Shown one piece after another: positions 1-64,000 of a DNA stretch of 64,000 nt. The first letter of the stretch is position 1. Each line of letters starts with the position of its first letter. The DNA lies in the NCBI GenBank assembly GCA_965209085.1, contig OZ242376.1, positions 576,001-640,000 of the forward strand, in the 5' to 3' direction. The DNA is from Nitrosopumilaceae archaeon. GTDB lineage: Archaea; Thermoproteota; Nitrososphaeria; Nitrososphaerales; Nitrosopumilaceae. The translations under genes were made by a program, and so were the position numbers. The notes beneath the pieces are model-generated. The model saw nothing but the letters and a program-made list of their open reading frames with translations. It was not told where the DNA came from and made no database searches.

Positions 1-95
1 CATCTTTTGACAAATTAAAAGGATTATTTGCAGATAGAATTGACACAAAACATTTCGATACAGTGAAATTAATTAAAGAATCTAGAGGATATTAA
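1..95 (+). CDS. 3' end of a small ORF, probable VapB-type antitoxin (partial, starts upstream of window)
   Basis: Frame from position 3 reads SFDKLKGLFADRIDTKHFDTVKLIKESRGY* (TAA 93-95), ending 1 bp before the TTG of the PIN gene. The 'D-x-V-K-L-I-K-E-S-R' tail resembles archaeal VapB C-termini; the call rests mainly on position. Confidence 0.55.
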   Translation, partial: SFDKLKGLFADRIDTKHFDTVKLIKESRGY

Positions 96-96
96 A

Positions 97-681
97 TTGA
101 TAAAGTCATATTTGGATGCAAATGTGCTGTTGGGAATAACTTTAAATAAAAAGAATGAATGTGGGCAATACACATTAGCTACTAAAATATTTGATGAGAT
201 AAAGTCTGGACAAAGACATGCGGTAATTTCATCTCTTACATTAACGGAAATTCTTTTTGTTTTAAAAACATATTTCGGTAAAAATGAATCCGAGTTAATG
301 GGTCGTTCTAATGATGAACGAATTGAATATGTAAATGAACAAAGTAAAAAAATGTATGATAAATTAACATCCAAACTTTTACAATTACCCAACGTTAAAT
401 TTGATGATGGGAATAATATGGATTCAAAAAAACTATTTGATAATGCGCTAGAAATAATGAAAAATGTTAAAGGAAAAATAAAAAGTCTTAATCAATGTCA
501 GCAATGCGGTGCAGATAATGTAAAAAATTACAAGTTCAAAGGTGCCGGAGTTGATGATATCTTACATGCGTTAATGGCAAAAAATATGGGGTGTGATGAA
601 TTAATTACATTTGATAAGGATTATGATGAATTGGATGATTTTGACGAGTTTAAATCATTGTCAATCAAAGTTTGTAAATGA
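97..681 (+). CDS. PIN-domain protein (VapC-like toxin/ribonuclease)
   Basis: PIN acidic motifs YLDANV, SLTLTEIL, GVDDILHALMA, LITFDKDY; TTG start; AT-rich; CQQC insertion makes it longer than typical VapC. Confidence 0.85.
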   Translation: MIKSYLDANVLLGITLNKKNECGQYTLATKIFDEIKSGQRHAVISSLTLTEILFVLKTYFGKNESELMGRSNDERIEYVNEQSKKMYDKLTSKLLQLPNVKFDDGNNMDSKKLFDNALEIMKNVKGKIKSLNQCQQCGADNVKNYKFKGAGVDDILHALMAKNMGCDELITFDKDYDELDDFDEFKSLSIKVCK

Positions 682-952
682 TAATTTAATTTTGGCATGG
701 CACTATATCCCATATACTGCAAAGCATTAATTTGTTTAAAAAAACCATCAATATTATCATAATATGATAAATGTAAAAAGCATAATCATTTCTGAACGTC
801 ATTTTGAATTTAAACGAATTTATGATATGCTGTATGGCAAACGTATTTTTTTCATAAAGTAATGAACGAAATGTTCAATGTTGAACTTGAATGGTTTTAA
901 AAATTCAACTGTTTTTTCTCCTGATATTGGGAAAACTGCATGACAAATTTAG

Positions 953-959
953 TTTAAAT
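953..959 (+). promoter_or_regulatory. Putative archaeal TATA box for DHH gene
   Basis: TTTAAAT 24-30 bp upstream of ATG 983, typical spacing for a leaderless archaeal transcript. Confidence 0.45.
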
Positions 960-982
960 GAGGCTGTACGGGAGTTTTTTTC

Positions 983-2002
983 ATGGTTGCGGCAAAAAAA
1001 ACCACAAAGAAAAAACCAGTTAAATCCCTTACAATATGCATCTCGCACAAAGAGGATGCAGACGGGATTAGCTCAGCTGCCCTCATAAAACAGGCATTTG
1101 GAGGCAAAACCATACTTGTGGATTATCCAGGACAAATGGAGGCCATTGAGGAGATTGCCAAAAATGAAAAACTAAAGGCACTGTACATTTGCGATTTGGG
1201 ATTAAACCGGCAAACACAGGATAGATTCTCTGAGATACTAGAAGCTCTTAAAAAAAGACGCGTAACTGTAACGTATGTGGATCATCATGATTTGGACCCA
1301 AAGATAAAGCGCCGTCTTTTAGCAGCCAAAGTCAACGTCATACACGATACATCAGAGTGCGCCTCTGTTCTAGTATATGATGCATTTTCAAAAAAACTCA
1401 ACGCACATGCGCCATTTATCGCAGCGTGCGCGGCAGTAACTGACTATATGGATGATAAACCCATTGGATCAAAACTGCTTGCAATGTATGACAGGCAGTT
1501 TGTTTTGGCAAATGCAACCGCCCTTACATACAATATAGTGGGGCATCAAAAAGAGATGGAATTTTTAACAAATTTGGTAAAGACGCTTGCCTCATCAAAG
1601 TATCCGCATGAAATTAAAGGATTCTTTGATTTTGCCCAGATACAGGTGGAAAAACTTGGAAACATCATAGATATAGTGCGCAAAAAAATGAAAATATCAA
1701 GCAACCTTGCCCACATGGAAGTTAAAGACATGGGAGCTAGCGGTGCTGTAAATTTCGTACTGGGACTTTCCGGCAAAAATGTCGGAATTGCATACAAAAA
1801 TAGGGCGGATCGTGGAATATATACAATTTCAATAAGAGGCTCTGCTTCATGCAAAGTGCATCTTGGACGGCTGGTAAACCGCACCGTGGGAGAATTTGGC
1901 GGTTCTGGCGGAGGTCATGACAAGGCATGCGGCGCTACAATTCCAAAAGATAAAATTGGCGCATTCATAAAATCTATGAATAAAAATCTCTCCAAAGCCT
2001 AA
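983..2002 (+). CDS. DHH/DHHA1 family phosphoesterase (RecJ-like)
   Basis: Motifs SHKEDADG, ICDLG, YVDHHD and C-terminal DHHA1 GGGHDKACGA. Confidence 0.92.
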   Translation: MVAAKKTTKKKPVKSLTICISHKEDADGISSAALIKQAFGGKTILVDYPGQMEAIEEIAKNEKLKALYICDLGLNRQTQDRFSEILEALKKRRVTVTYVDHHDLDPKIKRRLLAAKVNVIHDTSECASVLVYDAFSKKLNAHAPFIAACAAVTDYMDDKPIGSKLLAMYDRQFVLANATALTYNIVGHQKEMEFLTNLVKTLASSKYPHEIKGFFDFAQIQVEKLGNIIDIVRKKMKISSNLAHMEVKDMGASGAVNFVLGLSGKNVGIAYKNRADRGIYTISIRGSASCKVHLGRLVNRTVGEFGGSGGGHDKACGATIPKDKIGAFIKSMNKNLSKA

Positions 2003-2454
2003 ATACGTACACGCACTAGCGCATCAATTTCTGTCATTGAACCAAATGGTAATGACTGCACACCAACTGCAATACGAGTATGTTTTCCTTTTTCTGCAAA
2101 TATCTCATATATGAGATTGGATGCGGCATCAATTACTTTGGGGTGTGCTGTAAACTCTGGCTGTGAATTTACAAATCCGTTTATGCGAATTATTTGCACA
2201 ATTTTCTCAAGTGAGCCAAGATTCTTTTCTAGCTGGGCAAGTATGTTTATTGTACACAGTTTAGCTGACTCTCTTGCCTCATCAATGTTGGAATCTCCAA
2301 CTTTGCCCGAATACACTATCTTACCATCAGATATGGGTATCTGCCCTGAGACGTATGCTGTATTATCCTCAATTATAACTGGCACATATGCGCCTGCCGG
2401 CTCTGGCGGATTTGGCAGCGTTATGCCCATTTTTTTGAGATTTTCATATATCAT
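1999..2454 (-). CDS. RidA/YjgF/UK114 family protein (enamine/imine deaminase)
   Basis: PAGAYVP, AYVSGQIP, GKHTRIAVGVQSLP...EID; convergent 4-bp overlap with DHH gene; TATAAAA on the minus strand ~25-31 bp upstream. Confidence 0.92.
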   Translation of the reverse strand: MIYENLKKMGITLPNPPEPAGAYVPVIIEDNTAYVSGQIPISDGKIVYSGKVGDSNIDEARESAKLCTINILAQLEKNLGSLEKIVQIIRINGFVNSQPEFTAHPKVIDAASNLIYEIFAEKGKHTRIAVGVQSLPFGSMTEIDALVRVRI

Positions 2455-2595
2455 GTACTGTACGGGGGGATTTGGGGATTTTATATCTGATGAATATTTG
2501 CGCTTTAATGCTGTATTTCATATATATGCAATTTTCCAGATTCTGTAAAGTTATCGGCATCTAGGCATGAAATATGGGAAGGGCGTACCATATAG

Positions 2596-3179
2596 TCGTT
2601 TAAAAAATTCGCACCCGGCAGAGGCGGTGGCGAGATGTATCTTGATGTCACGTTTATGCAAGTTCAAAGACCGCAGGAGAACCAAGAGGCAGTATACTCT
2701 GGAAAGCGCAAGAGGCACGCATACAACGTACAGATAACCTCCAACAAGGATGGGCTGGTACTTGACATTGGCGGACCTGAAGAGGGCTCCGCACACGACA
2801 TGGAGGTACTGTGGCACAATCTGCCAAACTTTGGCAAATGGACCGATGGTATGAAAAACTCTGATACAAACAAAGAGCGACAAATTATGCTATATACTGA
2901 CAAGGGATATCTGTCCGTGGAAAAAGACTATCCTGGAATTATCTCAAAGCAGCCGTACAAAAAACCAAAGGGCAGGGGATTGACAGAGACAGAACGTGAA
3001 TACAGCAAGAGGATCAGTCGTAAGCGCATAAAAGTAGAGCATGCCATAAACTGGCTCAAATGGTTCCGTAGAATGAGTGCTGTATATGATGATACAATGG
3101 ATGCGTTTTATACAGAATCCAAGTGGTTACAGGACTGACCAATCTGCACATCATGTTAAAGGATCGCAAGTATACGTAA
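2596..3179 (+). pseudogene. IS5-family (DDE_Tnp_4-type) transposase remnant, 5'-truncated and frameshifted
   Basis: D-x-T..VQRP..YSGKRKRHAYNVQ, SAHD, YTDKGY, RIKVEHAI motifs. After a frameshift near 3116 another frame gives IQVVTGLTNLHIMLKDRKYT* (TAA 3177-3179). In-frame TAG at 2593; no N-terminal HTH. Confidence 0.85.
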
Positions 3180-3420
3180 CCGTTGGAAAAAGTTTGCCCT
3201 CAAATCAAATAGCACATCTTTGTGCATACAGTCACGCATAATATTCTGCTTTTTGTCATGCATGTGACATTTTGATTTATTTTGTTGTTTGCTTGAAGGT
3301 TTTAGGTCATGTGTACTTTGATCATGACAGCGTCATAGTCGGAACCGTGTGTCTCAGTGATTGATTATGCATAAGGCCTAATGTATAAAGAAATAAATAA
3401 GAACATCATAGTCAATAATT

Positions 3421-3714
3421 ATGAGTCGTGATTCAATAATTCAAGATATTAAAAATCATATAAAGACCAATGGAGATAGCCCGTCTGATTGGTATGTCGG
3501 CATAACATCATCTACAGATCAGCGTTTGTTTGTAGAACATAACGTTGATAAAAAAAATGATGCTTGGATTCTTAAAGAATCTGATACTGAAAACATCGCT
3601 AGAGAAGTTGAAAAATATTTCACAGAGGAATTTGGAACTAAGGGTGATCAAGGTGGAGGGATCAATCCATGTTATGTATATGCCTATAAAATAACGGATC
3701 ATAGTAAACCATAA
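3421..3714 (+). CDS. Small hypothetical protein with GIY-YIG-like motifs in permuted order
   Basis: Intact 97-aa ORF with WYVGITSSTDQRLFVEH, AREVEKYF, GGG and C-terminal YVYAY; AT-rich upstream region. Confidence 0.75.
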   Translation: MSRDSIIQDIKNHIKTNGDSPSDWYVGITSSTDQRLFVEHNVDKKNDAWILKESDTENIAREVEKYFTEEFGTKGDQGGGINPCYVYAYKITDHSKP

Positions 3715-3989
3715 TTATTTTCAAATTAATTGTAAATATGTAACTAGCATTTTGTATCAAAGTTTGCCATTTATTCGTATGAGGTCAACTATTAAACGAT
3801 ATTAGAGTTTATCCATGTGAATAGGTCATGTCACAACCTACCTAATTCTGACATTTTGACTAAAACGATATTAAAATATTCAATTTGGCGACAATTTTGA
3901 TTCCAAAGATTTAGATCATCCTACAAAGTGGACGAATTATGAGAAACACCCACGGAGATGATTCACTATGAATAAAAAACACTGTAATA

Positions 3990-4703
3990 AAAACATTGAA
4001 TGCAGAGACCAAAGAAGTGGATAAAAAAAGGATTGCCGAGAAAAACCTGAAAAACCGTGCTGCACCATATTGTTTGGTCATGTGAGCTAGTTTGCAGTAG
4101 GCGTTCAGGATGAATGTATAATAAAATACGATTCATTATCCGGCAAGAAACTCTGGATTGAAAAAAGCAAAAATTGTTACGTAAAATCCACAGGTTCTCA
4201 CAAAAAAGTTGTTGTCTTTGGAGTACTCTTATCTGATGGCAGGCAGATGTTTGCAAGCTTTGATTTGTTTGATTGATGCAAAATCATTTCTCAAATTTTT
4301 AAAAATGGCTCATCAAAAATTTGGAAAAATTTGCATGATTGTGGATAGAGCTGTACAACACAGAAAATCCAAAATTATTAAAAAATATATCTCCGAGAAC
4401 AAAGATGAGATAAAGCTTTTGTTTTTCCCAAAAAGTTCACCGTTTCTGAGTGCCATTGAAGAATGCTGGCATCAGACCAAACGTGCGTTGGCCGTCTCTG
4501 AATATTATGAAACATTTGAGAATATAAAATACGCAATTTCAGGATATTTTAGAACTGTACGATTCAAAGTATCAATAATAAACCGTATGCATAATCGTTC
4601 AAATCGGTCATTTTTATTCGTAAAAATTGTGAATTTGACCCATTATGCATACGCTCTAATGGATTTTATTATGAGAAAATCTGCAGATTGCAGTTACTTT
4701 TGA
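3990..4703 (+). pseudogene. IS630-family (DDE_3) transposase remnant
   Basis: Upstream frame VQDECIIKYDS..KLWIEK..TGSHKKVVVFGVL..DGRQMF, frameshift near 4270, then IVDRAVQH, LLFFPKSSPFLSAIEECW (DDE_3 signature). Boundaries approximate. Confidence 0.85.
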
Positions 4704-4838
4704 TCCGCAATATACATCATCATTCATAGTGGAATGGACCCAATAAAGTAAGACTGGTCAAAGTGAAACGTTTTTCACATCAGATGATGGAGGCAATCTC
4801 ATGAAAAAACCCTGTCTTGTTCTACAGGTATAAGCACC

Positions 4839-5009
4839 AAGAGAATTGATACGCCAATAATAGACGGCATGAGAGTGTATTATAATTTCACTAAAAAGCA
4901 TGGTGGGCTGAAAGGCAAAACTCCAGCAAAAGCTTCAAACATCAAAGTTGCTAGATTAAACAAATGGCAAACTTTGATACAAAATGCTAGTTTGCATAGT
5001 TATGAATAA
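4839..5009 (+). pseudogene. C-terminal fragment of a DDE-type integrase/transposase of the kind common in Nitrosopumilaceae
   Basis: Frame from 4848 reads DTPIIDGMRVYYNFTKKHGGLKGKTPAKASNIKVARLNKWQTLIQNASLHSYE* (YYN..H..L.GKTPA integrase-core terminus). Not in the ORF track. Confidence 0.75.
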
Positions 5010-5012
5010 AAG

Positions 5013-5384
5013 TTATTCGCTAGATTCATATTTTCGTTTCAATTTAGTTATTTCCAATTTTAATTCAGCAACATCGATTCCCTCATCTTCTAGAAATTTA
5101 TGTATCTCTGGAATTAATGCGGTTTGTTTTTCAGTTCCGATTAATCGTGTTTCAATACTGGCAGTTTGTTTCACAGTGATGCCTACTTTTAATTCAATTT
5201 TATCGAGTCGATCTGCAATATCGTCAAATCTTCTAGCTACATAATCAAGATTGCGATTTGTTATGGAGACATTTTCTTTCAATCCAATTTGTATTTGGAG
5301 TATATTTTCATCACTTTTTGCACCTAATTTTAACATGTTTCCCATTATATCTATTAATTTCACCATTACATCATCTGTTTTCAT
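5013..5384 (-). CDS. Hypothetical coiled-coil protein (probable mobile-element passenger)
   Basis: Intact 123-aa ORF with heptad pattern (LDYVARRFDDIADRLDKIELKV), TTATTAATA ~20-30 bp upstream, stop 3 bp from the stop of the integrase fragment. Confidence 0.7.
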   Translation of the reverse strand: MKTDDVMVKLIDIMGNMLKLGAKSDENILQIQIGLKENVSITNRNLDYVARRFDDIADRLDKIELKVGITVKQTASIETRLIGTEKQTALIPEIHKFLEDEGIDVAELKLEITKLKRKYESSE

Positions 5385-5490
5385 ATGGTGATATAGTTCA
5401 TTTCTATTAATAAGAGTTACTTAACATGATTCGTATTGGACCAGCATCTAGTACTATTTTACGTCTACATCTTCATTTACTGCATAAATT

Positions 5491-5569
5491 CTAGGCATGA
5501 GATGACCTCGAATGAACTAGATCTAAAATTTACAAAGTTGGTAATTCAGAGATCCGCATTCATGCCTAG
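5491..5569. mobile_element. 79-bp MITE-like element with perfect 10-bp terminal inverted repeats
   Basis: CTAGGCATGA (5491-5500) ... TCATGCCTAG (5560-5569); the same 10-mer occurs at 2561-2570 just upstream of the IS5 remnant. Confidence 0.5.
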
Positions 5570-5803
5570 CACCAGATAACTCTAGAACCTGAATCCGCCC
5601 CACAATATTGGACCCATCTTTAGGGTGCAAAAGTGATCTTTACCTGCACCCATAAACTGACTATAGCTCTTCTGCACGAGCACTCCATATGATCCCGATC
5701 TGGCAAAAAACCTCCAAAATCTGCCCCCTCTGATGAGATCCTGAATTTGTAAAGCGGTAATTAGTCACGCATATAAGACTGTCAAATATAGTCATGATGT
5801 AAA

Positions 5804-6946
5804 ATGCCCCAATCTGGTATTGTAAAGTATAACGTAAAACTCTCATACGAGGTAGATGGTCTTGTAGAGCGTGCAGACATTATAGGTGCCATATTCGGAC
5901 AAACCGAAGGACTGCTTAGTCCTGAAATGAATCTAAACGAGCTGCAGCGCATATCCAAAGTGGGACGAATCGAGGTGCGATCAAAATCAACGACAAATAC
6001 CACAACAGGTCATGCAATCATACCAATGAGTACTGACATTGACACATGCTCTTTAATCTCAGCTGCAGTAGAGGGAATAGACAAAGTGGGACCGTTTGAC
6101 TGTAAGTTTAGCCTTGTGGCAATTGATGATGTACGTGCGGCAAAAAGGGATGATATTGTAAAAAGGGCAAAGGAGATAAAACGCAAATGGAAGACAAAGG
6201 CAATCAGCGAGGGCGATATCATGCTAAAAGATGTCCACGAAGGGGGAGCTGGGCGCATACAATCGTACGGATCATCAAAGCTGCCGTGCGGTTCCGGCGT
6301 TGAATCTTCTAGCTGGATAATACTTGTCGAAGGAAGGGCTGATATCATAAATTTGCTGCGCTCAGGGTATGATAATGCAATCGCAATCCAGGGGGCAAAG
6401 ATTGATGAATCAATTGTCGGTTTGTGTGAGAAAAAAGACAAAGTTGTCGCTTTCCTTGACGGGGACCGTGCGGGCGGATTTATCCTAAAAGAGTTAAAAT
6501 CCCTAGTAAACATTGACGTGGAACTGCAAGCTGATCCTGGAATTGAAGTTGAAGAGTTAACCCCTGAGAGAATTTCTGAAATTTTGGATCCTGTGGCAAA
6601 AAACATGATAGATGGGGAGGGCAAACCTGTTGGCGTAAAAGCTGATGGAGAATTGGCAGAAACTGTCTCCAAAATATACGAATCAATAAACGGCTCACTT
6701 GAAGCTGTGGCAATCTCATCTGAGGGTGAGGAGTTGTTCCGTACCCCCATTAGTGATCTTGTAAAGAAAATAACAGACCAGTCGGGAATAAAATACCTCA
6801 TACTAGATGGTATTATAACACAGAGGCTGTATGATAAGACCCGGGATGCTGGCATTGACTCCATAGTGGGCCACCGCATTGCAAACGTTACCAGCGATTC
6901 AGAGATGGTCTTAAAGACATTTTCTGATTTGGGCATCGAATCCTAA
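5804..6946 (+). CDS. dnaG: Archaeal DnaG-type primase (exosome-associated)
   Basis: GAIFGQTEGLL, ELQRISKVGRIEV, TOPRIM LVEGRADIINL and FLDGDRAG, C-terminal DGIITQRL. Confidence 0.96.
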   Translation: MPQSGIVKYNVKLSYEVDGLVERADIIGAIFGQTEGLLSPEMNLNELQRISKVGRIEVRSKSTTNTTTGHAIIPMSTDIDTCSLISAAVEGIDKVGPFDCKFSLVAIDDVRAAKRDDIVKRAKEIKRKWKTKAISEGDIMLKDVHEGGAGRIQSYGSSKLPCGSGVESSSWIILVEGRADIINLLRSGYDNAIAIQGAKIDESIVGLCEKKDKVVAFLDGDRAGGFILKELKSLVNIDVELQADPGIEVEELTPERISEILDPVAKNMIDGEGKPVGVKADGELAETVSKIYESINGSLEAVAISSEGEELFRTPISDLVKKITDQSGIKYLILDGIITQRLYDKTRDAGIDSIVGHRIANVTSDSEMVLKTFSDLGIES

Positions 6947-6947
6947 A

Positions 6948-7622
6948 TTGACAAAATTAAAGACGCATCATATTTTAGCAATTGCCCATCTATTATCTGT
7001 TGGGGCAAAATCTGATTTTATAAAAATAGATACAAAATCCCTTGGCCATGCCATAGGCCGCTCACAACAGTCAGCATCCTCATACCTTGTAGAATTGGAA
7101 AAATCCAAATACATTGTACGTAAATTTCATGGCGGTAAAACCTGCATAATGATTACAAACAAAGGCATCCTACAGGTGAGGGAGCTCTCATCTGTACTCT
7201 TAAAGTCACTTGATTCAAAAAAAGCAAATCTTGTGCTTGCCGGTACGATAACCTCAGGTCTTGGCGAGGGTGCATACTATATGTCCCTGAAAGAATACGT
7301 ATTACAGTTTAAAGATAAGATAGGATATACCCCATACCCTGGAACTTTGAACATAAAACTAGAGGATGTATCTGGCTCAAAGATGCTAAATATGCTCACC
7401 ACTAGGGAGCCTGATGCTGTAATTGACGGATTCTCAGATGGCAAGCGGACATACGGCTGGGTAAAATGCTACAAATGCACCATACATGCCAAAAAATGCC
7501 ATCTTGTACGGCTAGAGCGTACGCACCACAAGGAGGGACTAGCTGAGATAATATCTGAAACAAACCTGCGGCGTGTATGCAAACTAGATCATGGCTTGAT
7601 CAAAATAGTATTTGCAGATTAA
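6948..7622 (+). CDS. ribK: CTP-dependent riboflavin kinase with N-terminal HTH (RbkR-type)
   Basis: HTH (LGHAIGRSQQSASSYLVELE), SGLGEGAYY, PYPGTLN, ERTHH, EIIS..LR; TTG start 1 bp after dnaG stop. Confidence 0.93.
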   Translation: MTKLKTHHILAIAHLLSVGAKSDFIKIDTKSLGHAIGRSQQSASSYLVELEKSKYIVRKFHGGKTCIMITNKGILQVRELSSVLLKSLDSKKANLVLAGTITSGLGEGAYYMSLKEYVLQFKDKIGYTPYPGTLNIKLEDVSGSKMLNMLTTREPDAVIDGFSDGKRTYGWVKCYKCTIHAKKCHLVRLERTHHKEGLAEIISETNLRRVCKLDHGLIKIVFAD

Positions 7623-8191
7623 ATGCCGTGTATCTTTGTATCATATTGGGTTTTAATCTTAGAGCTTGACATACTAGGCATCGGGGACTGGAGCCGTGCC
7701 ACGCTAACCTGAAGTCCCATCTTTGTGCACCCGTCAAGTATGGCCTTTTCCTGATGTCTCTGATCATACCCAAGAGCTATAACGTCCGGATTTATTATTT
7801 TAACAGTCTCAAAGATGCTCTCCTCGCTTCCCACAATGCATATGTCCACCATGTTTAATGATGAGACTAAATTTTGGCGCTGCTCTTTTGTATGAAGGGG
7901 TTTGCGTTTTTTTGCCTTTTCTGCCATAGTATCAGTTGCAACCACCACTGCTAGAACATCGCCTAAATTTTTGGCCTCATTTAGCGTGTGAATGTGCCCA
8001 GGATGTATTATATCAAATACTCCCCCGGCTAGAATTACCCGAATATGGGATCTGCCAAGTTTTGTAATTTTACCATTTTCTATCAATCCTGCCTTTGTGA
8101 GATGTTTTGTCTCCTCTATTGACATGTTGTTTTGTCCCCCAAATGAGGCTGAAACTATGCCCGCGAGCAGCTTTTTTTCATTATATCCCAT
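7619..8191 (-). CDS. ribL: FAD synthase (cytidylyltransferase family)
   Basis: GGVFDIIHPGH (HxGH), VVATD, LGYDQ, SSSKIK. Start placed at ATG 8191 (MGYNEKK) with TTAAAAA ~25-31 bp upstream, because the ORF-track start 8293 overlaps the stop of an IS1595 remnant. Confidence 0.85.
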   Translation of the reverse strand: MGYNEKKLLAGIVSASFGGQNNMSIEETKHLTKAGLIENGKITKLGRSHIRVILAGGVFDIIHPGHIHTLNEAKNLGDVLAVVVATDTMAEKAKKRKPLHTKEQRQNLVSSLNMVDICIVGSEESIFETVKIINPDVIALGYDQRHQEKAILDGCTKMGLQVSVARLQSPMPSMSSSKIKTQYDTKIHGI

Positions 8192-8289
8192 GTATGATGC
8201 TTGAAAAGACCGTGTTTTTAATTCATCGTATTGTTTTAGTTTAAGATGATTATAAACCAGATTCTCCCAAACAATAATCTGCAAGTTGA

Positions 8290-8451
8290 TCATATGCGCG
8301 ATTTTTCATGCAGGTAATCTGCCAAAATATTGAATCTATTCTTGTCCCTGTTGCTATATCTCCATTCCATCTCTTTGATGTATAATGGAAACTTGTCAGA
8401 TTTCATTCCATGATGCTTTGCCAAATTTTGTTTTGCATAGCTCTAAAAACC
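8290..8451 (-). pseudogene. IS1595-family transposase C-terminal fragment
   Basis: Minus strand reads GF*SYAKQNLAKHHGMKSDKFPLYIKEMEWRYSNRDKNRFNILADYLHEKSRI* (FWS..K..L..HHG....F.LY.KE.EWRYN signature with W changed to TAG); cut exactly at the IS66 left end. Confidence 0.82.
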
Positions 8452-9913
8452 GTACGTGGCTAGCCCACACGCACAAATCAATTTGATCCCACTGATCTAA
8501 ATTTACCATAACGAAACGTAATGGATCATATGCCTAACAAAACCGAGATTTCCCAGCTAAGAGCAGTAGCCTGATGGATAAAATGAGATCGCAAAAAAGA
8601 CGAACTGATTCAAAAACTATTTGCCAAAAACGATTTTCTAGAATTACAGATTGCAGAGTTTGCCATATACAAAAAGACCATGGAATCTAGGCTCCGACGG
8701 TATGAAAGCCCTGGTGCATCCCACATCCTCAAACTCGGCAACATGGGAAAAAATAAAATCTGAAAAAAACCAAAACAAAAAACGCAGCAAGAATCACGCA
8801 ACCCGGACACAAAAAGGTAAAAGCAAGATAGGACACAAGGGGGTATCTTCGACCCGAAAATCTGACAAAACTGTCATCGTTTAAACAAAAACTGCACCAA
8901 TTGCGGCAGCATCGACATTGCCCAAATCTGATATACGTACAAGTCCGTAACGGATATTCCAAAAACAGTTGCAGAAACCATAACATACAAATCTAAAAAT
9001 TATTCATGCAAAAACTGCCATCATAAATTTAAAACCAAACGATCCTAGAGTGCTCAGAACAGAGCTTGGGCCAAACCTGATTGCATTTATACACAACCTG
9101 TATGTCAAACGCAGGGCATTCAGAAACATTAGAGACCATCAATAACACTTTCATCCTCTCATTATGCCACAAAACAGTCAAAAACGCTATTGAAATCGCG
9201 GCAAATACGGTAAAACCAAAAACAAAAGAGATTCTAAAAGAGATAAGAGCATCTCTTATCATTCATGCCTATGAGACACACATGCACATCGGACACAAAA
9301 CAGGTTGGGTGTGGGTTGTGGTTGCGACAATGACAGCATACTATCAGATAGCATGGAGCCGCAGCACAGCAGTAATGGCAGAATAATTTCTGATTTGAAT
9401 CACACAATAATCTGAGACGGATACGGTGTACAAACAATACGATGCAATGCAGCGCTGCCGTATACACATTCTGGTTGCGACAAAATACGAGACATTGTAT
9501 AAAGATCCGACGATGTGTGCATCGCATACGAGGTTGCAATGGATATATTTGGATGCAAAAGCTAGGAAAAAAACAAAACCGGAAGAATGTGATCTGGTAC
9601 AGGATGTTCTGGCAATCGCATAATCCTACAAAAATGCCGGAAAACAGTTTGGAGTAAAACTTGCCAATGCTGCACCCAATTTGTTTACGTTCTTGTAGCA
9701 TCTTGGAATGGTACCGACAAACAATGCAGCCGAGCGTGCAATACGTCCTGTCACACTATATCGCAAAGAAAAGGGAGGACTGAAAAACGCAAAAGGCATG
9801 AGAAGGCTTGGTGTCATTCTGACCTTTTATGAGACCGTGCGTATGAGAGGTATCAAGCCGCACACAGAATTGGCTAAAATCTTCTGAGAGGGGTTTGAGG
9901 GCTAGCCATTTAC
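8452..9913 (+). mobile_element. Decayed IS66-family element (single-ORF ISBst12-like, 1462 bp)
   Basis: IRL GTACGTGGCTAGCCC (8452-8466) vs reverse complement of IRR GTAAATGGCTAGCCC (9899-9913), 13/15 match. Fragmented TnpC: PTSS, GHKG, CTNC..CKNC zinc ribbon, GWVWV, QRCRIHIL, PTNNAAERAIRP; many stops and frameshifts; final TGA 9885-9887; no 8-bp target duplication. Confidence 0.88.
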
Positions 9914-9932
9914 GAAGAGGTGCTTAGTATCG

Positions 9933-9940
9933 TTTAATAG
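9933..9940 (+). promoter_or_regulatory. Putative TATA box of the giant gene
   Basis: TTTAATAG 23-30 bp upstream of ATG 9963, about 20 bp downstream of the IS66 right end. Confidence 0.45.
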
Positions 9941-9962
9941 CTGACCTCATACATTAATCATA

Positions 9963-10088
9963 ATGTATGTGAATCTTGTGCTTGTGTTTGTGCTGCTCTC
10001 CCCGTTGCCGTTTGCATCCCCGTTTGCATTAAATGATTCTATACAATATGATGATATTTTCACATATAATGTTCCGCTAGCTTATGCT
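9963..10088 (+). other. Putative signal peptide of giant protein
   Basis: MYVNLVLVFVLLSPLPFASPFALNDSIQYDDIFTYNVPLAYA|ADP: hydrophobic core plus an A-Y-A signal peptidase I-like site at residues 40-42. Confidence 0.6.
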
Positions 10089-13000
10089 GCCGATCCGCTG
10101 ACGGCTACGAGTGTTGCATACTTGTTCATAAACACCAACAATACTTTTGGTGATAACGGCGACATTGCTCCTGACAAATTCGCAAAAGCAGGTGATGAAT
10201 TGTCTGTGCTTATCCAAGTAAACGAGACAATTACTGACACTACAGCAACGATTCTAAATACTGTGTCTACCACTTTCGGTAATACTGGTACGGGTAACGT
10301 CTATAATCCAAAATTAATAGTTTCAAATAATCCCATTGAATCCCACGCCACTTTTACCATTATAATTACAGGCAGCAACGGAACAGTATGGACTATTACT
10401 GAAGCTAATCTAAGCAAGGTTGGTGCTATGCCTGGTGATGCTAGTTATAGTGCCACCAACGTATTTGTCGATACAATACCTCCAACCATAACTTTAATCG
10501 GATCTGCAGACTACGTCATAGTACATAATGATGATACAGATTCTGTTCCAGACGCAACTGCAAATGACGGGAGTCCAAACTATATGGCCAGCAATTACAC
10601 CCTTGTAAAAAACGCCACAGTTGATGTTACAGCACTAGGTTCTGTTTATAATTACACGTACACAGCAGATGATGATGGTGCAGGAAATCCAGGAGCTAGC
10701 ACAACCCGAATCGTCCGGATAGTGGGTGCGGATCCAATATCTGTTAACTCGCTGAGTATTGCAAGCAATTCTGGAAATAATTATGCAAATGCGGGCAAAA
10801 CCGTAACCGTCACTCTTGTAACTGATGGTACAAATCTTAACAGCCTTACTGGAGTCTTGCTTGGAAGATCATTTACAAATATTACAACCGGAGGCTCTGT
10901 CACGTTTACCGGTACAGTCCAGTCCGGCGATGATGGAGATGCCACGTTTTCAATTACTGCTACAAACTCTAGTGGCAACAAAATCACATTAACAAATAGT
11001 GATATCACAGATAGCTCATCTATCATAATAGATACGATAAAACCCGTAATTGCCCTGACTGGAGGCTCTAGTTCTGTATTTCAGGGGGAAACATATCAGG
11101 ATCCGGGAACAACTGTATCAGATGATGGCAATACATCATATGCCGGTTCTGTATCTGCCTCATCAATTGACACCTCTACACTTGGCGCAAAAACCATTAC
11201 CTATACTGGCACTGCGGATGCGGCAGGTAACGAGCCGGATCAACAAACTAGAACAGTTACAGTATTGGAAAAACCTCTGGGTCTGAATTCGCTGGGTCTG
11301 AATTCGCTGGGTCTGAATTCGCTGGGTCTAAATTCGCTGACAATTGAATCAAACAACAATGTAAACACCTCTTTTGCCAAAGACGGAGATGTGATTACAG
11401 TAACGCTTGTTGCAAACGGCACGATTGGTAATGTTACAGGAATAATTGCAGGCAATTCTGTCACATATGCTGTCACCAATAATACTGTATTGGCCACGGT
11501 AACAGTTGATGGAACCTTTGCCGATACTGCCAGCGTCTCTTTTTCGATTACCGTATACAACGAGGATAATTCCACATTTAGAACATTTACAAATACAGAC
11601 CTGACTGGATCAAATATTGCTATAGATACAACTCCACCTAGTATAACATTAAACGGTGCAAACACCATTGCTATCATGAATCAACCTTATGAGGATCCAA
11701 ACGCCACAGCATCTGATGCATCATATGCAACAGGTAGCGTACAAGTATCCGGAGCCGGCAATGTAGATATTACAACAAATGCCATCTATACTCTCACTTA
11801 TACTGCACCTGATGATCCTGCCGGCAATATTGGATCTGTCATAACACGGACTGTTACAGTACAGGATGCGGCGCCAATAAATGTTAACTCGCTGAGTATT
11901 GCAAGTAATTCTGGAAATAATTATGCAAATGCGGGCAAAACTGTAACCGTCACTCTTGTAACGGATGATTCCGATTTGGGCAATATTACTGGAATCTTGC
12001 TTGGAAGAGCGTTGGTAAATGATACAAACGGTGGTTCTGCTGAATTTACTGCCACTGTCGTATCCGGCGATGATGGAGATGCCGCGTTTTCAATTACCGT
12101 GACAAAATCTAGCGGCAACCAAATTTCAATAACAAATGCTGACATCACAGACGGCTCTTTTGTCACAATAGATACGATAAAACCTGTAATTGCCCTGACT
12201 AGAGGCTCTAGTTCTGTATTTCAGGGGGAAACATATCAGGATCCGGGAACAACTGTATCAGATAGTAACAATGCATCATATGCCGGTTCTGTATCTGCCT
12301 CATCAATTGACACCTCTACACTTGGTGCAAAAACCATTACCTATACTGGCACTGCGGATGCGGCAGGTAACGAGCCGGATCAACAAACTAGAACAGTTAC
12401 AGTATTGGAAAAACCTCTGGGTCTGAATTCGCTGGGTCTAAATTCGCTGACAATTGAATCAAACAACAATGTAAACACCTCTTTTGCCAAAGACGTAGAT
12501 GTGATTACAGTAACGCTTGTTGCAAACGGCACGATTGGTAATGTTACAGGAATAATTGCAGGCAATTCTGTCACATATGCTGTCACCAATAATACTGTAT
12601 TGGCCACGGTAACAGTTGATGGAACCTTTGCCGATACTGCCAGCGTCTCTTTTTCGATTACCGTATACAACGAGGATAATTCCACATTTAGAACATTTAC
12701 AAATACAGACCTGACTGGATCAAATATTGCCATAGATACAACTCCACCTAGTATAACATTAAACGGTGCAAACACCATTGCTATCATGAATCAACCTTAT
12801 GAGGATCCAAACGCCACAGCATCTGATGCATCATATGCAACAGGTAGCGTACAAGTATCCGGAGCCGGCAATGTAGATATTACAACAAATGCCATCTATA
12901 CTCTCACTTATACTGCACCTGATGATCCTGCCGGCAATATTGGACCTGTCATAACACGGACTGTTACAGTACAGGATACACCGCCAATAAATGTTAACTC

Positions 13001-16000
13001 GCTGAGTATTGCAAGTAATTCTGGAAATAATTATGCAAATGCGGGCAAAACTGTAACCGTCACTCTTGTAACGGATGATTCCGATTTGGGCAATATTACT
13101 GGAATCTTGCTTGGAAGAGCGTTGGTAAATGATACAAACGGTGGTTCTGCTGAATTTACTGCCACTGTCGTATCCGGCGATGATGGAGATGCCGCGTTTT
13201 CAATTACCGTGACAAAATCTAGCGGCAACCAAATTTCAATAACAAATGCTGACATCACAGACGGCTCTTTTGTCACAATAGATACGATAAAACCTGTAAT
13301 TGCCCTGACTAGAGGCTTTAGTTCTGTATTTCAGGGGGAAACATATCAGGATCCGGGCACAACTGTATCCGATGATGGCAATGCATCATATGCCGGTCCT
13401 GTATCTGCCTCATCAATTGACACCTCTACACTTGGTGCAAAAACCATTACCTATACTGGCACTGCGGATGCGGCAGGTAACGAGCCGGATCAACAAACTA
13501 GAACTGTCACAGTACTGGCAAAATCGCTGTCCCGTACTGTGAATGTCCTTGATGTGCCGCCATTAGATCTTGAATTTCAATTTATATCTCCATCTGGAAA
13601 ATTAACCAGAGGCGTTGATTTTAGCGGCGATTATACCTTTAACTCTATAGACCCGTTTAAAATAAATGACAAAACATATGCTCTTGTAACCAACGGATTT
13701 AATACAAACAATGATTTCTTTATTCTAGATATAACAAATCCTGCATTACCTAGTGTTATATCTGAACAAAATATTGCCGGCTTTATTACACAGGATTCGG
13801 CCATCCTTACAGTAGACGGTCTGCCGTATGGTATCATGTCAACTTTTACTAGCCGCGTTAATATTTACAATCTCAGCAATCCTGCATCACCATCCGTACT
13901 CAATTCTATAGACGATGGATCTTTATATCCGACAGTAAATTCTCCATCTGGCGTTACCACTATAAAAATAGGATCCACACCGTATATCCTGATATCCTCC
14001 CAAGATAATGATAAAGGCGTCCAAATCGTAAACGCTACATTCCCCGACAGTCTAAAACATGTATCAAATATAGTAGATGGTACAACATACCCTGTACTAG
14101 ATGGCGCACAAGGCATTACCACCGTAACAATTGGATCCTCACAGTATGCCCTAGTGGCAGCCAGTGTTGATAATGGTGTACAAATCATAAACATTACAGA
14201 CCCATACAACCCCTCCCCTGCATCTTCGGTTACAGATGGTACATTATATCCGGAACTAGATGGTGCATGGGATGTCACTACGATAGCAATAGATGGCTCA
14301 ACGTATGCCCTAGTGGCAGCCAAAACTGATAATGGCGTCCAAATTATAAACATTACAGACCCATACAACCCCTCCCCTGTATATTCAGTTACTGACGGAA
14401 TAGGCGGATATGACACACTAAATGCCCCATTATCTATAGTCGCAAAACAAATAGGATTATCCACGTATGCCTTTGTGGCATCAAATGGTGATAATGGCAT
14501 CCAAGTTATAGACATTACAGACCCACAAAACCCGTTACCGGCATACAATATTGCAGATGATCCTAGTGGATATACAAATCTGAATGGTACATCTGATATT
14601 GCTCTTGCACGCATAAATGATTTAACATATGTCCTTGTGACATCATTCTATGATGGTCTGCAAATCATAAGTGTGAGATCCTCTGCTGTAATCTCAACTA
14701 CCAGTAATCCTGACCAATCATATGCCAAAGCAGGTGATACACTTACCGTACAATTTACCGTAAATGACACAATCTCATCTAATTCAAGCCAAATACTGGG
14801 ATTAACCCCCACCGTATCCATAAGCGGTGCCGATTTTAGTGCAGCAATAACTGTACCCTCTGTACAAACAGAATCGTATGCAACCTTTGCAATACAGGTT
14901 GTAAACGCTGATGGTGCAACCCTGTCTGTAACAGAGAGTGCCATACCGCAGAACAGTCGCATATTCATCGATACAATCGCACCTGAAATATCCCTCATCG
15001 GCAACTCATCTTTTACGGTAATTTTGAATTCAATTGATCCGTTCATCCCTGGTGCAATCATAACTGATGGGGACCCAAACTATCCGGATACCTTTACTAT
15101 CACAATCAACGGCACTTTGGACACTGGCGTGATAAACTCTACAGTAACGTATACGTATACTGCAGCTACTGATGGGGCAGGAAATGCCGGTTCTAGTGTA
15201 ACACGAACAGTTACAGTGGTTGAGGCTGAACCAATTACAATCAACTCGCTGACTATTGCAAGCTCATCAGGCACCAATTATGCAAATGCAGGCAAAACCA
15301 TAACTGTCACACTTGCCACTGATGGTTCGGATCTTGGCAACTTTACTGGAACACTGCTTGGCAGATCATTTACAAATACTACAAACGGCGGCTCTGCTAC
15401 GTTTACCAGTACAGTCCAGTCCGGCGATGATGGAAATGCCGCGTTTTCAATTACCGTGACAAACTCTAGTGGCAACCAAATTTCAATAACAAATGCAAAC
15501 ATCACAGACAGCTCATCTGTCACAATAGATACGATAAAACCCGTAATTGTTTTGACTGGCGGTGTAGGTTCTGTATTCCAGGGTGAGACATATCAGGATC
15601 CGGGCACAACTGTATCAGATGGTAACAATACATATGCCGGTTCTGTATCTGCCTCATCAATTAACACCTCTACACTTGGTGTAAAAATCATTACCTATAC
15701 TGGCACAGCAGATGCGGCAGGTAACGAGCCGGATCAAATAACTAGAATAGTTACAGTATTTGCAAAACCTCTGGGTATAAATTCGCTGGCAATTGAATCA
15801 AACAACAATGTAAACACCTCTTTTGCCAAAGACGGGGATGTGATTACAGTAACGCTTGTTGCAAACGGCACGATTGATTATGCAATAGGAACAATTGCCA
15901 GCAATTCTGCTACATACACTGTCACCGGCAATAATGCATCAGCTACGGTAACAGTTGATGGAACCTTTACCGATACTGCCAGCGTCACATTTTCGATTAC

Positions 16001-19000
16001 CGTATACAACGAGGATAATTCCACATTTAGAACATTTACAAATACAGACCTGACTGGATCAAATATTGCCATAGATACAACTGCACCTAGTATAACATTA
16101 AACGGTGTAAACAACACCATTGTTAACATGAATCAACCATATGAGGATCCAAACGCCACAGCATCTGATGCATCATATGCAACAGGTAGCGTACAGGTAT
16201 CCGGAGCTGGCAATGTAGATACTACAACAAATGCCATCTATACTCTCACTTATACTGCACCTGATGATCCTGCAGGTAATATTGGACCGGTCATAACACG
16301 GACTGTTACAGTACAGGATGCACCGCCAATAAATGTTAACTCGCTGAGTATTGCAAGCAATTCTGGAAATAATTATGCAAATGCGGGCAAAACTGTAACC
16401 GTCACTCTTGTAACGGATGGTACAAATCTTAACAGCCTTACTGGAGTCTTGCTTGGCAGATCATTTACAAATACTACAACCGGGGGCTCTGCTACGTTTA
16501 CCGGTACAGTCCAGTCCGGCGATGATGGAAATGCCACGTTTTCAATTACTGCTACAAACTCTAGTGGCAACAAAATCACATTAACAAATAGTGATATCAC
16601 AGATAGCTCATCTATCATAATAGATACGATAAAACCCGTAATTAACCTGACTGGAGGCAATGATTTTGTACTCCAGGGTGAGACATATCAGGATCCGGGC
16701 ACAACTGTATCAGATGATGGCAATGCATCATATGCCGGTCCAGTATCTGCCTCATCAATTGACACCTCTACACTTGGCGCAAAAACCATTACCTATACTG
16801 GCACAGCGGATGCGGCAGGTAACGAGCCGAATCAAATAACTAGAATAGTTACAGTATTGGCAAAACCTCTGGGTATAAATTCGCTGACAATTGAATCAAA
16901 TAACAATGTAAACACCTCTTTTGCCAAAGACGGGGATGTGATTACAGTAACGCTTGCTGTAAACGGCACGATTGGTAATGTTACAGGAGTAATTGCAGGC
17001 AATTCTGCTACATACACTGTCACCGGCAATAATGCATCAGCTACGGTAACAGTTGATGGAGCCTTTACTGATACTGCCAGCGTCACATTTTCGATTACCG
17101 TATACAACGAGGATAATTCCACATTTAGAACATTTACAAATACAGACCTGACTGGATCAAATATTGCCATAGATACAACTGCACCTAGTATAACATTAAA
17201 CGGTGCAAACAACACCATTGTTATCATGAATCAACCATATGAGGATCCAAACGCCACAGCATCTGATACATCATATGCAACAGGTAGCGTACAGGTATCC
17301 GGAGCTGGCAATGTAAATACCGCAATAGTTGGCAATTATACCCTCACCTATACTGCACCTGATGATTATGCAGGCAATACAGGACCTGTCATAACACGGA
17401 CTGTTACAGTACAGGATGCACCGCCAATAAATGTTAACTCGCTGAGTATTGCAAGCAATTCTGGAAATAATTATGCAAATGCGGGCAAAACCGTAACCGT
17501 CACTCTTGTAACGGATGGTACAAATCTTAACAGCCTTACTGGAGTCTTGCTTGACAGATCATTTACAAATACTACAACCGGGGGCTCTGCTACGTTTGCC
17601 GGTACAGTCCAGTCCGGCGATGATGGAAATGCCACGTTTTCAATTACCGTGACAAACTCTAGTGGCAGCCAAATTTCAATAACAAATGCAAACATCACAG
17701 ACGGCTCATATGTCACAATAGATACGATAAAACCCGTAATTGCCCTGACTGGAGGCAATGATTCTGTACTCCAGGGTGAGACATATCAGGATCCGGGCAC
17801 AACTGTATCAGATATTAACAATGCATCATATGCAGGTCCCGTATCTGCCACATCAATAAACACCTCTACACTTGGCGCAAAAACCATTACCTATACTGGC
17901 ACAGCAGATGCGGCAGGTAACGAACCGAATCAAATAACTAGAACAGTTACAGTATTGGCAAAACCGCTGGGTCTGAATTCGCTGACAATTGAATCAAACA
18001 ACAATGTAAACACCTCTTTTGCCAAAGACGGGGATGTGATTACAGTAACGCTTGTTGCAAACGGCACGATTGGTAATGCTACAGGGGTAATTGCAGGCAA
18101 TTCTGCTACATACACTGTCACCGGCAATAATGCATCAGATACGGTAACAGTTGATGGAACCTTTGCCGATACTGCCAGCGTCACATTTTCGATTACCGCA
18201 TTCAACGAGGATAATTCCACATTTAGAACATTTACAAATACAAATCTGACCGGATCAAATATTGCCATAGATACAACTGCACCTAGTATAACATTAAACG
18301 GTGCAAACAACACCATTGTTATCATGAATCAACCATATGAGGATCCAAACGCCACAGCATCTGATACATCATATGCAACAGGTAGCGTACAGGTATCCGG
18401 AGCCGGCAATGTAAATACTGCACTAGTTGGCAATTATACCCTCACCTATACTGCACCTGATGATTATGCAGGCAATACAGGACCTGTCATAACACGGACT
18501 GTTACAGTACAGGATGCACCGCCAATAAATGTTAACTCGCTGAGTATTGCAAGCAATTCTGGAAATAATTATGCAAATGCGGGCAAAACCGTAACTGTCA
18601 CTCTTGTAACGGATGGCACAAATCTTAACAGCCTTACTGGAGTCTTGCTTGACAGATCATTTACAAATACTACAACCGGAGGCTCTGCTACGTTTGCCGG
18701 TACAGTCCAGTCCGGCGATGATGGAAATGCCACGTTTTCAATTACCGTGACAAACTCTAGTGGCAGCCAAATTTCAATAACAAATGCAAACATCACAGAC
18801 GGCTCATATGTCACAATAGATACGATAAAACCCGTAATTGCCCTGACTGGAGGCAATGATTCTGTACTCCAGGGTGAGACATATCAGGATCCGGGCACAA
18901 CTGTATCAGATATTAACAATGCATCATATGCAGGTCCCGTATCTGCCACATCAATAAACACCACGATACTTGGCCCACAAAACATTACCTATACTGGCAC

Positions 19001-22000
19001 AGCAGATGCGGCAGGTAACGAGCCGAATCAAATAACTAGAATAGTTACAGTATTTGCAAAACCTCTGGGCATAAATTCGCTGACAATTGAATCAAACAAC
19101 AATGTAAACACCTCTTTTACCAAAGACGGGGATGTGATTACAGTAACGCTTGTTGCAAACGGCACGATTGGTAATGCTACAGGAGTAATTGCAGGAGTAA
19201 TTGCAAGCAATTCTGTTACATATGCTGTCACCAATAATACTGTATTGGCCACGGTAACAGTTGATGGAACCTTTGCCGATACTGCCAGCGTCACATTTTC
19301 GATTACCGTATACAACGAGGATAATTCCACATTTAGAACATTTACAAATGCAAATCTGACTGGATCAAATATTGCCATAGATACAACTGCACCTAGCATA
19401 ACATTAAACGGTGCAAACAACACCTTCGTTGTAACAAATTCCTCCTATACGGATCTAGGTGCCACGGCAACTGATATATCATATGCAACAGGTAGCGTAC
19501 AAGTATCCGGAGTCGGCACTGTAAATATTGCAACATCTGGCAACTATATTCTCACTTATACTGCACCTGATGATCCTGCAGGAAATCCAGGTAACACCAT
19601 ATCCCGTACTGTGATTGTTTCGGATGCGGCGCCGTTGGTGCTTGTAACTAAATTTATCCACTCTCCGAGTGGAACACTAACCCGTGGTACTGATTTTCCA
19701 ACCAATATACCTCCTACTACCATCAATCTGTTTGAAACAAGTGGTAAAACATATGCCTTGTTAGCGGAAGGATCTGGCGGAGCATGGATTATTGCAGACG
19801 TTACAAATCCTGCATCACCTAGTGTAGTATTTAATAATGCCAGTTTCACACCTACATACAAAACATCCATCTTTACAATAGATAATACCCAATATGCCAT
19901 AGCTGCAGGCGGTATCGGCATTACTAGTATACTCGACATCAGCTCACCTGCATCCCCATCTGTTATTACAACACTTGTAAACGGCACAGACTATCCGCGA
20001 CTATACAATGCACAAAGCGTTACAACCGTAACAATAGGTGCCTCAACTTTTGCACTGTTTGCATCTGGCAATCCTACAAACGGCGTCCAAATCATAGACG
20101 TTACAAACCCCCACAGCCCATCACATGTATCCTACCTTACCGATGATACGGATGGTTATTTGGAACTAGGAGGCGCATTTGACATTACCACTGTAATAAT
20201 CGGTGCATCAGTTTATGCCTTGGTGGCATCCAATAATGATGATGGCGTCCAAATCATAGACATTACAGACCCATACAACCCATCAAATACATCAAGTGTA
20301 ACAGATGGAATGGATGGCTATGATAAACTAGATGGTGCATATGGCATCACCACCGTAACTGTAGGATCATCAGTTTATGCCTTGGTGGCATCCTTTAATG
20401 ATGATAGCATCCAAATCATAAACATTACAGACCCATACAACCCATCAAATGCATCAAGCGTAACAGATGGAATAGATGGCTATGATGAACTAGATGGTCC
20501 ATATAGGATCACCACCGTAACTGTAGGATCATCAGTTTATGCTTTGACAGTATCCATTATTGATGATGGCGTCCAAATCATAGACATTACAGACCCATAC
20601 AACCCCCAACCTGCATATTCTCCCACGGATAATACTGGCGGTTATGTAAATCTGGATAACCCAAGAGATGTCATTACTACAACCATAAATGGCACAACAT
20701 ATGCATTTATAGCCTCAAATAATGACGGTCTCCAAATCATAAAACTGGAATCTGCACCACTGACTATATCTAGTAGCAATACAAATCCAACATATGCCAA
20801 AACAGGTGATACACTCACCGTACAATTTACCGTAAATGACACAATCTCATCTAATTCAAGCCAAATACTGGGATTAACCCCCACCGTATCCATAAGCGGT
20901 GCCGATTTTAGTGCAGCAATAACTGTACCCTCTGTACAAACAGAATCGTATGCAACCTTTGCAATACAGGTTTCAAACACTAATGGTGCAACCCTGTCTG
21001 TAACAGAGAGTGGCATATCGCAGAGTAGCAATATATTCATCGATACAATCGCACCTGAAATATCCCTCATCGGCAACTCATCTTTTACGGTAATTTTGAA
21101 TTCAACTGATCCGTTCATCCCTGGTGCAATCATAACTGATGGGGACCCAAACTATCCGGATACCTTTACTATCACAATCAACGGCACTTTGGACACTGGC
21201 GTGATAAACTCTACAGTAACGTATACGTATACTGCAGCTACTGATGGGGCAGGAAATGCCGGTTCTAGTGTAACACGAACAGTTACAGTGGTTGAGGCTG
21301 AACCAATTACAATCAACTCGCTGACTATTGCAAGCTCATCAGGCACCAATTATGCAAATGCAGGCAAAACCATAACTGTCACACTTGCCACTGATGGTTC
21401 GGATCTTGGCAACTTTACTGGAACACTGCTTGGTAGATCATTTACAAATACTACAAACGGCGGCTCTGCTGAATTTACTGCCACTGTCGTATCCGGCGAT
21501 GATGGAGATGCCGCGTTTTCAATTACCGTGACAAACTCTAGTGGCAACCAAATTTCAATAACAAATGCAAACATCACAGACAGCTCATCTGTCACAATAG
21601 ATACGATAAAACCCGTAATTGTTTTGACTGGCGGTGTAGGTTCTGTATTCCAGGGTGAGACATATCAGGATCCGGGCACAACTGTATCAGATGGTAACAA
21701 TACATCATATGCCGGTTCTGTATCTGCCTCATCAATTAACACCTCTACACTTGGTGTAAAAATCATTACCTATACTGGCACAGCAGATGCGGCAGGTAAC
21801 GAGCCGGATCAAATAACTAGAATAGTTACAGTATTGGCAAAACCTCTGGGTATAAATTCGCTGACAATTGAATCAAACAACAATGTAAACACCTCTTTTG
21901 CCAAAGACGGGGATGTGATTACAGTAACGCTTGTTGCAAACGGCACGATTAGTAATGTTACAGGGGTAATTGCAGGCAATTCTGCTACATACACTGTCAC

Positions 22001-25000
22001 CGGCAATAATGCATCAGTTATGGTAACAGTTGATGGAACCTTTGCCGATACTGCCAGCGTCACATTTTCGATTACCGTATACAACGAGGATAATTCCACA
22101 TTTAGAGTATTTACAAATACAGACCTGACTGGATCAAATATTGCCATAGATACAACTGCACCTAGTATAACATTAAACGGTGCAAACAACACCATTGTTA
22201 ACATGAATCAACCATATGAGGATCCAAACGCCACAGCATCTGATGCATCATATGCAACAGGTAGCGTACAGGTATCCGGAGCCGGCAATGTAGATACTAC
22301 AACAAATGCCATCTATACTCTCACTTATACTGCACCGGATGATCCTGCAGGTAATATTGGACCGGTCATAACACGGACTGTTACAGTACATGATGCACCG
22401 CCAATAAATGTTAACTCGCTGAGTATTGCAAGCAATTCTGGAAATAATTATGCAAATGAGAGCAAAACTGTAACCGTCACTCTTGTAACGGATGGTACAA
22501 ATCTTAACAGCCTTACTGGAGTCTTGCTTGGCAGATCATTTACAAATACTACAACCGGAGGCTCTGCTATGTTTACCGGTACAGTCCAGTCCGGCGATGA
22601 CGGAAATGCCACGTTTTCAATTACTGCTACAAACTCTAGTGGCAGCCAAATTTCAATAACAAATGCTGACATCACAGATGGCTCATATGTCACAATAGAT
22701 ACGATAAAACCCGTAATTAACCTGACTGGAGGCAATGATTTTGTACTCCAGGGTGAGACATATCAGGATCCGGGCACAACTGTATCAGATGATGGCAATG
22801 CATCATATGCCGGTCCAGTATCTGCCTCATCAATTGACACCTCTACACTTGGCGCAAAAACCATTACCTATACTGGCACAGCGGATGCGGCAGGTAACGA
22901 GCCGAATCAAATAACTAGAATAGTTACAGTATTGGCAAAACCTTTGGGTATAAATTCGCTGATAATTGAATCAAACAACAGTGTAAACACCTCTTTTGCC
23001 AAAGACGGGGATGTGATTACAGTAACGCTTGCTGTAAACGGCACGATTGGTAATGTTACAGGAGTAATTGCAGGCAATTCTGCTACATACAATGTCACCG
23101 GCAATAATGCATCAGCTACGGTAACAGTTGATGGAGCCTTTACTGATACTGTCAGCGTCACATTTTCGATTACCGCATACAACGAGGATAATTCCACATT
23201 TAGAACATTTACAAATACAGACCTGACTGGATCAAATATTGCCATAGATACAACTGCACCTAGTATAACATTAAACGGTGCAAACAATACTCTAGTTTTC
23301 ACAAATTCCACATATGTGGATAAAAACGCCACAGCATCTGATGCATCATATGCAACAGGTAGCGTACAGGTATCCGGAGCCGGCACTGTAAATACTGCAA
23401 CAGCTGGCAATTATACCCTCACTTATACTGCACCTGTTGATCCTGCAGGTAATATTGGACCTGTCATAACACGGACTGTTACAGTACAGAATGCACCGCC
23501 AATAAATGTTAACTCGCTGAGTATTGCAAGCAATTCTGGAAATAATTATGCAAATGCGGGCAAAACTGTAACCGTCACTCTTGTAACGGATGGTACAAAT
23601 CTTAACAGCCTTACTGGAGTCTTGCTTGGCAGATCATTTACAAATACTACAACCGGGGGCTCTGCTACGTTTACCGGTACAGTCCAGTCCGGCGATGATG
23701 GAAATGCCACGTTTTCAATTACTGCTACAAACTCTAGTGGCAACAAAATCACATTAACAAATAGTGATATCACAGATAGCTCATCTATCATAATAGATAC
23801 GATAAAACCCGTAATTAACCTGACTGGAGGCAATGATTCTGTACTCCAGGGTGAGACATATCAGGATCCGGGCACAACTGTATCAGATGATGGCAATGCA
23901 TCATATGCCGGTCCAGTATCTGCCTCATCAATTGACACCTCTACACTTGGCACAAAAACCATTACCTATACTGGCACAGCAGATGCGGCAGGTAACGAGC
24001 CGAATCAAATAACTAGAATAGTTACAGTATTTGCAAAACCTCTGGGTATAAATTCGCTGACAATTGAATCAAACAACAATGTAAACACCTCTTTTGCCAA
24101 AGACGGGGATGTGATTACAGTAACGCTTGTTGCAAACGGCACGATTGGTAATGCTACAGGGGTAATTGCAGGCAATTCTGCTACATACACTGTTACCGGC
24201 AATAATGCATCAGCTACGGTAACAGTTGATGGAACCTTTACTGATACTGCCAGCGTCACATTTTCGATTACCGTATACAACGAGGATAATTCCACATTTA
24301 GAACATTTACAAATACAAATCTGACCGGATCAAATATTGCCATAGATACAACTGCACCTAGTATAACATTAAACGGTGCAAACAACACCATTGTTATCAT
24401 GAATCAACCATATGAGGATCCAAACGCCACAGCATCTGATACATCATATGCAACAGGTAGCGTACAGGTATCCGGAGCTGGCAATGTAAATACTGCACTA
24501 GTTGGCAATTATACCCTCACCTATACTGCACCTGATGATTATGCAGGCAATACAGGACCTGTCATAACACGGACTGTTACAGTACAGGATGCACCGCCAA
24601 TAAATGTTAACTCGCTGAGTATTGCAAGCAATTCTGGAAATAATTATGCAAATGCGGGCAAAACCGTAACTGTCACTCTTGTAACGGATGGCACAAATCT
24701 TAACAGCCTTACTGGAGTCTTGCTTGACAGATCATTTACAAATACTACAACCGGAGGCTCTGCTACGTTTGCCGGTACAGTCCAGTCCGGCGATGATGGA
24801 AATGCCACGTTTTCAATTACCGTGACAAACTCTAGTGGCAGCCAAATTTCAATAACAAATGCAAACATCACAGACGGCTCATATGTCACAATAGATACGA
24901 TAAAACCCGTAATTGCCCTGACTGGAGGCAATGATTCTGTACTCCAGGGTGAGACATATCAGGATCCGGGCACAACTGTATCAGATATTAACAATGCATC

Positions 25001-28000
25001 ATATGCAGGTCCCGTATCTGCCACATCAATAAACACCACGATACTTGGCCCACAAAACATTACCTATACTGGCACAGCAGATGCGGCAGGTAACGAGCCG
25101 AATCAAATAACTAGAATAGTTACAGTATTTGCAAAACCTCTGGGTATAAATTCGCTGACAATTGAATCAAACAACAATGTAAACACCTCTTTTACCAAAG
25201 ACGGGGATGTGATTACAGTAACGCTTGTTGCAAACGGCACGATTGGTAATGCTACAGGAGTAATTGCAGGAGTAATTGCAAGCAATTCTGTTACATATGC
25301 TGTCACCAATAATACTGTATTGGCCACGGTAACAGTTGATGGAACCTTTGCCGATACTGCCAGCGTCACATTTTCGATTACCGCATTCAACGAGGATAAT
25401 TCCACATTTAGAACATTTACAAATGCAAATCTGACTGGATCAAATATTGCCATAGATACAACTGCACCTAGCATAACATTAAACGGTGCAAACAACACCT
25501 TCGTTGTAACAAATTCCTCCTATACGGATCTAGGTGCCACGGCAACTGATATATCATATGCAACAGGTAGCGTACAAGTATCCGGAGTCGGCACTGTAAA
25601 TATTGCAACATCTGGCAACTATATTCTCACTTATACTGCACCTGATGATCCTGCAGGAAATCCAGGTAACACCATATCCCGTACTGTGATTGTTTCGGAT
25701 GCGGCGCCGTTGGTGCTTGTAACTAAATTTATCCACTCTCCGAGTGGAACACTAACCCGTGGTACTGATTTTCCAACCAATATACCTCCTACTACCATCA
25801 ATCTGTTTGAAACAAGTGGTAAAACATATGCCTTGTTAGCGGAAGGATCTGGCGGAGCATGGATTATTGCAGACGTTACAAATCCTGCATCACCTAGTGT
25901 AGTATTTAATAATGCCAGTTTCACACCTACATACAAAACATCCATCTTTACAATAGATAATACCCAATATGCCATAGCTGCAGGCGGTATCGGCATTACT
26001 AGTATACTCGACATCAGCTCACCTGCATCCCCATCTGTTATTACAACACTTGTAAACGGCACAGACTATCCGCGACTATACAATGCACAAAGCGTTACAA
26101 CCGTAACAATAGGTGCCTCAACTTTTGCACTGTTTGCATCTGGCAATCCTACAAACGGCGTCCAAATCATAGACGTTACAAACCCCCACAGCCCATCACA
26201 TGTATCCTACCTTACCGATGATACGGATGGTTATTTGGAACTAGGAGGCGCATTTGACATTACCACTGTAATAATCGGTGCATCAGTTTATGCCTTGGTG
26301 GCATCCAATAATGATGATGGCGTCCAAATCATAGACATTACAGACCCATACAACCCATCAAATACATCAAGTGTAACAGATGGAATGGATGGCTATGATA
26401 AACTAGATGGTGCATATGGCATCACCACCGTAACTGTAGGATCATCAGTTTATGCCTTGGTGGCATCCTTTAATGATGATAGCATCCAAATCATAAACAT
26501 TACAGACCCATACAACCCATCAAATGCATCAAGCGTAACAGATGGAATAGATGGCTATGATGAACTAGATGGTCCATATAGGATCACCACCGTAACTGTA
26601 GGATCATCAGTTTATGCTTTGACAGTATCCATTATTGATGATGGCGTCCAAATCATAGACATTACAGACCCATACAACCCCCAACCTGCATATTCTCCCA
26701 CGGATAATACTGGCGGTTATGTAAATCTGGATAACCCAAGAGATGTCATTACTACAACCATAAATGGCACAACATATGCATTTATAGCCTCAAATAATGA
26801 CGGTCTCCAAATCATAAAACTGGAATCTGCACCACTGACTATATCTAGTAGCAATACAAATCCAACATATGCCAAAACAGGTGATACACTCACCGTACAA
26901 TTTACCGTAAATGACACAATCTCATCTAATTCAAGCCAAATACTGGGATTAACCCCCACCGTATCCATAAGCGGTGCCGATTTTAGTGCAGCAATAACTG
27001 TACCCTCTGTACAAACAGAATCGTATGCAACCTTTGCAATACAGGTTTCAAACACTAATGGTGCAACCCTGTCTGTAACAGAGAGTGGCATATCGCAGAG
27101 TAGCAATATATTCATCGATACAATCGCACCTGAAATATCCCTCATCGGCAACTCATCTTTTACGGTAATTTTGAATTCAACTGATCCGTTCATCCCTGGT
27201 GCAATCATAACTGATGGGGACCCAAACTATCCGGATACCTTTACTATCACAATCAACGGCACTTTGGACACTGGCGTGATAAACTCTACAGTAACGTATA
27301 CGTATACTGCAGCTACTGATGGGGCAGGAAATGCCGGTTCTAGTGTAACACGAACAGTTACAGTGGTTGAGGCTGAACCAATTACAATCAACTCGCTGAC
27401 TATTGCAAGCTCATCAGGCACCAATTATGCAAATGCAGGCAAAACCATAACTGTCACACTTGCCACTGATGGTTCGGATCTTGGCAACTTTACTGGAACA
27501 CTGCTTGGTAGATCATTTACAAATACTACAAACGGCGGCTCTGCTGAATTTACTGCCACTGTCGTATCCGGCGATGATGGAGATGCCGCGTTTTCAATTA
27601 CCGTGACAAACTCTAGTGGCAACCAAATTTCAATAACAAATGCAAACATCACAGACAGCTCATCTGTCACAATAGATACGATAAAACCCGTAATTGTTTT
27701 GACTGGCGGTGTAGGTTCTGTATTCCAGGGTGAGACATATCAGGATCCGGGCACAACTGTATCAGATGGTAACAATACATCATATGCCGGTTCTGTATCT
27801 GCCTCATCAATTAACACCTCTACACTTGGTGTAAAAATCATTACCTATACTGGCACAGCAGATGCGGCAGGTAACGAGCCGGATCAAATAACTAGAATAG
27901 TTACAGTATTGGCAAAACCTCTGGGTATAAATTCGCTGACAATTGAATCAAACAACAATGTAAACACCTCTTTTGCCAAAGACGGGGATGTGATTACAGT

Positions 28001-31000
28001 AACGCTTGTTGCAAACGGCACGATTGATTATGCAATAGGAACAATTGCCAGCAATTCTGCTACATACACTGTCACCGGCAATAATGCATCAGTTATGGTA
28101 ACAGTTGATGGAACCTTTACCGATACTGCCAGCGTCACATTTTCGATTACCGTATACAACGAGGATAATTCCACATTTAGAGTATTTACAAATACAGACC
28201 TGACTGGATCAAATATTGCCATAGATACAACTGCACCTAGTATAACATTAAACGGTGCAAACAACACCATTGTTAACATGAATCAACCATATGAGGATCC
28301 AAACGCCACAGCATCTGATGCATCATATGCAACAGGTAGCGTACAGGTATCCGGAGCCGGCAATGTAGATACTACAACAAATGCCATCTATACTCTCACT
28401 TATACTGCACCTGATGATCCTGCAGGTAATATTGGACCGGTCATAACACGGACTGTTACAGTGCATGATGCACCGCCAATAAATGTTAACTCGCTGAGTA
28501 TTGCAAGCAATTCTGGAAATAATTATGCAAATGAGAGCAAAACTGTAACCGTCACTCTTGTAACGGATGGTACAAATCTTAACAGCCTTACTGGAGTCTT
28601 GCTTGGCAGATCATTTACAAATACTACAACCGGGGGCTCTGCTACGTTTACCGGTACAGTCCAGTCCGGCGATGACGGAAATGCCACGTTTTCAATTACT
28701 GCTACAAACTCTAGTGGCAGCCAAATTTCAATAACAAATGCTGACATCACAGATGGCTCATATGTCACAATAGATACGATAAAACCCGTAATTAACCTGA
28801 CTGGAGGCAATGATTTTGTACTCCAGGGTGAGACATATCAGGATCCGGGCACAACTGTATCAGATGATGGCAATGCATCATATGCCGGTCCAGTATCTGC
28901 CTCATCAATTGACACCTCTACACTTGGCGCAAAAACCATTACCTATACTGGCACAGCGGATGCGGCAGGTAACGAGCCGAATCAAATAACTAGAATAGTT
29001 ACAGTATTGGCAAAACCTTTGGGTATAAATTCGCTGACAATTGAATCAAATAACAATGTAAACACCTCTTTTGCCAAAGACGGGGATGTGATTACAGTAA
29101 CGCTTGCTGTAAACGGCACGATTGGTAATGTTACAGGAGTAATTGCAGGCAATTCTGCTACATACAATGTCACTGGCAATAATGCATCAGCTACGGTAAC
29201 AGTTGATGGAGCCTTTACTGATACTGTCAGCGTCACATTTTCGATTACCGCATACAACGAGGATAATTCCACATTTAGAACATTTACAAATACAGACCTG
29301 ACTGGATCAAATATTGCCATAGATACAACTGCACCTAGTATAACATTAAACGGTGCAAACAATACTCTAGTTTTCACAAATTCCACATATGTGGATAAAA
29401 ACGCCACAGCATCTGATGCATCATATGCAACAGGTAGCGTACAGGTATCCGGAGCCGGCACTGTAAATACTGCAACAGCTGGCAATTATACCCTCACTTA
29501 TACTGCACCTGTTGATCCTGCAGGTAATATTGGACCTGTCATAACACGGACTGTTACAGTACAGAATGCACCGCCAATAAATGTTAACTCGCTGAGTATT
29601 GCAAGCAATTCTGGAAATAATTATGCAAATGCGGGCAAAACTGTAACCGTCACTCTTGTAACGGATGGTACAAATCTTAACAGCCTTACTGGAGTCTTGC
29701 TTGGCAGATCATTTACAAATACTACAACCGGGGGCTCTGCTACGTTTACCGGTACAGTCCAGTCCGGCGATGATGGAAATGCCACGTTTTCAATTACTGC
29801 TACAAACTCTAGTGGCAACAAAATCACATTAACAAATAGTGATATCACAGATAGCTCATCTATCATAATAGATACGATAAAACCCGTAATTAACCTGACT
29901 GGAGGCAATGATTCTGTACTCCAGGGTGAGACATATCAGGATCCGGGCACAACTGTATCAGATGATGGCAATGCATCATATGCCGGTCCAGTATCTGCCT
30001 CATCAATTGACACCTCTACACTTGGCACAAAAACCATTACCTATACTGGCACAGCAGATGCGGCAGGTAACGAGCCGAATCAAATAACTAGAATAGTTAC
30101 AGTATTTGCAAAACCTCTGGGTATAAATTCGCTGACAATTGAATCAAACAACAATGTAAACACCTCTTTTGCCAAAGACGGGGATGTGATTACAGTAACG
30201 CTTGTTGCAAACGGCACGATTGGTAATGTTACAGGGGTAATTGTAGGCAATTCTGCTACATACACTGTCACCGGCAATAATGCATCAGCTACGGTAACAG
30301 TTGATGGAACCTTTGCCGATACTGCCAGCGTCACATTTTCGATTAACGCATCCAACGCGGATAATCTTGCATATAAAATATTTACAGATACAAATCTGAC
30401 TGGATCAAATATTGCCATAGATACAACTGCACCTAGTATAACATTAAACGGTGCAAACAACACCATTGTTTTCACAAATTCCACATATGTGGATAAAAAC
30501 GCCACAGCATCTGATACATCATATGCAACAGGTAGCGTACAGGTATCCGGAGTCGGCAATGTAAATATTGCAACATCTGGCAACTATATTCTCACTTATA
30601 CTGCACCTGATGATCCTGCAGGAAATCCAGGTAACACCATATCCCGTACTGTGATTGTTTCGGATGTGGCGCCGTTGATGCTTGAAACTAAATTTATCCA
30701 CTCTCCGAGTGGAACACTAACAAGAGATACTGATTTTGCATTCAATATAATTACTAGAAGCATCAATCTGTTTGAAACAAGTGATAAAACATATGCTTTG
30801 TTAACGCGAGGATCTACCGGAGCATGGATTATTGCAGACGTTACAAATCCTGCATTACCTAGTATAGTATTTAGTAATATCTCTTTCGCATCTGCATACA
30901 AAACATCCATCATTACAATAGATAATACCACATATGCCATAGCTGCAGGTGGTAAAGATTCTACTCGTATAATCGACATCAGCTCACCTGCATCCCCCTC

Positions 31001-34000
31001 TGTTATTGCAACACTTGTAAACGGCACAGACTATCCGCGACTATACAATGCACAAAGCGTTACAACCGTAACAATAGGTGCCTCAACTTTTGCACTGTTT
31101 GCATCGGACCATCCTTCAAACGGCGTCCAAATCATAAACGTTACAAACCCTCACAACCCCTTACCTGTATCACACATCACCGATAATGTGGATGGTTATT
31201 CGAAACTAGCAGGCGCACATGACATCACCACTGTAACAATCGGTACATCAGTTTATGCCTTGGCGGTAGGCTTTTCGGATTCTAGCGTCCAAATCATAAA
31301 CATTACAGACCCATACAACCCATCAAATGCATCAAGCGTAACAGACGGAAATGAAGGCTATGATACACTATATGGTCCAATTAGCATCACCACCGTAACT
31401 GTAGGATCATCCGTTTATGCCTTGGTGGCATCCCTTTATGATGATGGCGTCCAAATCATAAACATTACAGACCCATACAACCCATCAAATGCATCAAGCG
31501 TAACAGACGGAAATGAAGGCTATGATACACTAGATGCTCCATATAGCATCACCACCGTAACTGTAGGATCATCCGTTTATGCCTTGGTGGCATCCCTTTA
31601 TGATGATGGCGTCCAAATCATAAACATTACAGACCCATACAACCCCAAACCTGCATCTTCCATCGTGGATAATACTGGCGGTTATACAAATCTAGAAAAC
31701 CCAAGAGCTGTTATTACTGCAACCATAAATGGCACAACATATGCATTTATAGCCTCAAATGCTGAGGGTCTCCAAATCATAAAACTGGAATCACCACCAC
31801 CGGTTAACATAACTAGCAACAATACAAATCCAGCATATGCAAAAACAGGCGATACACTCACCGTACAATTTACCATAAATGACACAATCTCATCTCATAC
31901 AAGCCAAATACTGGGATTAACCCCTAATGTAGCCCTAGATGGTGCCAATTATAGTGCCACATTAACCGTACCCTCTGTACAAACAGAATCGTATGCAACC
32001 TTTGCCATACAGGTTTCAAACGCTGATGGTGCAACCCTGTCTGTAACAGAGAGTATCATATCGCAGAGCAATAACATATTCATCGATACAATCGCACCTG
32101 AAATATCCCTCATCGGCAACTCATCTTTTACGGTAATTTTGAATTCAACTGATCCGTTCATCCCTGGTGCAATCATAACTGATGGGGACCCAAACTATCC
32201 GAATACCTTTACTATCACAATCAACGGCACTTTGGATACTAGCGTGATAAACTCTACAGTAACGTACACGTATACTGCTGCAGCAGATGGGGCAGGGAAT
32301 GCCGGTTCTAGTGTAACACGAACAGTTACAGTGGTTGAGGCTGAACCAATTACAATCAACTCGCTGACTATTGCAAGCTCGTCAGGCACCAATTATGCAA
32401 ATGCAAACAAAACCATAACCGTCACACTTGCCACTGATGGTTCGGATCTTGGCAACTTTACTGGAACACTGCTTGGCAGATCATTTACAAATACTACAAA
32501 CGGCGGCTCTGCTGAATTTACTGCCACTGTCGTATCCGGCGATGATGGAGATGCCACGTTTTCAATTACCGTGACAAACTCTAGTGGCAGCCAAATTTCA
32601 ATAACAAATGCAAACATCACAGACGGCTCATATGTCACAATAGATACGATAAAACCCGTAATTGCCCTGACTGGAGGCAATGATTCTGTACTCCAGGGTG
32701 AGACATATCAGGATCCGGGCACCATAGTATCAGATAGTAACAATGCATCATATGCCGGTCCAGTATCTGCCTCATCAATTGACACCTCTACACTTGGCGC
32801 AAAAACCATTACCTATACTGGCACAGCAGATGCGGCAGGTAACGAACCGAATCAAATAACTAGAACAGTTACAGTATTGGCAAAACCGCTGGGTCTGAAT
32901 TCGCTGACAATTGAATCAAACAACAATGTAAACACCTCTTTTGCCAAAGACGGGGATGTGATTACAGTAACGCTTGTTGCAAACGGCACGATTGGTAATG
33001 CTACAGGGGTAATTGCAGGCAATTCTGCTACATACACTGTCACCGGCAATAATGCATCAGATACGGTAACAGTTGATGGAACCTTTACTGATACTGCCAG
33101 CGTCACATTTTCGATTACCGTATACAACGAGGATAATTCCACATTTAGAACATTTACAAATACAAATCTGACCGGATCAAATATTGCCATAGATACAACT
33201 GCACCTAGTATAACATTAAACGGTGCAAACAACACCATTGTTATCATGAATCAACCATATGAGGATCCAAACGCCACAGCATCTGATACATCATATGCAA
33301 CAGGTAGCGTACAGGTATCCGGAGCTGGCAATGTAAATACTGCACTAGTTGGCAATTATACCCTCACCTATACTGCACCTGATGATTATGCAGGCAATAC
33401 AGGACCTGTCATAACACGGACTGTTACAGTACAGGATGCACCGCCAATAAATGTTAACTCGCTGAGTATTGCAAGCAATTCTGGAAATAATTATGCAAAT
33501 GCGGGCAAAACCGTAACTGTCACTCTTGTAACGGATGGCACAAATCTTAACAGCCTTACTGGAGTCTTGCTTGACAGATCATTTACAAATACTACAACCG
33601 GAGGCTCTGCTACGTTTGCCGGTACAGTCCAGTCCGGCGATGATGGAAATGCCACGTTTTCAATTACCGTGACAAACTCTAGTGGCAGCCAAATTTCAAT
33701 AACAAATGCAAACATCACAGACGGCTCATATGTCACAATAGATACGATAAAACCCGTAATTGCCCTGACTGGAGGCAATGATTCTGTACTCCAGGGTGAG
33801 ACATATCAGGATCCGGGCACAACTGTATCAGATATTAACAATGCATCATATGCAGGTCCCGTATCTGCCACATCAATAAACACCACGATACTTGGCCCAC
33901 AAAACATTACCTATACTGGCACAGCAGATGCGGCAGGTAACGAGCCGAATCAAATAACTAGAATAGTTACAGTATTTGCAAAACCTCTGGGTATAAATTC

Positions 34001-37000
34001 GCTGACAATTGAATCAAACAACAATGTAAACACCTCTTTTACCAAAGACGGGGATGTGATTACAGTAACGCTTGTTGCAAACGGCACGATTGGTAATGCT
34101 ACAGGAGTAATTGCAGGAGTAATTGCAAGCAATTCTGTTACATATGCTGTCACCAATAATACTGTATTGGCCACGGTAACAGTTGATGGAACCTTTGCCG
34201 ATACTGCCAGCGTCACATTTTCGATTACCGCATTCAACGAGGATAATTCCACATTTAGAACATTTACAAATGCAAATCTGACTGGATCAAATATTGCCAT
34301 AGATACAACTGCACCTAGCATAACATTAAACGGTGCAAACAACACCTTCGTTGTAACAAATTCCTCCTATACGGATCTAGGTGCCACGGCAACTGATATA
34401 TCATATGCAACAGGTAGCGTACAAGTATCCGGAGTCGGCACTGTAAATATTGCAACATCTGGCAACTATATTCTCACTTATACTGCACCTGATGATCCTG
34501 CAGGAAATCCAGGTAACACCATATCCCGTACTGTGATTGTTTCGGATGCGGCGCCGTTGGTGCTTGTAACTAAATTTATCCACTCTCCGAGTGGAACACT
34601 AACCCGTGGTACTGATTTTCCAACCAATATACCTCCTACTACCATCAATCTGTTTGAAACAAGTGGTAAAACATATGCCTTGTTAGCGGAAGGATCTGGC
34701 GGAGCATGGATTATTGCAGACGTTACAAATCCTGCATCACCTAGTGTAGTATTTAATAATGCCAGTTTCACACCTACATACAAAACATCCATCTTTACAA
34801 TAGATAATACCCAATATGCCATAGCTGCAGGCGGTATCGGCATTACTAGTATACTCGACATCAGCTCACCTGCATCCCCATCTGTTATTACAACACTTGT
34901 AAACGGCACAGACTATCCGCGACTATACAATGCACAAAGCGTTACAACCGTAACAATAGGTGCCTCAACTTTTGCACTGTTTGCATCTGGCAATCCTACA
35001 AACGGCGTCCAAATCATAGACGTTACAAACCCCCACAGCCCATCACATGTATCCTACCTTACCGATGATACGGATGGTTATTTGGAACTAGGAGGCGCAT
35101 TTGACATTACCACTGTAATAATCGGTGCATCAGTTTATGCCTTGGTGGCATCCAATAATGATGATGGCGTCCAAATCATAGACATTACAGACCCATACAA
35201 CCCATCAAATACATCAAGTGTAACAGATGGAATGGATGGCTATGATAAACTAGATGGTGCATATGGCATCACCACCGTAACTGTAGGATCATCAGTTTAT
35301 GCCTTGGTGGCATCCTTTAATGATGATAGCATCCAAATCATAAACATTACAGACCCATACAACCCATCAAATGCATCAAGCGTAACAGATGGAATAGATG
35401 GCTATGATGAACTAGATGGTCCATATAGGATCACCACCGTAACTGTAGGATCATCAGTTTATGCTTTGACAGTATCCATTATTGATGATGGCGTCCAAAT
35501 CATAGACATTACAGACCCATACAACCCCCAACCTGCATATTCTCCCACGGATAATACTGGCGGTTATGTAAATCTGGATAACCCAAGAGATGTCATTACT
35601 ACAACCATAAATGGCACAACATATGCATTTATAGCCTCAAATAATGACGGTCTCCAAATCATAAAACTGGAATCTGCACCACTGACTATATCTAGTAGCA
35701 ATACAAATCCAACATATGCCAAAACAGGTGATACACTCACCGTACAATTTACCGTAAATGACACAATCTCATCTAATTCAAGCCAAATACTGGGATTAAC
35801 CCCCACCGTATCCATAAGCGGTGCCGATTTTAGTGCAGCAATAACTGTACCCTCTGTACAAACAGAATCGTATGCAACCTTTGCAATACAGGTTTCAAAC
35901 ACTAATGGTGCAACCCTGTCTGTAACAGAGAGTGGCATATCGCAGAGTAGCAATATATTCATCGATACAATCGCACCTGAAATATCCCTCATCGGCAACT
36001 CATCTTTTACGGTAATTTTGAATTCAACTGATCCGTTCATCCCTGGTGCAATCATAACTGATGGGGACCCAAACTATCCGGATACCTTTACTATCACAAT
36101 CAACGGCACTTTGGACACTGGCGTGATAAACTCTACAGTAACGTATACGTATACTGCAGCTACTGATGGGGCAGGAAATGCCGGTTCTAGTGTAACACGA
36201 ACAGTTACAGTGGTTGAGGCTGAACCAATTACAATCAACTCGCTGACTATTGCAAGCTCATCAGGCACCAATTATGCAAATGCAGGCAAAACCATAACTG
36301 TCACACTTGCCACTGATGGTTCGGATCTTGGCAACTTTACTGGAACACTGCTTGGTAGATCATTTACAAATACTACAAACGGCGGCTCTGCTGAATTTAC
36401 TGCCACTGTCGTATCCGGCGATGATGGAGATGCCGCGTTTTCAATTACCGTGACAAACTCTAGTGGCAACCAAATTTCAATAACAAATGCAAACATCACA
36501 GACAGCTCATCTGTCACAATAGATACGATAAAACCCGTAATTGTTTTGACTGGCGGTGTAGGTTCTGTATTCCAGGGTGAGACATATCAGGATCCGGGCA
36601 CAACTGTATCAGATGGTAACAATACATCATATGCCGGTTCTGTATCTGCCTCATCAATTAACACCTCTACACTTGGTGTAAAAATCATTACCTATACTGG
36701 CACAGCAGATGCGGCAGGTAACGAGCCGGATCAAATAACTAGAATAGTTACAGTATTGGCAAAACCTCTGGGTATAAATTCGCTGACAATTGAATCAAAC
36801 AACAATGTAAACACCTCTTTTGCCAAAGACGGGGATGTGATTACAGTAACGCTTGTTGCAAACGGCACGATTGATTATGCAATAGGAACAATTGCCAGCA
36901 ATTCTGCTACATACACTGTCACCGGCAATAATGCATCAGTTATGGTAACAGTTGATGGAACCTTTACCGATACTGCCAGCGTCACATTTTCGATTACCGT

Positions 37001-40000
37001 ATACAACGAGGATAATTCCACATTTAGAGTATTTACAAATACAGACCTGACTGGATCAAATATTGCCATAGATACAACTGCACCTAGTATAACATTAAAC
37101 GGTGCAAACAACACCATTGTTAACATGAATCAACCATATGAGGATCCAAACGCCACAGCATCTGATGCATCATATGCAACAGGTAGCGTACAGGTATCCG
37201 GAGCCGGCAATGTAGATACTACAACAAATGCCATCTATACTCTCACTTATACTGCACCTGATGATCCTGCAGGTAATATTGGACCGGTCATAACACGGAC
37301 TGTTACAGTACATGATGCACCGCCAATAAATGTTAACTCGCTGAGTATTGCAAGCAATTCTGGAAATAATTATGCAAATGAGAGCAAAACTGTAACCGTC
37401 ACTCTTGTAACGGATGGTACAAATCTTAACAGCCTTACTGGAGTCTTGCTTGGCAGATCATTTACAAATACTACAACCGGGGGCTCTGCTACGTTTACCG
37501 GTACAGTCCAGTCCGGCGATGACGGAAATGCCACGTTTTCAATTACTGCTACAAACTCTAGTGGCAGCCAAATTTCAATAACAAATGCTGACATCACAGA
37601 TGGCTCATATGTCACAATAGATACGATAAAACCCGTAATTAACCTGACTGGAGGCAATGATTTTGTACTCCAGGGTGAGACATATCAGGATCCGGGCACA
37701 ACTGTATCAGATGATGGCAATGCATCATATGCCGGTCCAGTATCTGCCTCATCAATTGACACCTCTACACTTGGCGCAAAAACCATTACCTATACTGGCA
37801 CAGCGGATGCGGCAGGTAACGAGCCGAATCAAATAACTAGAATAGTTACAGTATTGGCAAAACCTTTGGGTATAAATTCGCTGACAATTGAATCAAATAA
37901 CAATGTAAACACCTCTTTTGCCAAAGACGGGGATGTGATTACAGTAACGCTTGCTGTAAACGGCACGATTGGTAATGTTACAGGAGTAATTGCAGGCAAT
38001 TCTGCTACATACAATGTCACTGGCAATAATGCATCAGCTACGGTAACAGTTGATGGAGCCTTTACTGATACTGTCAGCGTCACATTTTCGATTACCGCAT
38101 ACAACGAGGATAATTCCACATTTAGAACATTTACAAATACAGACCTGACTGGATCAAATATTGCCATAGATACAACTGCACCTAGTATAACATTAAACGG
38201 TGCAAACAATACTCTAGTTTTCACAAATTCCACATATGTGGATAAAAACGCCACAGCATCTGATGCATCATATGCAACAGGTAGCGTACAGGTATCCGGA
38301 GCCGGCACTGTAAATACTGCAACAGCTGGCAATTATACCCTCACTTATACTGCACCTGTTGATCCTGCAGGTAATATTGGACCTGTCATAACACGGACTG
38401 TTACAGTACAGAATGCACCGCCAATAAATGTTAACTCGCTGAGTATTGCAAGCAATTCTGGAAATAATTATGCAAATGCGGGCAAAACTGTAACCGTCAC
38501 TCTTGTAACGGATGGTACAAATCTTAACAGCCTTACTGGAGTCTTGCTTGGCAGATCATTTACAAATACTACAACCGGGGGCTCTGCTACGTTTACCGGT
38601 ACAGTCCAGTCCGGCGATGATGGAAATGCCACGTTTTCAATTACTGCTACAAACTCTAGTGGCAACAAAATCACATTAACAAATAGTGATATCACAGATA
38701 GCTCATCTATCATAATAGATACGATAAAACCCGTAATTAACCTGACTGGAGGCAATGATTCTGTACTCCAGGGTGAGACATATCCGGATCCGGGCACAAC
38801 TGTATCAGATGATGGCAATGCATCATATGCCGGTCCAGTATCTGCCTCATCAATTGACACCTCTACACTTGGCGCAAAAACCATTACCTATACTGGCACA
38901 GCAGATGCGGCAGGTAACGAGCCGGATCAAATAACTAGAATAGTTACAGTATTTGCAAAACCTCTGGGTATAAATTCGCTAACAATTGAATCAAATAACA
39001 ATGTAAACACCTCTTTTGCCAAAGACGGGGATGTGATTACAGTAACGCTTGTTGCAAACGGCACGATTGGTAATGCTACAGGGGTAATTGCAGGCAATTC
39101 TGCTACATACACTGTCACCGGCAATAATGCATCAGCTACGGTAACAGTTGATGGAACCTTTACTGATACTGCCAGCGTCACATTTTCGATTACCGTATAC
39201 AACGAGGATAATTCCACATTTAGAACATTTACAAATACAAATCTGACCGGATCAAATATTGCCATAGATACAACTGCACCTAGTATAACATTAAACGGTG
39301 CAAACAACACCATTGTTATCATGAATCAACCATATGAGGATCCAAACGCCACAGCATCTGATACATCATATGCAACAGGTAGCGTACAGGTATCCGGAGC
39401 TGGCAATGTAAATACTGCACTAGTTGGCAATTATACCCTCACCTATACTGCACCTGATGATTATGCAGGCAATACAGGACCTGTCATAACACGGACTGTT
39501 ACAGTACAGGATGCACCGCCAATAAATGTTAACTCGCTGAGTATTGCAAGCAATTCTGGAAATAATTATGCAAATGCGGGCAAAACCGTAACTGTCACTC
39601 TTGTAACGGATGGCACAAATCTTAACAGCCTTACTGGAGTCTTGCTTGACAGATCATTTACAAATACTACAACCGGAGGCTCTGCTACGTTTGCCGGTAC
39701 AGTCCAGTCCGGCGATGATGGAAATGCCACGTTTTCAATTACCGTGACAAACTCTAGTGGCAGCCAAATTTCAATAACAAATGCAAACATCACAGACGGC
39801 TCATATGTCACAATAGATACGATAAAACCCGTAATTGCCCTGACTGGAGGCAATGATTCTGTACTCCAGGGTGAGACATATCAGGATCCGGGCACAACTG
39901 TATCAGATATTAACAATGCATCATATGCAGGTCCCGTATCTGCCACATCAATAAACACCACGATACTTGGCCCACAAAACATTACCTATACTGGCACAGC

Positions 40001-43000
40001 AGATGCGGCAGGTAACGAGCCGAATCAAATAACTAGAATAGTTACAGTATTTGCAAAACCTCTGGGTATAAATTCGCTGACAATTGAATCAAACAACAAT
40101 GTAAACACCTCTTTTACCAAAGACGGGGATGTGATTACAGTAACGCTTGTTGCAAACGGCACGATTGGTAATGCTACAGGAGTAATTGCAAGCAATTCTG
40201 TTACATATGCTGTCACCAATAATACTGTATTGGCCACGGTAACAGTTGATGGAACCTTTGCCGATACTGCCAGCGTCACATTTTCGATTACCGCATTCAA
40301 CGAGGATAATTCCACATTTAGAACATTTACAAATGCAAATCTGACTGGATCAAATATTGCCATAGATACAACTGCACCTAGCATAACATTAAACGGTGCA
40401 AACAACACCTTCGTTGTAACAAATTCCTCCTATACGGATCTAGGTGCCACGGCAACTGATATATCATATGCAACAGGTAGCGTACAAGTATCCGGAGTCG
40501 GCACTGTAAATATTGCAACATCTGGCAACTATATTCTCACTTATACTGCACCTGATGATCCTGCAGGAAATCCAGGTAACACCATATCCCGTACTGTGAT
40601 TGTTTCGGATGCGGCGCCGTTGGTGCTTGTAACTAAATTTATCCACTCTCCGAGTGGAACACTAACCCGTGGTACTGATTTTCCAACCAATATACCTCCT
40701 ACTACCATCAATCTGTTTGAAACAAGTGGTAAAACATATGCCTTGTTAGCGGAAGGATCTGGCGGAGCATGGATTATTGCAGACGTTACAAATCCTGCAT
40801 CACCTAGTGTAGTATTTAATAATGCCAGTTTCACACCTACATACAAAACATCCATCTTTACAATAGATAATACCCAATATGCCATAGCTGCAGGCGGTAT
40901 CGGCATTACTAGTATACTCGACATCAGCTCACCTGCATCCCCATCTGTTATTACAACACTTGTAAACGGCACAGACTATCCGCGACTATACAATGCACAA
41001 AGCGTTACAACCGTAACAATAGGTGCCTCAACTTTTGCACTGTTTGCATCTGGCAATCCTACAAACGGCGTCCAAATCATAGACGTTACAAACCCCCACA
41101 GCCCATCACATGTATCCTACCTTACCGATGATACGGATGGTTATTTGGAACTAGGAGGCGCATTTGACATTACCACTGTAATAATCGGTGCATCAGTTTA
41201 TGCCTTGGTGGCATCCAATAATGATGATGGCGTCCAAATCATAGACATTACAGACCCATACAACCCATCAAATACATCAAGTGTAACAGATGGAATGGAT
41301 GGCTATGATAAACTAGATGGTGCATATGGCATCACCACCGTAACTGTAGGATCATCAGTTTATGCCTTGGTGGCATCCTTTAATGATGATAGCATCCAAA
41401 TCATAAACATTACAGACCCATACAACCCATCAAATGCATCAAGCGTAACAGATGGAATAGATGGCTATGATGAACTAGATGGTCCATATAGGATCACCAC
41501 CGTAACTGTAGGATCATCAGTTTATGCTTTGACAGTATCCATTATTGATGATGGCGTCCAAATCATAGACATTACAGACCCATACAACCCCCAACCTGCA
41601 TATTCTCCCACGGATAATACTGGCGGTTATGTAAATCTGGATAACCCAAGAGATGTCATTACTACAACCATAAATGGCACAACATATGCATTTATAGCCT
41701 CAAATAATGACGGTCTCCAAATCATAAAACTGGAATCTGCACCACTGACTATATCTAGTAGCAATACAAATCCAACATATGCCAAAACAGGTGATACACT
41801 CACCGTACAATTTACCGTAAATGACACAATCTCATCTAATTCAAGCCAAATACTGGGATTAACCCCCACCGTATCCATAAGCGGTGCCGATTTTAGTGCA
41901 GCAATAACTGTACCCTCTGTACAAACAGAATCGTATGCAACCTTTGCAATACAGGTTTCAAACACTAATGGTGCAACCCTGTCTGTAACAGAGAGTGGCA
42001 TATCGCAGAGTAGCAATATATTCATCGATACAATCGCACCTGAAATATCCCTCATCGGCAACTCATCTTTTACGGTAATTTTGAATTCAACTGATCCGTT
42101 CATCCCTGGTGCAATCATAACTGATGGGGACCCAAACTATCCGGATACCTTTACTATCACAATCAACGGCACTTTGGACACTGGCGTGATAAACTCTACA
42201 GTAACGTATACGTATACTGCAGCTACTGATGGGGCAGGAAATGCCGGTTCTAGTGTAACACGAACAGTTACAGTGGTTGAGGCTGAACCAATTACAATCA
42301 ACTCGCTGACTATTGCAAGCTCATCAGGCACCAATTATGCAAATGCAGGCAAAACCATAACTGTCACACTTGCCACTGATGGTTCGGATCTTGGCAACTT
42401 TACTGGAACACTGCTTGGTAGATCATTTACAAATACTACAAACGGCGGCTCTGCTGAATTTACTGCCACTGTCGTATCCGGCGATGATGGAGATGCCGCG
42501 TTTTCAATTACCGTGACAAACTCTAGTGGCAACCAAATTTCAATAACAAATGCAAACATCACAGACAGCTCATCTGTCACAATAGATACGATAAAACCCG
42601 TAATTGTTTTGACTGGCGGTGTAGGTTCTGTATTCCAGGGTGAGACATATCAGGATCCGGGCACAACTGTATCAGATGGTAACAATACATCATATGCCGG
42701 TTCTGTATCTGCCTCATCAATTAACACCTCTACACTTGGTGTAAAAATCATTACCTATACTGGCACAGCAGATGCGGCAGGTAACGAGCCGGATCAAATA
42801 ACTAGAATAGTTACAGTATTGGCAAAACCTCTGGGTATAAATTCGCTGACAATTGAATCAAACAACAATGTAAACACCTCTTTTGCCAAAGACGGGGATG
42901 TGATTACAGTAACGCTTGTTGCAAACGGCACGATTGATTATGCAATAGGAACAATTGCCAGCAATTCTGCTACATACACTGTCACCGGCAATAATGCATC

Positions 43001-46000
43001 AGTTATGGTAACAGTTGATGGAACCTTTACCGATACTGCCAGCGTCACATTTTCGATTACCGTATACAACGAGGATAATTCCACATTTAGAGTATTTACA
43101 AATACAGACCTGACTGGATCAAATATTGCCATAGATACAACTGCACCTAGTATAACATTAAACGGTGCAAACAACACCATTGTTAACATGAATCAACCAT
43201 ATGAGGATCCAAACGCCACAGCATCTGATGCATCATATGCAACAGGTAGCGTACAGGTATCCGGAGCCGGCAATGTAGATACTACAACAAATGCCATCTA
43301 TACTCTCACTTATACTGCACCTGATGATCCTGCAGGTAATATTGGACCGGTCATAACACGGACTGTTACAGTACATGATGCACCGCCAATAAATGTTAAC
43401 TCGCTGAGTATTGCAAGCAATTCTGGAAATAATTATGCAAATGAGAGCAAAACTGTAACCGTCACTCTTGTAACGGATGGTACAAATCTTAACAGCCTTA
43501 CTGGAGTCTTGCTTGGCAGATCATTTACAAATACTACAACCGGGGGCTCTGCTACGTTTACCGGTACAGTCCAGTCCGGCGATGACGGAAATGCCACGTT
43601 TTCAATTACTGCTACAAACTCTAGTGGCAGCCAAATTTCAATAACAAATGCTGACATCACAGATGGCTCATATGTCACAATAGATACGATAAAACCCGTA
43701 ATTAACCTGACTGGAGGCAATGATTTTGTACTCCAGGGTGAGACATATCAGGATCCGGGCACAACTGTATCAGATGATGGCAATGCATCATATGCCGGTC
43801 CAGTATCTGCCTCATCAATTGACACCTCTACACTTGGCGCAAAAACCATTACCTATACTGGCACAGCGGATGCGGCAGGTAACGAGCCGAATCAAATAAC
43901 TAGAATAGTTACAGTATTGGCAAAACCTTTGGGTATAAATTCGCTGATAATTGAATCAAACAACAGTGTAAACACCTCTTTTGCCAAAGACGGGGATGTG
44001 ATTACAGTAACGCTTGCTGTAAACGGCACGATTGGTAATGTTACAGGAGTAATTGCAGGCAATTCTGCTACATACAATGTCACTGGCAATAATGCATCAG
44101 CTACGGTAACAGTTGATGGAGCCTTTACTGATACTGTCAGCGTCACATTTTCGATTACCGCATACAACGAGGATAATTCCACATTTAGAACATTTACAAA
44201 TACAGACCTGACTGGATCAAATATTGCCATAGATACAACTGCACCTAGTATAACATTAAACGGTGCAAACAATACTCTAGTTTTCACAAATTCCACATAT
44301 GTGGATAAAAACGCCACAGCATCTGATGCATCATATGCAACAGGTAGCGTACAGGTATCCGGAGCCGGCACTGTAAATACTGCAACAGCTGGCAATTATA
44401 CCCTCACTTATACTGCACCTGTTGATCCTGCAGGTAATATTGGACCTGTCATAACACGGACTGTTACAGTACAGAATGCACCGCCAATAAATGTTAACTC
44501 GCTGAGTATTGCAAGCAATTCTGGAAATAATTATGCAAATGCGGGCAAAACTGTAACCGTCACTCTTGTAACGGATGGTACAAATCTTAACAGCCTTACT
44601 GGAGTCTTGCTTGGCAGATCATTTACAAATACTACAACCGGGGGCTCTGCTACGTTTACCGGTACAGTCCAGTCCGGCGATGATGGAAATGCCACGTTTT
44701 CAATTACTGCTACAAACTCTAGTGGCAACAAAATCACATTAACAAATAGTGATATCACAGATAGCTCATCTATCATAATAGATACGATAAAACCCGTAAT
44801 TAACCTGACTGGAGGCAATGATTCTGTACTCCAGGGTGAGACATATCAGGATCCGGGCACAACTGTATCAGATGATGGCAATGCATCATATGCCGGTCCA
44901 GTATCTGCCTCATCAATTGACACCTCTACACTTGGCACAAAAACCATTACCTATACTGGCACAGCAGATGCGGCAGGTAACGAGCCGAATCAAATAACTA
45001 GAATAGTTACAGTATTTGCAAAACCTCTGGGTATAAATTCGCTGACAATTGAATCAAACAACAATGTAAACACCTCTTTTGCCAAAGACGGGGATGTGAT
45101 TACAGTAACGCTTGTTGCAAACGGCACGATTGGTAATGTTACAGGGGTAATTGTAGGCAATTCTGCTACATACACTGTCACCGGCAATAATGCATCAGCT
45201 ACGGTAACAGTTGATGGAACCTTTGCCGATACTGCCAGCGTCACATTTTCGATTAACGCATCCAACGCGGATAATCTTGCATATAAAATATTTACAGATA
45301 CAAATCTGACTGGATCAAATATTGCCATAGATACAACTGCACCTAGTATAACATTAAACGGTGCAAACAACACCATTGTTTTCACAAATTCCACATATGT
45401 GGATAAAAACGCCACAGCATCTGATACATCATATGCAACAGGTAGCGTACAGGTATCCGGAGTCGGCAATGTAAATATTGCAACATCTGGCAACTATATT
45501 CTCACTTATACTGCACCTGATGATCCTGCAGGAAATCCAGGTAACACCATATCCCGTACTGTGATTGTTTCGGATGTGGCGCCGTTGATGCTTGAAACTA
45601 AATTTATCCACTCTCCGAGTGGAACACTAACAAGAGATACTGATTTTGCATTCAATATAATTACTAGAAGCATCAATCTGTTTGAAACAAGTGATAAAAC
45701 ATATGCTTTGTTAACGCGAGGATCTACCGGAGCATGGATTATTGCAGACGTTACAAATCCTGCATTACCTAGTATAGTATTTAGTAATATCTCTTTCGCA
45801 TCTGCATACAAAACATCCATCATTACAATAGATAATACCACATATGCCATAGCTGCAGGTGGTAAAGATTCTACTCGTATAATCGACATCAGCTCACCTG
45901 CATCCCCCTCTGTTATTGCAACACTTGTAAACGGCACAGACTATCCGCGACTATACAATGCACAAAGCGTTACAACCGTAACAATAGGTGCCTCAACTTT

Positions 46001-49000
46001 TGCACTGTTTGCATCGGACCATCCTTCAAACGGCGTCCAAATCATAAACGTTACAAACCCTCACAACCCCTTACCTGTATCACACATCACCGATAATGTG
46101 GATGGTTATTCGAAACTAGCAGGCGCACATGACATCACCACTGTAACAATCGGTACATCAGTTTATGCCTTGGCGGTAGGCTTTTCGGATTCTAGCGTCC
46201 AAATCATAAACATTACAGACCCATACAACCCATCAAATGCATCAAGCGTAACAGACGGAAATGAAGGCTATGATACACTATATGGTCCAATTAGCATCAC
46301 CACCGTAACTGTAGGATCATCCGTTTATGCCTTGGTGGCATCCCTTTATGATGATGGCGTCCAAATCATAAACATTACAGACCCATACAACCCATCAAAT
46401 GCATCAAGCGTAACAGACGGAAATGAAGGCTATGATACACTAGATGCTCCATATAGCATCACCACCGTAACTGTAGGATCATCCGTTTATGCCTTGGTGG
46501 CATCCCTTTATGATGATGGCGTCCAAATCATAAACATTACAGACCCATACAACCCCAAACCTGCATCTTCCATCGTGGATAATACTGGCGGTTATACAAA
46601 TCTAGAAAACCCAAGAGCTGTTATTACTGCAACCATAAATGGCACAACATATGCATTTATAGCCTCAAATGCTGAGGGTCTCCAAATCATAAAACTGGAA
46701 TCACCACCACCGGTTAACATAACTAGCAACAATACAAATCCAGCATATGCAAAAACAGGCGATACACTCACCGTACAATTTACCATAAATGACACAATCT
46801 CATCTCATACAAGCCAAATACTGGGATTAACCCCTAATGTAGCCCTAGATGGTGCCAATTATAGTGCCACATTAACCGTACCCTCTGTACAAACAGAATC
46901 GTATGCAACCTTTGCCATACAGGTTTCAAACGCTGATGGTGCAACCCTGTCTGTAACAGAGAGTATCATATCGCAGAGCAATAACATATTCATCGATACA
47001 ATCGCACCTGAAATATCCCTCATCGGCAACTCATCTTTTACGGTAATTTTGAATTCAACTGATCCGTTCATCCCTGGTGCAATCATAACTGATGGGGACC
47101 CAAACTATCCGAATACCTTTACTATCACAATCAACGGCACTTTGGATACTAGCGTGATAAACTCTACAGTAACGTACACGTATACTGCTGCAGCAGATGG
47201 GGCAGGGAATGCCGGTTCTAGTGTAACACGAACAGTTACAGTGGTTGAGGCTGAACCAATTACAATCAACTCGCTGACTATTGCAAGCTCGTCAGGCACC
47301 AATTATGCAAATGCAAACAAAACCATAACCGTCACACTTGCCACTGATGGTTCGGATCTTGGCAACTTTACTGGAACACTGCTTGGCAGATCATTTACAA
47401 ATACTACAAACGGCGGCTCTGCTGAATTTACTGCCACTGTCGTATCCGGCGATGATGGAGATGCCACGTTTTCAATTACCGTGACAAACTCTAGTGGCAG
47501 CCAAATTTCAATAACAAATGCAAACATCACAGACGGCTCATATGTCACAATAGATACGATAAAACCCGTAATTGCCCTGACTGGAGGCAATGATTCTGTA
47601 CTCCAGGGTGAGACATATCAGGATCCGGGCACCATAGTATCAGATAGTAACAATGCATCATATGCCGGTCCAGTATCTGCCTCATCAATTGACACCTCTA
47701 CACTTGGCGCAAAAACCATTACCTATACTGGCACAGCAGATGCGGCAGGTAACGAACCGAATCAAATAACTAGAACAGTTACAGTATTGGCAAAACCGCT
47801 GGGTCTGAATTCGCTGACAATTGAATCAAACAACAATGTAAACACCTCTTTTGCCAAAGACGGGGATGTGATTACAGTAACGCTTGTTGCAAACGGCACG
47901 ATTGGTAATGCTACAGGGGTAATTGCAGGCAATTCTGCTACATACACTGTCACCGGCAATAATGCATCAGATACGGTAACAGTTGATGGAACCTTTACTG
48001 ATACTGCCAGCGTCACATTTTCGATTACCGTATACAACGAGGATAATTCCACATTTAGAACATTTACAAATACAAATCTGACCGGATCAAATATTGCCAT
48101 AGATACAACTGCACCTAGTATAACATTAAACGGTGCAAACAACACCATTGTTATCATGAATCAACCATATGAGGATCCAAACGCCACAGCATCTGATACA
48201 TCATATGCAACAGGTAGCGTACAGGTATCCGGAGCTGGCAATGTAAATACTGCACTAGTTGGCAATTATACCCTCACCTATACTGCACCTGATGATTATG
48301 CAGGCAATACAGGACCTGTCATAACACGGACTGTTACAGTACAGGATGCACCGCCAATAAATGTTAACTCGCTGAGTATTGCAAGCAATTCTGGAAATAA
48401 TTATGCAAATGCGGGCAAAACCGTAACTGTCACTCTTGTAACGGATGGCACAAATCTTAACAGCCTTACTGGAGTCTTGCTTGACAGATCATTTACAAAT
48501 ACTACAACCGGAGGCTCTGCTACGTTTGCCGGTACAGTCCAGTCCGGCGATGATGGAAATGCCACGTTTTCAATTACCGTGACAAACTCTAGTGGCAGCC
48601 AAATTTCAATAACAAATGCAAACATCACAGACGGCTCATATGTCACAATAGATACGATAAAACCCGTAATTGCCCTGACTGGAGGCAATGATTCTGTACT
48701 CCAGGGTGAGACATATCAGGATCCGGGCACAACTGTATCAGATATTAACAATGCATCATATGCAGGTCCCGTATCTGCCACATCAATAAACACCACGATA
48801 CTTGGCCCACAAAACATTACCTATACTGGCACAGCAGATGCGGCAGGTAACGAGCCGAATCAAATAACTAGAATAGTTACAGTATTTGCAAAACCTCTGG
48901 GTATAAATTCGCTGACAATTGAATCAAACAACAATGTAAACACCTCTTTTACCAAAGACGGGGATGTGATTACAGTAACGCTTGTTGCAAACGGCACGAT

Positions 49001-52000
49001 TGGTAATGCTACAGGAGTAATTGCAGGAGTAATTGCAAGCAATTCTGTTACATATGCTGTCACCAATAATACTGTATTGGCCACGGTAACAGTTGATGGA
49101 ACCTTTGCCGATACTGCCAGCGTCACATTTTCGATTACCGCATTCAACGAGGATAATTCCACATTTAGAACATTTACAAATGCAAATCTGACTGGATCAA
49201 ATATTGCCATAGATACAACTGCACCTAGCATAACATTAAACGGTGCAAACAACACCTTCGTTGTAACAAATTCCTCCTATACGGATCTAGGTGCCACGGC
49301 AACTGATATATCATATGCAACAGGTAGCGTACAAGTATCCGGAGTCGGCACTGTAAATATTGCAACATCTGGCAACTATATTCTCACTTATACTGCACCT
49401 GATGATCCTGCAGGAAATCCAGGTAACACCATATCCCGTACTGTGATTGTTTCGGATGCGGCGCCGTTGGTGCTTGTAACTAAATTTATCCACTCTCCGA
49501 GTGGAACACTAACCCGTGGTACTGATTTTCCAACCAATATACCTCCTACTACCATCAATCTGTTTGAAACAAGTGGTAAAACATATGCCTTGTTAGCGGA
49601 AGGATCTGGCGGAGCATGGATTATTGCAGACGTTACAAATCCTGCATCACCTAGTGTAGTATTTAATAATGCCAGTTTCACACCTACATACAAAACATCC
49701 ATCTTTACAATAGATAATACCCAATATGCCATAGCTGCAGGCGGTATCGGCATTACTAGTATACTCGACATCAGCTCACCTGCATCCCCATCTGTTATTA
49801 CAACACTTGTAAACGGCACAGACTATCCGCGACTATACAATGCACAAAGCGTTACAACCGTAACAATAGGTGCCTCAACTTTTGCACTGTTTGCATCTGG
49901 CAATCCTACAAACGGCGTCCAAATCATAGACGTTACAAACCCCCACAGCCCATCACATGTATCCTACCTTACCGATGATACGGATGGTTATTTGGAACTA
50001 GGAGGCGCATTTGACATTACCACTGTAATAATCGGTGCATCAGTTTATGCCTTGGTGGCATCCAATAATGATGATGGCGCCCAAATCATAGACATTACAG
50101 ACCCATACAACCCATCAAATACATCAAGTGTAACAGATGGAATGGATGGCTATGATAAACTAGATGGTGCATATGGCATCACCACCGTAACTGTAGGATC
50201 ATCAGTTTATGCCTTGGTGGCATCCTTTAATGATGATAGCATCCAAATCATAAACATTACAGACCCATACAACCCATCAAATGCATCAAGCGTAACAGAT
50301 GGAATAGATGGCTATGATGAACTAGATGGTCCATATAGGATCACCACCGTAACTGTAGGATCATCAGTTTATGCTTTGACAGTATCCATTATTGATGATG
50401 GCGTCCAAATCATAGACATTACAGACCCATACAACCCCCAACCTGCATATTCTCCCACGGATAATACTGGCGGTTATGTAAATCTGGATAACCCAAGAGA
50501 TGTCATTACTACAACCATAAATGGCACAACATATGCATTTATAGCCTCAAATAATGACGGTCTCCAAATCATAAAACTGGAATCTGCACCACTGACTATA
50601 TCTAGTAGCAATACAAATCCAACATATGCCAAAACAGGTGATACACTCACCGTACAATTTACCGTAAATGACACAATCTCATCTAATTCAAGCCAAATAC
50701 TGGGATTAACCCCCACCGTATCCATAAGCGGTGCCGATTTTAGTGCAGCAATAACTGTACCCTCTGTACAAACAGAATCGTATGCAACCTTTGCAATACA
50801 GGTTTCAAACACTAATGGTGCAACCCTGTCTGTAACAGAGAGTGGCATATCGCAGAGTAGCAATATATTCATCGATACAATCGCACCTGAAATATCCCTC
50901 ATCGGCAACTCATCTTTTACGGTAATTTTGAATTCAACTGATCCGTTCATCCCTGGTGCGATCATAACTGATGGGGACCCAAACTATCCGGATACCTTTA
51001 CTATCACAATCAACGGCACTTTGGACACTGGCGTGATAAACTCTACAGTAACGTATACGTATACTGCAGCTACTGATGGGGCAGGAAATGCCGGTTCTAG
51101 TGTAACACGAACAGTTACAGTGGTTGAGGCTGAACCAATTACAATCAACTCGCTGACTATTGCAAGCTCATCAGGCACCAATTATGCAAATGCAGGCAAA
51201 ACCATAACTGTCACACTTGCCACTGATGGTTCGGATCTTGGCAACTTTACTGGAACACTGCTTGGTAGATCATTTACAAATACTACAAACGGCGGCTCTG
51301 CTGAATTTACTGCCACTGTCGTATCCGGCGATGATGGAGATGCCGCGTTTTCAATTACCGTGACAAACTCTAGTGGCAACCAAATTTCAATAACAAATGC
51401 AAACATCACAGACAGCTCATCTGTCACAATAGATACGATAAAACCCGTAATTGTTTTGACTGGCGGTGTAGGTTCTGTATTCCAGGGTGAGACATATCAG
51501 GATCCGGGCACAACTGTATCAGATGGTAACAATACATCATATGCCGGTTCTGTATCTGCCTCATCAATTAACACCTCTACACTTGGTGTAAAAATCATTA
51601 CCTATACTGGCACAGCAGATGCGGCAGGTAACGAGCCGGATCAAATAACTAGAATAGTTACAGTATTGGCAAAACCTCTGGGTATAAATTCGCTGACAAT
51701 TGAATCAAACAACAATGTAAACACCTCTTTTGCCAAAGACGGGGATGTGATTACAGTAACGCTTGTTGCAAACGGCACGATTGATTATGCAATAGGAACA
51801 ATTGCCAGCAATTCTGCTACATACACTGTCACCGGCAATAATGCATCAGTTATGGTAACAGTTGATGGAACCTTTACCGATACTGCCAGCGTCACATTTT
51901 CGATTACCGTATACAACGAGGATAATTCCACATTTAGAGTATTTACAAATACAGACCTGACTGGATCAAATATTGCCATAGATACAACTGCACCTAGTAT

Positions 52001-55000
52001 AACATTAAACGGTGCAAACAACACCATTGTTAACATGAATCAACCATATGAGGATCCAAACGCCACAGCATCTGATGCATCATATGCAACAGGTAGCGTA
52101 CAGGTATCCGGAGCCGGCAATGTAGATACTACAACAAATGCCATCTATACTCTCACTTATACTGCACCTGATGATCCTGCAGGTAATATTGGACCGGTCA
52201 TAACACGGACTGTTACAGTACATGATGCACCGCCAATAAATGTTAACTCGCTGAGTATTGCAAGCAATTCTGGAAATAATTATGCAAATGAGAGCAAAAC
52301 TGTAACCGTCACTCTTGTAACGGATGGTACAAATCTTAACAGCCTTACTGGAGTCTTGCTTGGCAGATCATTTACAAATACTACAACCGGGGGCTCTGCT
52401 ACGTTTACCGGTACAGTCCAGTCCGGCGATGACGGAAATGCCACGTTTTCAATTACTGCTACAAACTCTAGTGGCAGCCAAATTTCAATAACAAATGCTG
52501 ACATCACAGATGGCTCATATGTCACAATAGATACGATAAAACCCGTAATTAACCTGACTGGAGGCAATGATTTTGTACTCCAGGGTGAGACATATCAGGA
52601 TCCGGGCACAACTGTATCAGATGATGGCAATGCATCATATGCCGGTCCAGTATCTGCCTCATCAATTGACACCTCTACACTTGGCGCAAAAACCATTACC
52701 TATACTGGCACAGCGGATGCGGCAGGTAACGAGCCGAATCAAATAACTAGAATAGTTACAGTATTGGCAAAACCTTTGGGTATAAATTCGCTGACAATTG
52801 AATCAAATAACAATGTAAACACCTCTTTTGCCAAAGACGGGGATGTGATTACAGTAACGCTTGCTGTAAACGGCACGATTGGTAATGTTACAGGAGTAAT
52901 TGCAGGCAATTCTGCTACATACAATGTCACCGGCAATAATGCATCAGCTACGGTAACAGTTGATGGAGCCTTTACTGATACTGTCAGCGTCACATTTTCG
53001 ATTACCGCATACAACGAGGATAATTCCACATTTAGAACATTTACAAATACAGACCTGACTGGATCAAATATTGCCATAGATACAACTGCACCTAGTATAA
53101 CATTAAACGGTGCAAACAATACTCTAGTTTTCACAAATTCCACATATGTGGATAAAAACGCCACAGCATCTGATGCATCATATGCAACAGGTAGCGTACA
53201 GGTATCCGGAGCCGGCACTGTAAATACTGCAACAGCTGGCAATTATACCCTCACTTATACTGCACCTGTTGATCCTGCAGGTAATATTGGACCTGTCATA
53301 ACACGGACTGTTACAGTACAGAATGCACCGCCAATAAATATCAACTCGCTGAGTATTGCAAGCAATTCTGGAAATAATTATGCAAATGCGGGCAAAACTG
53401 TAACCGTCACTCTTGTAACGGATGGTACAAATCTTAACAGCCTTACTGGAGTCTTGCTTGGCAGATCATTTACAAATACTACAACCGGGGGCTCTGCTAC
53501 GTTTACCGGTACAGTCCAGTCCGGCGATGATGGAAATGCCACGTTTTCAATTACTGCTACAAACTCTAGTGGCAACAAAATCACATTAACAAATAGTGAT
53601 ATCACAGATAGCTCATCTATCATAATAGATACGATAAAACCCGTAATTAACCTGACTGGAGGCAATGATTCTGTACTCCAGGGTGAGACATATCCGGATC
53701 CGGGCACAACTGTATCAGATGATGGCAATGCATCATATGCCGGTCCAGCATCTGCCTCATCAATTGACACCTCTACACTTGGCACAAAAACCATTACCTA
53801 TACTGGCACAGCAGATGCGGCAGGTAACGAGCCGAATCAAATAACTAGAATAGTTACAGTATTTGCAAAACCTCTGGGTCTGAATTCGCTGACAATTGAA
53901 TCAAACAACAATGTAAACACCTCTTTTGCCAAAGACGGGGATGTGATTACAGTAACGCTTGTTGCAAACGGCACGATTGGTAATGTTACAGGGGTAATTG
54001 CAAGCAATTCTGCTACATATGCTGTCACCGATAATACTGTATTGGCCACGGTAACAGTTGATGGAACCTTTACTGATACTGCCAGCGTCACATTTTCGAT
54101 TACCGCATTCAACGAGGATAATTTCACATTTAGAACATTTACAAATACAAATCTGACTGGATCAAATATTGCCATAGATACAACTGCACCTAGTATAACA
54201 TTAAACGGTGCAAACAACACCATTGTTTTCACAAATTCCACATATGTGGATAAAAACGCCACAGCATCTGATGCATCATATGCAACAGGTAGCGTACAAG
54301 TATCCGGAGCCGGCAATGTAAATACTGCAATAGTTGGCAATTATACCCTCACTTATACAGCACCTGATGATCCTGCTGGTAATATTGGACCTGTCATAAC
54401 ACGGACTGTTACAGTACAGGATGCACCACCAATTAAAATTAACGCATTAACCTTTACATCTTCCAACCAAAACACCCAATACGCAAAAGCTGGTGATGCG
54501 CTGACTCTAACGTTGGTGATAAACGATACCATTACAAGCGATACGGTACAAATTCAAAACGGTCCACTCACTACTAATTCTTCGTCAGGTAGTACCCTCG
54601 CAGCAAGTCGTGTAATTCCAACTAGTACAATCGAATCAAACGCCACTTTTACCATTACGGTTACAAATGCCAACGGAGTAACCCTGAATATAACAGAAAA
54701 CGATCTACCCGGCTCCAACATATTTGTCGATACAATACCTCCAAGCATAACACTGGTAGGATCTGCAGACTATACCATAGCCCAAAACGATAATACAGCT
54801 TTGGTTCCAGACGCCAATGTATCTGACGGAGATCCAAACTATTCAGACAGTTACACCCTCACAAAAAACGCTACACTTGATGTTACAGTACTAGGTTCTG
54901 TTTATAATTACACGTATACAGCAAATAATGATTCTGCAGGAAATCCAGGAGATAGTGTGAACCGAATCATCAGGATAGTAGATGAAACAGACCCGACTTT

Positions 55001-58000
55001 GGCAAACCTGACCATATACAGCGACAACTCTGTCACATCCCTTGCAACCATAAACGATATTCTAACCATAACAATTACCGCCAATGAGGCACTCAAGGAG
55101 GCAAACGTTACGCTTCTAAATGCCACCTATATTATGACCATAAATGGCGTCATTGCAAGTGCAAACGTAACGGTAACTGTTGAAGCTCCACAAGGGGAAG
55201 TCGCCTTTAACATCACCGCTTTTGATCTTGCAGGAAACAACTTGACTGTAGACCAAACAGATAGCTCTGTAAACGTCACAATAGACCGCACAGATCCAGT
55301 CCTAGCAACTTTAACCATATCAAGCGACAACCCCACCCCTACACTTGCAACCATAAATGATATTCTAACCATAACAATCACCGCCGATGAGATACTCAAA
55401 AAAGCAGACATTACGATTCTAGGTGAAACTTACACAATGAGCACAAACGGCACCACCATTGCAAGTGCGGATGTAACGGTAAACGCACAAGATCTAGAAG
55501 GGCAGGTCACCTTTAACATCACCGCCTTTGATCTTGCAGAAAATAACTTGACAGCAACCCAAACAAATAGCCCTACAAACGTCACAATAGACCGCACAAA
55601 CCCACAGCTGATGAATCTGACCATATACAGCGACAACACTGTCCCATCCTTTGCAACCTTGAACGATAATCTGACCATAACAATCACCGCCAGTGAGGCA
55701 CTCAAAGAGGCAAACATTACGGTTCTAGGTAATACTTATACAATGAACGTAATTGACACAACTGCAAGTGCAAATGTAACGGTAGATACACAATCTTCGG
55801 AAGGGAATGTCACCTTTGATATCACAGCAGCTGATCTTGCAGGAAACACTCTGAATGCAGATCAGAGAAATCTAACATCTTCAAACGTCACAATAGACCG
55901 CACCGCACCAGGTGATGCAGATCTCAGAGTTAGCAGCAACAATGCAGACCAGACGCTTGCAAAGGCAGGTGATATGATAAACATCACCCTAGTGGCAACA
56001 GAACCAATCATGAACGCAATTTTACAAATATTTGATAATGACAATATCACCATGACTGTAACAAATGATACTGCGTTTGCAAACGTTACTGTCCCGCAAA
56101 ATGCTTCAAACGGACTGATAATGTTCAACATTACAGCAGACGATAGCTCTAGCAATACATTTTCCGTAACACAGAAAAACATCACATCCGGCGTAGTCCG
56201 AGTTGATACAATAGATCCGAAACTGTCAACTTTGAGCATATCCAGCGACAATTCAAACTCTACTTTTGCAACCATAGATGATATTATCGCCATAACAATC
56301 ACCGCCGATGAGATACTCAAAAAAGCAGACATTACGATTCTAGGTGAAACTTACACAATGAGCACAAACGGCACCACCATTGCAAGTGCGGATGTAACGG
56401 TAAACGCACAAGATCCAGAGGGACTGGTCACCTTTAACATCACCGCCTTTGATCTTGCAGAAAATAACTTGACAGCAACCCAAACAAATAGCCCTACAAA
56501 CGTCACAATAGACCGCACAAACCCAGAGCTGACAAACCTGATCATATACAGCAACAACTCTAACCCCATCCTTGCAACCATAAATGATAATCTAACCATA
56601 ACAATTACCGCTGATGAGACACTCAAAAATGCAAACATTACAATTCTAAATGCCATCTATACAATGGCCATAAACGGCACCATGGCAAGTGCAAACGTAA
56701 CGGTAACTGCACAAGATCCGCAAGGATTGGTCTCCTTTAACATCACCGCCTTTGATCTTGCAGAAAACATTCTGACTGCAAACCACACAAATCTAAACTC
56801 TACAAATGTCATAATAGATAGCGCAGCACCTGGGAATGTAACTCTAACAGTTTATAGCAACAATGACAACTCGTCGCTTGCAAAGATAGGTGATGCGATA
56901 AACATAACCATAAATGTAGCAGAGCCAATCATGATGGCAACTTTGCAAATATTTGATGATGATAATATCGTCATGACTGTAACAAATGATACTGCGTCTG
57001 TAAACATCACCGTCCCGCAAAATGCTTCAAACGGACAGATAATGTTCAACATTACAGCAGAAGATAATTCTGGCAACACATTTTCTGTAACACAGACAAA
57101 CATCACATCCGGCGGAGTCCGAATCGATACAATAGATCCGGAACTGGCAAACCTGACCATATACAGCGACAATTCAAACTCTACTCTTGCAACAATAAAC
57201 GATACTTTGAGAATAACAATTACCGCCAATGAGACACTCAAAGGGGCAAACGTTACGGTTCTAGATATGACCTATAATATGACCATAAACGGTGACACTG
57301 CAAGTGCAAACGTAACTGTAACTGCACAAGATCCGCAAGGATTGGTACCATTTACCATCACAGCCTTTGATCTTGCAGAAAACATTCTGACTGCAAACCA
57401 CACAAATCTAAACTCTACAAACGTCACAATAGACCGCACAAACCCAGTTCAGATGAACCTGACCATATACAGCGACAATTCAAACTCTACTCTTGCAACA
57501 ATAAACGATACTCTAACCATAACAATTACCGCTAGTGAGGCACTCAAAGAGGCAAACGTTACGGTTCTTGGTGGCACATATGTGATGACAATAACTGGCA
57601 CCGTGGCAAACGCATCCCTGACTGTAAACTCTACTCATCCGGACGGACAAGTCACCTTTAACATCACAGCCTTTGATCTTGCAGGAAACAGCCTGACTGC
57701 AAACCAGACAAATCTAAACTCCTCAAACGTCACAATTGACAGCACAAATCCACAGCTGACAAACCTAACCATATACAGCAACAATCAGAATATGTCACTT
57801 GCAAAGGCCGGAGATGTGATAAACATTACCCTTTATGCATCAGAGCAAATCAACAATGTGACTCTGTCAATCCTCAATAGCACCATCAACATGAGCATAA
57901 CAAACGATACTGCCACTGCAAACTATACGGTTGCACAAAATGATACAAACGGACCTGTATCATTCAACATTACAGCATATGATAACACGGACAATACGCT

Positions 58001-61000
58001 TACCGTAACACAAAGCGACCTCACATCCGAGAATGTCATAACCGATACAATCAATCCGCAACTGGCAAACCTAACCATATACAGCAGCAACCCTGATGCA
58101 TCACTTGCAACCACAGGCAATACACTAAACATTACAATCACCGCAAACGAGGCACTACAGGGGGCAAACGTCACTGTTTTGAATACAACATATGTGATGA
58201 CCATAAACGGCACCGCGGCAAACGCATCCCTGACTGTAAATGCAAACGATACGGACGGACAAGTCACATTTAACATCACAGCATTTGATCTTGCAGGAAA
58301 CAATCTGACGGCAAACCAAACACAGCTAAACTCATCAAACGTCACAATAGACAAAAGTACACCTGGCGTGAGCAATCTAACCGTATACAGCAGCAATCAG
58401 AATGCATCGCTTGCAAAGGCCGGAGATGTGATAAACATTACCCTGCGTGCATCAGAGCAAATCAACAATGTGACCCTGTCAATCCTCAACAGCACCATTG
58501 CCATGAGCATAACAAACGATACTGCCACTGCAAACTATACGGTTGAACAAAATGACACAAACGGACCTGTATCATTTAGCATTACAGCATATGATAATAC
58601 TGGCAACGAGTTTATCGTAACACAAAGCAGCATTACAACCGGCAGCGTTACAATTGATACAGCAGATCCGCAGTTGCAAACCCTGACCATATACAGCAAC
58701 AACCCCATAACCGATCATGCAAAAACGGGACATTTGCTAAACATTACAATCACCGCAAACGAGGCACTACGGGGGGCAAACGTCACTGTTCTAAATGCCA
58801 CATATGTGATGACCATAAACGGCACCACGGCAAACGCATCCCTGACTGTAAATGCAAACGATACGGACGGACAAGTCACATTTAACATCACAGCATTTGA
58901 TCTTGCAGGAAACAGCCTTGTAACAAACCAGACGCAGCTAAACTCATCAAACGTCACAATAGACAACACAAACCCCGAACTGACAAACCTGACCATATAC
59001 AGCAGCAACCCTGATGCATCACTTGCAACCACAGGCGACACACTAAACATTACAATCACCGCAAACGAGGCACTGCAGGGGGCAAACGTCACTGTTCTAA
59101 ATGCCACATATGTGATGACCATAAACGGCACCACTGCAAGTGTAAACGTAACAGTAGATGCACAATCTTTGGAAGGACCAGTTGACTTTAACATAACAAT
59201 CATTGATCTTGTAGGAAACAATATGACTGTAAATGAAACAAATCTAAACTCATCAAACGTCACAATAGACCGCACAAACCCACAGCTGATGAATCTGACC
59301 ATATACAGCGACAACCCTGTCCCATCATTTGCAACCTTGAACGATAATCTGACCATAACAATTACCGCCAATGAGGCACTCAAAGCGGCAGACATTGCGG
59401 TTCTAGGTACAACCTATACAATGAACATATCTGGCACAACTGCAACTGCGACTGTAACAGTAACTGCACTATCTTCAGAGGGGAATGTCACCTTTGATAT
59501 CACAGCAGCTGATCTTGCAGGAAACACTCTGAGTGCAAATCAGATAAATCTAACATCTTCAAACGTCACAATAGACCACACCGCACCAAGTGGTGTAAAT
59601 CTCATAGTTCACAGCGACAATGCGGACCCGACGCTTGCAAAGGCAGGCGATGTGATAAACATCACCCTAATGGCAGCAGAACCAATCATGAATGCAACTT
59701 TACAAATATTTGATAATGACAATATAACCATGACTGTAACAAATGATACTGCGTCTGTAAACATCACCGTCCCGCAAAATGCTGCAAACGGACAGATAAT
59801 GTTCAACATTACAGCAGAAGATATCTCTGGCAACACATTTTCTGTAACACAGACAAACATCACATCCGGCGGAGTCCAAATCGATACAATAGATCCGAAA
59901 CTGACAAACCTGAGCATATCCAGTGACAATTCAAACTCTACTATTGCAACCATAAACGATACTTTAACCATAACAATTACCGCCGATGAGACACTCAAAG
60001 GGGCAAACGTTACGGTTCTAGGTACAACCTATACAATGAACATAAACAATGACACTGCAAGTGCAAACGTAACGGTAAACTCGACAAATCCTGAAGGAAA
60101 CGTCACATTTAACATCACAGCCTTTGATCTTGCAGGAAACACTCTGAGTGCAAATCAGATAAATCTAACATCTTCAAACGTCACAATAGACCGCACAAAC
60201 CCACAGCTGATGAATCTGACCATATACAGCGACAACCCTGTCCCATCCTTTGCAACCTTGAACGATAATCTGACCATAACAATTACCGCCAATGAGGCAC
60301 TCAAAGCGGCAGACATTGCGGTTCTAGGTACAACCTATACAATGAACATATCTGGCACAACTGCAACTGCGACTGTAACAGTAACTGCACTATCTTCAGA
60401 GGGGAATGTCACCTTTGATATCACAGCAGCTGATCTTGCAGGAAACACTCTGAGTGCAAATCAGATAAATCTAACATCTTCAAACGTCACAATAGACCAC
60501 ACCGCACCAAGTGGTGTAAATCTCATAGTTCACAGCGACAATGCGGACCCGACGCTTGCAAAGGCAGGCGATGTGATAAACATCACCCTAATGGCAGCAG
60601 AACCAATCATGAATGCAACTTTACAAATATTTGATAATGACAATATAACCATGACTGTAACAAATGATACTGCGTCTGCAAACATTCCCGTCCCGCAAAA
60701 TGCTGCAAACGGACAGATAATGTTCAACATTACAGCAGAAGATATCTCTGGCAACACATTTTCTGTAACACAGACAAACATCACATCCGGCGGAGTCCAA
60801 ATCGATACAATAGATCCGAAACTGACAAACCTGAGCATATCCAGTGACAATCCAAACTCTACTCTTGCAACCATAAACGATACTTTAACCATAACAATTA
60901 CCGCCAATGAGACACTCAAAGCGGCAAACATTACGATTCTAGGTGAAACTTATACAATGAACGTAACTGGCACAACTGCAAGTGCAGACGTTACGGTAAA

Positions 61001-64000: not shown

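What the first reader, a model, noticed from the sequence alone, without database searches (positions are those of the whole stretch)
9963..64000. Unannotated >54-kb ORF: an archaeal surface protein of more than 18,000 aa
Seen: one frame from ATG 9963 to the window end (18,012 complete codons), missing from the ORF track, with a signal-peptide-like start and Thr/Asn/Ser/Val/Ile-rich repeats. Established: Ig-repeat fibrillar adhesins (SiiE, Bap, LapA) share this design, and the well-known giant archaeal proteins (halomucin, Cenarchaeum symbiosum giants) are, from memory, around 9-12 thousand aa. Inference: this is among the largest archaeal proteins. About 160 Ig-like domains at roughly 4 nm each would give ~0.6 micrometre, comparable to a Nitrosopumilus cell length.
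Basis: partly seen in the sequence, partly recalled or inferred. Interest (0 to 1): 0.93.

Follow-up and report, generated by a model that had tools for sequence, protein, structure and literature searches.

The report
Giant sortase-anchored archaeal surface fibre protein
A single unbroken gene for a protein of about 19,900 amino acids sits in a small ammonia-oxidising-type archaeal genome. It is built like a very long cell-surface tether and, if the assembly is right, is more than twice the size of halomucin, the classic "largest archaeal protein".

Summary
One frame is open from ATG 9963 to the window end (18,012 codons). In the closed 1.69-Mb genome it runs on to a TAA 5.6 kb later, giving 19,883 aa, 2.05 MDa and pI 4.05.

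My HMMs and searches give this architecture:
- a hydrophobic signal-like N-terminus;
- 65 pairs of a new ~96-aa Ig-like domain and a PF16403 Ig-like domain;
- eight 7-bladed LVIVD/EPTP-like beta-propellers interspersed among those pairs;
- a run of 42 further Ig-like domains;
- Pro/Thr and Gly linkers;
- a two-domain module ending in a PEFG-CTERM sorting signal.

These rest. The genome encodes the cognate thaumarchaeosortase.

The most likely reading is a C-terminally anchored surface fibre of about 0.7 micrometre that displays propeller binding modules. Adhesion is inferred, not shown.

The main caveat is the assembly. A 14.9-kb internal higher-order repeat is 99.3% identical over 22 kb, with a 6.1-kb exact stretch. 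Its copy number, and so the exact length, could not be checked, because only short contigs were on hand.

This is a known kind of protein (a giant Ig-repeat surface protein) in an unusual host and at an unusual size.

The parts
9933..9939 (+). TATA-like box TTTAATA, 24-30 nt before the ATG (possible promoter of a leaderless or short-leader transcript)
   Evidence: Sequence read. Its role as a promoter is inferred from general archaeal promoter geometry and was not tested.
9963..64000 (+). Window part of the giant ORF (aa 1-18,012 of 19,883). THE GENE CONTINUES BEYOND THE WINDOW for 5,614 nt (genome 640,001-645,614; locus L001 9639-15252). That part holds the rest of the A-domain run to aa 19,297, the last PF16403 domain (aa 19,298-19,380) and an unassigned region (aa 19,381-19,594). 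Then a Pro/Thr linker (19,595-19,616), a Gly linker (19,619-19,637), the two-domain PEFG module (19,640-19,850), PEFG at 19,853-19,856, a TM helix to 19,878, a basic tail and TAA.
   Evidence: no stop, no N, and no other ORF of 300 aa or more overlaps it on either strand. For the part beyond the window: TIGR04296 28.9 bits, cut-off 25; 33.3 bits.
9963..10031 (+). Signal-peptide-like hydrophobic N-terminus (aa 1-23); no basic n-region
   Evidence: Kyte-Doolittle scan (aa 5-23, mean 2.16); sequence. No signal-peptide predictor was available.
10152..54980 (+). 65 A-B pairs (A = new ~96-aa Ig-like domain; B = ~80-aa PF16403 Bact_surface_Ig-like). They are arranged (AB)6-P-(AB)9-P-(AB)9-P-(AB)7-P-(AB)5-P-(AB)9-P-(AB)7-P-(AB)5-P-(AB)8.
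   Evidence: Self-trained HMMs. Pfam PF16403 E 1.9e-108 with 14 stretches in aa 1-4000. AF2 model pLDDT 80.2. Foldseek.
13518..14684 (+). Propeller 1 (type alpha, unique copy), aa 1186-1574
   Evidence: Pfam LVIVD 19.8 bits against a cut-off of 20.2. NCBIfam choice-of-anchor B 31.7 bits, below cut-off.
19623..20756 (+). Propeller 2 (type beta), aa 3221-3598; the copy that was modelled
   Evidence: AF2 pLDDT 91.0, pTM 0.90, 28 strands = 7 blades. Best solved match is the LGI1 EPTP propeller 5y2z_B, TMq 0.72 / TMt 0.84.
25698..26831 (+). Propeller 3 (type beta), aa 5246-5623
   Evidence: Identical in codons to propeller 2 (dS 0).
30663..31802 (+). Propeller 4 (type gamma), aa 6901-7280
   Evidence: 77% aa identity to type beta; sd 26.1, nd 113.9.
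34545..35678 (+). Propeller 5 (type beta), aa 8195-8572
40608..41741 (+). Propeller 6 (type beta), aa 10216-10593
45573..46712 (+). Propeller 7 (type gamma), aa 11871-12250
   Evidence: Identical to propeller 4.
49455..50588 (+). Propeller 8 (type beta), aa 13165-13542
   Evidence: dN 0.001 against the other beta copies.
17436..54443 (+). Higher-order tandem repeat: unit [(AB)9-P-(AB)7-P-(AB)5-P], period 14,922/14,910 nt (~4,970 aa), about 2.5 copies
   Evidence: Self-megablast: gene nt 7474-29571 against 22396-44481, 99.3% over 22,099 nt, 138 mismatches, 3 gaps. Lower-order 6,069-nt period at 96-98%.
29057..35169 (+). Longest exact internal repeat, 6,113 nt (first copy)
43967..50079 (+). Longest exact internal repeat, 6,113 nt (second copy, 14,910 nt downstream)
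55005..63998 (+). Start of a run of 42 consecutive A-type domains (~102-aa period, aa 15,015-19,297); it continues past the window
   Evidence: No Pfam family. Pairwise dN/dS median 0.40.
8651..9886 (+). Context: broken IS66-family transposase remnant ending 77 nt before the giant gene's ATG
   Evidence: 12 stops in the translation. PF03050 33.1 bits for 9081-9386. C-terminal transposase-like frame read.

Best explanation
SHOWN:
- It is a real, intact 59.65-kb gene encoding a 19,883-aa, 2.05-MDa, acidic, Cys-free exported protein of a Nitrososphaerota (thaumarchaeal) cell.
- It has one N-terminal hydrophobic segment.
- It has 173 Ig-like beta-sandwich domains: 107 of a family with no Pfam model, and 66 PF16403.
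- It has eight 7-bladed LVIVD/EPTP-like beta-propellers of three sequence types.
- It has a C-terminal two-domain module with a PEFG-CTERM tripartite signal. That module otherwise forms stand-alone ~280-aa proteins in nearly every genome of the family.
- A thaumarchaeosortase gene is present in the genome.

INFERRED:
- The protein is exported by Sec. Its C-terminal signal is cut by the thaumarchaeosortase and the protein is held at the membrane, as shown for archaeosortase A substrates.
- The Pro/Thr and Gly linkers and the two-domain module form the membrane-proximal stalk that passes the S-layer.
- The Ig-like chain projects N-terminus-outward as a fibre of roughly 0.7 micrometre. This assumes about 4 nm per domain, a recalled figure.
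- The propellers, spaced every 5-9 domain pairs, are multivalent binding sites for particles, polymers or other cells.
- The internal 14.9-kb repeats and the near-identical units shared with five paralogous giant genes let length and propeller content change by recombination.
For: Gene integrity:
- The frame is open for 19,883 codons, with stops immediately before and after.
- dN/dS is below 1 between repeat copies. ABAB units have a median of 0.65 in 37 pairs (40 sampled, 3 dropped for dS <= 0.02). A-run domains have a median of 0.40 in 44 pairs (60 sampled, 16 dropped by dS limits).
- Gene GC (0.423) equals genome GC (0.412).

Export and anchor:
- Only two hydrophobic segments, at the two ends.
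- TIGR04296 PEFG-CTERM scores 28.9 and 33.3 bits against a cut-off of 25.
- The giant's last 244 aa align end to end with 16 small PEFG-CTERM proteins; IEIIGT..PEFG is invariant.
- Thaumarchaeosortase TIGR04297 scores 461.3 bits against a cut-off of 250.
- The C-terminal module matches small ORFs in 150 of 151 family genomes.

Stalk:
- PF16403 at E 1.9e-108.
- 107 A-type plus 66 B-type domains.
- The AF2 model of one unit has pLDDT 80.2 and four beta domains.
- Foldseek gives 377 matches at E <= 0.001. They include SbsB and Sap S-layer proteins, cadherins, titin, RTX adhesins 6xi1 and 4p99, SiiE 2yn5 and GhpA.

Propellers:
- AF2 gives pLDDT 91.0, pTM 0.90 and 28 strands.
- The best solved match is the extracellular ligand-binding EPTP propeller of LGI1, TMt 0.84.
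- 8 of 8 short homologues pass the LVIVD cut-off.
- There are 3,369 relatives at E <= 0.001, many in multi-thousand-aa proteins.
- Beta against gamma propellers have dN/dS 1.49 (26.1 syn, 113.9 nonsyn), while the adjacent 366 aa have 34 syn and 47 nonsyn.
Against: - No expression, processing or binding data were obtained.
- The N-terminus lacks the basic n-region of a textbook signal peptide, and no predictor was run.
- Lipid anchoring is shown only for archaeosortase A in haloarchaea (PMC7157517, abstract in the listing), not for the thaumarchaeosortase.
- The own propeller block scores 19.8 bits against the LVIVD cut-off of 20.2.
- The dN/dS > 1 contrast rests on one independent comparison, binomial p = 0.0495.
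- The 874 N-X-S/T sequons (540 +/- 19 in 200 shuffles) need not mean glycosylation. A glycoproteomic study saw no N-glycosylation on a Nitrosopumilus S-layer protein (PMC12153357, passages).
- The length depends on the copy number of a 14.9-kb repeat that is 99.3% identical over 22 kb, with a 6,113-nt exact stretch. That copy number could not be verified.
Confidence: 0.72

Rival explanations
1. The gene is real but its length is inflated (or deflated) by assembly. The 14.9-kb higher-order unit may be present in fewer or more copies than drawn, so the true protein could be about 14,900 or 9,900 aa.
For: The 22.1-kb segments are 99.3% identical. Within them, 13.5 kb carries only 9 codon differences and 6,113 nt are exact. 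Both periods (14,922 and 14,910 nt) are multiples of 3, so a wrong copy number would leave the frame open. In the four public runs that hold the region, the repeats break into contigs under 1 kb and no piece spans the stretch.
Against: The genome is one closed contig without N, 98.35% complete. The copies are not identical: 138 mismatches and 3 gaps, concentrated in one third of the unit. A simple assembler duplication would not create that pattern. Even the smallest alternative remains a giant protein of about 10,000 aa.
Confidence: 0.15
2. It is not an adhesin but a protective or conditioning coat, halomucin-like. In this reading it is a long, acidic, possibly glycosylated polymer brush around the cell. 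It would concentrate cations such as ammonium, or shield the S-layer from viruses and grazers. The propellers would serve self-association rather than foreign ligands.
For: pI 4.05, with 1,696 acidic against 498 basic residues, and 874 sequons. Halomucin is a precedent for a giant secreted archaeal coat protein (PMC4378361, abstract). Cell-surface genes cluster in variable genomic islands of ammonia-oxidising archaea (PMC4010524, passages). Nine ORFs of 2,000 aa or more take up 11.3% of this genome.
Against: The architecture (stalk, discrete globular modules, single anchor) is that of fibrillar adhesins. The best structural match of the propeller is a protein-protein recognition domain. No mucin-like low-complexity Ser/Thr/Pro tracts occur apart from one 22-aa linker.
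Confidence: 0.22
3. It is a silent or decaying relic of repeat expansion next to an insertion sequence, an open frame that is no longer expressed.
For: It lies 77 nt downstream of a broken IS66 transposase. It is an insertion relative to 4 of 4 related genomes compared. No RNA data were available.
Against: A 59.65-kb frame without a single stop, in a genome of 41% GC, cannot persist without selection. dN/dS is below 1 in the stalk domains. The export and anchor signals are intact, and a TATA-like box is in place.
Confidence: 0.04

Closest known systems
Giant RTX/BIg fibrillar adhesins of Gram-negative bacteria (SiiE, LapA, MpIBP)
   Same: Very long, acidic chains of tandem Ig-like beta-sandwich domains that hold binding modules away from the cell. 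Foldseek matches the unit model to SiiE 2yn5, MpIBP 4p99 and an Aeromonas RTX adhesin 6xi1.
   Different: No RTX (HemolysinCabind) repeats or type-1 secretion end were found in aa 1-4000 or in the last 5,000 aa. The host is archaeal. The anchor is at the C-terminus, so the N-terminus is distal, the reverse of RTX adhesins. The binding modules are spread along the fibre rather than gathered at one end.
Sortase-anchored giant surface proteins of Gram-positive bacteria (Ebh, Bap, SasG type); names recalled, not searched here
   Same: Signal peptide, long Ig-like or repeat stalk, C-terminal tripartite sorting signal (motif, TM helix, basic tail) cut by a dedicated transpeptidase.
   Different: The enzyme here is an exosortase/archaeosortase-family membrane protein (TIGR04297), unrelated to sortase A. 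The motif is PEFG. The attachment target, lipid or S-layer, is unknown.
PGF-CTERM / archaeosortase A substrates of haloarchaea
   Same: The same class of C-terminal signal and enzyme family. TIGR04178 exo_archaeo signature scores 44.9 bits in the sortase. Lipid anchoring is shown there (PMC7157517, abstract in the listing).
   Different: A different motif and sortase clade. Processing of PEFG-CTERM proteins has not been demonstrated in any paper found: 'thaumarchaeosortase' returned 0 papers, and 'PEFG-CTERM' returned 4 papers, none of which, in the listing abstracts and the passages read in two of them, deals with processing.
Small (~270-300 aa) PEFG-CTERM proteins of Nitrososphaerota
   Same: The giant's last 244 aa align over their full mature length at 26-37% identity. 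A paralogue in the same genome is 48% identical. Atlas clusters score 0.96-0.97.
   Different: In the giant, this module's signal peptide is replaced by 19,640 aa of repeats.
Halomucin of Haloquadratum walsbyi (9,159 aa)
   Same: A giant secreted archaeal envelope protein, once called the largest archaeal protein (PMC4378361, abstract).
   Different: It is less than half the size. No sequence comparison was made here. Halomucin is described as mucin-like, not as an Ig/propeller chain.
EPTP 7-bladed propeller of LGI1, and LVIVD-repeat (PF08309) surface proteins
   Same: A 7-bladed extracellular propeller: 5y2z_B with TMq 0.72, TMt 0.84, rmsd 3.3. LVIVD is over cut-off in 8 of 8 homologues. LVIVD was described in archaeal and bacterial surface proteins (PMC2447325, abstract).
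   Different: 13-14% sequence identity to LGI1. The own copy scores 0.4 bits under the LVIVD cut-off. The ligand is unknown.

Membership tests
PEFG-CTERM sorting-signal proteins (TIGR04296) | C-terminal PEFG motif, then a TM helix, then a basic tail, scoring over the model's cut-off | tested here: met
   28.9 bits and 33.3 bits against a cut-off of 25. PEFG at aa 19,853, hydrophobic segment to 19,878, then SRLVRNPIE.
PEFG-CTERM sorting-signal proteins (TIGR04296) | Cognate thaumarchaeosortase encoded in the same genome | tested here: met
   A 315-aa ORF at L003:1291-2238 scores 461.3 bits on TIGR04297 (cut-off 250).
PEFG-CTERM sorting-signal proteins (TIGR04296) | N-terminal signal peptide for export | tested here: inconclusive
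   A hydrophobic segment at aa 5-23 is present but has no basic n-region. No predictor was available.
PEFG-CTERM sorting-signal proteins (TIGR04296) | Actual cleavage and anchoring of the C-terminus | not testable with these tools
   Needs mass spectrometry of the mature protein.
Fibrillar adhesins (stalk + adhesive domain + anchor) | Stalk of tandem repeated Ig-like domains | tested here: met
   173 domains; PF16403; model and Foldseek.
Fibrillar adhesins (stalk + adhesive domain + anchor) | A recognised adhesive or ligand-binding domain | tested here: inconclusive
   Eight 7-bladed propellers resemble an extracellular binding propeller. No ligand is known and no binding was tested.
Fibrillar adhesins (stalk + adhesive domain + anchor) | Cell-surface anchor | tested here: met
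   PEFG-CTERM.
RTX / type-1-secreted giant adhesins (SiiE, LapA) | C-terminal RTX nonapeptide repeats and a T1SS signal | tested here: not met
   No HemolysinCabind or other RTX family was found in the last 5,000 aa or the first 4,000 aa at E <= 0.01. The C-terminus is a TM anchor.
Bact_surface_Ig-like (PF16403) | Domain score over the gathering cut-off | tested here: met
   355 bits against a cut-off of 27, with 14 stretches in aa 1-4000. My HMM finds 66 copies in all.
LVIVD repeat beta-propeller (PF08309) | Repeat score over the gathering cut-off | tested here: inconclusive
   The own block scores 19.8 bits against 20.2. 8 of 8 homologues score 23.7-51.4 bits.
LVIVD repeat beta-propeller (PF08309) | Beta-propeller fold | tested here: met
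   AF2 pLDDT 91.0, pTM 0.90, 28 strands in 7 blades. At least 500 propeller matches at E <= 0.001.
Halomucin | Sequence homology to halomucin | not tested
   No halomucin sequence was fetched. Only sizes were compared.

The most novel reading that the evidence does not exclude
This may be the largest protein so far described for any archaeon (19,883 aa, 2.05 MDa). It would be a cell-length, sortase-anchored tether that a small-genome ammonia oxidiser uses to hold on to particles or partner cells. Its reach and its set of propeller 'hands' would be re-dealt by recombination among 14.9-kb internal repeats and five paralogous giant genes. Together with those paralogues it would make up a variable attachment organelle that costs 11% of the genome.
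Probability: 0.2. Interest if true: 0.78.

Novelty: new member of a known kind. Interest (0 to 1): 0.58.

Why it matters
Marine and sediment ammonia-oxidising archaea are usually seen as streamlined, free-living oligotrophs. A single gene taking 3.5% of a 1.69-Mb genome, and nine giant genes taking 11.3%, implies a strong and costly investment in the cell surface. It points to attachment, aggregation or surface defence as a major part of this lineage's ecology.

The protein also offers a natural, very large substrate for testing what the thaumarchaeosortase/PEFG-CTERM system does; I found no paper that shows this. It is also a clear case of a giant gene growing by nested tandem duplication and exchange among paralogues.

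Tried and rejected
- Relatives above 17,500 aa. I asked the 5.8-billion-protein search for 'longer' proteins and was told the query was too long. A 2,000-aa query was accepted but only covered 3,501-5,000 aa. So whether longer relatives exist, or whether this protein is itself on record, is untested. The listing of cluster members was not used because no single reference spans the gene.
- Sequence search of solved structures with the A-domain profile, the propeller and the last 380 aa gave nothing meaningful. The hits to the last 380 aa were to Gly-Ser linkers.
- The Atlas search of the unassigned region aa 19,381-19,625 gave only scores of 0.82 or less, so no lead.
- Sequencing runs. No RNA holder is listed. 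All four runs laid are short contigs, and no listed piece spans the stretch. The unique start (window 9001-9510 and 9807-10721) is letter-identical in X1 and X2. The summed contig depths are not copy numbers by the tool's own statement and were not used. One of the holders may be the source sample.
- Foreign origin by composition is rejected: gene GC is 0.423 against genome GC 0.412.
- RTX-adhesin membership is rejected.
- Heavy N-glycosylation was downgraded from an inference to a possibility.
- Functional linkage to neighbours is rejected. The downstream genes are a LysW-type amino-acid biosynthesis cluster on the other strand, plus a methylase. The upstream genes are riboflavin kinase, a cytidylyltransferase and IS remnants.
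- The figures and supplements of the two giant-protein surveys (PMC11573180 and bioRxiv 2023.11.21.568195) were not visible. They may list archaeal proteins longer than this one.
Full report
OBSERVATION. With open ends allowed, the ORF list shows one frame from ATG 9963 to base 63998 on the + strand. It is 18,012 codons long and still open at the window end, and only four ORFs of 300 aa or more exist in the whole window. The window is bases 576,001-640,000 of a single-contig genome of 1,693,554 bp without N. In that genome the frame continues to a TAA at 645,612-645,614, giving 19,883 aa. The nearest in-frame stop upstream is TGA at window 9942-9944, so the ATG is the first possible start. There is no cysteine at all. 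The protein would weigh 2.05 MDa with pI 4.05, having 1,696 acidic and 498 basic residues. The 'missing from the ORF track' remark is most simply explained by ORF listings that drop frames running off the sequence.

ANATOMY. A hydropathy scan finds only two hydrophobic segments in 19,883 residues, at aa 5-23 and aa 19,850-19,878. HMMs that I trained on the protein itself find 107 copies of a ~96-aa domain (A) and 66 copies of a ~80-aa domain (B). They leave eight gaps of 378-389 aa, the first 63 aa and the last 503 aa.

Domain B is Pfam PF16403, Bact_surface_Ig-like (355 bits, 14 stretches in the first 4,000 aa). Domain A has no Pfam or NCBIfam family and no solved relative by sequence.

The order is SP-(AB)6-P-(AB)9-P-(AB)9-P-(AB)7-P-(AB)5-P-(AB)9-P-(AB)7-P-(AB)5-P-(AB)8. 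Then come 42 A domains in a row (aa 15,015-19,297) and one last B. After these are an unassigned 214 aa, a Pro/Thr linker, a 19-residue Gly-rich linker and a two-domain module. The chain ends with PEFG, a TM helix and a basic tail.

FOLDS. An AlphaFold2 model of one A-B-A-B unit (378 aa, alignment of 36 own copies) has mean pLDDT 80.2. It consists of four all-beta domains joined by short linkers, and pTM is 0.44, as expected for beads on a string. Foldseek finds 377 PDB matches at E <= 0.001, all multi-Ig proteins. They include the S-layer proteins SbsB and Sap, cadherins, titin, complement MG domains, the RTX adhesins 6xi1 and 4p99, SiiE 2yn5 and the grappling-hook protein GhpA. TM-scores are low (0.17-0.27) because the domain arrangement differs.

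The eight gap blocks are beta-propellers. A model of the commonest type (alignment of 19 sequences) has pLDDT 91.0, pTM 0.90 and 28 strands, which means seven four-stranded blades. Its best solved match is the extracellular EPTP propeller of human LGI1 (5y2z_B, E 2.2e-16, TMq 0.72, TMt 0.84); WD40 propellers follow.

By sequence the block is an LVIVD-repeat propeller. It scores 19.8 bits against the Pfam cut-off of 20.2, while 8 of 8 short homologues score 23.7-51.4. It also gives sub-threshold matches to choice-of-anchor B and I. The propeller family is large: 3,369 representative proteins at E <= 0.001 and 658 at E <= 1e-30, many of them thousands of residues long.

ANCHOR. The last 600 aa hit NCBIfam TIGR04296 (PEFG-CTERM) at 28.9 bits, and a whole-genome scan gives 33.3 bits, against a cut-off of 25. 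The genome holds six such signals over cut-off. The other five end ORFs of 270-326 aa. One ORF of 315 aa elsewhere in the genome is the thaumarchaeosortase (TIGR04297, 461.3 bits, cut-off 250).

The giant's last ~230 aa are not just a signal. They match small ORFs in 150 of 151 genomes of the family at 29-55% identity, including a 48% paralogue in the same genome. That tally includes G000 itself and three unpublished genomes. Among the roughly 150 of 906 matches that were listed, no other open frame exceeds 1,036 aa. An alignment shows the giant's 244 C-terminal residues collinear with the whole mature part of 16 such ~270-300-aa proteins, with IEIIGT..PEFG invariant.

Atlas neighbours (0.96-0.97) are Nitrososphaerota 'PEFG-CTERM sorting domain' clusters. 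One related cluster carries the MG2 macroglobulin domain, which is a lead only. So the giant looks like a standard small PEFG-anchored surface protein whose signal peptide was replaced by 19,640 aa of repeats. PEFG-CTERM proteins are detected in Nitrosopumilus proteomes (PMC6593220, passage).

REPEAT HIERARCHY AND THE ASSEMBLY QUESTION. The 366-aa A-B-A-B unit recurs 28 times at 76-100% identity. Above it lies a higher-order unit, [(AB)9-P-(AB)7-P-(AB)5-P]. Gene nt 7474-29571 match 22396-44481 at 99.3% over 22,099 nt, with 138 mismatches and 3 gaps, and with periods of 14,922 and 14,910 nt. The longest exact repeat is 6,113 nt and the next is 3,196 nt. The differences are uneven: about 13.5 kb carries only 9 codon changes.

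Both periods are multiples of three, so an assembler error in copy number would not break the frame. The open frame therefore proves integrity of sequence, not of length.

In favour of the drawn structure: the genome is closed, and the copies carry private differences. Against a firm verdict: the only public data I could lay on it were short contigs of four runs. In these the repeats fall into pieces under 1 kb and nothing spans the region. The unique start of the gene is letter-identical in two runs, one of which may be the source. I put the chance of a materially wrong length at about 15%. Even then the protein would be about 10,000-15,000 aa.

IS IT A CODING GENE UNDER SELECTION? Yes, on three grounds. 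First, 19,883 sense codons in a row cannot arise by chance in DNA of 41% GC. Second, synonymous change exceeds non-synonymous change between repeat copies. For A-B-A-B units the median dN/dS is 0.65 (range 0.38-0.91) over 37 pairs (40 sampled, 3 dropped for dS <= 0.02). For the C-terminal A run the median is 0.40 over 44 pairs (60 sampled, 16 dropped by dS limits). Third, the domain alignment keeps a beta-sandwich pattern of conserved hydrophobic positions at 23-33% identity.

The propellers come in three types: alpha (one copy), beta (five copies identical in their codons) and gamma (two identical copies). Beta against gamma shows 26.1 synonymous and 113.9 non-synonymous changes, dN/dS 1.49 and one-sided binomial p 0.0495. 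The adjoining 366 aa show 34 synonymous and 47 non-synonymous changes. The changes fall between the conserved strand motifs (alignment). This hints that the propeller surfaces diversify. It is one comparison and only a hint.

GENOMIC CONTEXT. The gene is not alone. The genome has stop-to-stop frames of 19,889, 11,305, 8,617, 6,573, 5,287, 5,130, 2,870, 2,337 and 2,063 codons, together 192 kb or 11.3% of the genome. The A-B-A-B unit occurs in five of the others at 46-87% identity. Up to 7.2 kb of DNA is 88% identical between this gene and the 6,573-codon paralogue. Only this giant ends in PEFG-CTERM; the others end in two other shared C-terminal sequences without a TM helix.

Among 41 related genomes, the unit is found at E <= 1e-25 only in the own genome and in the one other genome of the same genus. 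There it sits in ORFs of 1,108-3,448 aa at 57% identity or less. It was not found in the 39 genomes of other genera. In the large protein collection, only three relatives of 5,500-17,500 aa were found among 454 scored candidates: the own 6,572-aa paralogue, one of 5,716 aa at 53% identity and one of 5,564 aa at 29%.

The flanking genes are unrelated housekeeping genes. In four of four relatives examined, the riboflavin-kinase gene and the methylase/DUF357 gene that bracket the giant lie 0.7-4.0 kb apart. Here they are 62.4 kb apart. A broken IS66 transposase ends 77 nt before the ATG. The gene's GC equals the genome's. So this is a lineage-specific insertion or expansion of native composition at an otherwise conserved site.

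MECHANISM (inferred). A TTTAATA box 24-30 nt before the ATG would suit a leaderless or short-leader archaeal transcript. The protein would be exported through Sec. The thaumarchaeosortase would cut the C-terminal signal and leave the chain attached at the membrane, as shown for archaeosortase A substrates in haloarchaea (PMC7157517, abstract only). The two-domain module and the flexible linkers would form the base.

The 173 Ig-like domains, at about 4 nm each (recalled figure), would give a fibre of about 0.7 micrometre, N-terminus outward. That is of the order of the length of a Nitrosopumilus-type cell (recalled). Eight propellers spaced along the inner three quarters would act as multivalent binding sites. 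I consider attachment to particles, polymers or other cells the most likely role. A protective or ion-conditioning coat is the main functional rival.

COMPARISON AND NOVELTY. It works like a fibrillar adhesin. It is not an RTX adhesin, since no RTX repeats were found and its end is a TM anchor. Its logic is closest to the sortase-anchored giant proteins of Gram-positive bacteria, but with an archaeosortase-family enzyme.

It is more than twice the size of halomucin (9,159 aa), which was called the largest archaeal protein when published (PMC4378361, abstract). A survey of proteins over 5,000 aa found 'relatively few' in archaea and notes propeller-type domains (SGL, Lactonase) as exclusive to thaumarchaeal ones (PMC11573180, passages). 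A preprint reports few archaeal proteins over 10,000 aa, mostly in Asgard archaea (passages).

Searches for 'giant protein' with 'Nitrosopumilus' (0 papers), 'PEFG-CTERM' (4 papers; listing, and passages read in two of them, with nothing on giant proteins) and 'thaumarchaeosortase' (0 papers) found no description of such a protein. The genome is public and closed, so the gene is probably annotated there. I rate it a new and extreme member of a known kind.

Noticed in passing
genome G000:C1 1128855-1162769(-), 697353-723203(+), 1489810-1509528(-), 995654-1011514(+), 1020057-1035446(-), 1194578-1203187(-), 771407-778417(-), 1656720-1662908(-): Eight further giant open frames of 2,063-11,305 codons. 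With the finding they take 192 kb, or 11.3% of a 1.69-Mb genome. Five share the A-B-A-B unit at 46-87% identity. None of them ends in PEFG-CTERM; they share two other C-terminal endings.
   Followed up: partly
window 6948-7622 and locus L002:975-2024 (genome 645,975-647,024): The riboflavin-kinase and methylase/DUF357 genes that bracket the giant gene are 62.4 kb apart here. They are 0.7-4.0 kb apart in 4 of 4 related genomes compared (G019, G001, G003, G013). The giant gene is therefore an insertion at a conserved site.
   Followed up: yes
window 2635-3138, 4209-4703, 8651-9886: Three transposase remnants upstream of the gene: DDE_Tnp_4 (70.8 bits), DDE_3 (50.7 bits) and a stop-riddled IS66 (33.1 bits for 9081-9386). 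The last ends 77 nt before the giant's ATG.
   Followed up: partly
window 1-6000: GC is 0.35-0.38 here against a genome mean of 0.412. It is the flank with the transposase remnants, not the giant gene, that is compositionally odd.
   Followed up: no
window 11277-11336 and 12417-12446: A 15-nt in-frame micro-repeat encoding LGLNS sits at the B-to-A linker. It has four copies in the first unit, two in the second and one elsewhere. The four-copy linker is the low-confidence stretch of the model (residues 180-194). This looks like slippage.
   Followed up: no
window 19623-20756 against 30663-31802: Propeller types beta and gamma differ by 113.9 non-synonymous and 26.1 synonymous changes (dN/dS 1.49, p 0.0495). 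The next 366 aa show 47 and 34. This is a possible sign of diversifying selection on the propeller surface.
   Followed up: partly
genome G000:C1 1419616-1423793 and 123252-124115: A cluster of four small PEFG-CTERM genes, plus one elsewhere. The first of the cluster is the closest paralogue (48% identity) of the giant's C-terminal module.
   Followed up: partly
locus L001:14518-15249 (aa 19,640-19,883): An Atlas neighbour cluster (score 0.93) of the PEFG module carries the MG2 macroglobulin domain in 74% of its members. The first domain of this widespread thaumarchaeal module may be MG2-like. This is a lead only.
   Followed up: no
locus L001:13741-14382 (aa 19,381-19,594): A 214-aa region between the last Ig-like domain and the Pro/Thr linker. 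It has no family, no solved relative and no Atlas lead.
   Followed up: partly
locus L002:2021-8859 (- strand): Downstream of the giant gene lies a LysW-type amino-acid biosynthesis cluster: M20 peptidase, RimK/LysX ATP-grasp, homocitrate-synthase-like, class-III aminotransferase, amino-acid kinase and semialdehyde dehydrogenase. A DNA methylase gene follows.
   Followed up: no

Follow-up and report, generated by a model that had tools for sequence, protein, structure and literature searches.

Our data indicate that the beta-propellers P2 and P3 of a giant archaeal protein are alleles of a multiplied propeller module, whose top face has been diversified by selection and exchanged among copies; we put the probability of this reading at roughly 65%. 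Together with Ig-like spacers, the module would form part of a giant surface protein of the PEFG-CTERM type in an ammonia-oxidising archaeon, and it would recently have been multiplied to give at least 12 distinct alleles in five giant genes of this genome. Purifying selection would hold the strand cores and the A-B and C-D ('bottom') loops. By propeller topology the D-A and B-C loops share the other, 'top' face with the neighbouring strand ends, and there replacements would accumulate faster than silent changes. New variants would arise by ordinary point substitution, and homologous exchange among paralogous cassettes, as well as from one blade to its neighbour, would then reshuffle them. The variable face is a putative ligand-binding surface and, by analogy, a repertoire of specificities may be shown many times on long stalks.

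The propellers lie in one giant ORF that runs beyond the end of the window, the whole 64,000-nt stretch of DNA analysed here (Table 1). The genome is a single contig of 1.69 Mb, 98% complete, and about 12% of it consists of ORFs of at least 1,500 aa. In the accessible part of a preprint on giant genes (10.1101/2023.11.21.568195), archaeal proteins of more than 10,000 aa are few. The encoded protein has a hydrophobic N-terminus, followed by repeated Ig-like domains with propeller cassettes and then by a second repeat type. A scan of its first 3846 aa found 13 stretches matching Bact_surface_Ig-like (PF16403, E 4.5e-103), and in the first 1200 aa nothing beyond the Ig-like domains scored over the cut-offs of Pfam and NCBIfam. 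At the C-terminal end of the protein, outside the window, there is a PEFG-CTERM sorting signal (TIGR04296, cut-off 25), which scores 28.4 bits and covers residues 368-393 of the final 400 aa. Because this signal scores above its cut-off and the protein carries Ig-like surface domains, it is predicted to be an archaeosortase-sorted cell-surface protein. Pfam gave scattered weak matches in the second repeat type, four of the five just over their cut-offs and with no stretch passing alone. The post-propeller domain has no family over the cut-off in Pfam or NCBIfam; in most other giant genes it and the propeller move together, forming a module of about 1.74 kb. The ORF also contains a tandem super-repeat of 14.9 kb with 99.3-100% identity. 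Three propellers, P1, P2 and P3, had been recognised in an earlier sequence-only reading; these are the right types but not the right count, as the ORF holds P1, five P2-type copies and two P3 copies.

Table 1. Features of the giant ORF, in positions of the window
Feature	Position	Strand	Basis or remark
Giant ORF	9963..64000, on to window-equivalent 69614	+	19,883 aa; ORF extent
P1 propeller	13563..14678	+	divergent paralogue, 48% aa identity to P2
P2 propeller copy 1 (comparison partner)	19635..20750	+	translation; AlphaFold2 model
P2 propeller copy 2	25710..26825	+	protein identical
P3 propeller copy 1	30675..31790	+	seven-bladed beta-propeller, 372 aa
97-nt P3/P2 identical run	31009..31105	+	end of strand D2, blade 2-3 D-A loop (VNGTDYPRLYN), strands A3-B3
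P3 blades 5 and 6, homogenised to each other	31323..31646	+	157/162 nt identical, against 135-151/162 in ten other alleles scored
Post-propeller domain, ~180 aa	31791..32330	+	homology to other loci spans cassette query positions 1917-3658
P2 propeller copy 3	34557..35672	+	protein identical
P2 propeller copy 4	40620..41735	+	protein identical
P3 propeller copy 2	45585..46700	+	100% identical to P3 copy 1; arose with the 14.9-kb super-repeat
P2 propeller copy 5	49467..50582	+	1 aa change, 99.7% identical
Second repeat type, units of ~102 aa	54981..64000	+	start and period determined; without credible family match

AlphaFold2 gave confident models of P2 (pLDDT 93.1, pTM 0.92) and P3 (pLDDT 94.8, pTM 0.93). 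In each, 28 strands form seven successive A-B-C-D sets, at nearly the same positions in both, and the ring is closed by the N-terminal strand (residues 13-17 in P2, 9-16 in P3), which is strand D of blade 7. On these models, P2 and P3 are predicted to be the same seven-bladed propeller. Among the PDB propellers matched by Foldseek, at least 500 in number, the best for P2 was the EPTP propeller of LGI1 (5y2z_B; TM 0.74 normalised by query and 0.84 by target, E 5.7e-16, identity 13%). With the Pfam EPTP model (PF03736, cut-off 21) the whole proteins scored 21.7 and 21.3, and no single stretch passed alone. P2 scored below the cut-off for LVIVD (PF08309, 18.3 bits against 20.2), and P3 had no match to that model at E<=0.01. 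The choice-of-anchor B model (TIGR04312, cut-off 100) gave 51.1 bits (E 1.2e-13, residues 83-277), and the propeller is a distant relative of this family, not a member. Neither the propellers nor 3846 aa of the host protein had a Pfam match to WD40 or NACHT.

P2 and P3 are both 1116 nt long, in frame with the giant ORF and aligned without gaps, in agreement with the sequence-only reading, and all nine pairs of differing motifs that it quoted occur in the translations where it had placed them. The two differ at 136 of 1116 nt (87.8% identity) and at 85 of 372 residues. The nucleotide differences are clustered, with an index of dispersion of 2.00 versus 0.86 (0/10,000), and so are the amino acid differences, with 29 adjacent pairs versus 19.1 (P=0.0037). 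When loops and strands are taken from the structure model, not from variability, and the top and bottom faces are assigned by strand topology, not by coordinates, 41 of 103 residues differ in the D-A/B-C loops (40%), against 4 of 56 in the A-B/C-D loops (7%; Fisher p=6e-6) and 38 of 200 in the strands (19%; p=0.0002). The substitutions are thus not evenly spread, although only 41 of the 85 fall inside D-A/B-C loops as defined by DSSP. The strand differences, mostly at strand ends, make 'near-identical strand DNA' too strong a description.

The identical stretch shared by P2 and P3, previously put at about 95 bp, is present and is 97 nt long (19969-20065 in P2). A run of this length occurred in 0 of 10,000 permutations of the differences (mean 41.6). 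There was no significant support for a conversion tract, the deficit of silent changes in codons 112-144 being non-significant alone (Poisson P=0.078), and the run mostly reflects conservation of the blade 2-3 loop and strands. This loop, one of the 14 on the top face, is invariant between P2 and P3 and has two distinct sequences among 12 alleles.

Neutral drift sets a ceiling of 1 on dN/dS. Between P2 and P3, the Nei-Gojobori dN/dS was 2.55 for the top loops, 0.43 for the bottom loops and 1.22 for the strands, and pairwise maximum likelihood (GY94) gave 2.76-2.80 for the top loops (LRT p ~0.01; 0.009 for the value of 2.8). Five sister pairs of the wider family, whose independence is weakened by recombination, had a dN/dS of 2.28 in the top loops (p=0.0002), 0.30 in the bottom loops (p=0.002, below 1) and 1.16 in the strands (not significant). 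As an internal control, the Ig-like domains that flank the propellers in these two cassettes had, at similar dS, a dN/dS of 0.70, which is below 1 (p=0.001, 1835 codons). The loops thus exceed the neutral value, and the diversifying selection proposed by the sequence-only reading is supported by this excess together with the uneven placement of the substitutions. Replacements in the top loops appear to outpace neutral drift, the pattern that selection for binding varied partners would be expected to leave on a surface. The strands as a whole have a dN/dS of about 1.2 and the strand ends adjoining the bottom face also have a high value, 2.19, so the variation is not limited to one face. Part of this comes from D/N switches that recur and create or abolish N-x-T sequons, of which P2 has 6 and P3 has 10.

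These values also bear on a reading without selection for diversity, in which redundant copies would drift under relaxed constraint, loops would tolerate change and patches of gene conversion would mimic clustering. We consider it unlikely, though it is the strongest of the competing explanations. The strand value of about 1.2 and the Ig-like flank value of 0.70 are in its favour, since together they indicate that the gene is loosely constrained overall; however, drift would not carry the top loops past 1, and they range from 2.28 to 3.73 (LRT p 0.0002 to 0.01). More than one base was changed in 19 of the 41 altered top-loop codons, and multi-nucleotide events behind such codons could inflate dN/dS. 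When every codon was counted a single time, as a conservative test, P2-P3 alone was marginal (41 replacement versus 6 silent-only codons, expected 3.4:1, P=0.07), again as relaxed constraint would have it, but over the five pairs replacement codons outnumbered silent-only codons by 122 to 14 (expected 3.5:1, P=0.0002).

The distinct alleles, P2 and P3 included, are 86-99% identical in nucleotide sequence, and among the 31 genomes searched close alleles were found in this genome only. By parsimony over 12 alleles, under a single-tree assumption that recombination breaks, 52 of 372 sites carry 58% of the replacement changes. These hypervariable sites include 32 in the D-A/B-C loops and none in the A-B/C-D loops; about 4-8 of them are found per blade, recurring at the same blade positions. 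A further 202 sites are invariant, the strand-middle ratio is 0.30, and 13 of the 14 top loops have 6-10 distinct sequences each. The alleles are mosaic (PHI 0.431 versus 0.519 +/- 0.008, 0/1000 permutations), and the nearest relative of P3 shifts along the domain between E2, D3, E1, B2 and D5. Such mosaicism and the homogenised blades 5 and 6 of P3 (Table 1) are what conversion among loosely constrained copies would produce. Yet exclusion of these blades (codons 217-324) raised the top-loop dN/dS to 3.73 (p=0.004), and their homogenisation was rejected as an explanation of the signal. So, too, was an import of loop patches from distant paralogues. The 14-mers specific to P3 are unique or common to close alleles, with almost none from distant paralogues (the few exceptions lie in conserved parts). 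Moreover, the P2-P3 dS of the top loops (0.12) is close to that of the strands (0.09) and the bottom loops (0.075), so the patches did not come from distant paralogues. In other genomes, top dN exceeded bottom dN in 10 of 11 paralogue pairs drawn from 78 loci, and top dN/dS exceeded 1 in 4 of the 11, with classes mapped through an alignment of about 40% identity; this suggests a trend in the same direction, although weaker.

The same selection signal would be seen if the face were recognised by viruses, grazers or competitors and selected to change, a diversifying process not directed at a repertoire of own ligands. Close alleles in one genome of 31 would fit the fast, lineage-specific turnover of surface genes that such escape implies, and the D/N switches add or remove glycosylation sequons. 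On the other hand, five P2 and two P3 copies stand in one protein and 12 alleles exist side by side, which fits a displayed repertoire better than the replacement of a single epitope. Part of P3 was present in five public read runs, with contigs from four of them in pieces of 50-460 nt; the 40 variant letters listed, beyond which there were 68 more variants, all match paralogues of the genome itself and gave no evidence of a new allele or of population polymorphism. We regard escape as improbable, though more likely than the last alternative. Writing of the loops by a diversity-generating retroelement (DGR) or a similar programmed mechanism of hypermutation, suggested by hypervariable patches on a fixed scaffold that resemble DGR variable regions, was rejected as extremely improbable: at the 136 differing sites P2 has no adenine bias (A 41, T 32, C 32, G 31), transitions and transversions stand at 67:69, the variable sites occupy 13 loops across 1.1 kb and not one short variable region, and no match to the reverse transcriptase RVT_1 (PF00078) was found in the 98%-complete genome by a search that was positive in 3 of 14 control genomes.

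Few microbes are more abundant than the ammonia-oxidising archaea, and to our knowledge there is hardly any information on the recognition of partners, particles or viruses at their cell surface. With selection on an exchanged, multiplied module as the preferred reading, a clear signature of selection for change is seen in the propeller face of one module family, and about 50 positions together with the natural alleles P2 and P3 provide an experimental handle for a ligand search. A literature search on giant genes or propellers of these archaea, as far as the searchable text of papers went, found nothing specific and no earlier account of such repertoire evolution in extracellular archaeal proteins. 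A bolder and rather doubtful extension is a germ-line receptor repertoire, in which a cassette present in at least five giant surface proteins, with its face selected and gene-converted, would give combinatorial recognition of viruses, neighbouring cells or hosts. If true, this would give the fungal NLR WD40 system and the lamprey VLRs a counterpart that is prokaryotic and extracellular. The trait might then also be general among Nitrosopumilaceae, some genomes of which contain many propellers of this kind.

LVIVD repeats reportedly occur in cell-surface proteins of archaea and bacteria. LVIVD domains are noted in sponge-associated Thaumarchaeota in the accessible part of one study (PMC7848895). 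Our propeller resembles LVIVD and choice-of-anchor B proteins (PF08309, TIGR04312) in blades with a hydrophobic strand followed by D-x-T/S-x-P, but it scores under their curated cut-offs, and its blades are of about 54 aa compared with 42 positions in the Pfam model. None of the literature searched described a diversification of alleles for this family. LGI1 EPTP (PDB 5y2z, 5y31) is the best structural match and is an extracellular protein-binding propeller; unlike the archaeal module, it is an animal synaptic protein, single copy and not hypervariable, and the resemblance is one of fold that does not imply a shared function. Hypervariable surface patches on an invariant scaffold are also found in DGR variable proteins and in the framework/CDR arrangement of antibodies and VLRs. 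The archaeal propeller differs from the first in the lack of reverse transcriptase and adenine-directed mutation, and from the second in that its diversity is germ-line and paralogous with no sign of somatic assembly; 'binding surface' and 'antibody-like' are analogies.

The fungal HNWD WD40 repertoire is the closest known analogue of the system proposed here. For het-d, het-e and related NLR WD40 genes of Podospora anserina, the accessible part of Paoletti et al. 2007 (PMC1805685) describes paralogues very similar in DNA that exchange repeats within and between genes, and positive diversifying selection on the interaction face at a small number of positions in each blade. As far as that part of the source goes, both features recur in the archaeal module: very similar paralogous DNA with exchange (12 alleles at 86-99%, PHI, shifting neighbours, blades 5 and 6), and a top-loop dN/dS of 2.28-3.73 at recurrent blade positions, on a face assigned from topology only. 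The fungal proteins are described there as intracellular NACHT-WD40 receptors with a variable number of repeats. In contrast, the archaeal propeller is not WD40 by sequence, always has seven blades and would be extracellular on Ig-like stalks, its host having the architecture of an extracellular Ig-like protein and not that of WD40 with a NACHT/NB-ARC NTPase, which defines HNWD membership. The archaeal unit of exchange is mostly the whole cassette of about 1.74 kb, and RIP is not applicable. Our data would thus extend the fungal type of repertoire evolution, with a scaffold kept, exchange between paralogues and a selected face, to extracellular archaeal proteins.

P2 and P3, two propeller domains of one giant ORF, have the same length and align in frame without gaps. 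They differ at 136 of 1116 nt (57 at first, 47 at second and 32 at third codon positions), which changes 85 of the 372 residues. The sequence-only reading had proposed that these differences lie mainly in the D-A and B-C loops of one face on a conserved framework, and this observation is confirmed. Propeller blades of four strands place the D-A and B-C loops on one face, the top by convention, and the A-B and C-D loops on the other. With loop and strand classes taken from a structure model before rates were computed, and faces assigned from the strand topology of the models rather than coordinates, changed residues amounted to 41 of 103 in top loops, 4 of 56 in bottom loops, 38 of 200 in strands and 2 of the N-terminal 12. 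The spread is thus uneven (Fisher's test, top versus bottom loops, p = 6e-6; top loops versus strands, p = 0.0002), and nucleotide and amino acid differences are both clustered (10,000 permutations). Every motif pair quoted in the earlier reading is present. The identical stretch that it had put at about 95 bp also exists and is slightly longer; none of 10,000 permutations gave an equally long run. The copy count needed correcting to one P1, five P2-type and two P3 domains in the ORF, P3 occurring twice because of a tandem super-repeat.

Features of the giant ORF and its surroundings (window positions)
Feature	Position	Description
Short ORFs, 5' of giant gene	2635-3138, 4209-4703	transposase-fragment appearance, by eye
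Giant ORF	start 9963; end at window-equivalent 69614	fills most of the window and continues past the window's 3' end
LGLNS pentapeptide (15 nt), in-frame tandem	11277-11336, 12417-12446	four copies in first Ig-like unit, two in second, one in every later unit
P1 propeller	13563-14678	48% aa identity to P2
P2 propeller, reference copy	19635-20750	1116 nt, in frame
P2-type propellers, five copies	starts 19635, 25710, 34557, 40620, 49467	49467 copy has one aa change
Tandem super-repeat, ~14.9 kb	19635-49466	P2-P2-P3 with Ig-like spacers; two copies, 99.3-100% identical
P3 propeller, two identical copies	30675-31790 and start 45585	1116 nt, in frame
P2-P3 identical run	31009-31105	97 nt
VNGTDYPRLYN loop	31017-31049	blade 2-3 D-A loop, P3 residues 115-125
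D/N switch sites	31137-31139, 31299-31301, 31623-31625	P3 codons 155, 209, 317; also equivalent P2 codons
~102-aa repeats	54981-64000	C-terminal quarter, '...NLTIYSDN...ATINDxLTITITA[ND]E[AT]LK...'

AlphaFold2 models of P2 and P3, for which 20 paralogues of this genome formed the input alignment, gave pLDDT values of 93.1 and 94.8 and pTM values of 0.92 and 0.93. Both contain 28 strands at near-equal positions, forming seven four-stranded blades with blade 7 closed by the N-terminal strand. These confident predictions of the same topology confirm the conserved framework. The top PDB match was the LGI1 EPTP propeller (TM 0.74/0.84, 13% identity), and the EPTP profile score was borderline (21.7, cut-off 21).

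Between P2 and P3, dN is 0.147 and dS 0.093 over the entire domain by the Nei-Gojobori method (ratio 1.58), with ratios of 2.55 in top loops, 0.43 in bottom loops and 1.22 in strands. Pairwise likelihood (GY94-F3x4) gave 0.41 for bottom loops, 1.33 for strands and 2.76-2.80 for top loops, above the neutral value of 1 (likelihood ratio test, p about 0.01). A conservative test that counts each codon once found 41 replacement and 6 silent-only codons in top loops (expected 3.4:1, P=0.07 for P2-P3 taken singly). Two or three bases differ in 19 of these 41 codons, which could be due to repeated hits or multi-nucleotide events. As a control, the Ig-like flanks of the P2 and P3 cassettes (1835 codons) showed silent divergence similar to that of the propellers and a dN/dS of 0.70, significantly below 1 (p=0.001).

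The domain belongs to a wider family in this genome. Some 38 propellers were matched by a tblastn search with P2; they are distributed over eight open frames (stop to stop, 2,337-19,889 aa), and the giant ORF lies within the largest of these. Twelve distinct alleles, namely P2, P3 and ten in four other giant genes, share 86-99% nucleotide identity nearly without gaps. The sister of P3 is E2 (93%), whose gene lies about 0.9 Mb away, and C1, D1 and D2 are sisters of P2 (96%). Since these nearest sisters lie in other genes, P2 and P3 did not diverge in place. Over five sister pairs, the independence of which is lowered by recombination, dN/dS was 2.28 in top loops (p=0.0002), 0.30 in bottom loops (below 1, p=0.002) and 1.16 in strands (not significant); the codon counts, replacement to silent-only, were 122:14 for top loops (P=0.0002) and 14:14 for bottom loops. 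dN exceeded dS in 64 of 66 allele pairs for top loops and in 9 of 66 for bottom loops. Parsimony on the ML tree placed 58% of replacement changes on 52 of the 372 sites: 32 in D-A/B-C loops, none in A-B/C-D loops and the remainder mostly adjoining top loops. Sites invariant among the 12 alleles number 202, and the strand-middle ratio is 0.30. The hypervariable positions, where E, R, H, N and F are over-represented, repeat blade by blade (2-3 positions past the 'ALVAS' strand, and D-A loop positions 3, 4, 8 and 10-14). Across the 12 alleles, 13 of the 14 top loops each exist in 6-10 different versions. VNGTDYPRLYN, the sole conserved loop of the variable face, has two, and may be a fixed part of a binding site or a structural plug. 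The reading of diversifying selection on the loops of one face passes its own refutation test, and the ten further alleles strengthen it.

As for the source of variation, a DGR target was rejected, because the P2-P3 substitutions lack adenine bias (transitions to transversions 67:69) and no reverse transcriptase was found in the genome search. The 14-mers specific to P3 are unique or common to close alleles, and loop import from distant paralogues was therefore rejected. The alleles are mosaics. Their pairwise homoplasy index of 0.431 compares with 0.519 +/- 0.008, and none of 1000 permutations reached so low a value; the three thirds of the domain also give differing trees, and the nearest relative of P3 shifts along the domain. 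P3 blades 5 and 6 are identical at 157 of 162 nt, compared with 135-151 in ten other scored alleles (E2 is gapped there), and have been homogenised to each other; without this region the P2-P3 top-loop ratio is 3.73 (p=0.004). Homology to other giant genes usually covers the propeller and about 540 nt 3' of it, a module of about 1.74 kb, and extends over 4.3 kb at the E2 locus. The super-repeat, whose offset shifts from 14,922 to 14,910, has arisen either by very recent duplication or by homogenisation that is still in progress; collapse or expansion by the assembler may be an alternative source in this single-contig assembly.

Some results weigh against the selection reading. dN/dS of strands as a class is near 1.2, and strand ends adjoining the bottom face reach 2.19, a value that rests on few silent changes. 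This score is owed in part to a D/N switch that recurs where strand C ends ('QIIDIT' versus 'QIINIT') and creates N-x-T sequons; the sequon count is 6 in P2 and 10 in P3. The switch could make a glycan coat variable independently of loop changes. In other genomes, where 11 paralogue pairs were drawn from 68 usable domains among 78 loci and classes were mapped via an alignment of about 40% identity, top dN exceeded bottom dN in 10 of 11 pairs and top dN/dS exceeded 1 in 4 of 11. The trend runs in the same direction there and is weaker.

The giant ORF encodes 19,883 aa. Its hydrophobic N-terminus, a C-terminal PEFG-CTERM sorting signal (28.4 bits, curated cut-off 25) and Ig-like domains (PF16403 Bact_surface_Ig-like, 13 stretches within the first 3846 aa) therefore predict a cell-surface protein. 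The amino acid make-up (T 16.9%, N 10.4%, S 10.0%) and a density of 4.2 N-x-S/T sequons per 100 aa fit a glycosylated one. LGLNS copy number differs between Ig-like units. The ~102-aa repeats, a second repeat type, gave scattered weak Pfam matches only, four of five barely over the cut-off and no single stretch passing alone. Open frames that span 1,500 aa or more from stop to stop number ten (1,622 to 19,889 aa, together about 65,700 aa). They make up about 197 kb, or about 12% of the 1.69-Mb genome, and eight of them have a propeller match. A giant-gene preprint describes archaeal proteins above 10,000 aa as few (10.1101/2023.11.21.568195). The genome (one contig, 1,693,554 bp, 41.2% G+C) carries a full archaeal amoA; this, the mostly Nitrosopumilaceae origin of the domain's relatives among named genomes and the archaeal appearance of the upstream genes, judged by eye from translations, indicate that the host is an ammonia-oxidising archaeon.

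The domain is present in 4 of 31 genomes (its own and 30 relatives), and only this genome among them has alleles with identity to P2 above 75%; a same-genus relative reaches 49-55%. Of 1.84 billion representative proteins searched, 3302 matched at E<=0.001 and 671 at the stricter E<=1e-30; multiple propellers were present in many. The named genomes that hold relatives are for the most part Nitrosopumilus, Cenarchaeum and other Nitrosopumilaceae MAGs, and one genome has at least 18 of the 78 loci listed. A few bacterial MAGs match too, at 29-51% identity. Bacterial loci including L037, L038, L046, L054, L060, L066 and L069 are 35-48% identical to P2; the MAG labels are Synechococcus, Gammaproteobacteria, Chloroflexota, Alphaproteobacteria and candidate-phyla bacteria, and some of these loci lie on very short contigs. 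They could reflect cross-domain transfer or mis-binned archaeal contigs.

The data show that point substitution supplies variants, that these are exchanged among cassettes and among blades, and that purifying selection keeps the core and bottom while replacements accumulate in excess on the top face. This face may be a surface that binds something. The literature searched gave no account of archaeal surface propellers diversifying in this way. The LVIVD and choice-of-anchor B surface propellers are distant sequence relatives, with scores (18.3 and 51.1) below their cut-offs (20.2 and 100). In mode of operation the nearest analogue is the Podospora HNWD family, in which WD40 propeller repeats are reported to undergo concerted evolution within and between ten paralogues, with positive selection at four interaction-surface positions per repeat (PMC1805685). 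The archaeal propellers share exchange within and between paralogues and positive selection on a propeller face. Unlike HNWD, they have no WD40 or NACHT, are predicted to be extracellular and exchange whole cassettes, and are not members of that family. A hypervariable propeller face combined with exchange between paralogues is now seen in giant, predicted extracellular proteins of an archaeon.
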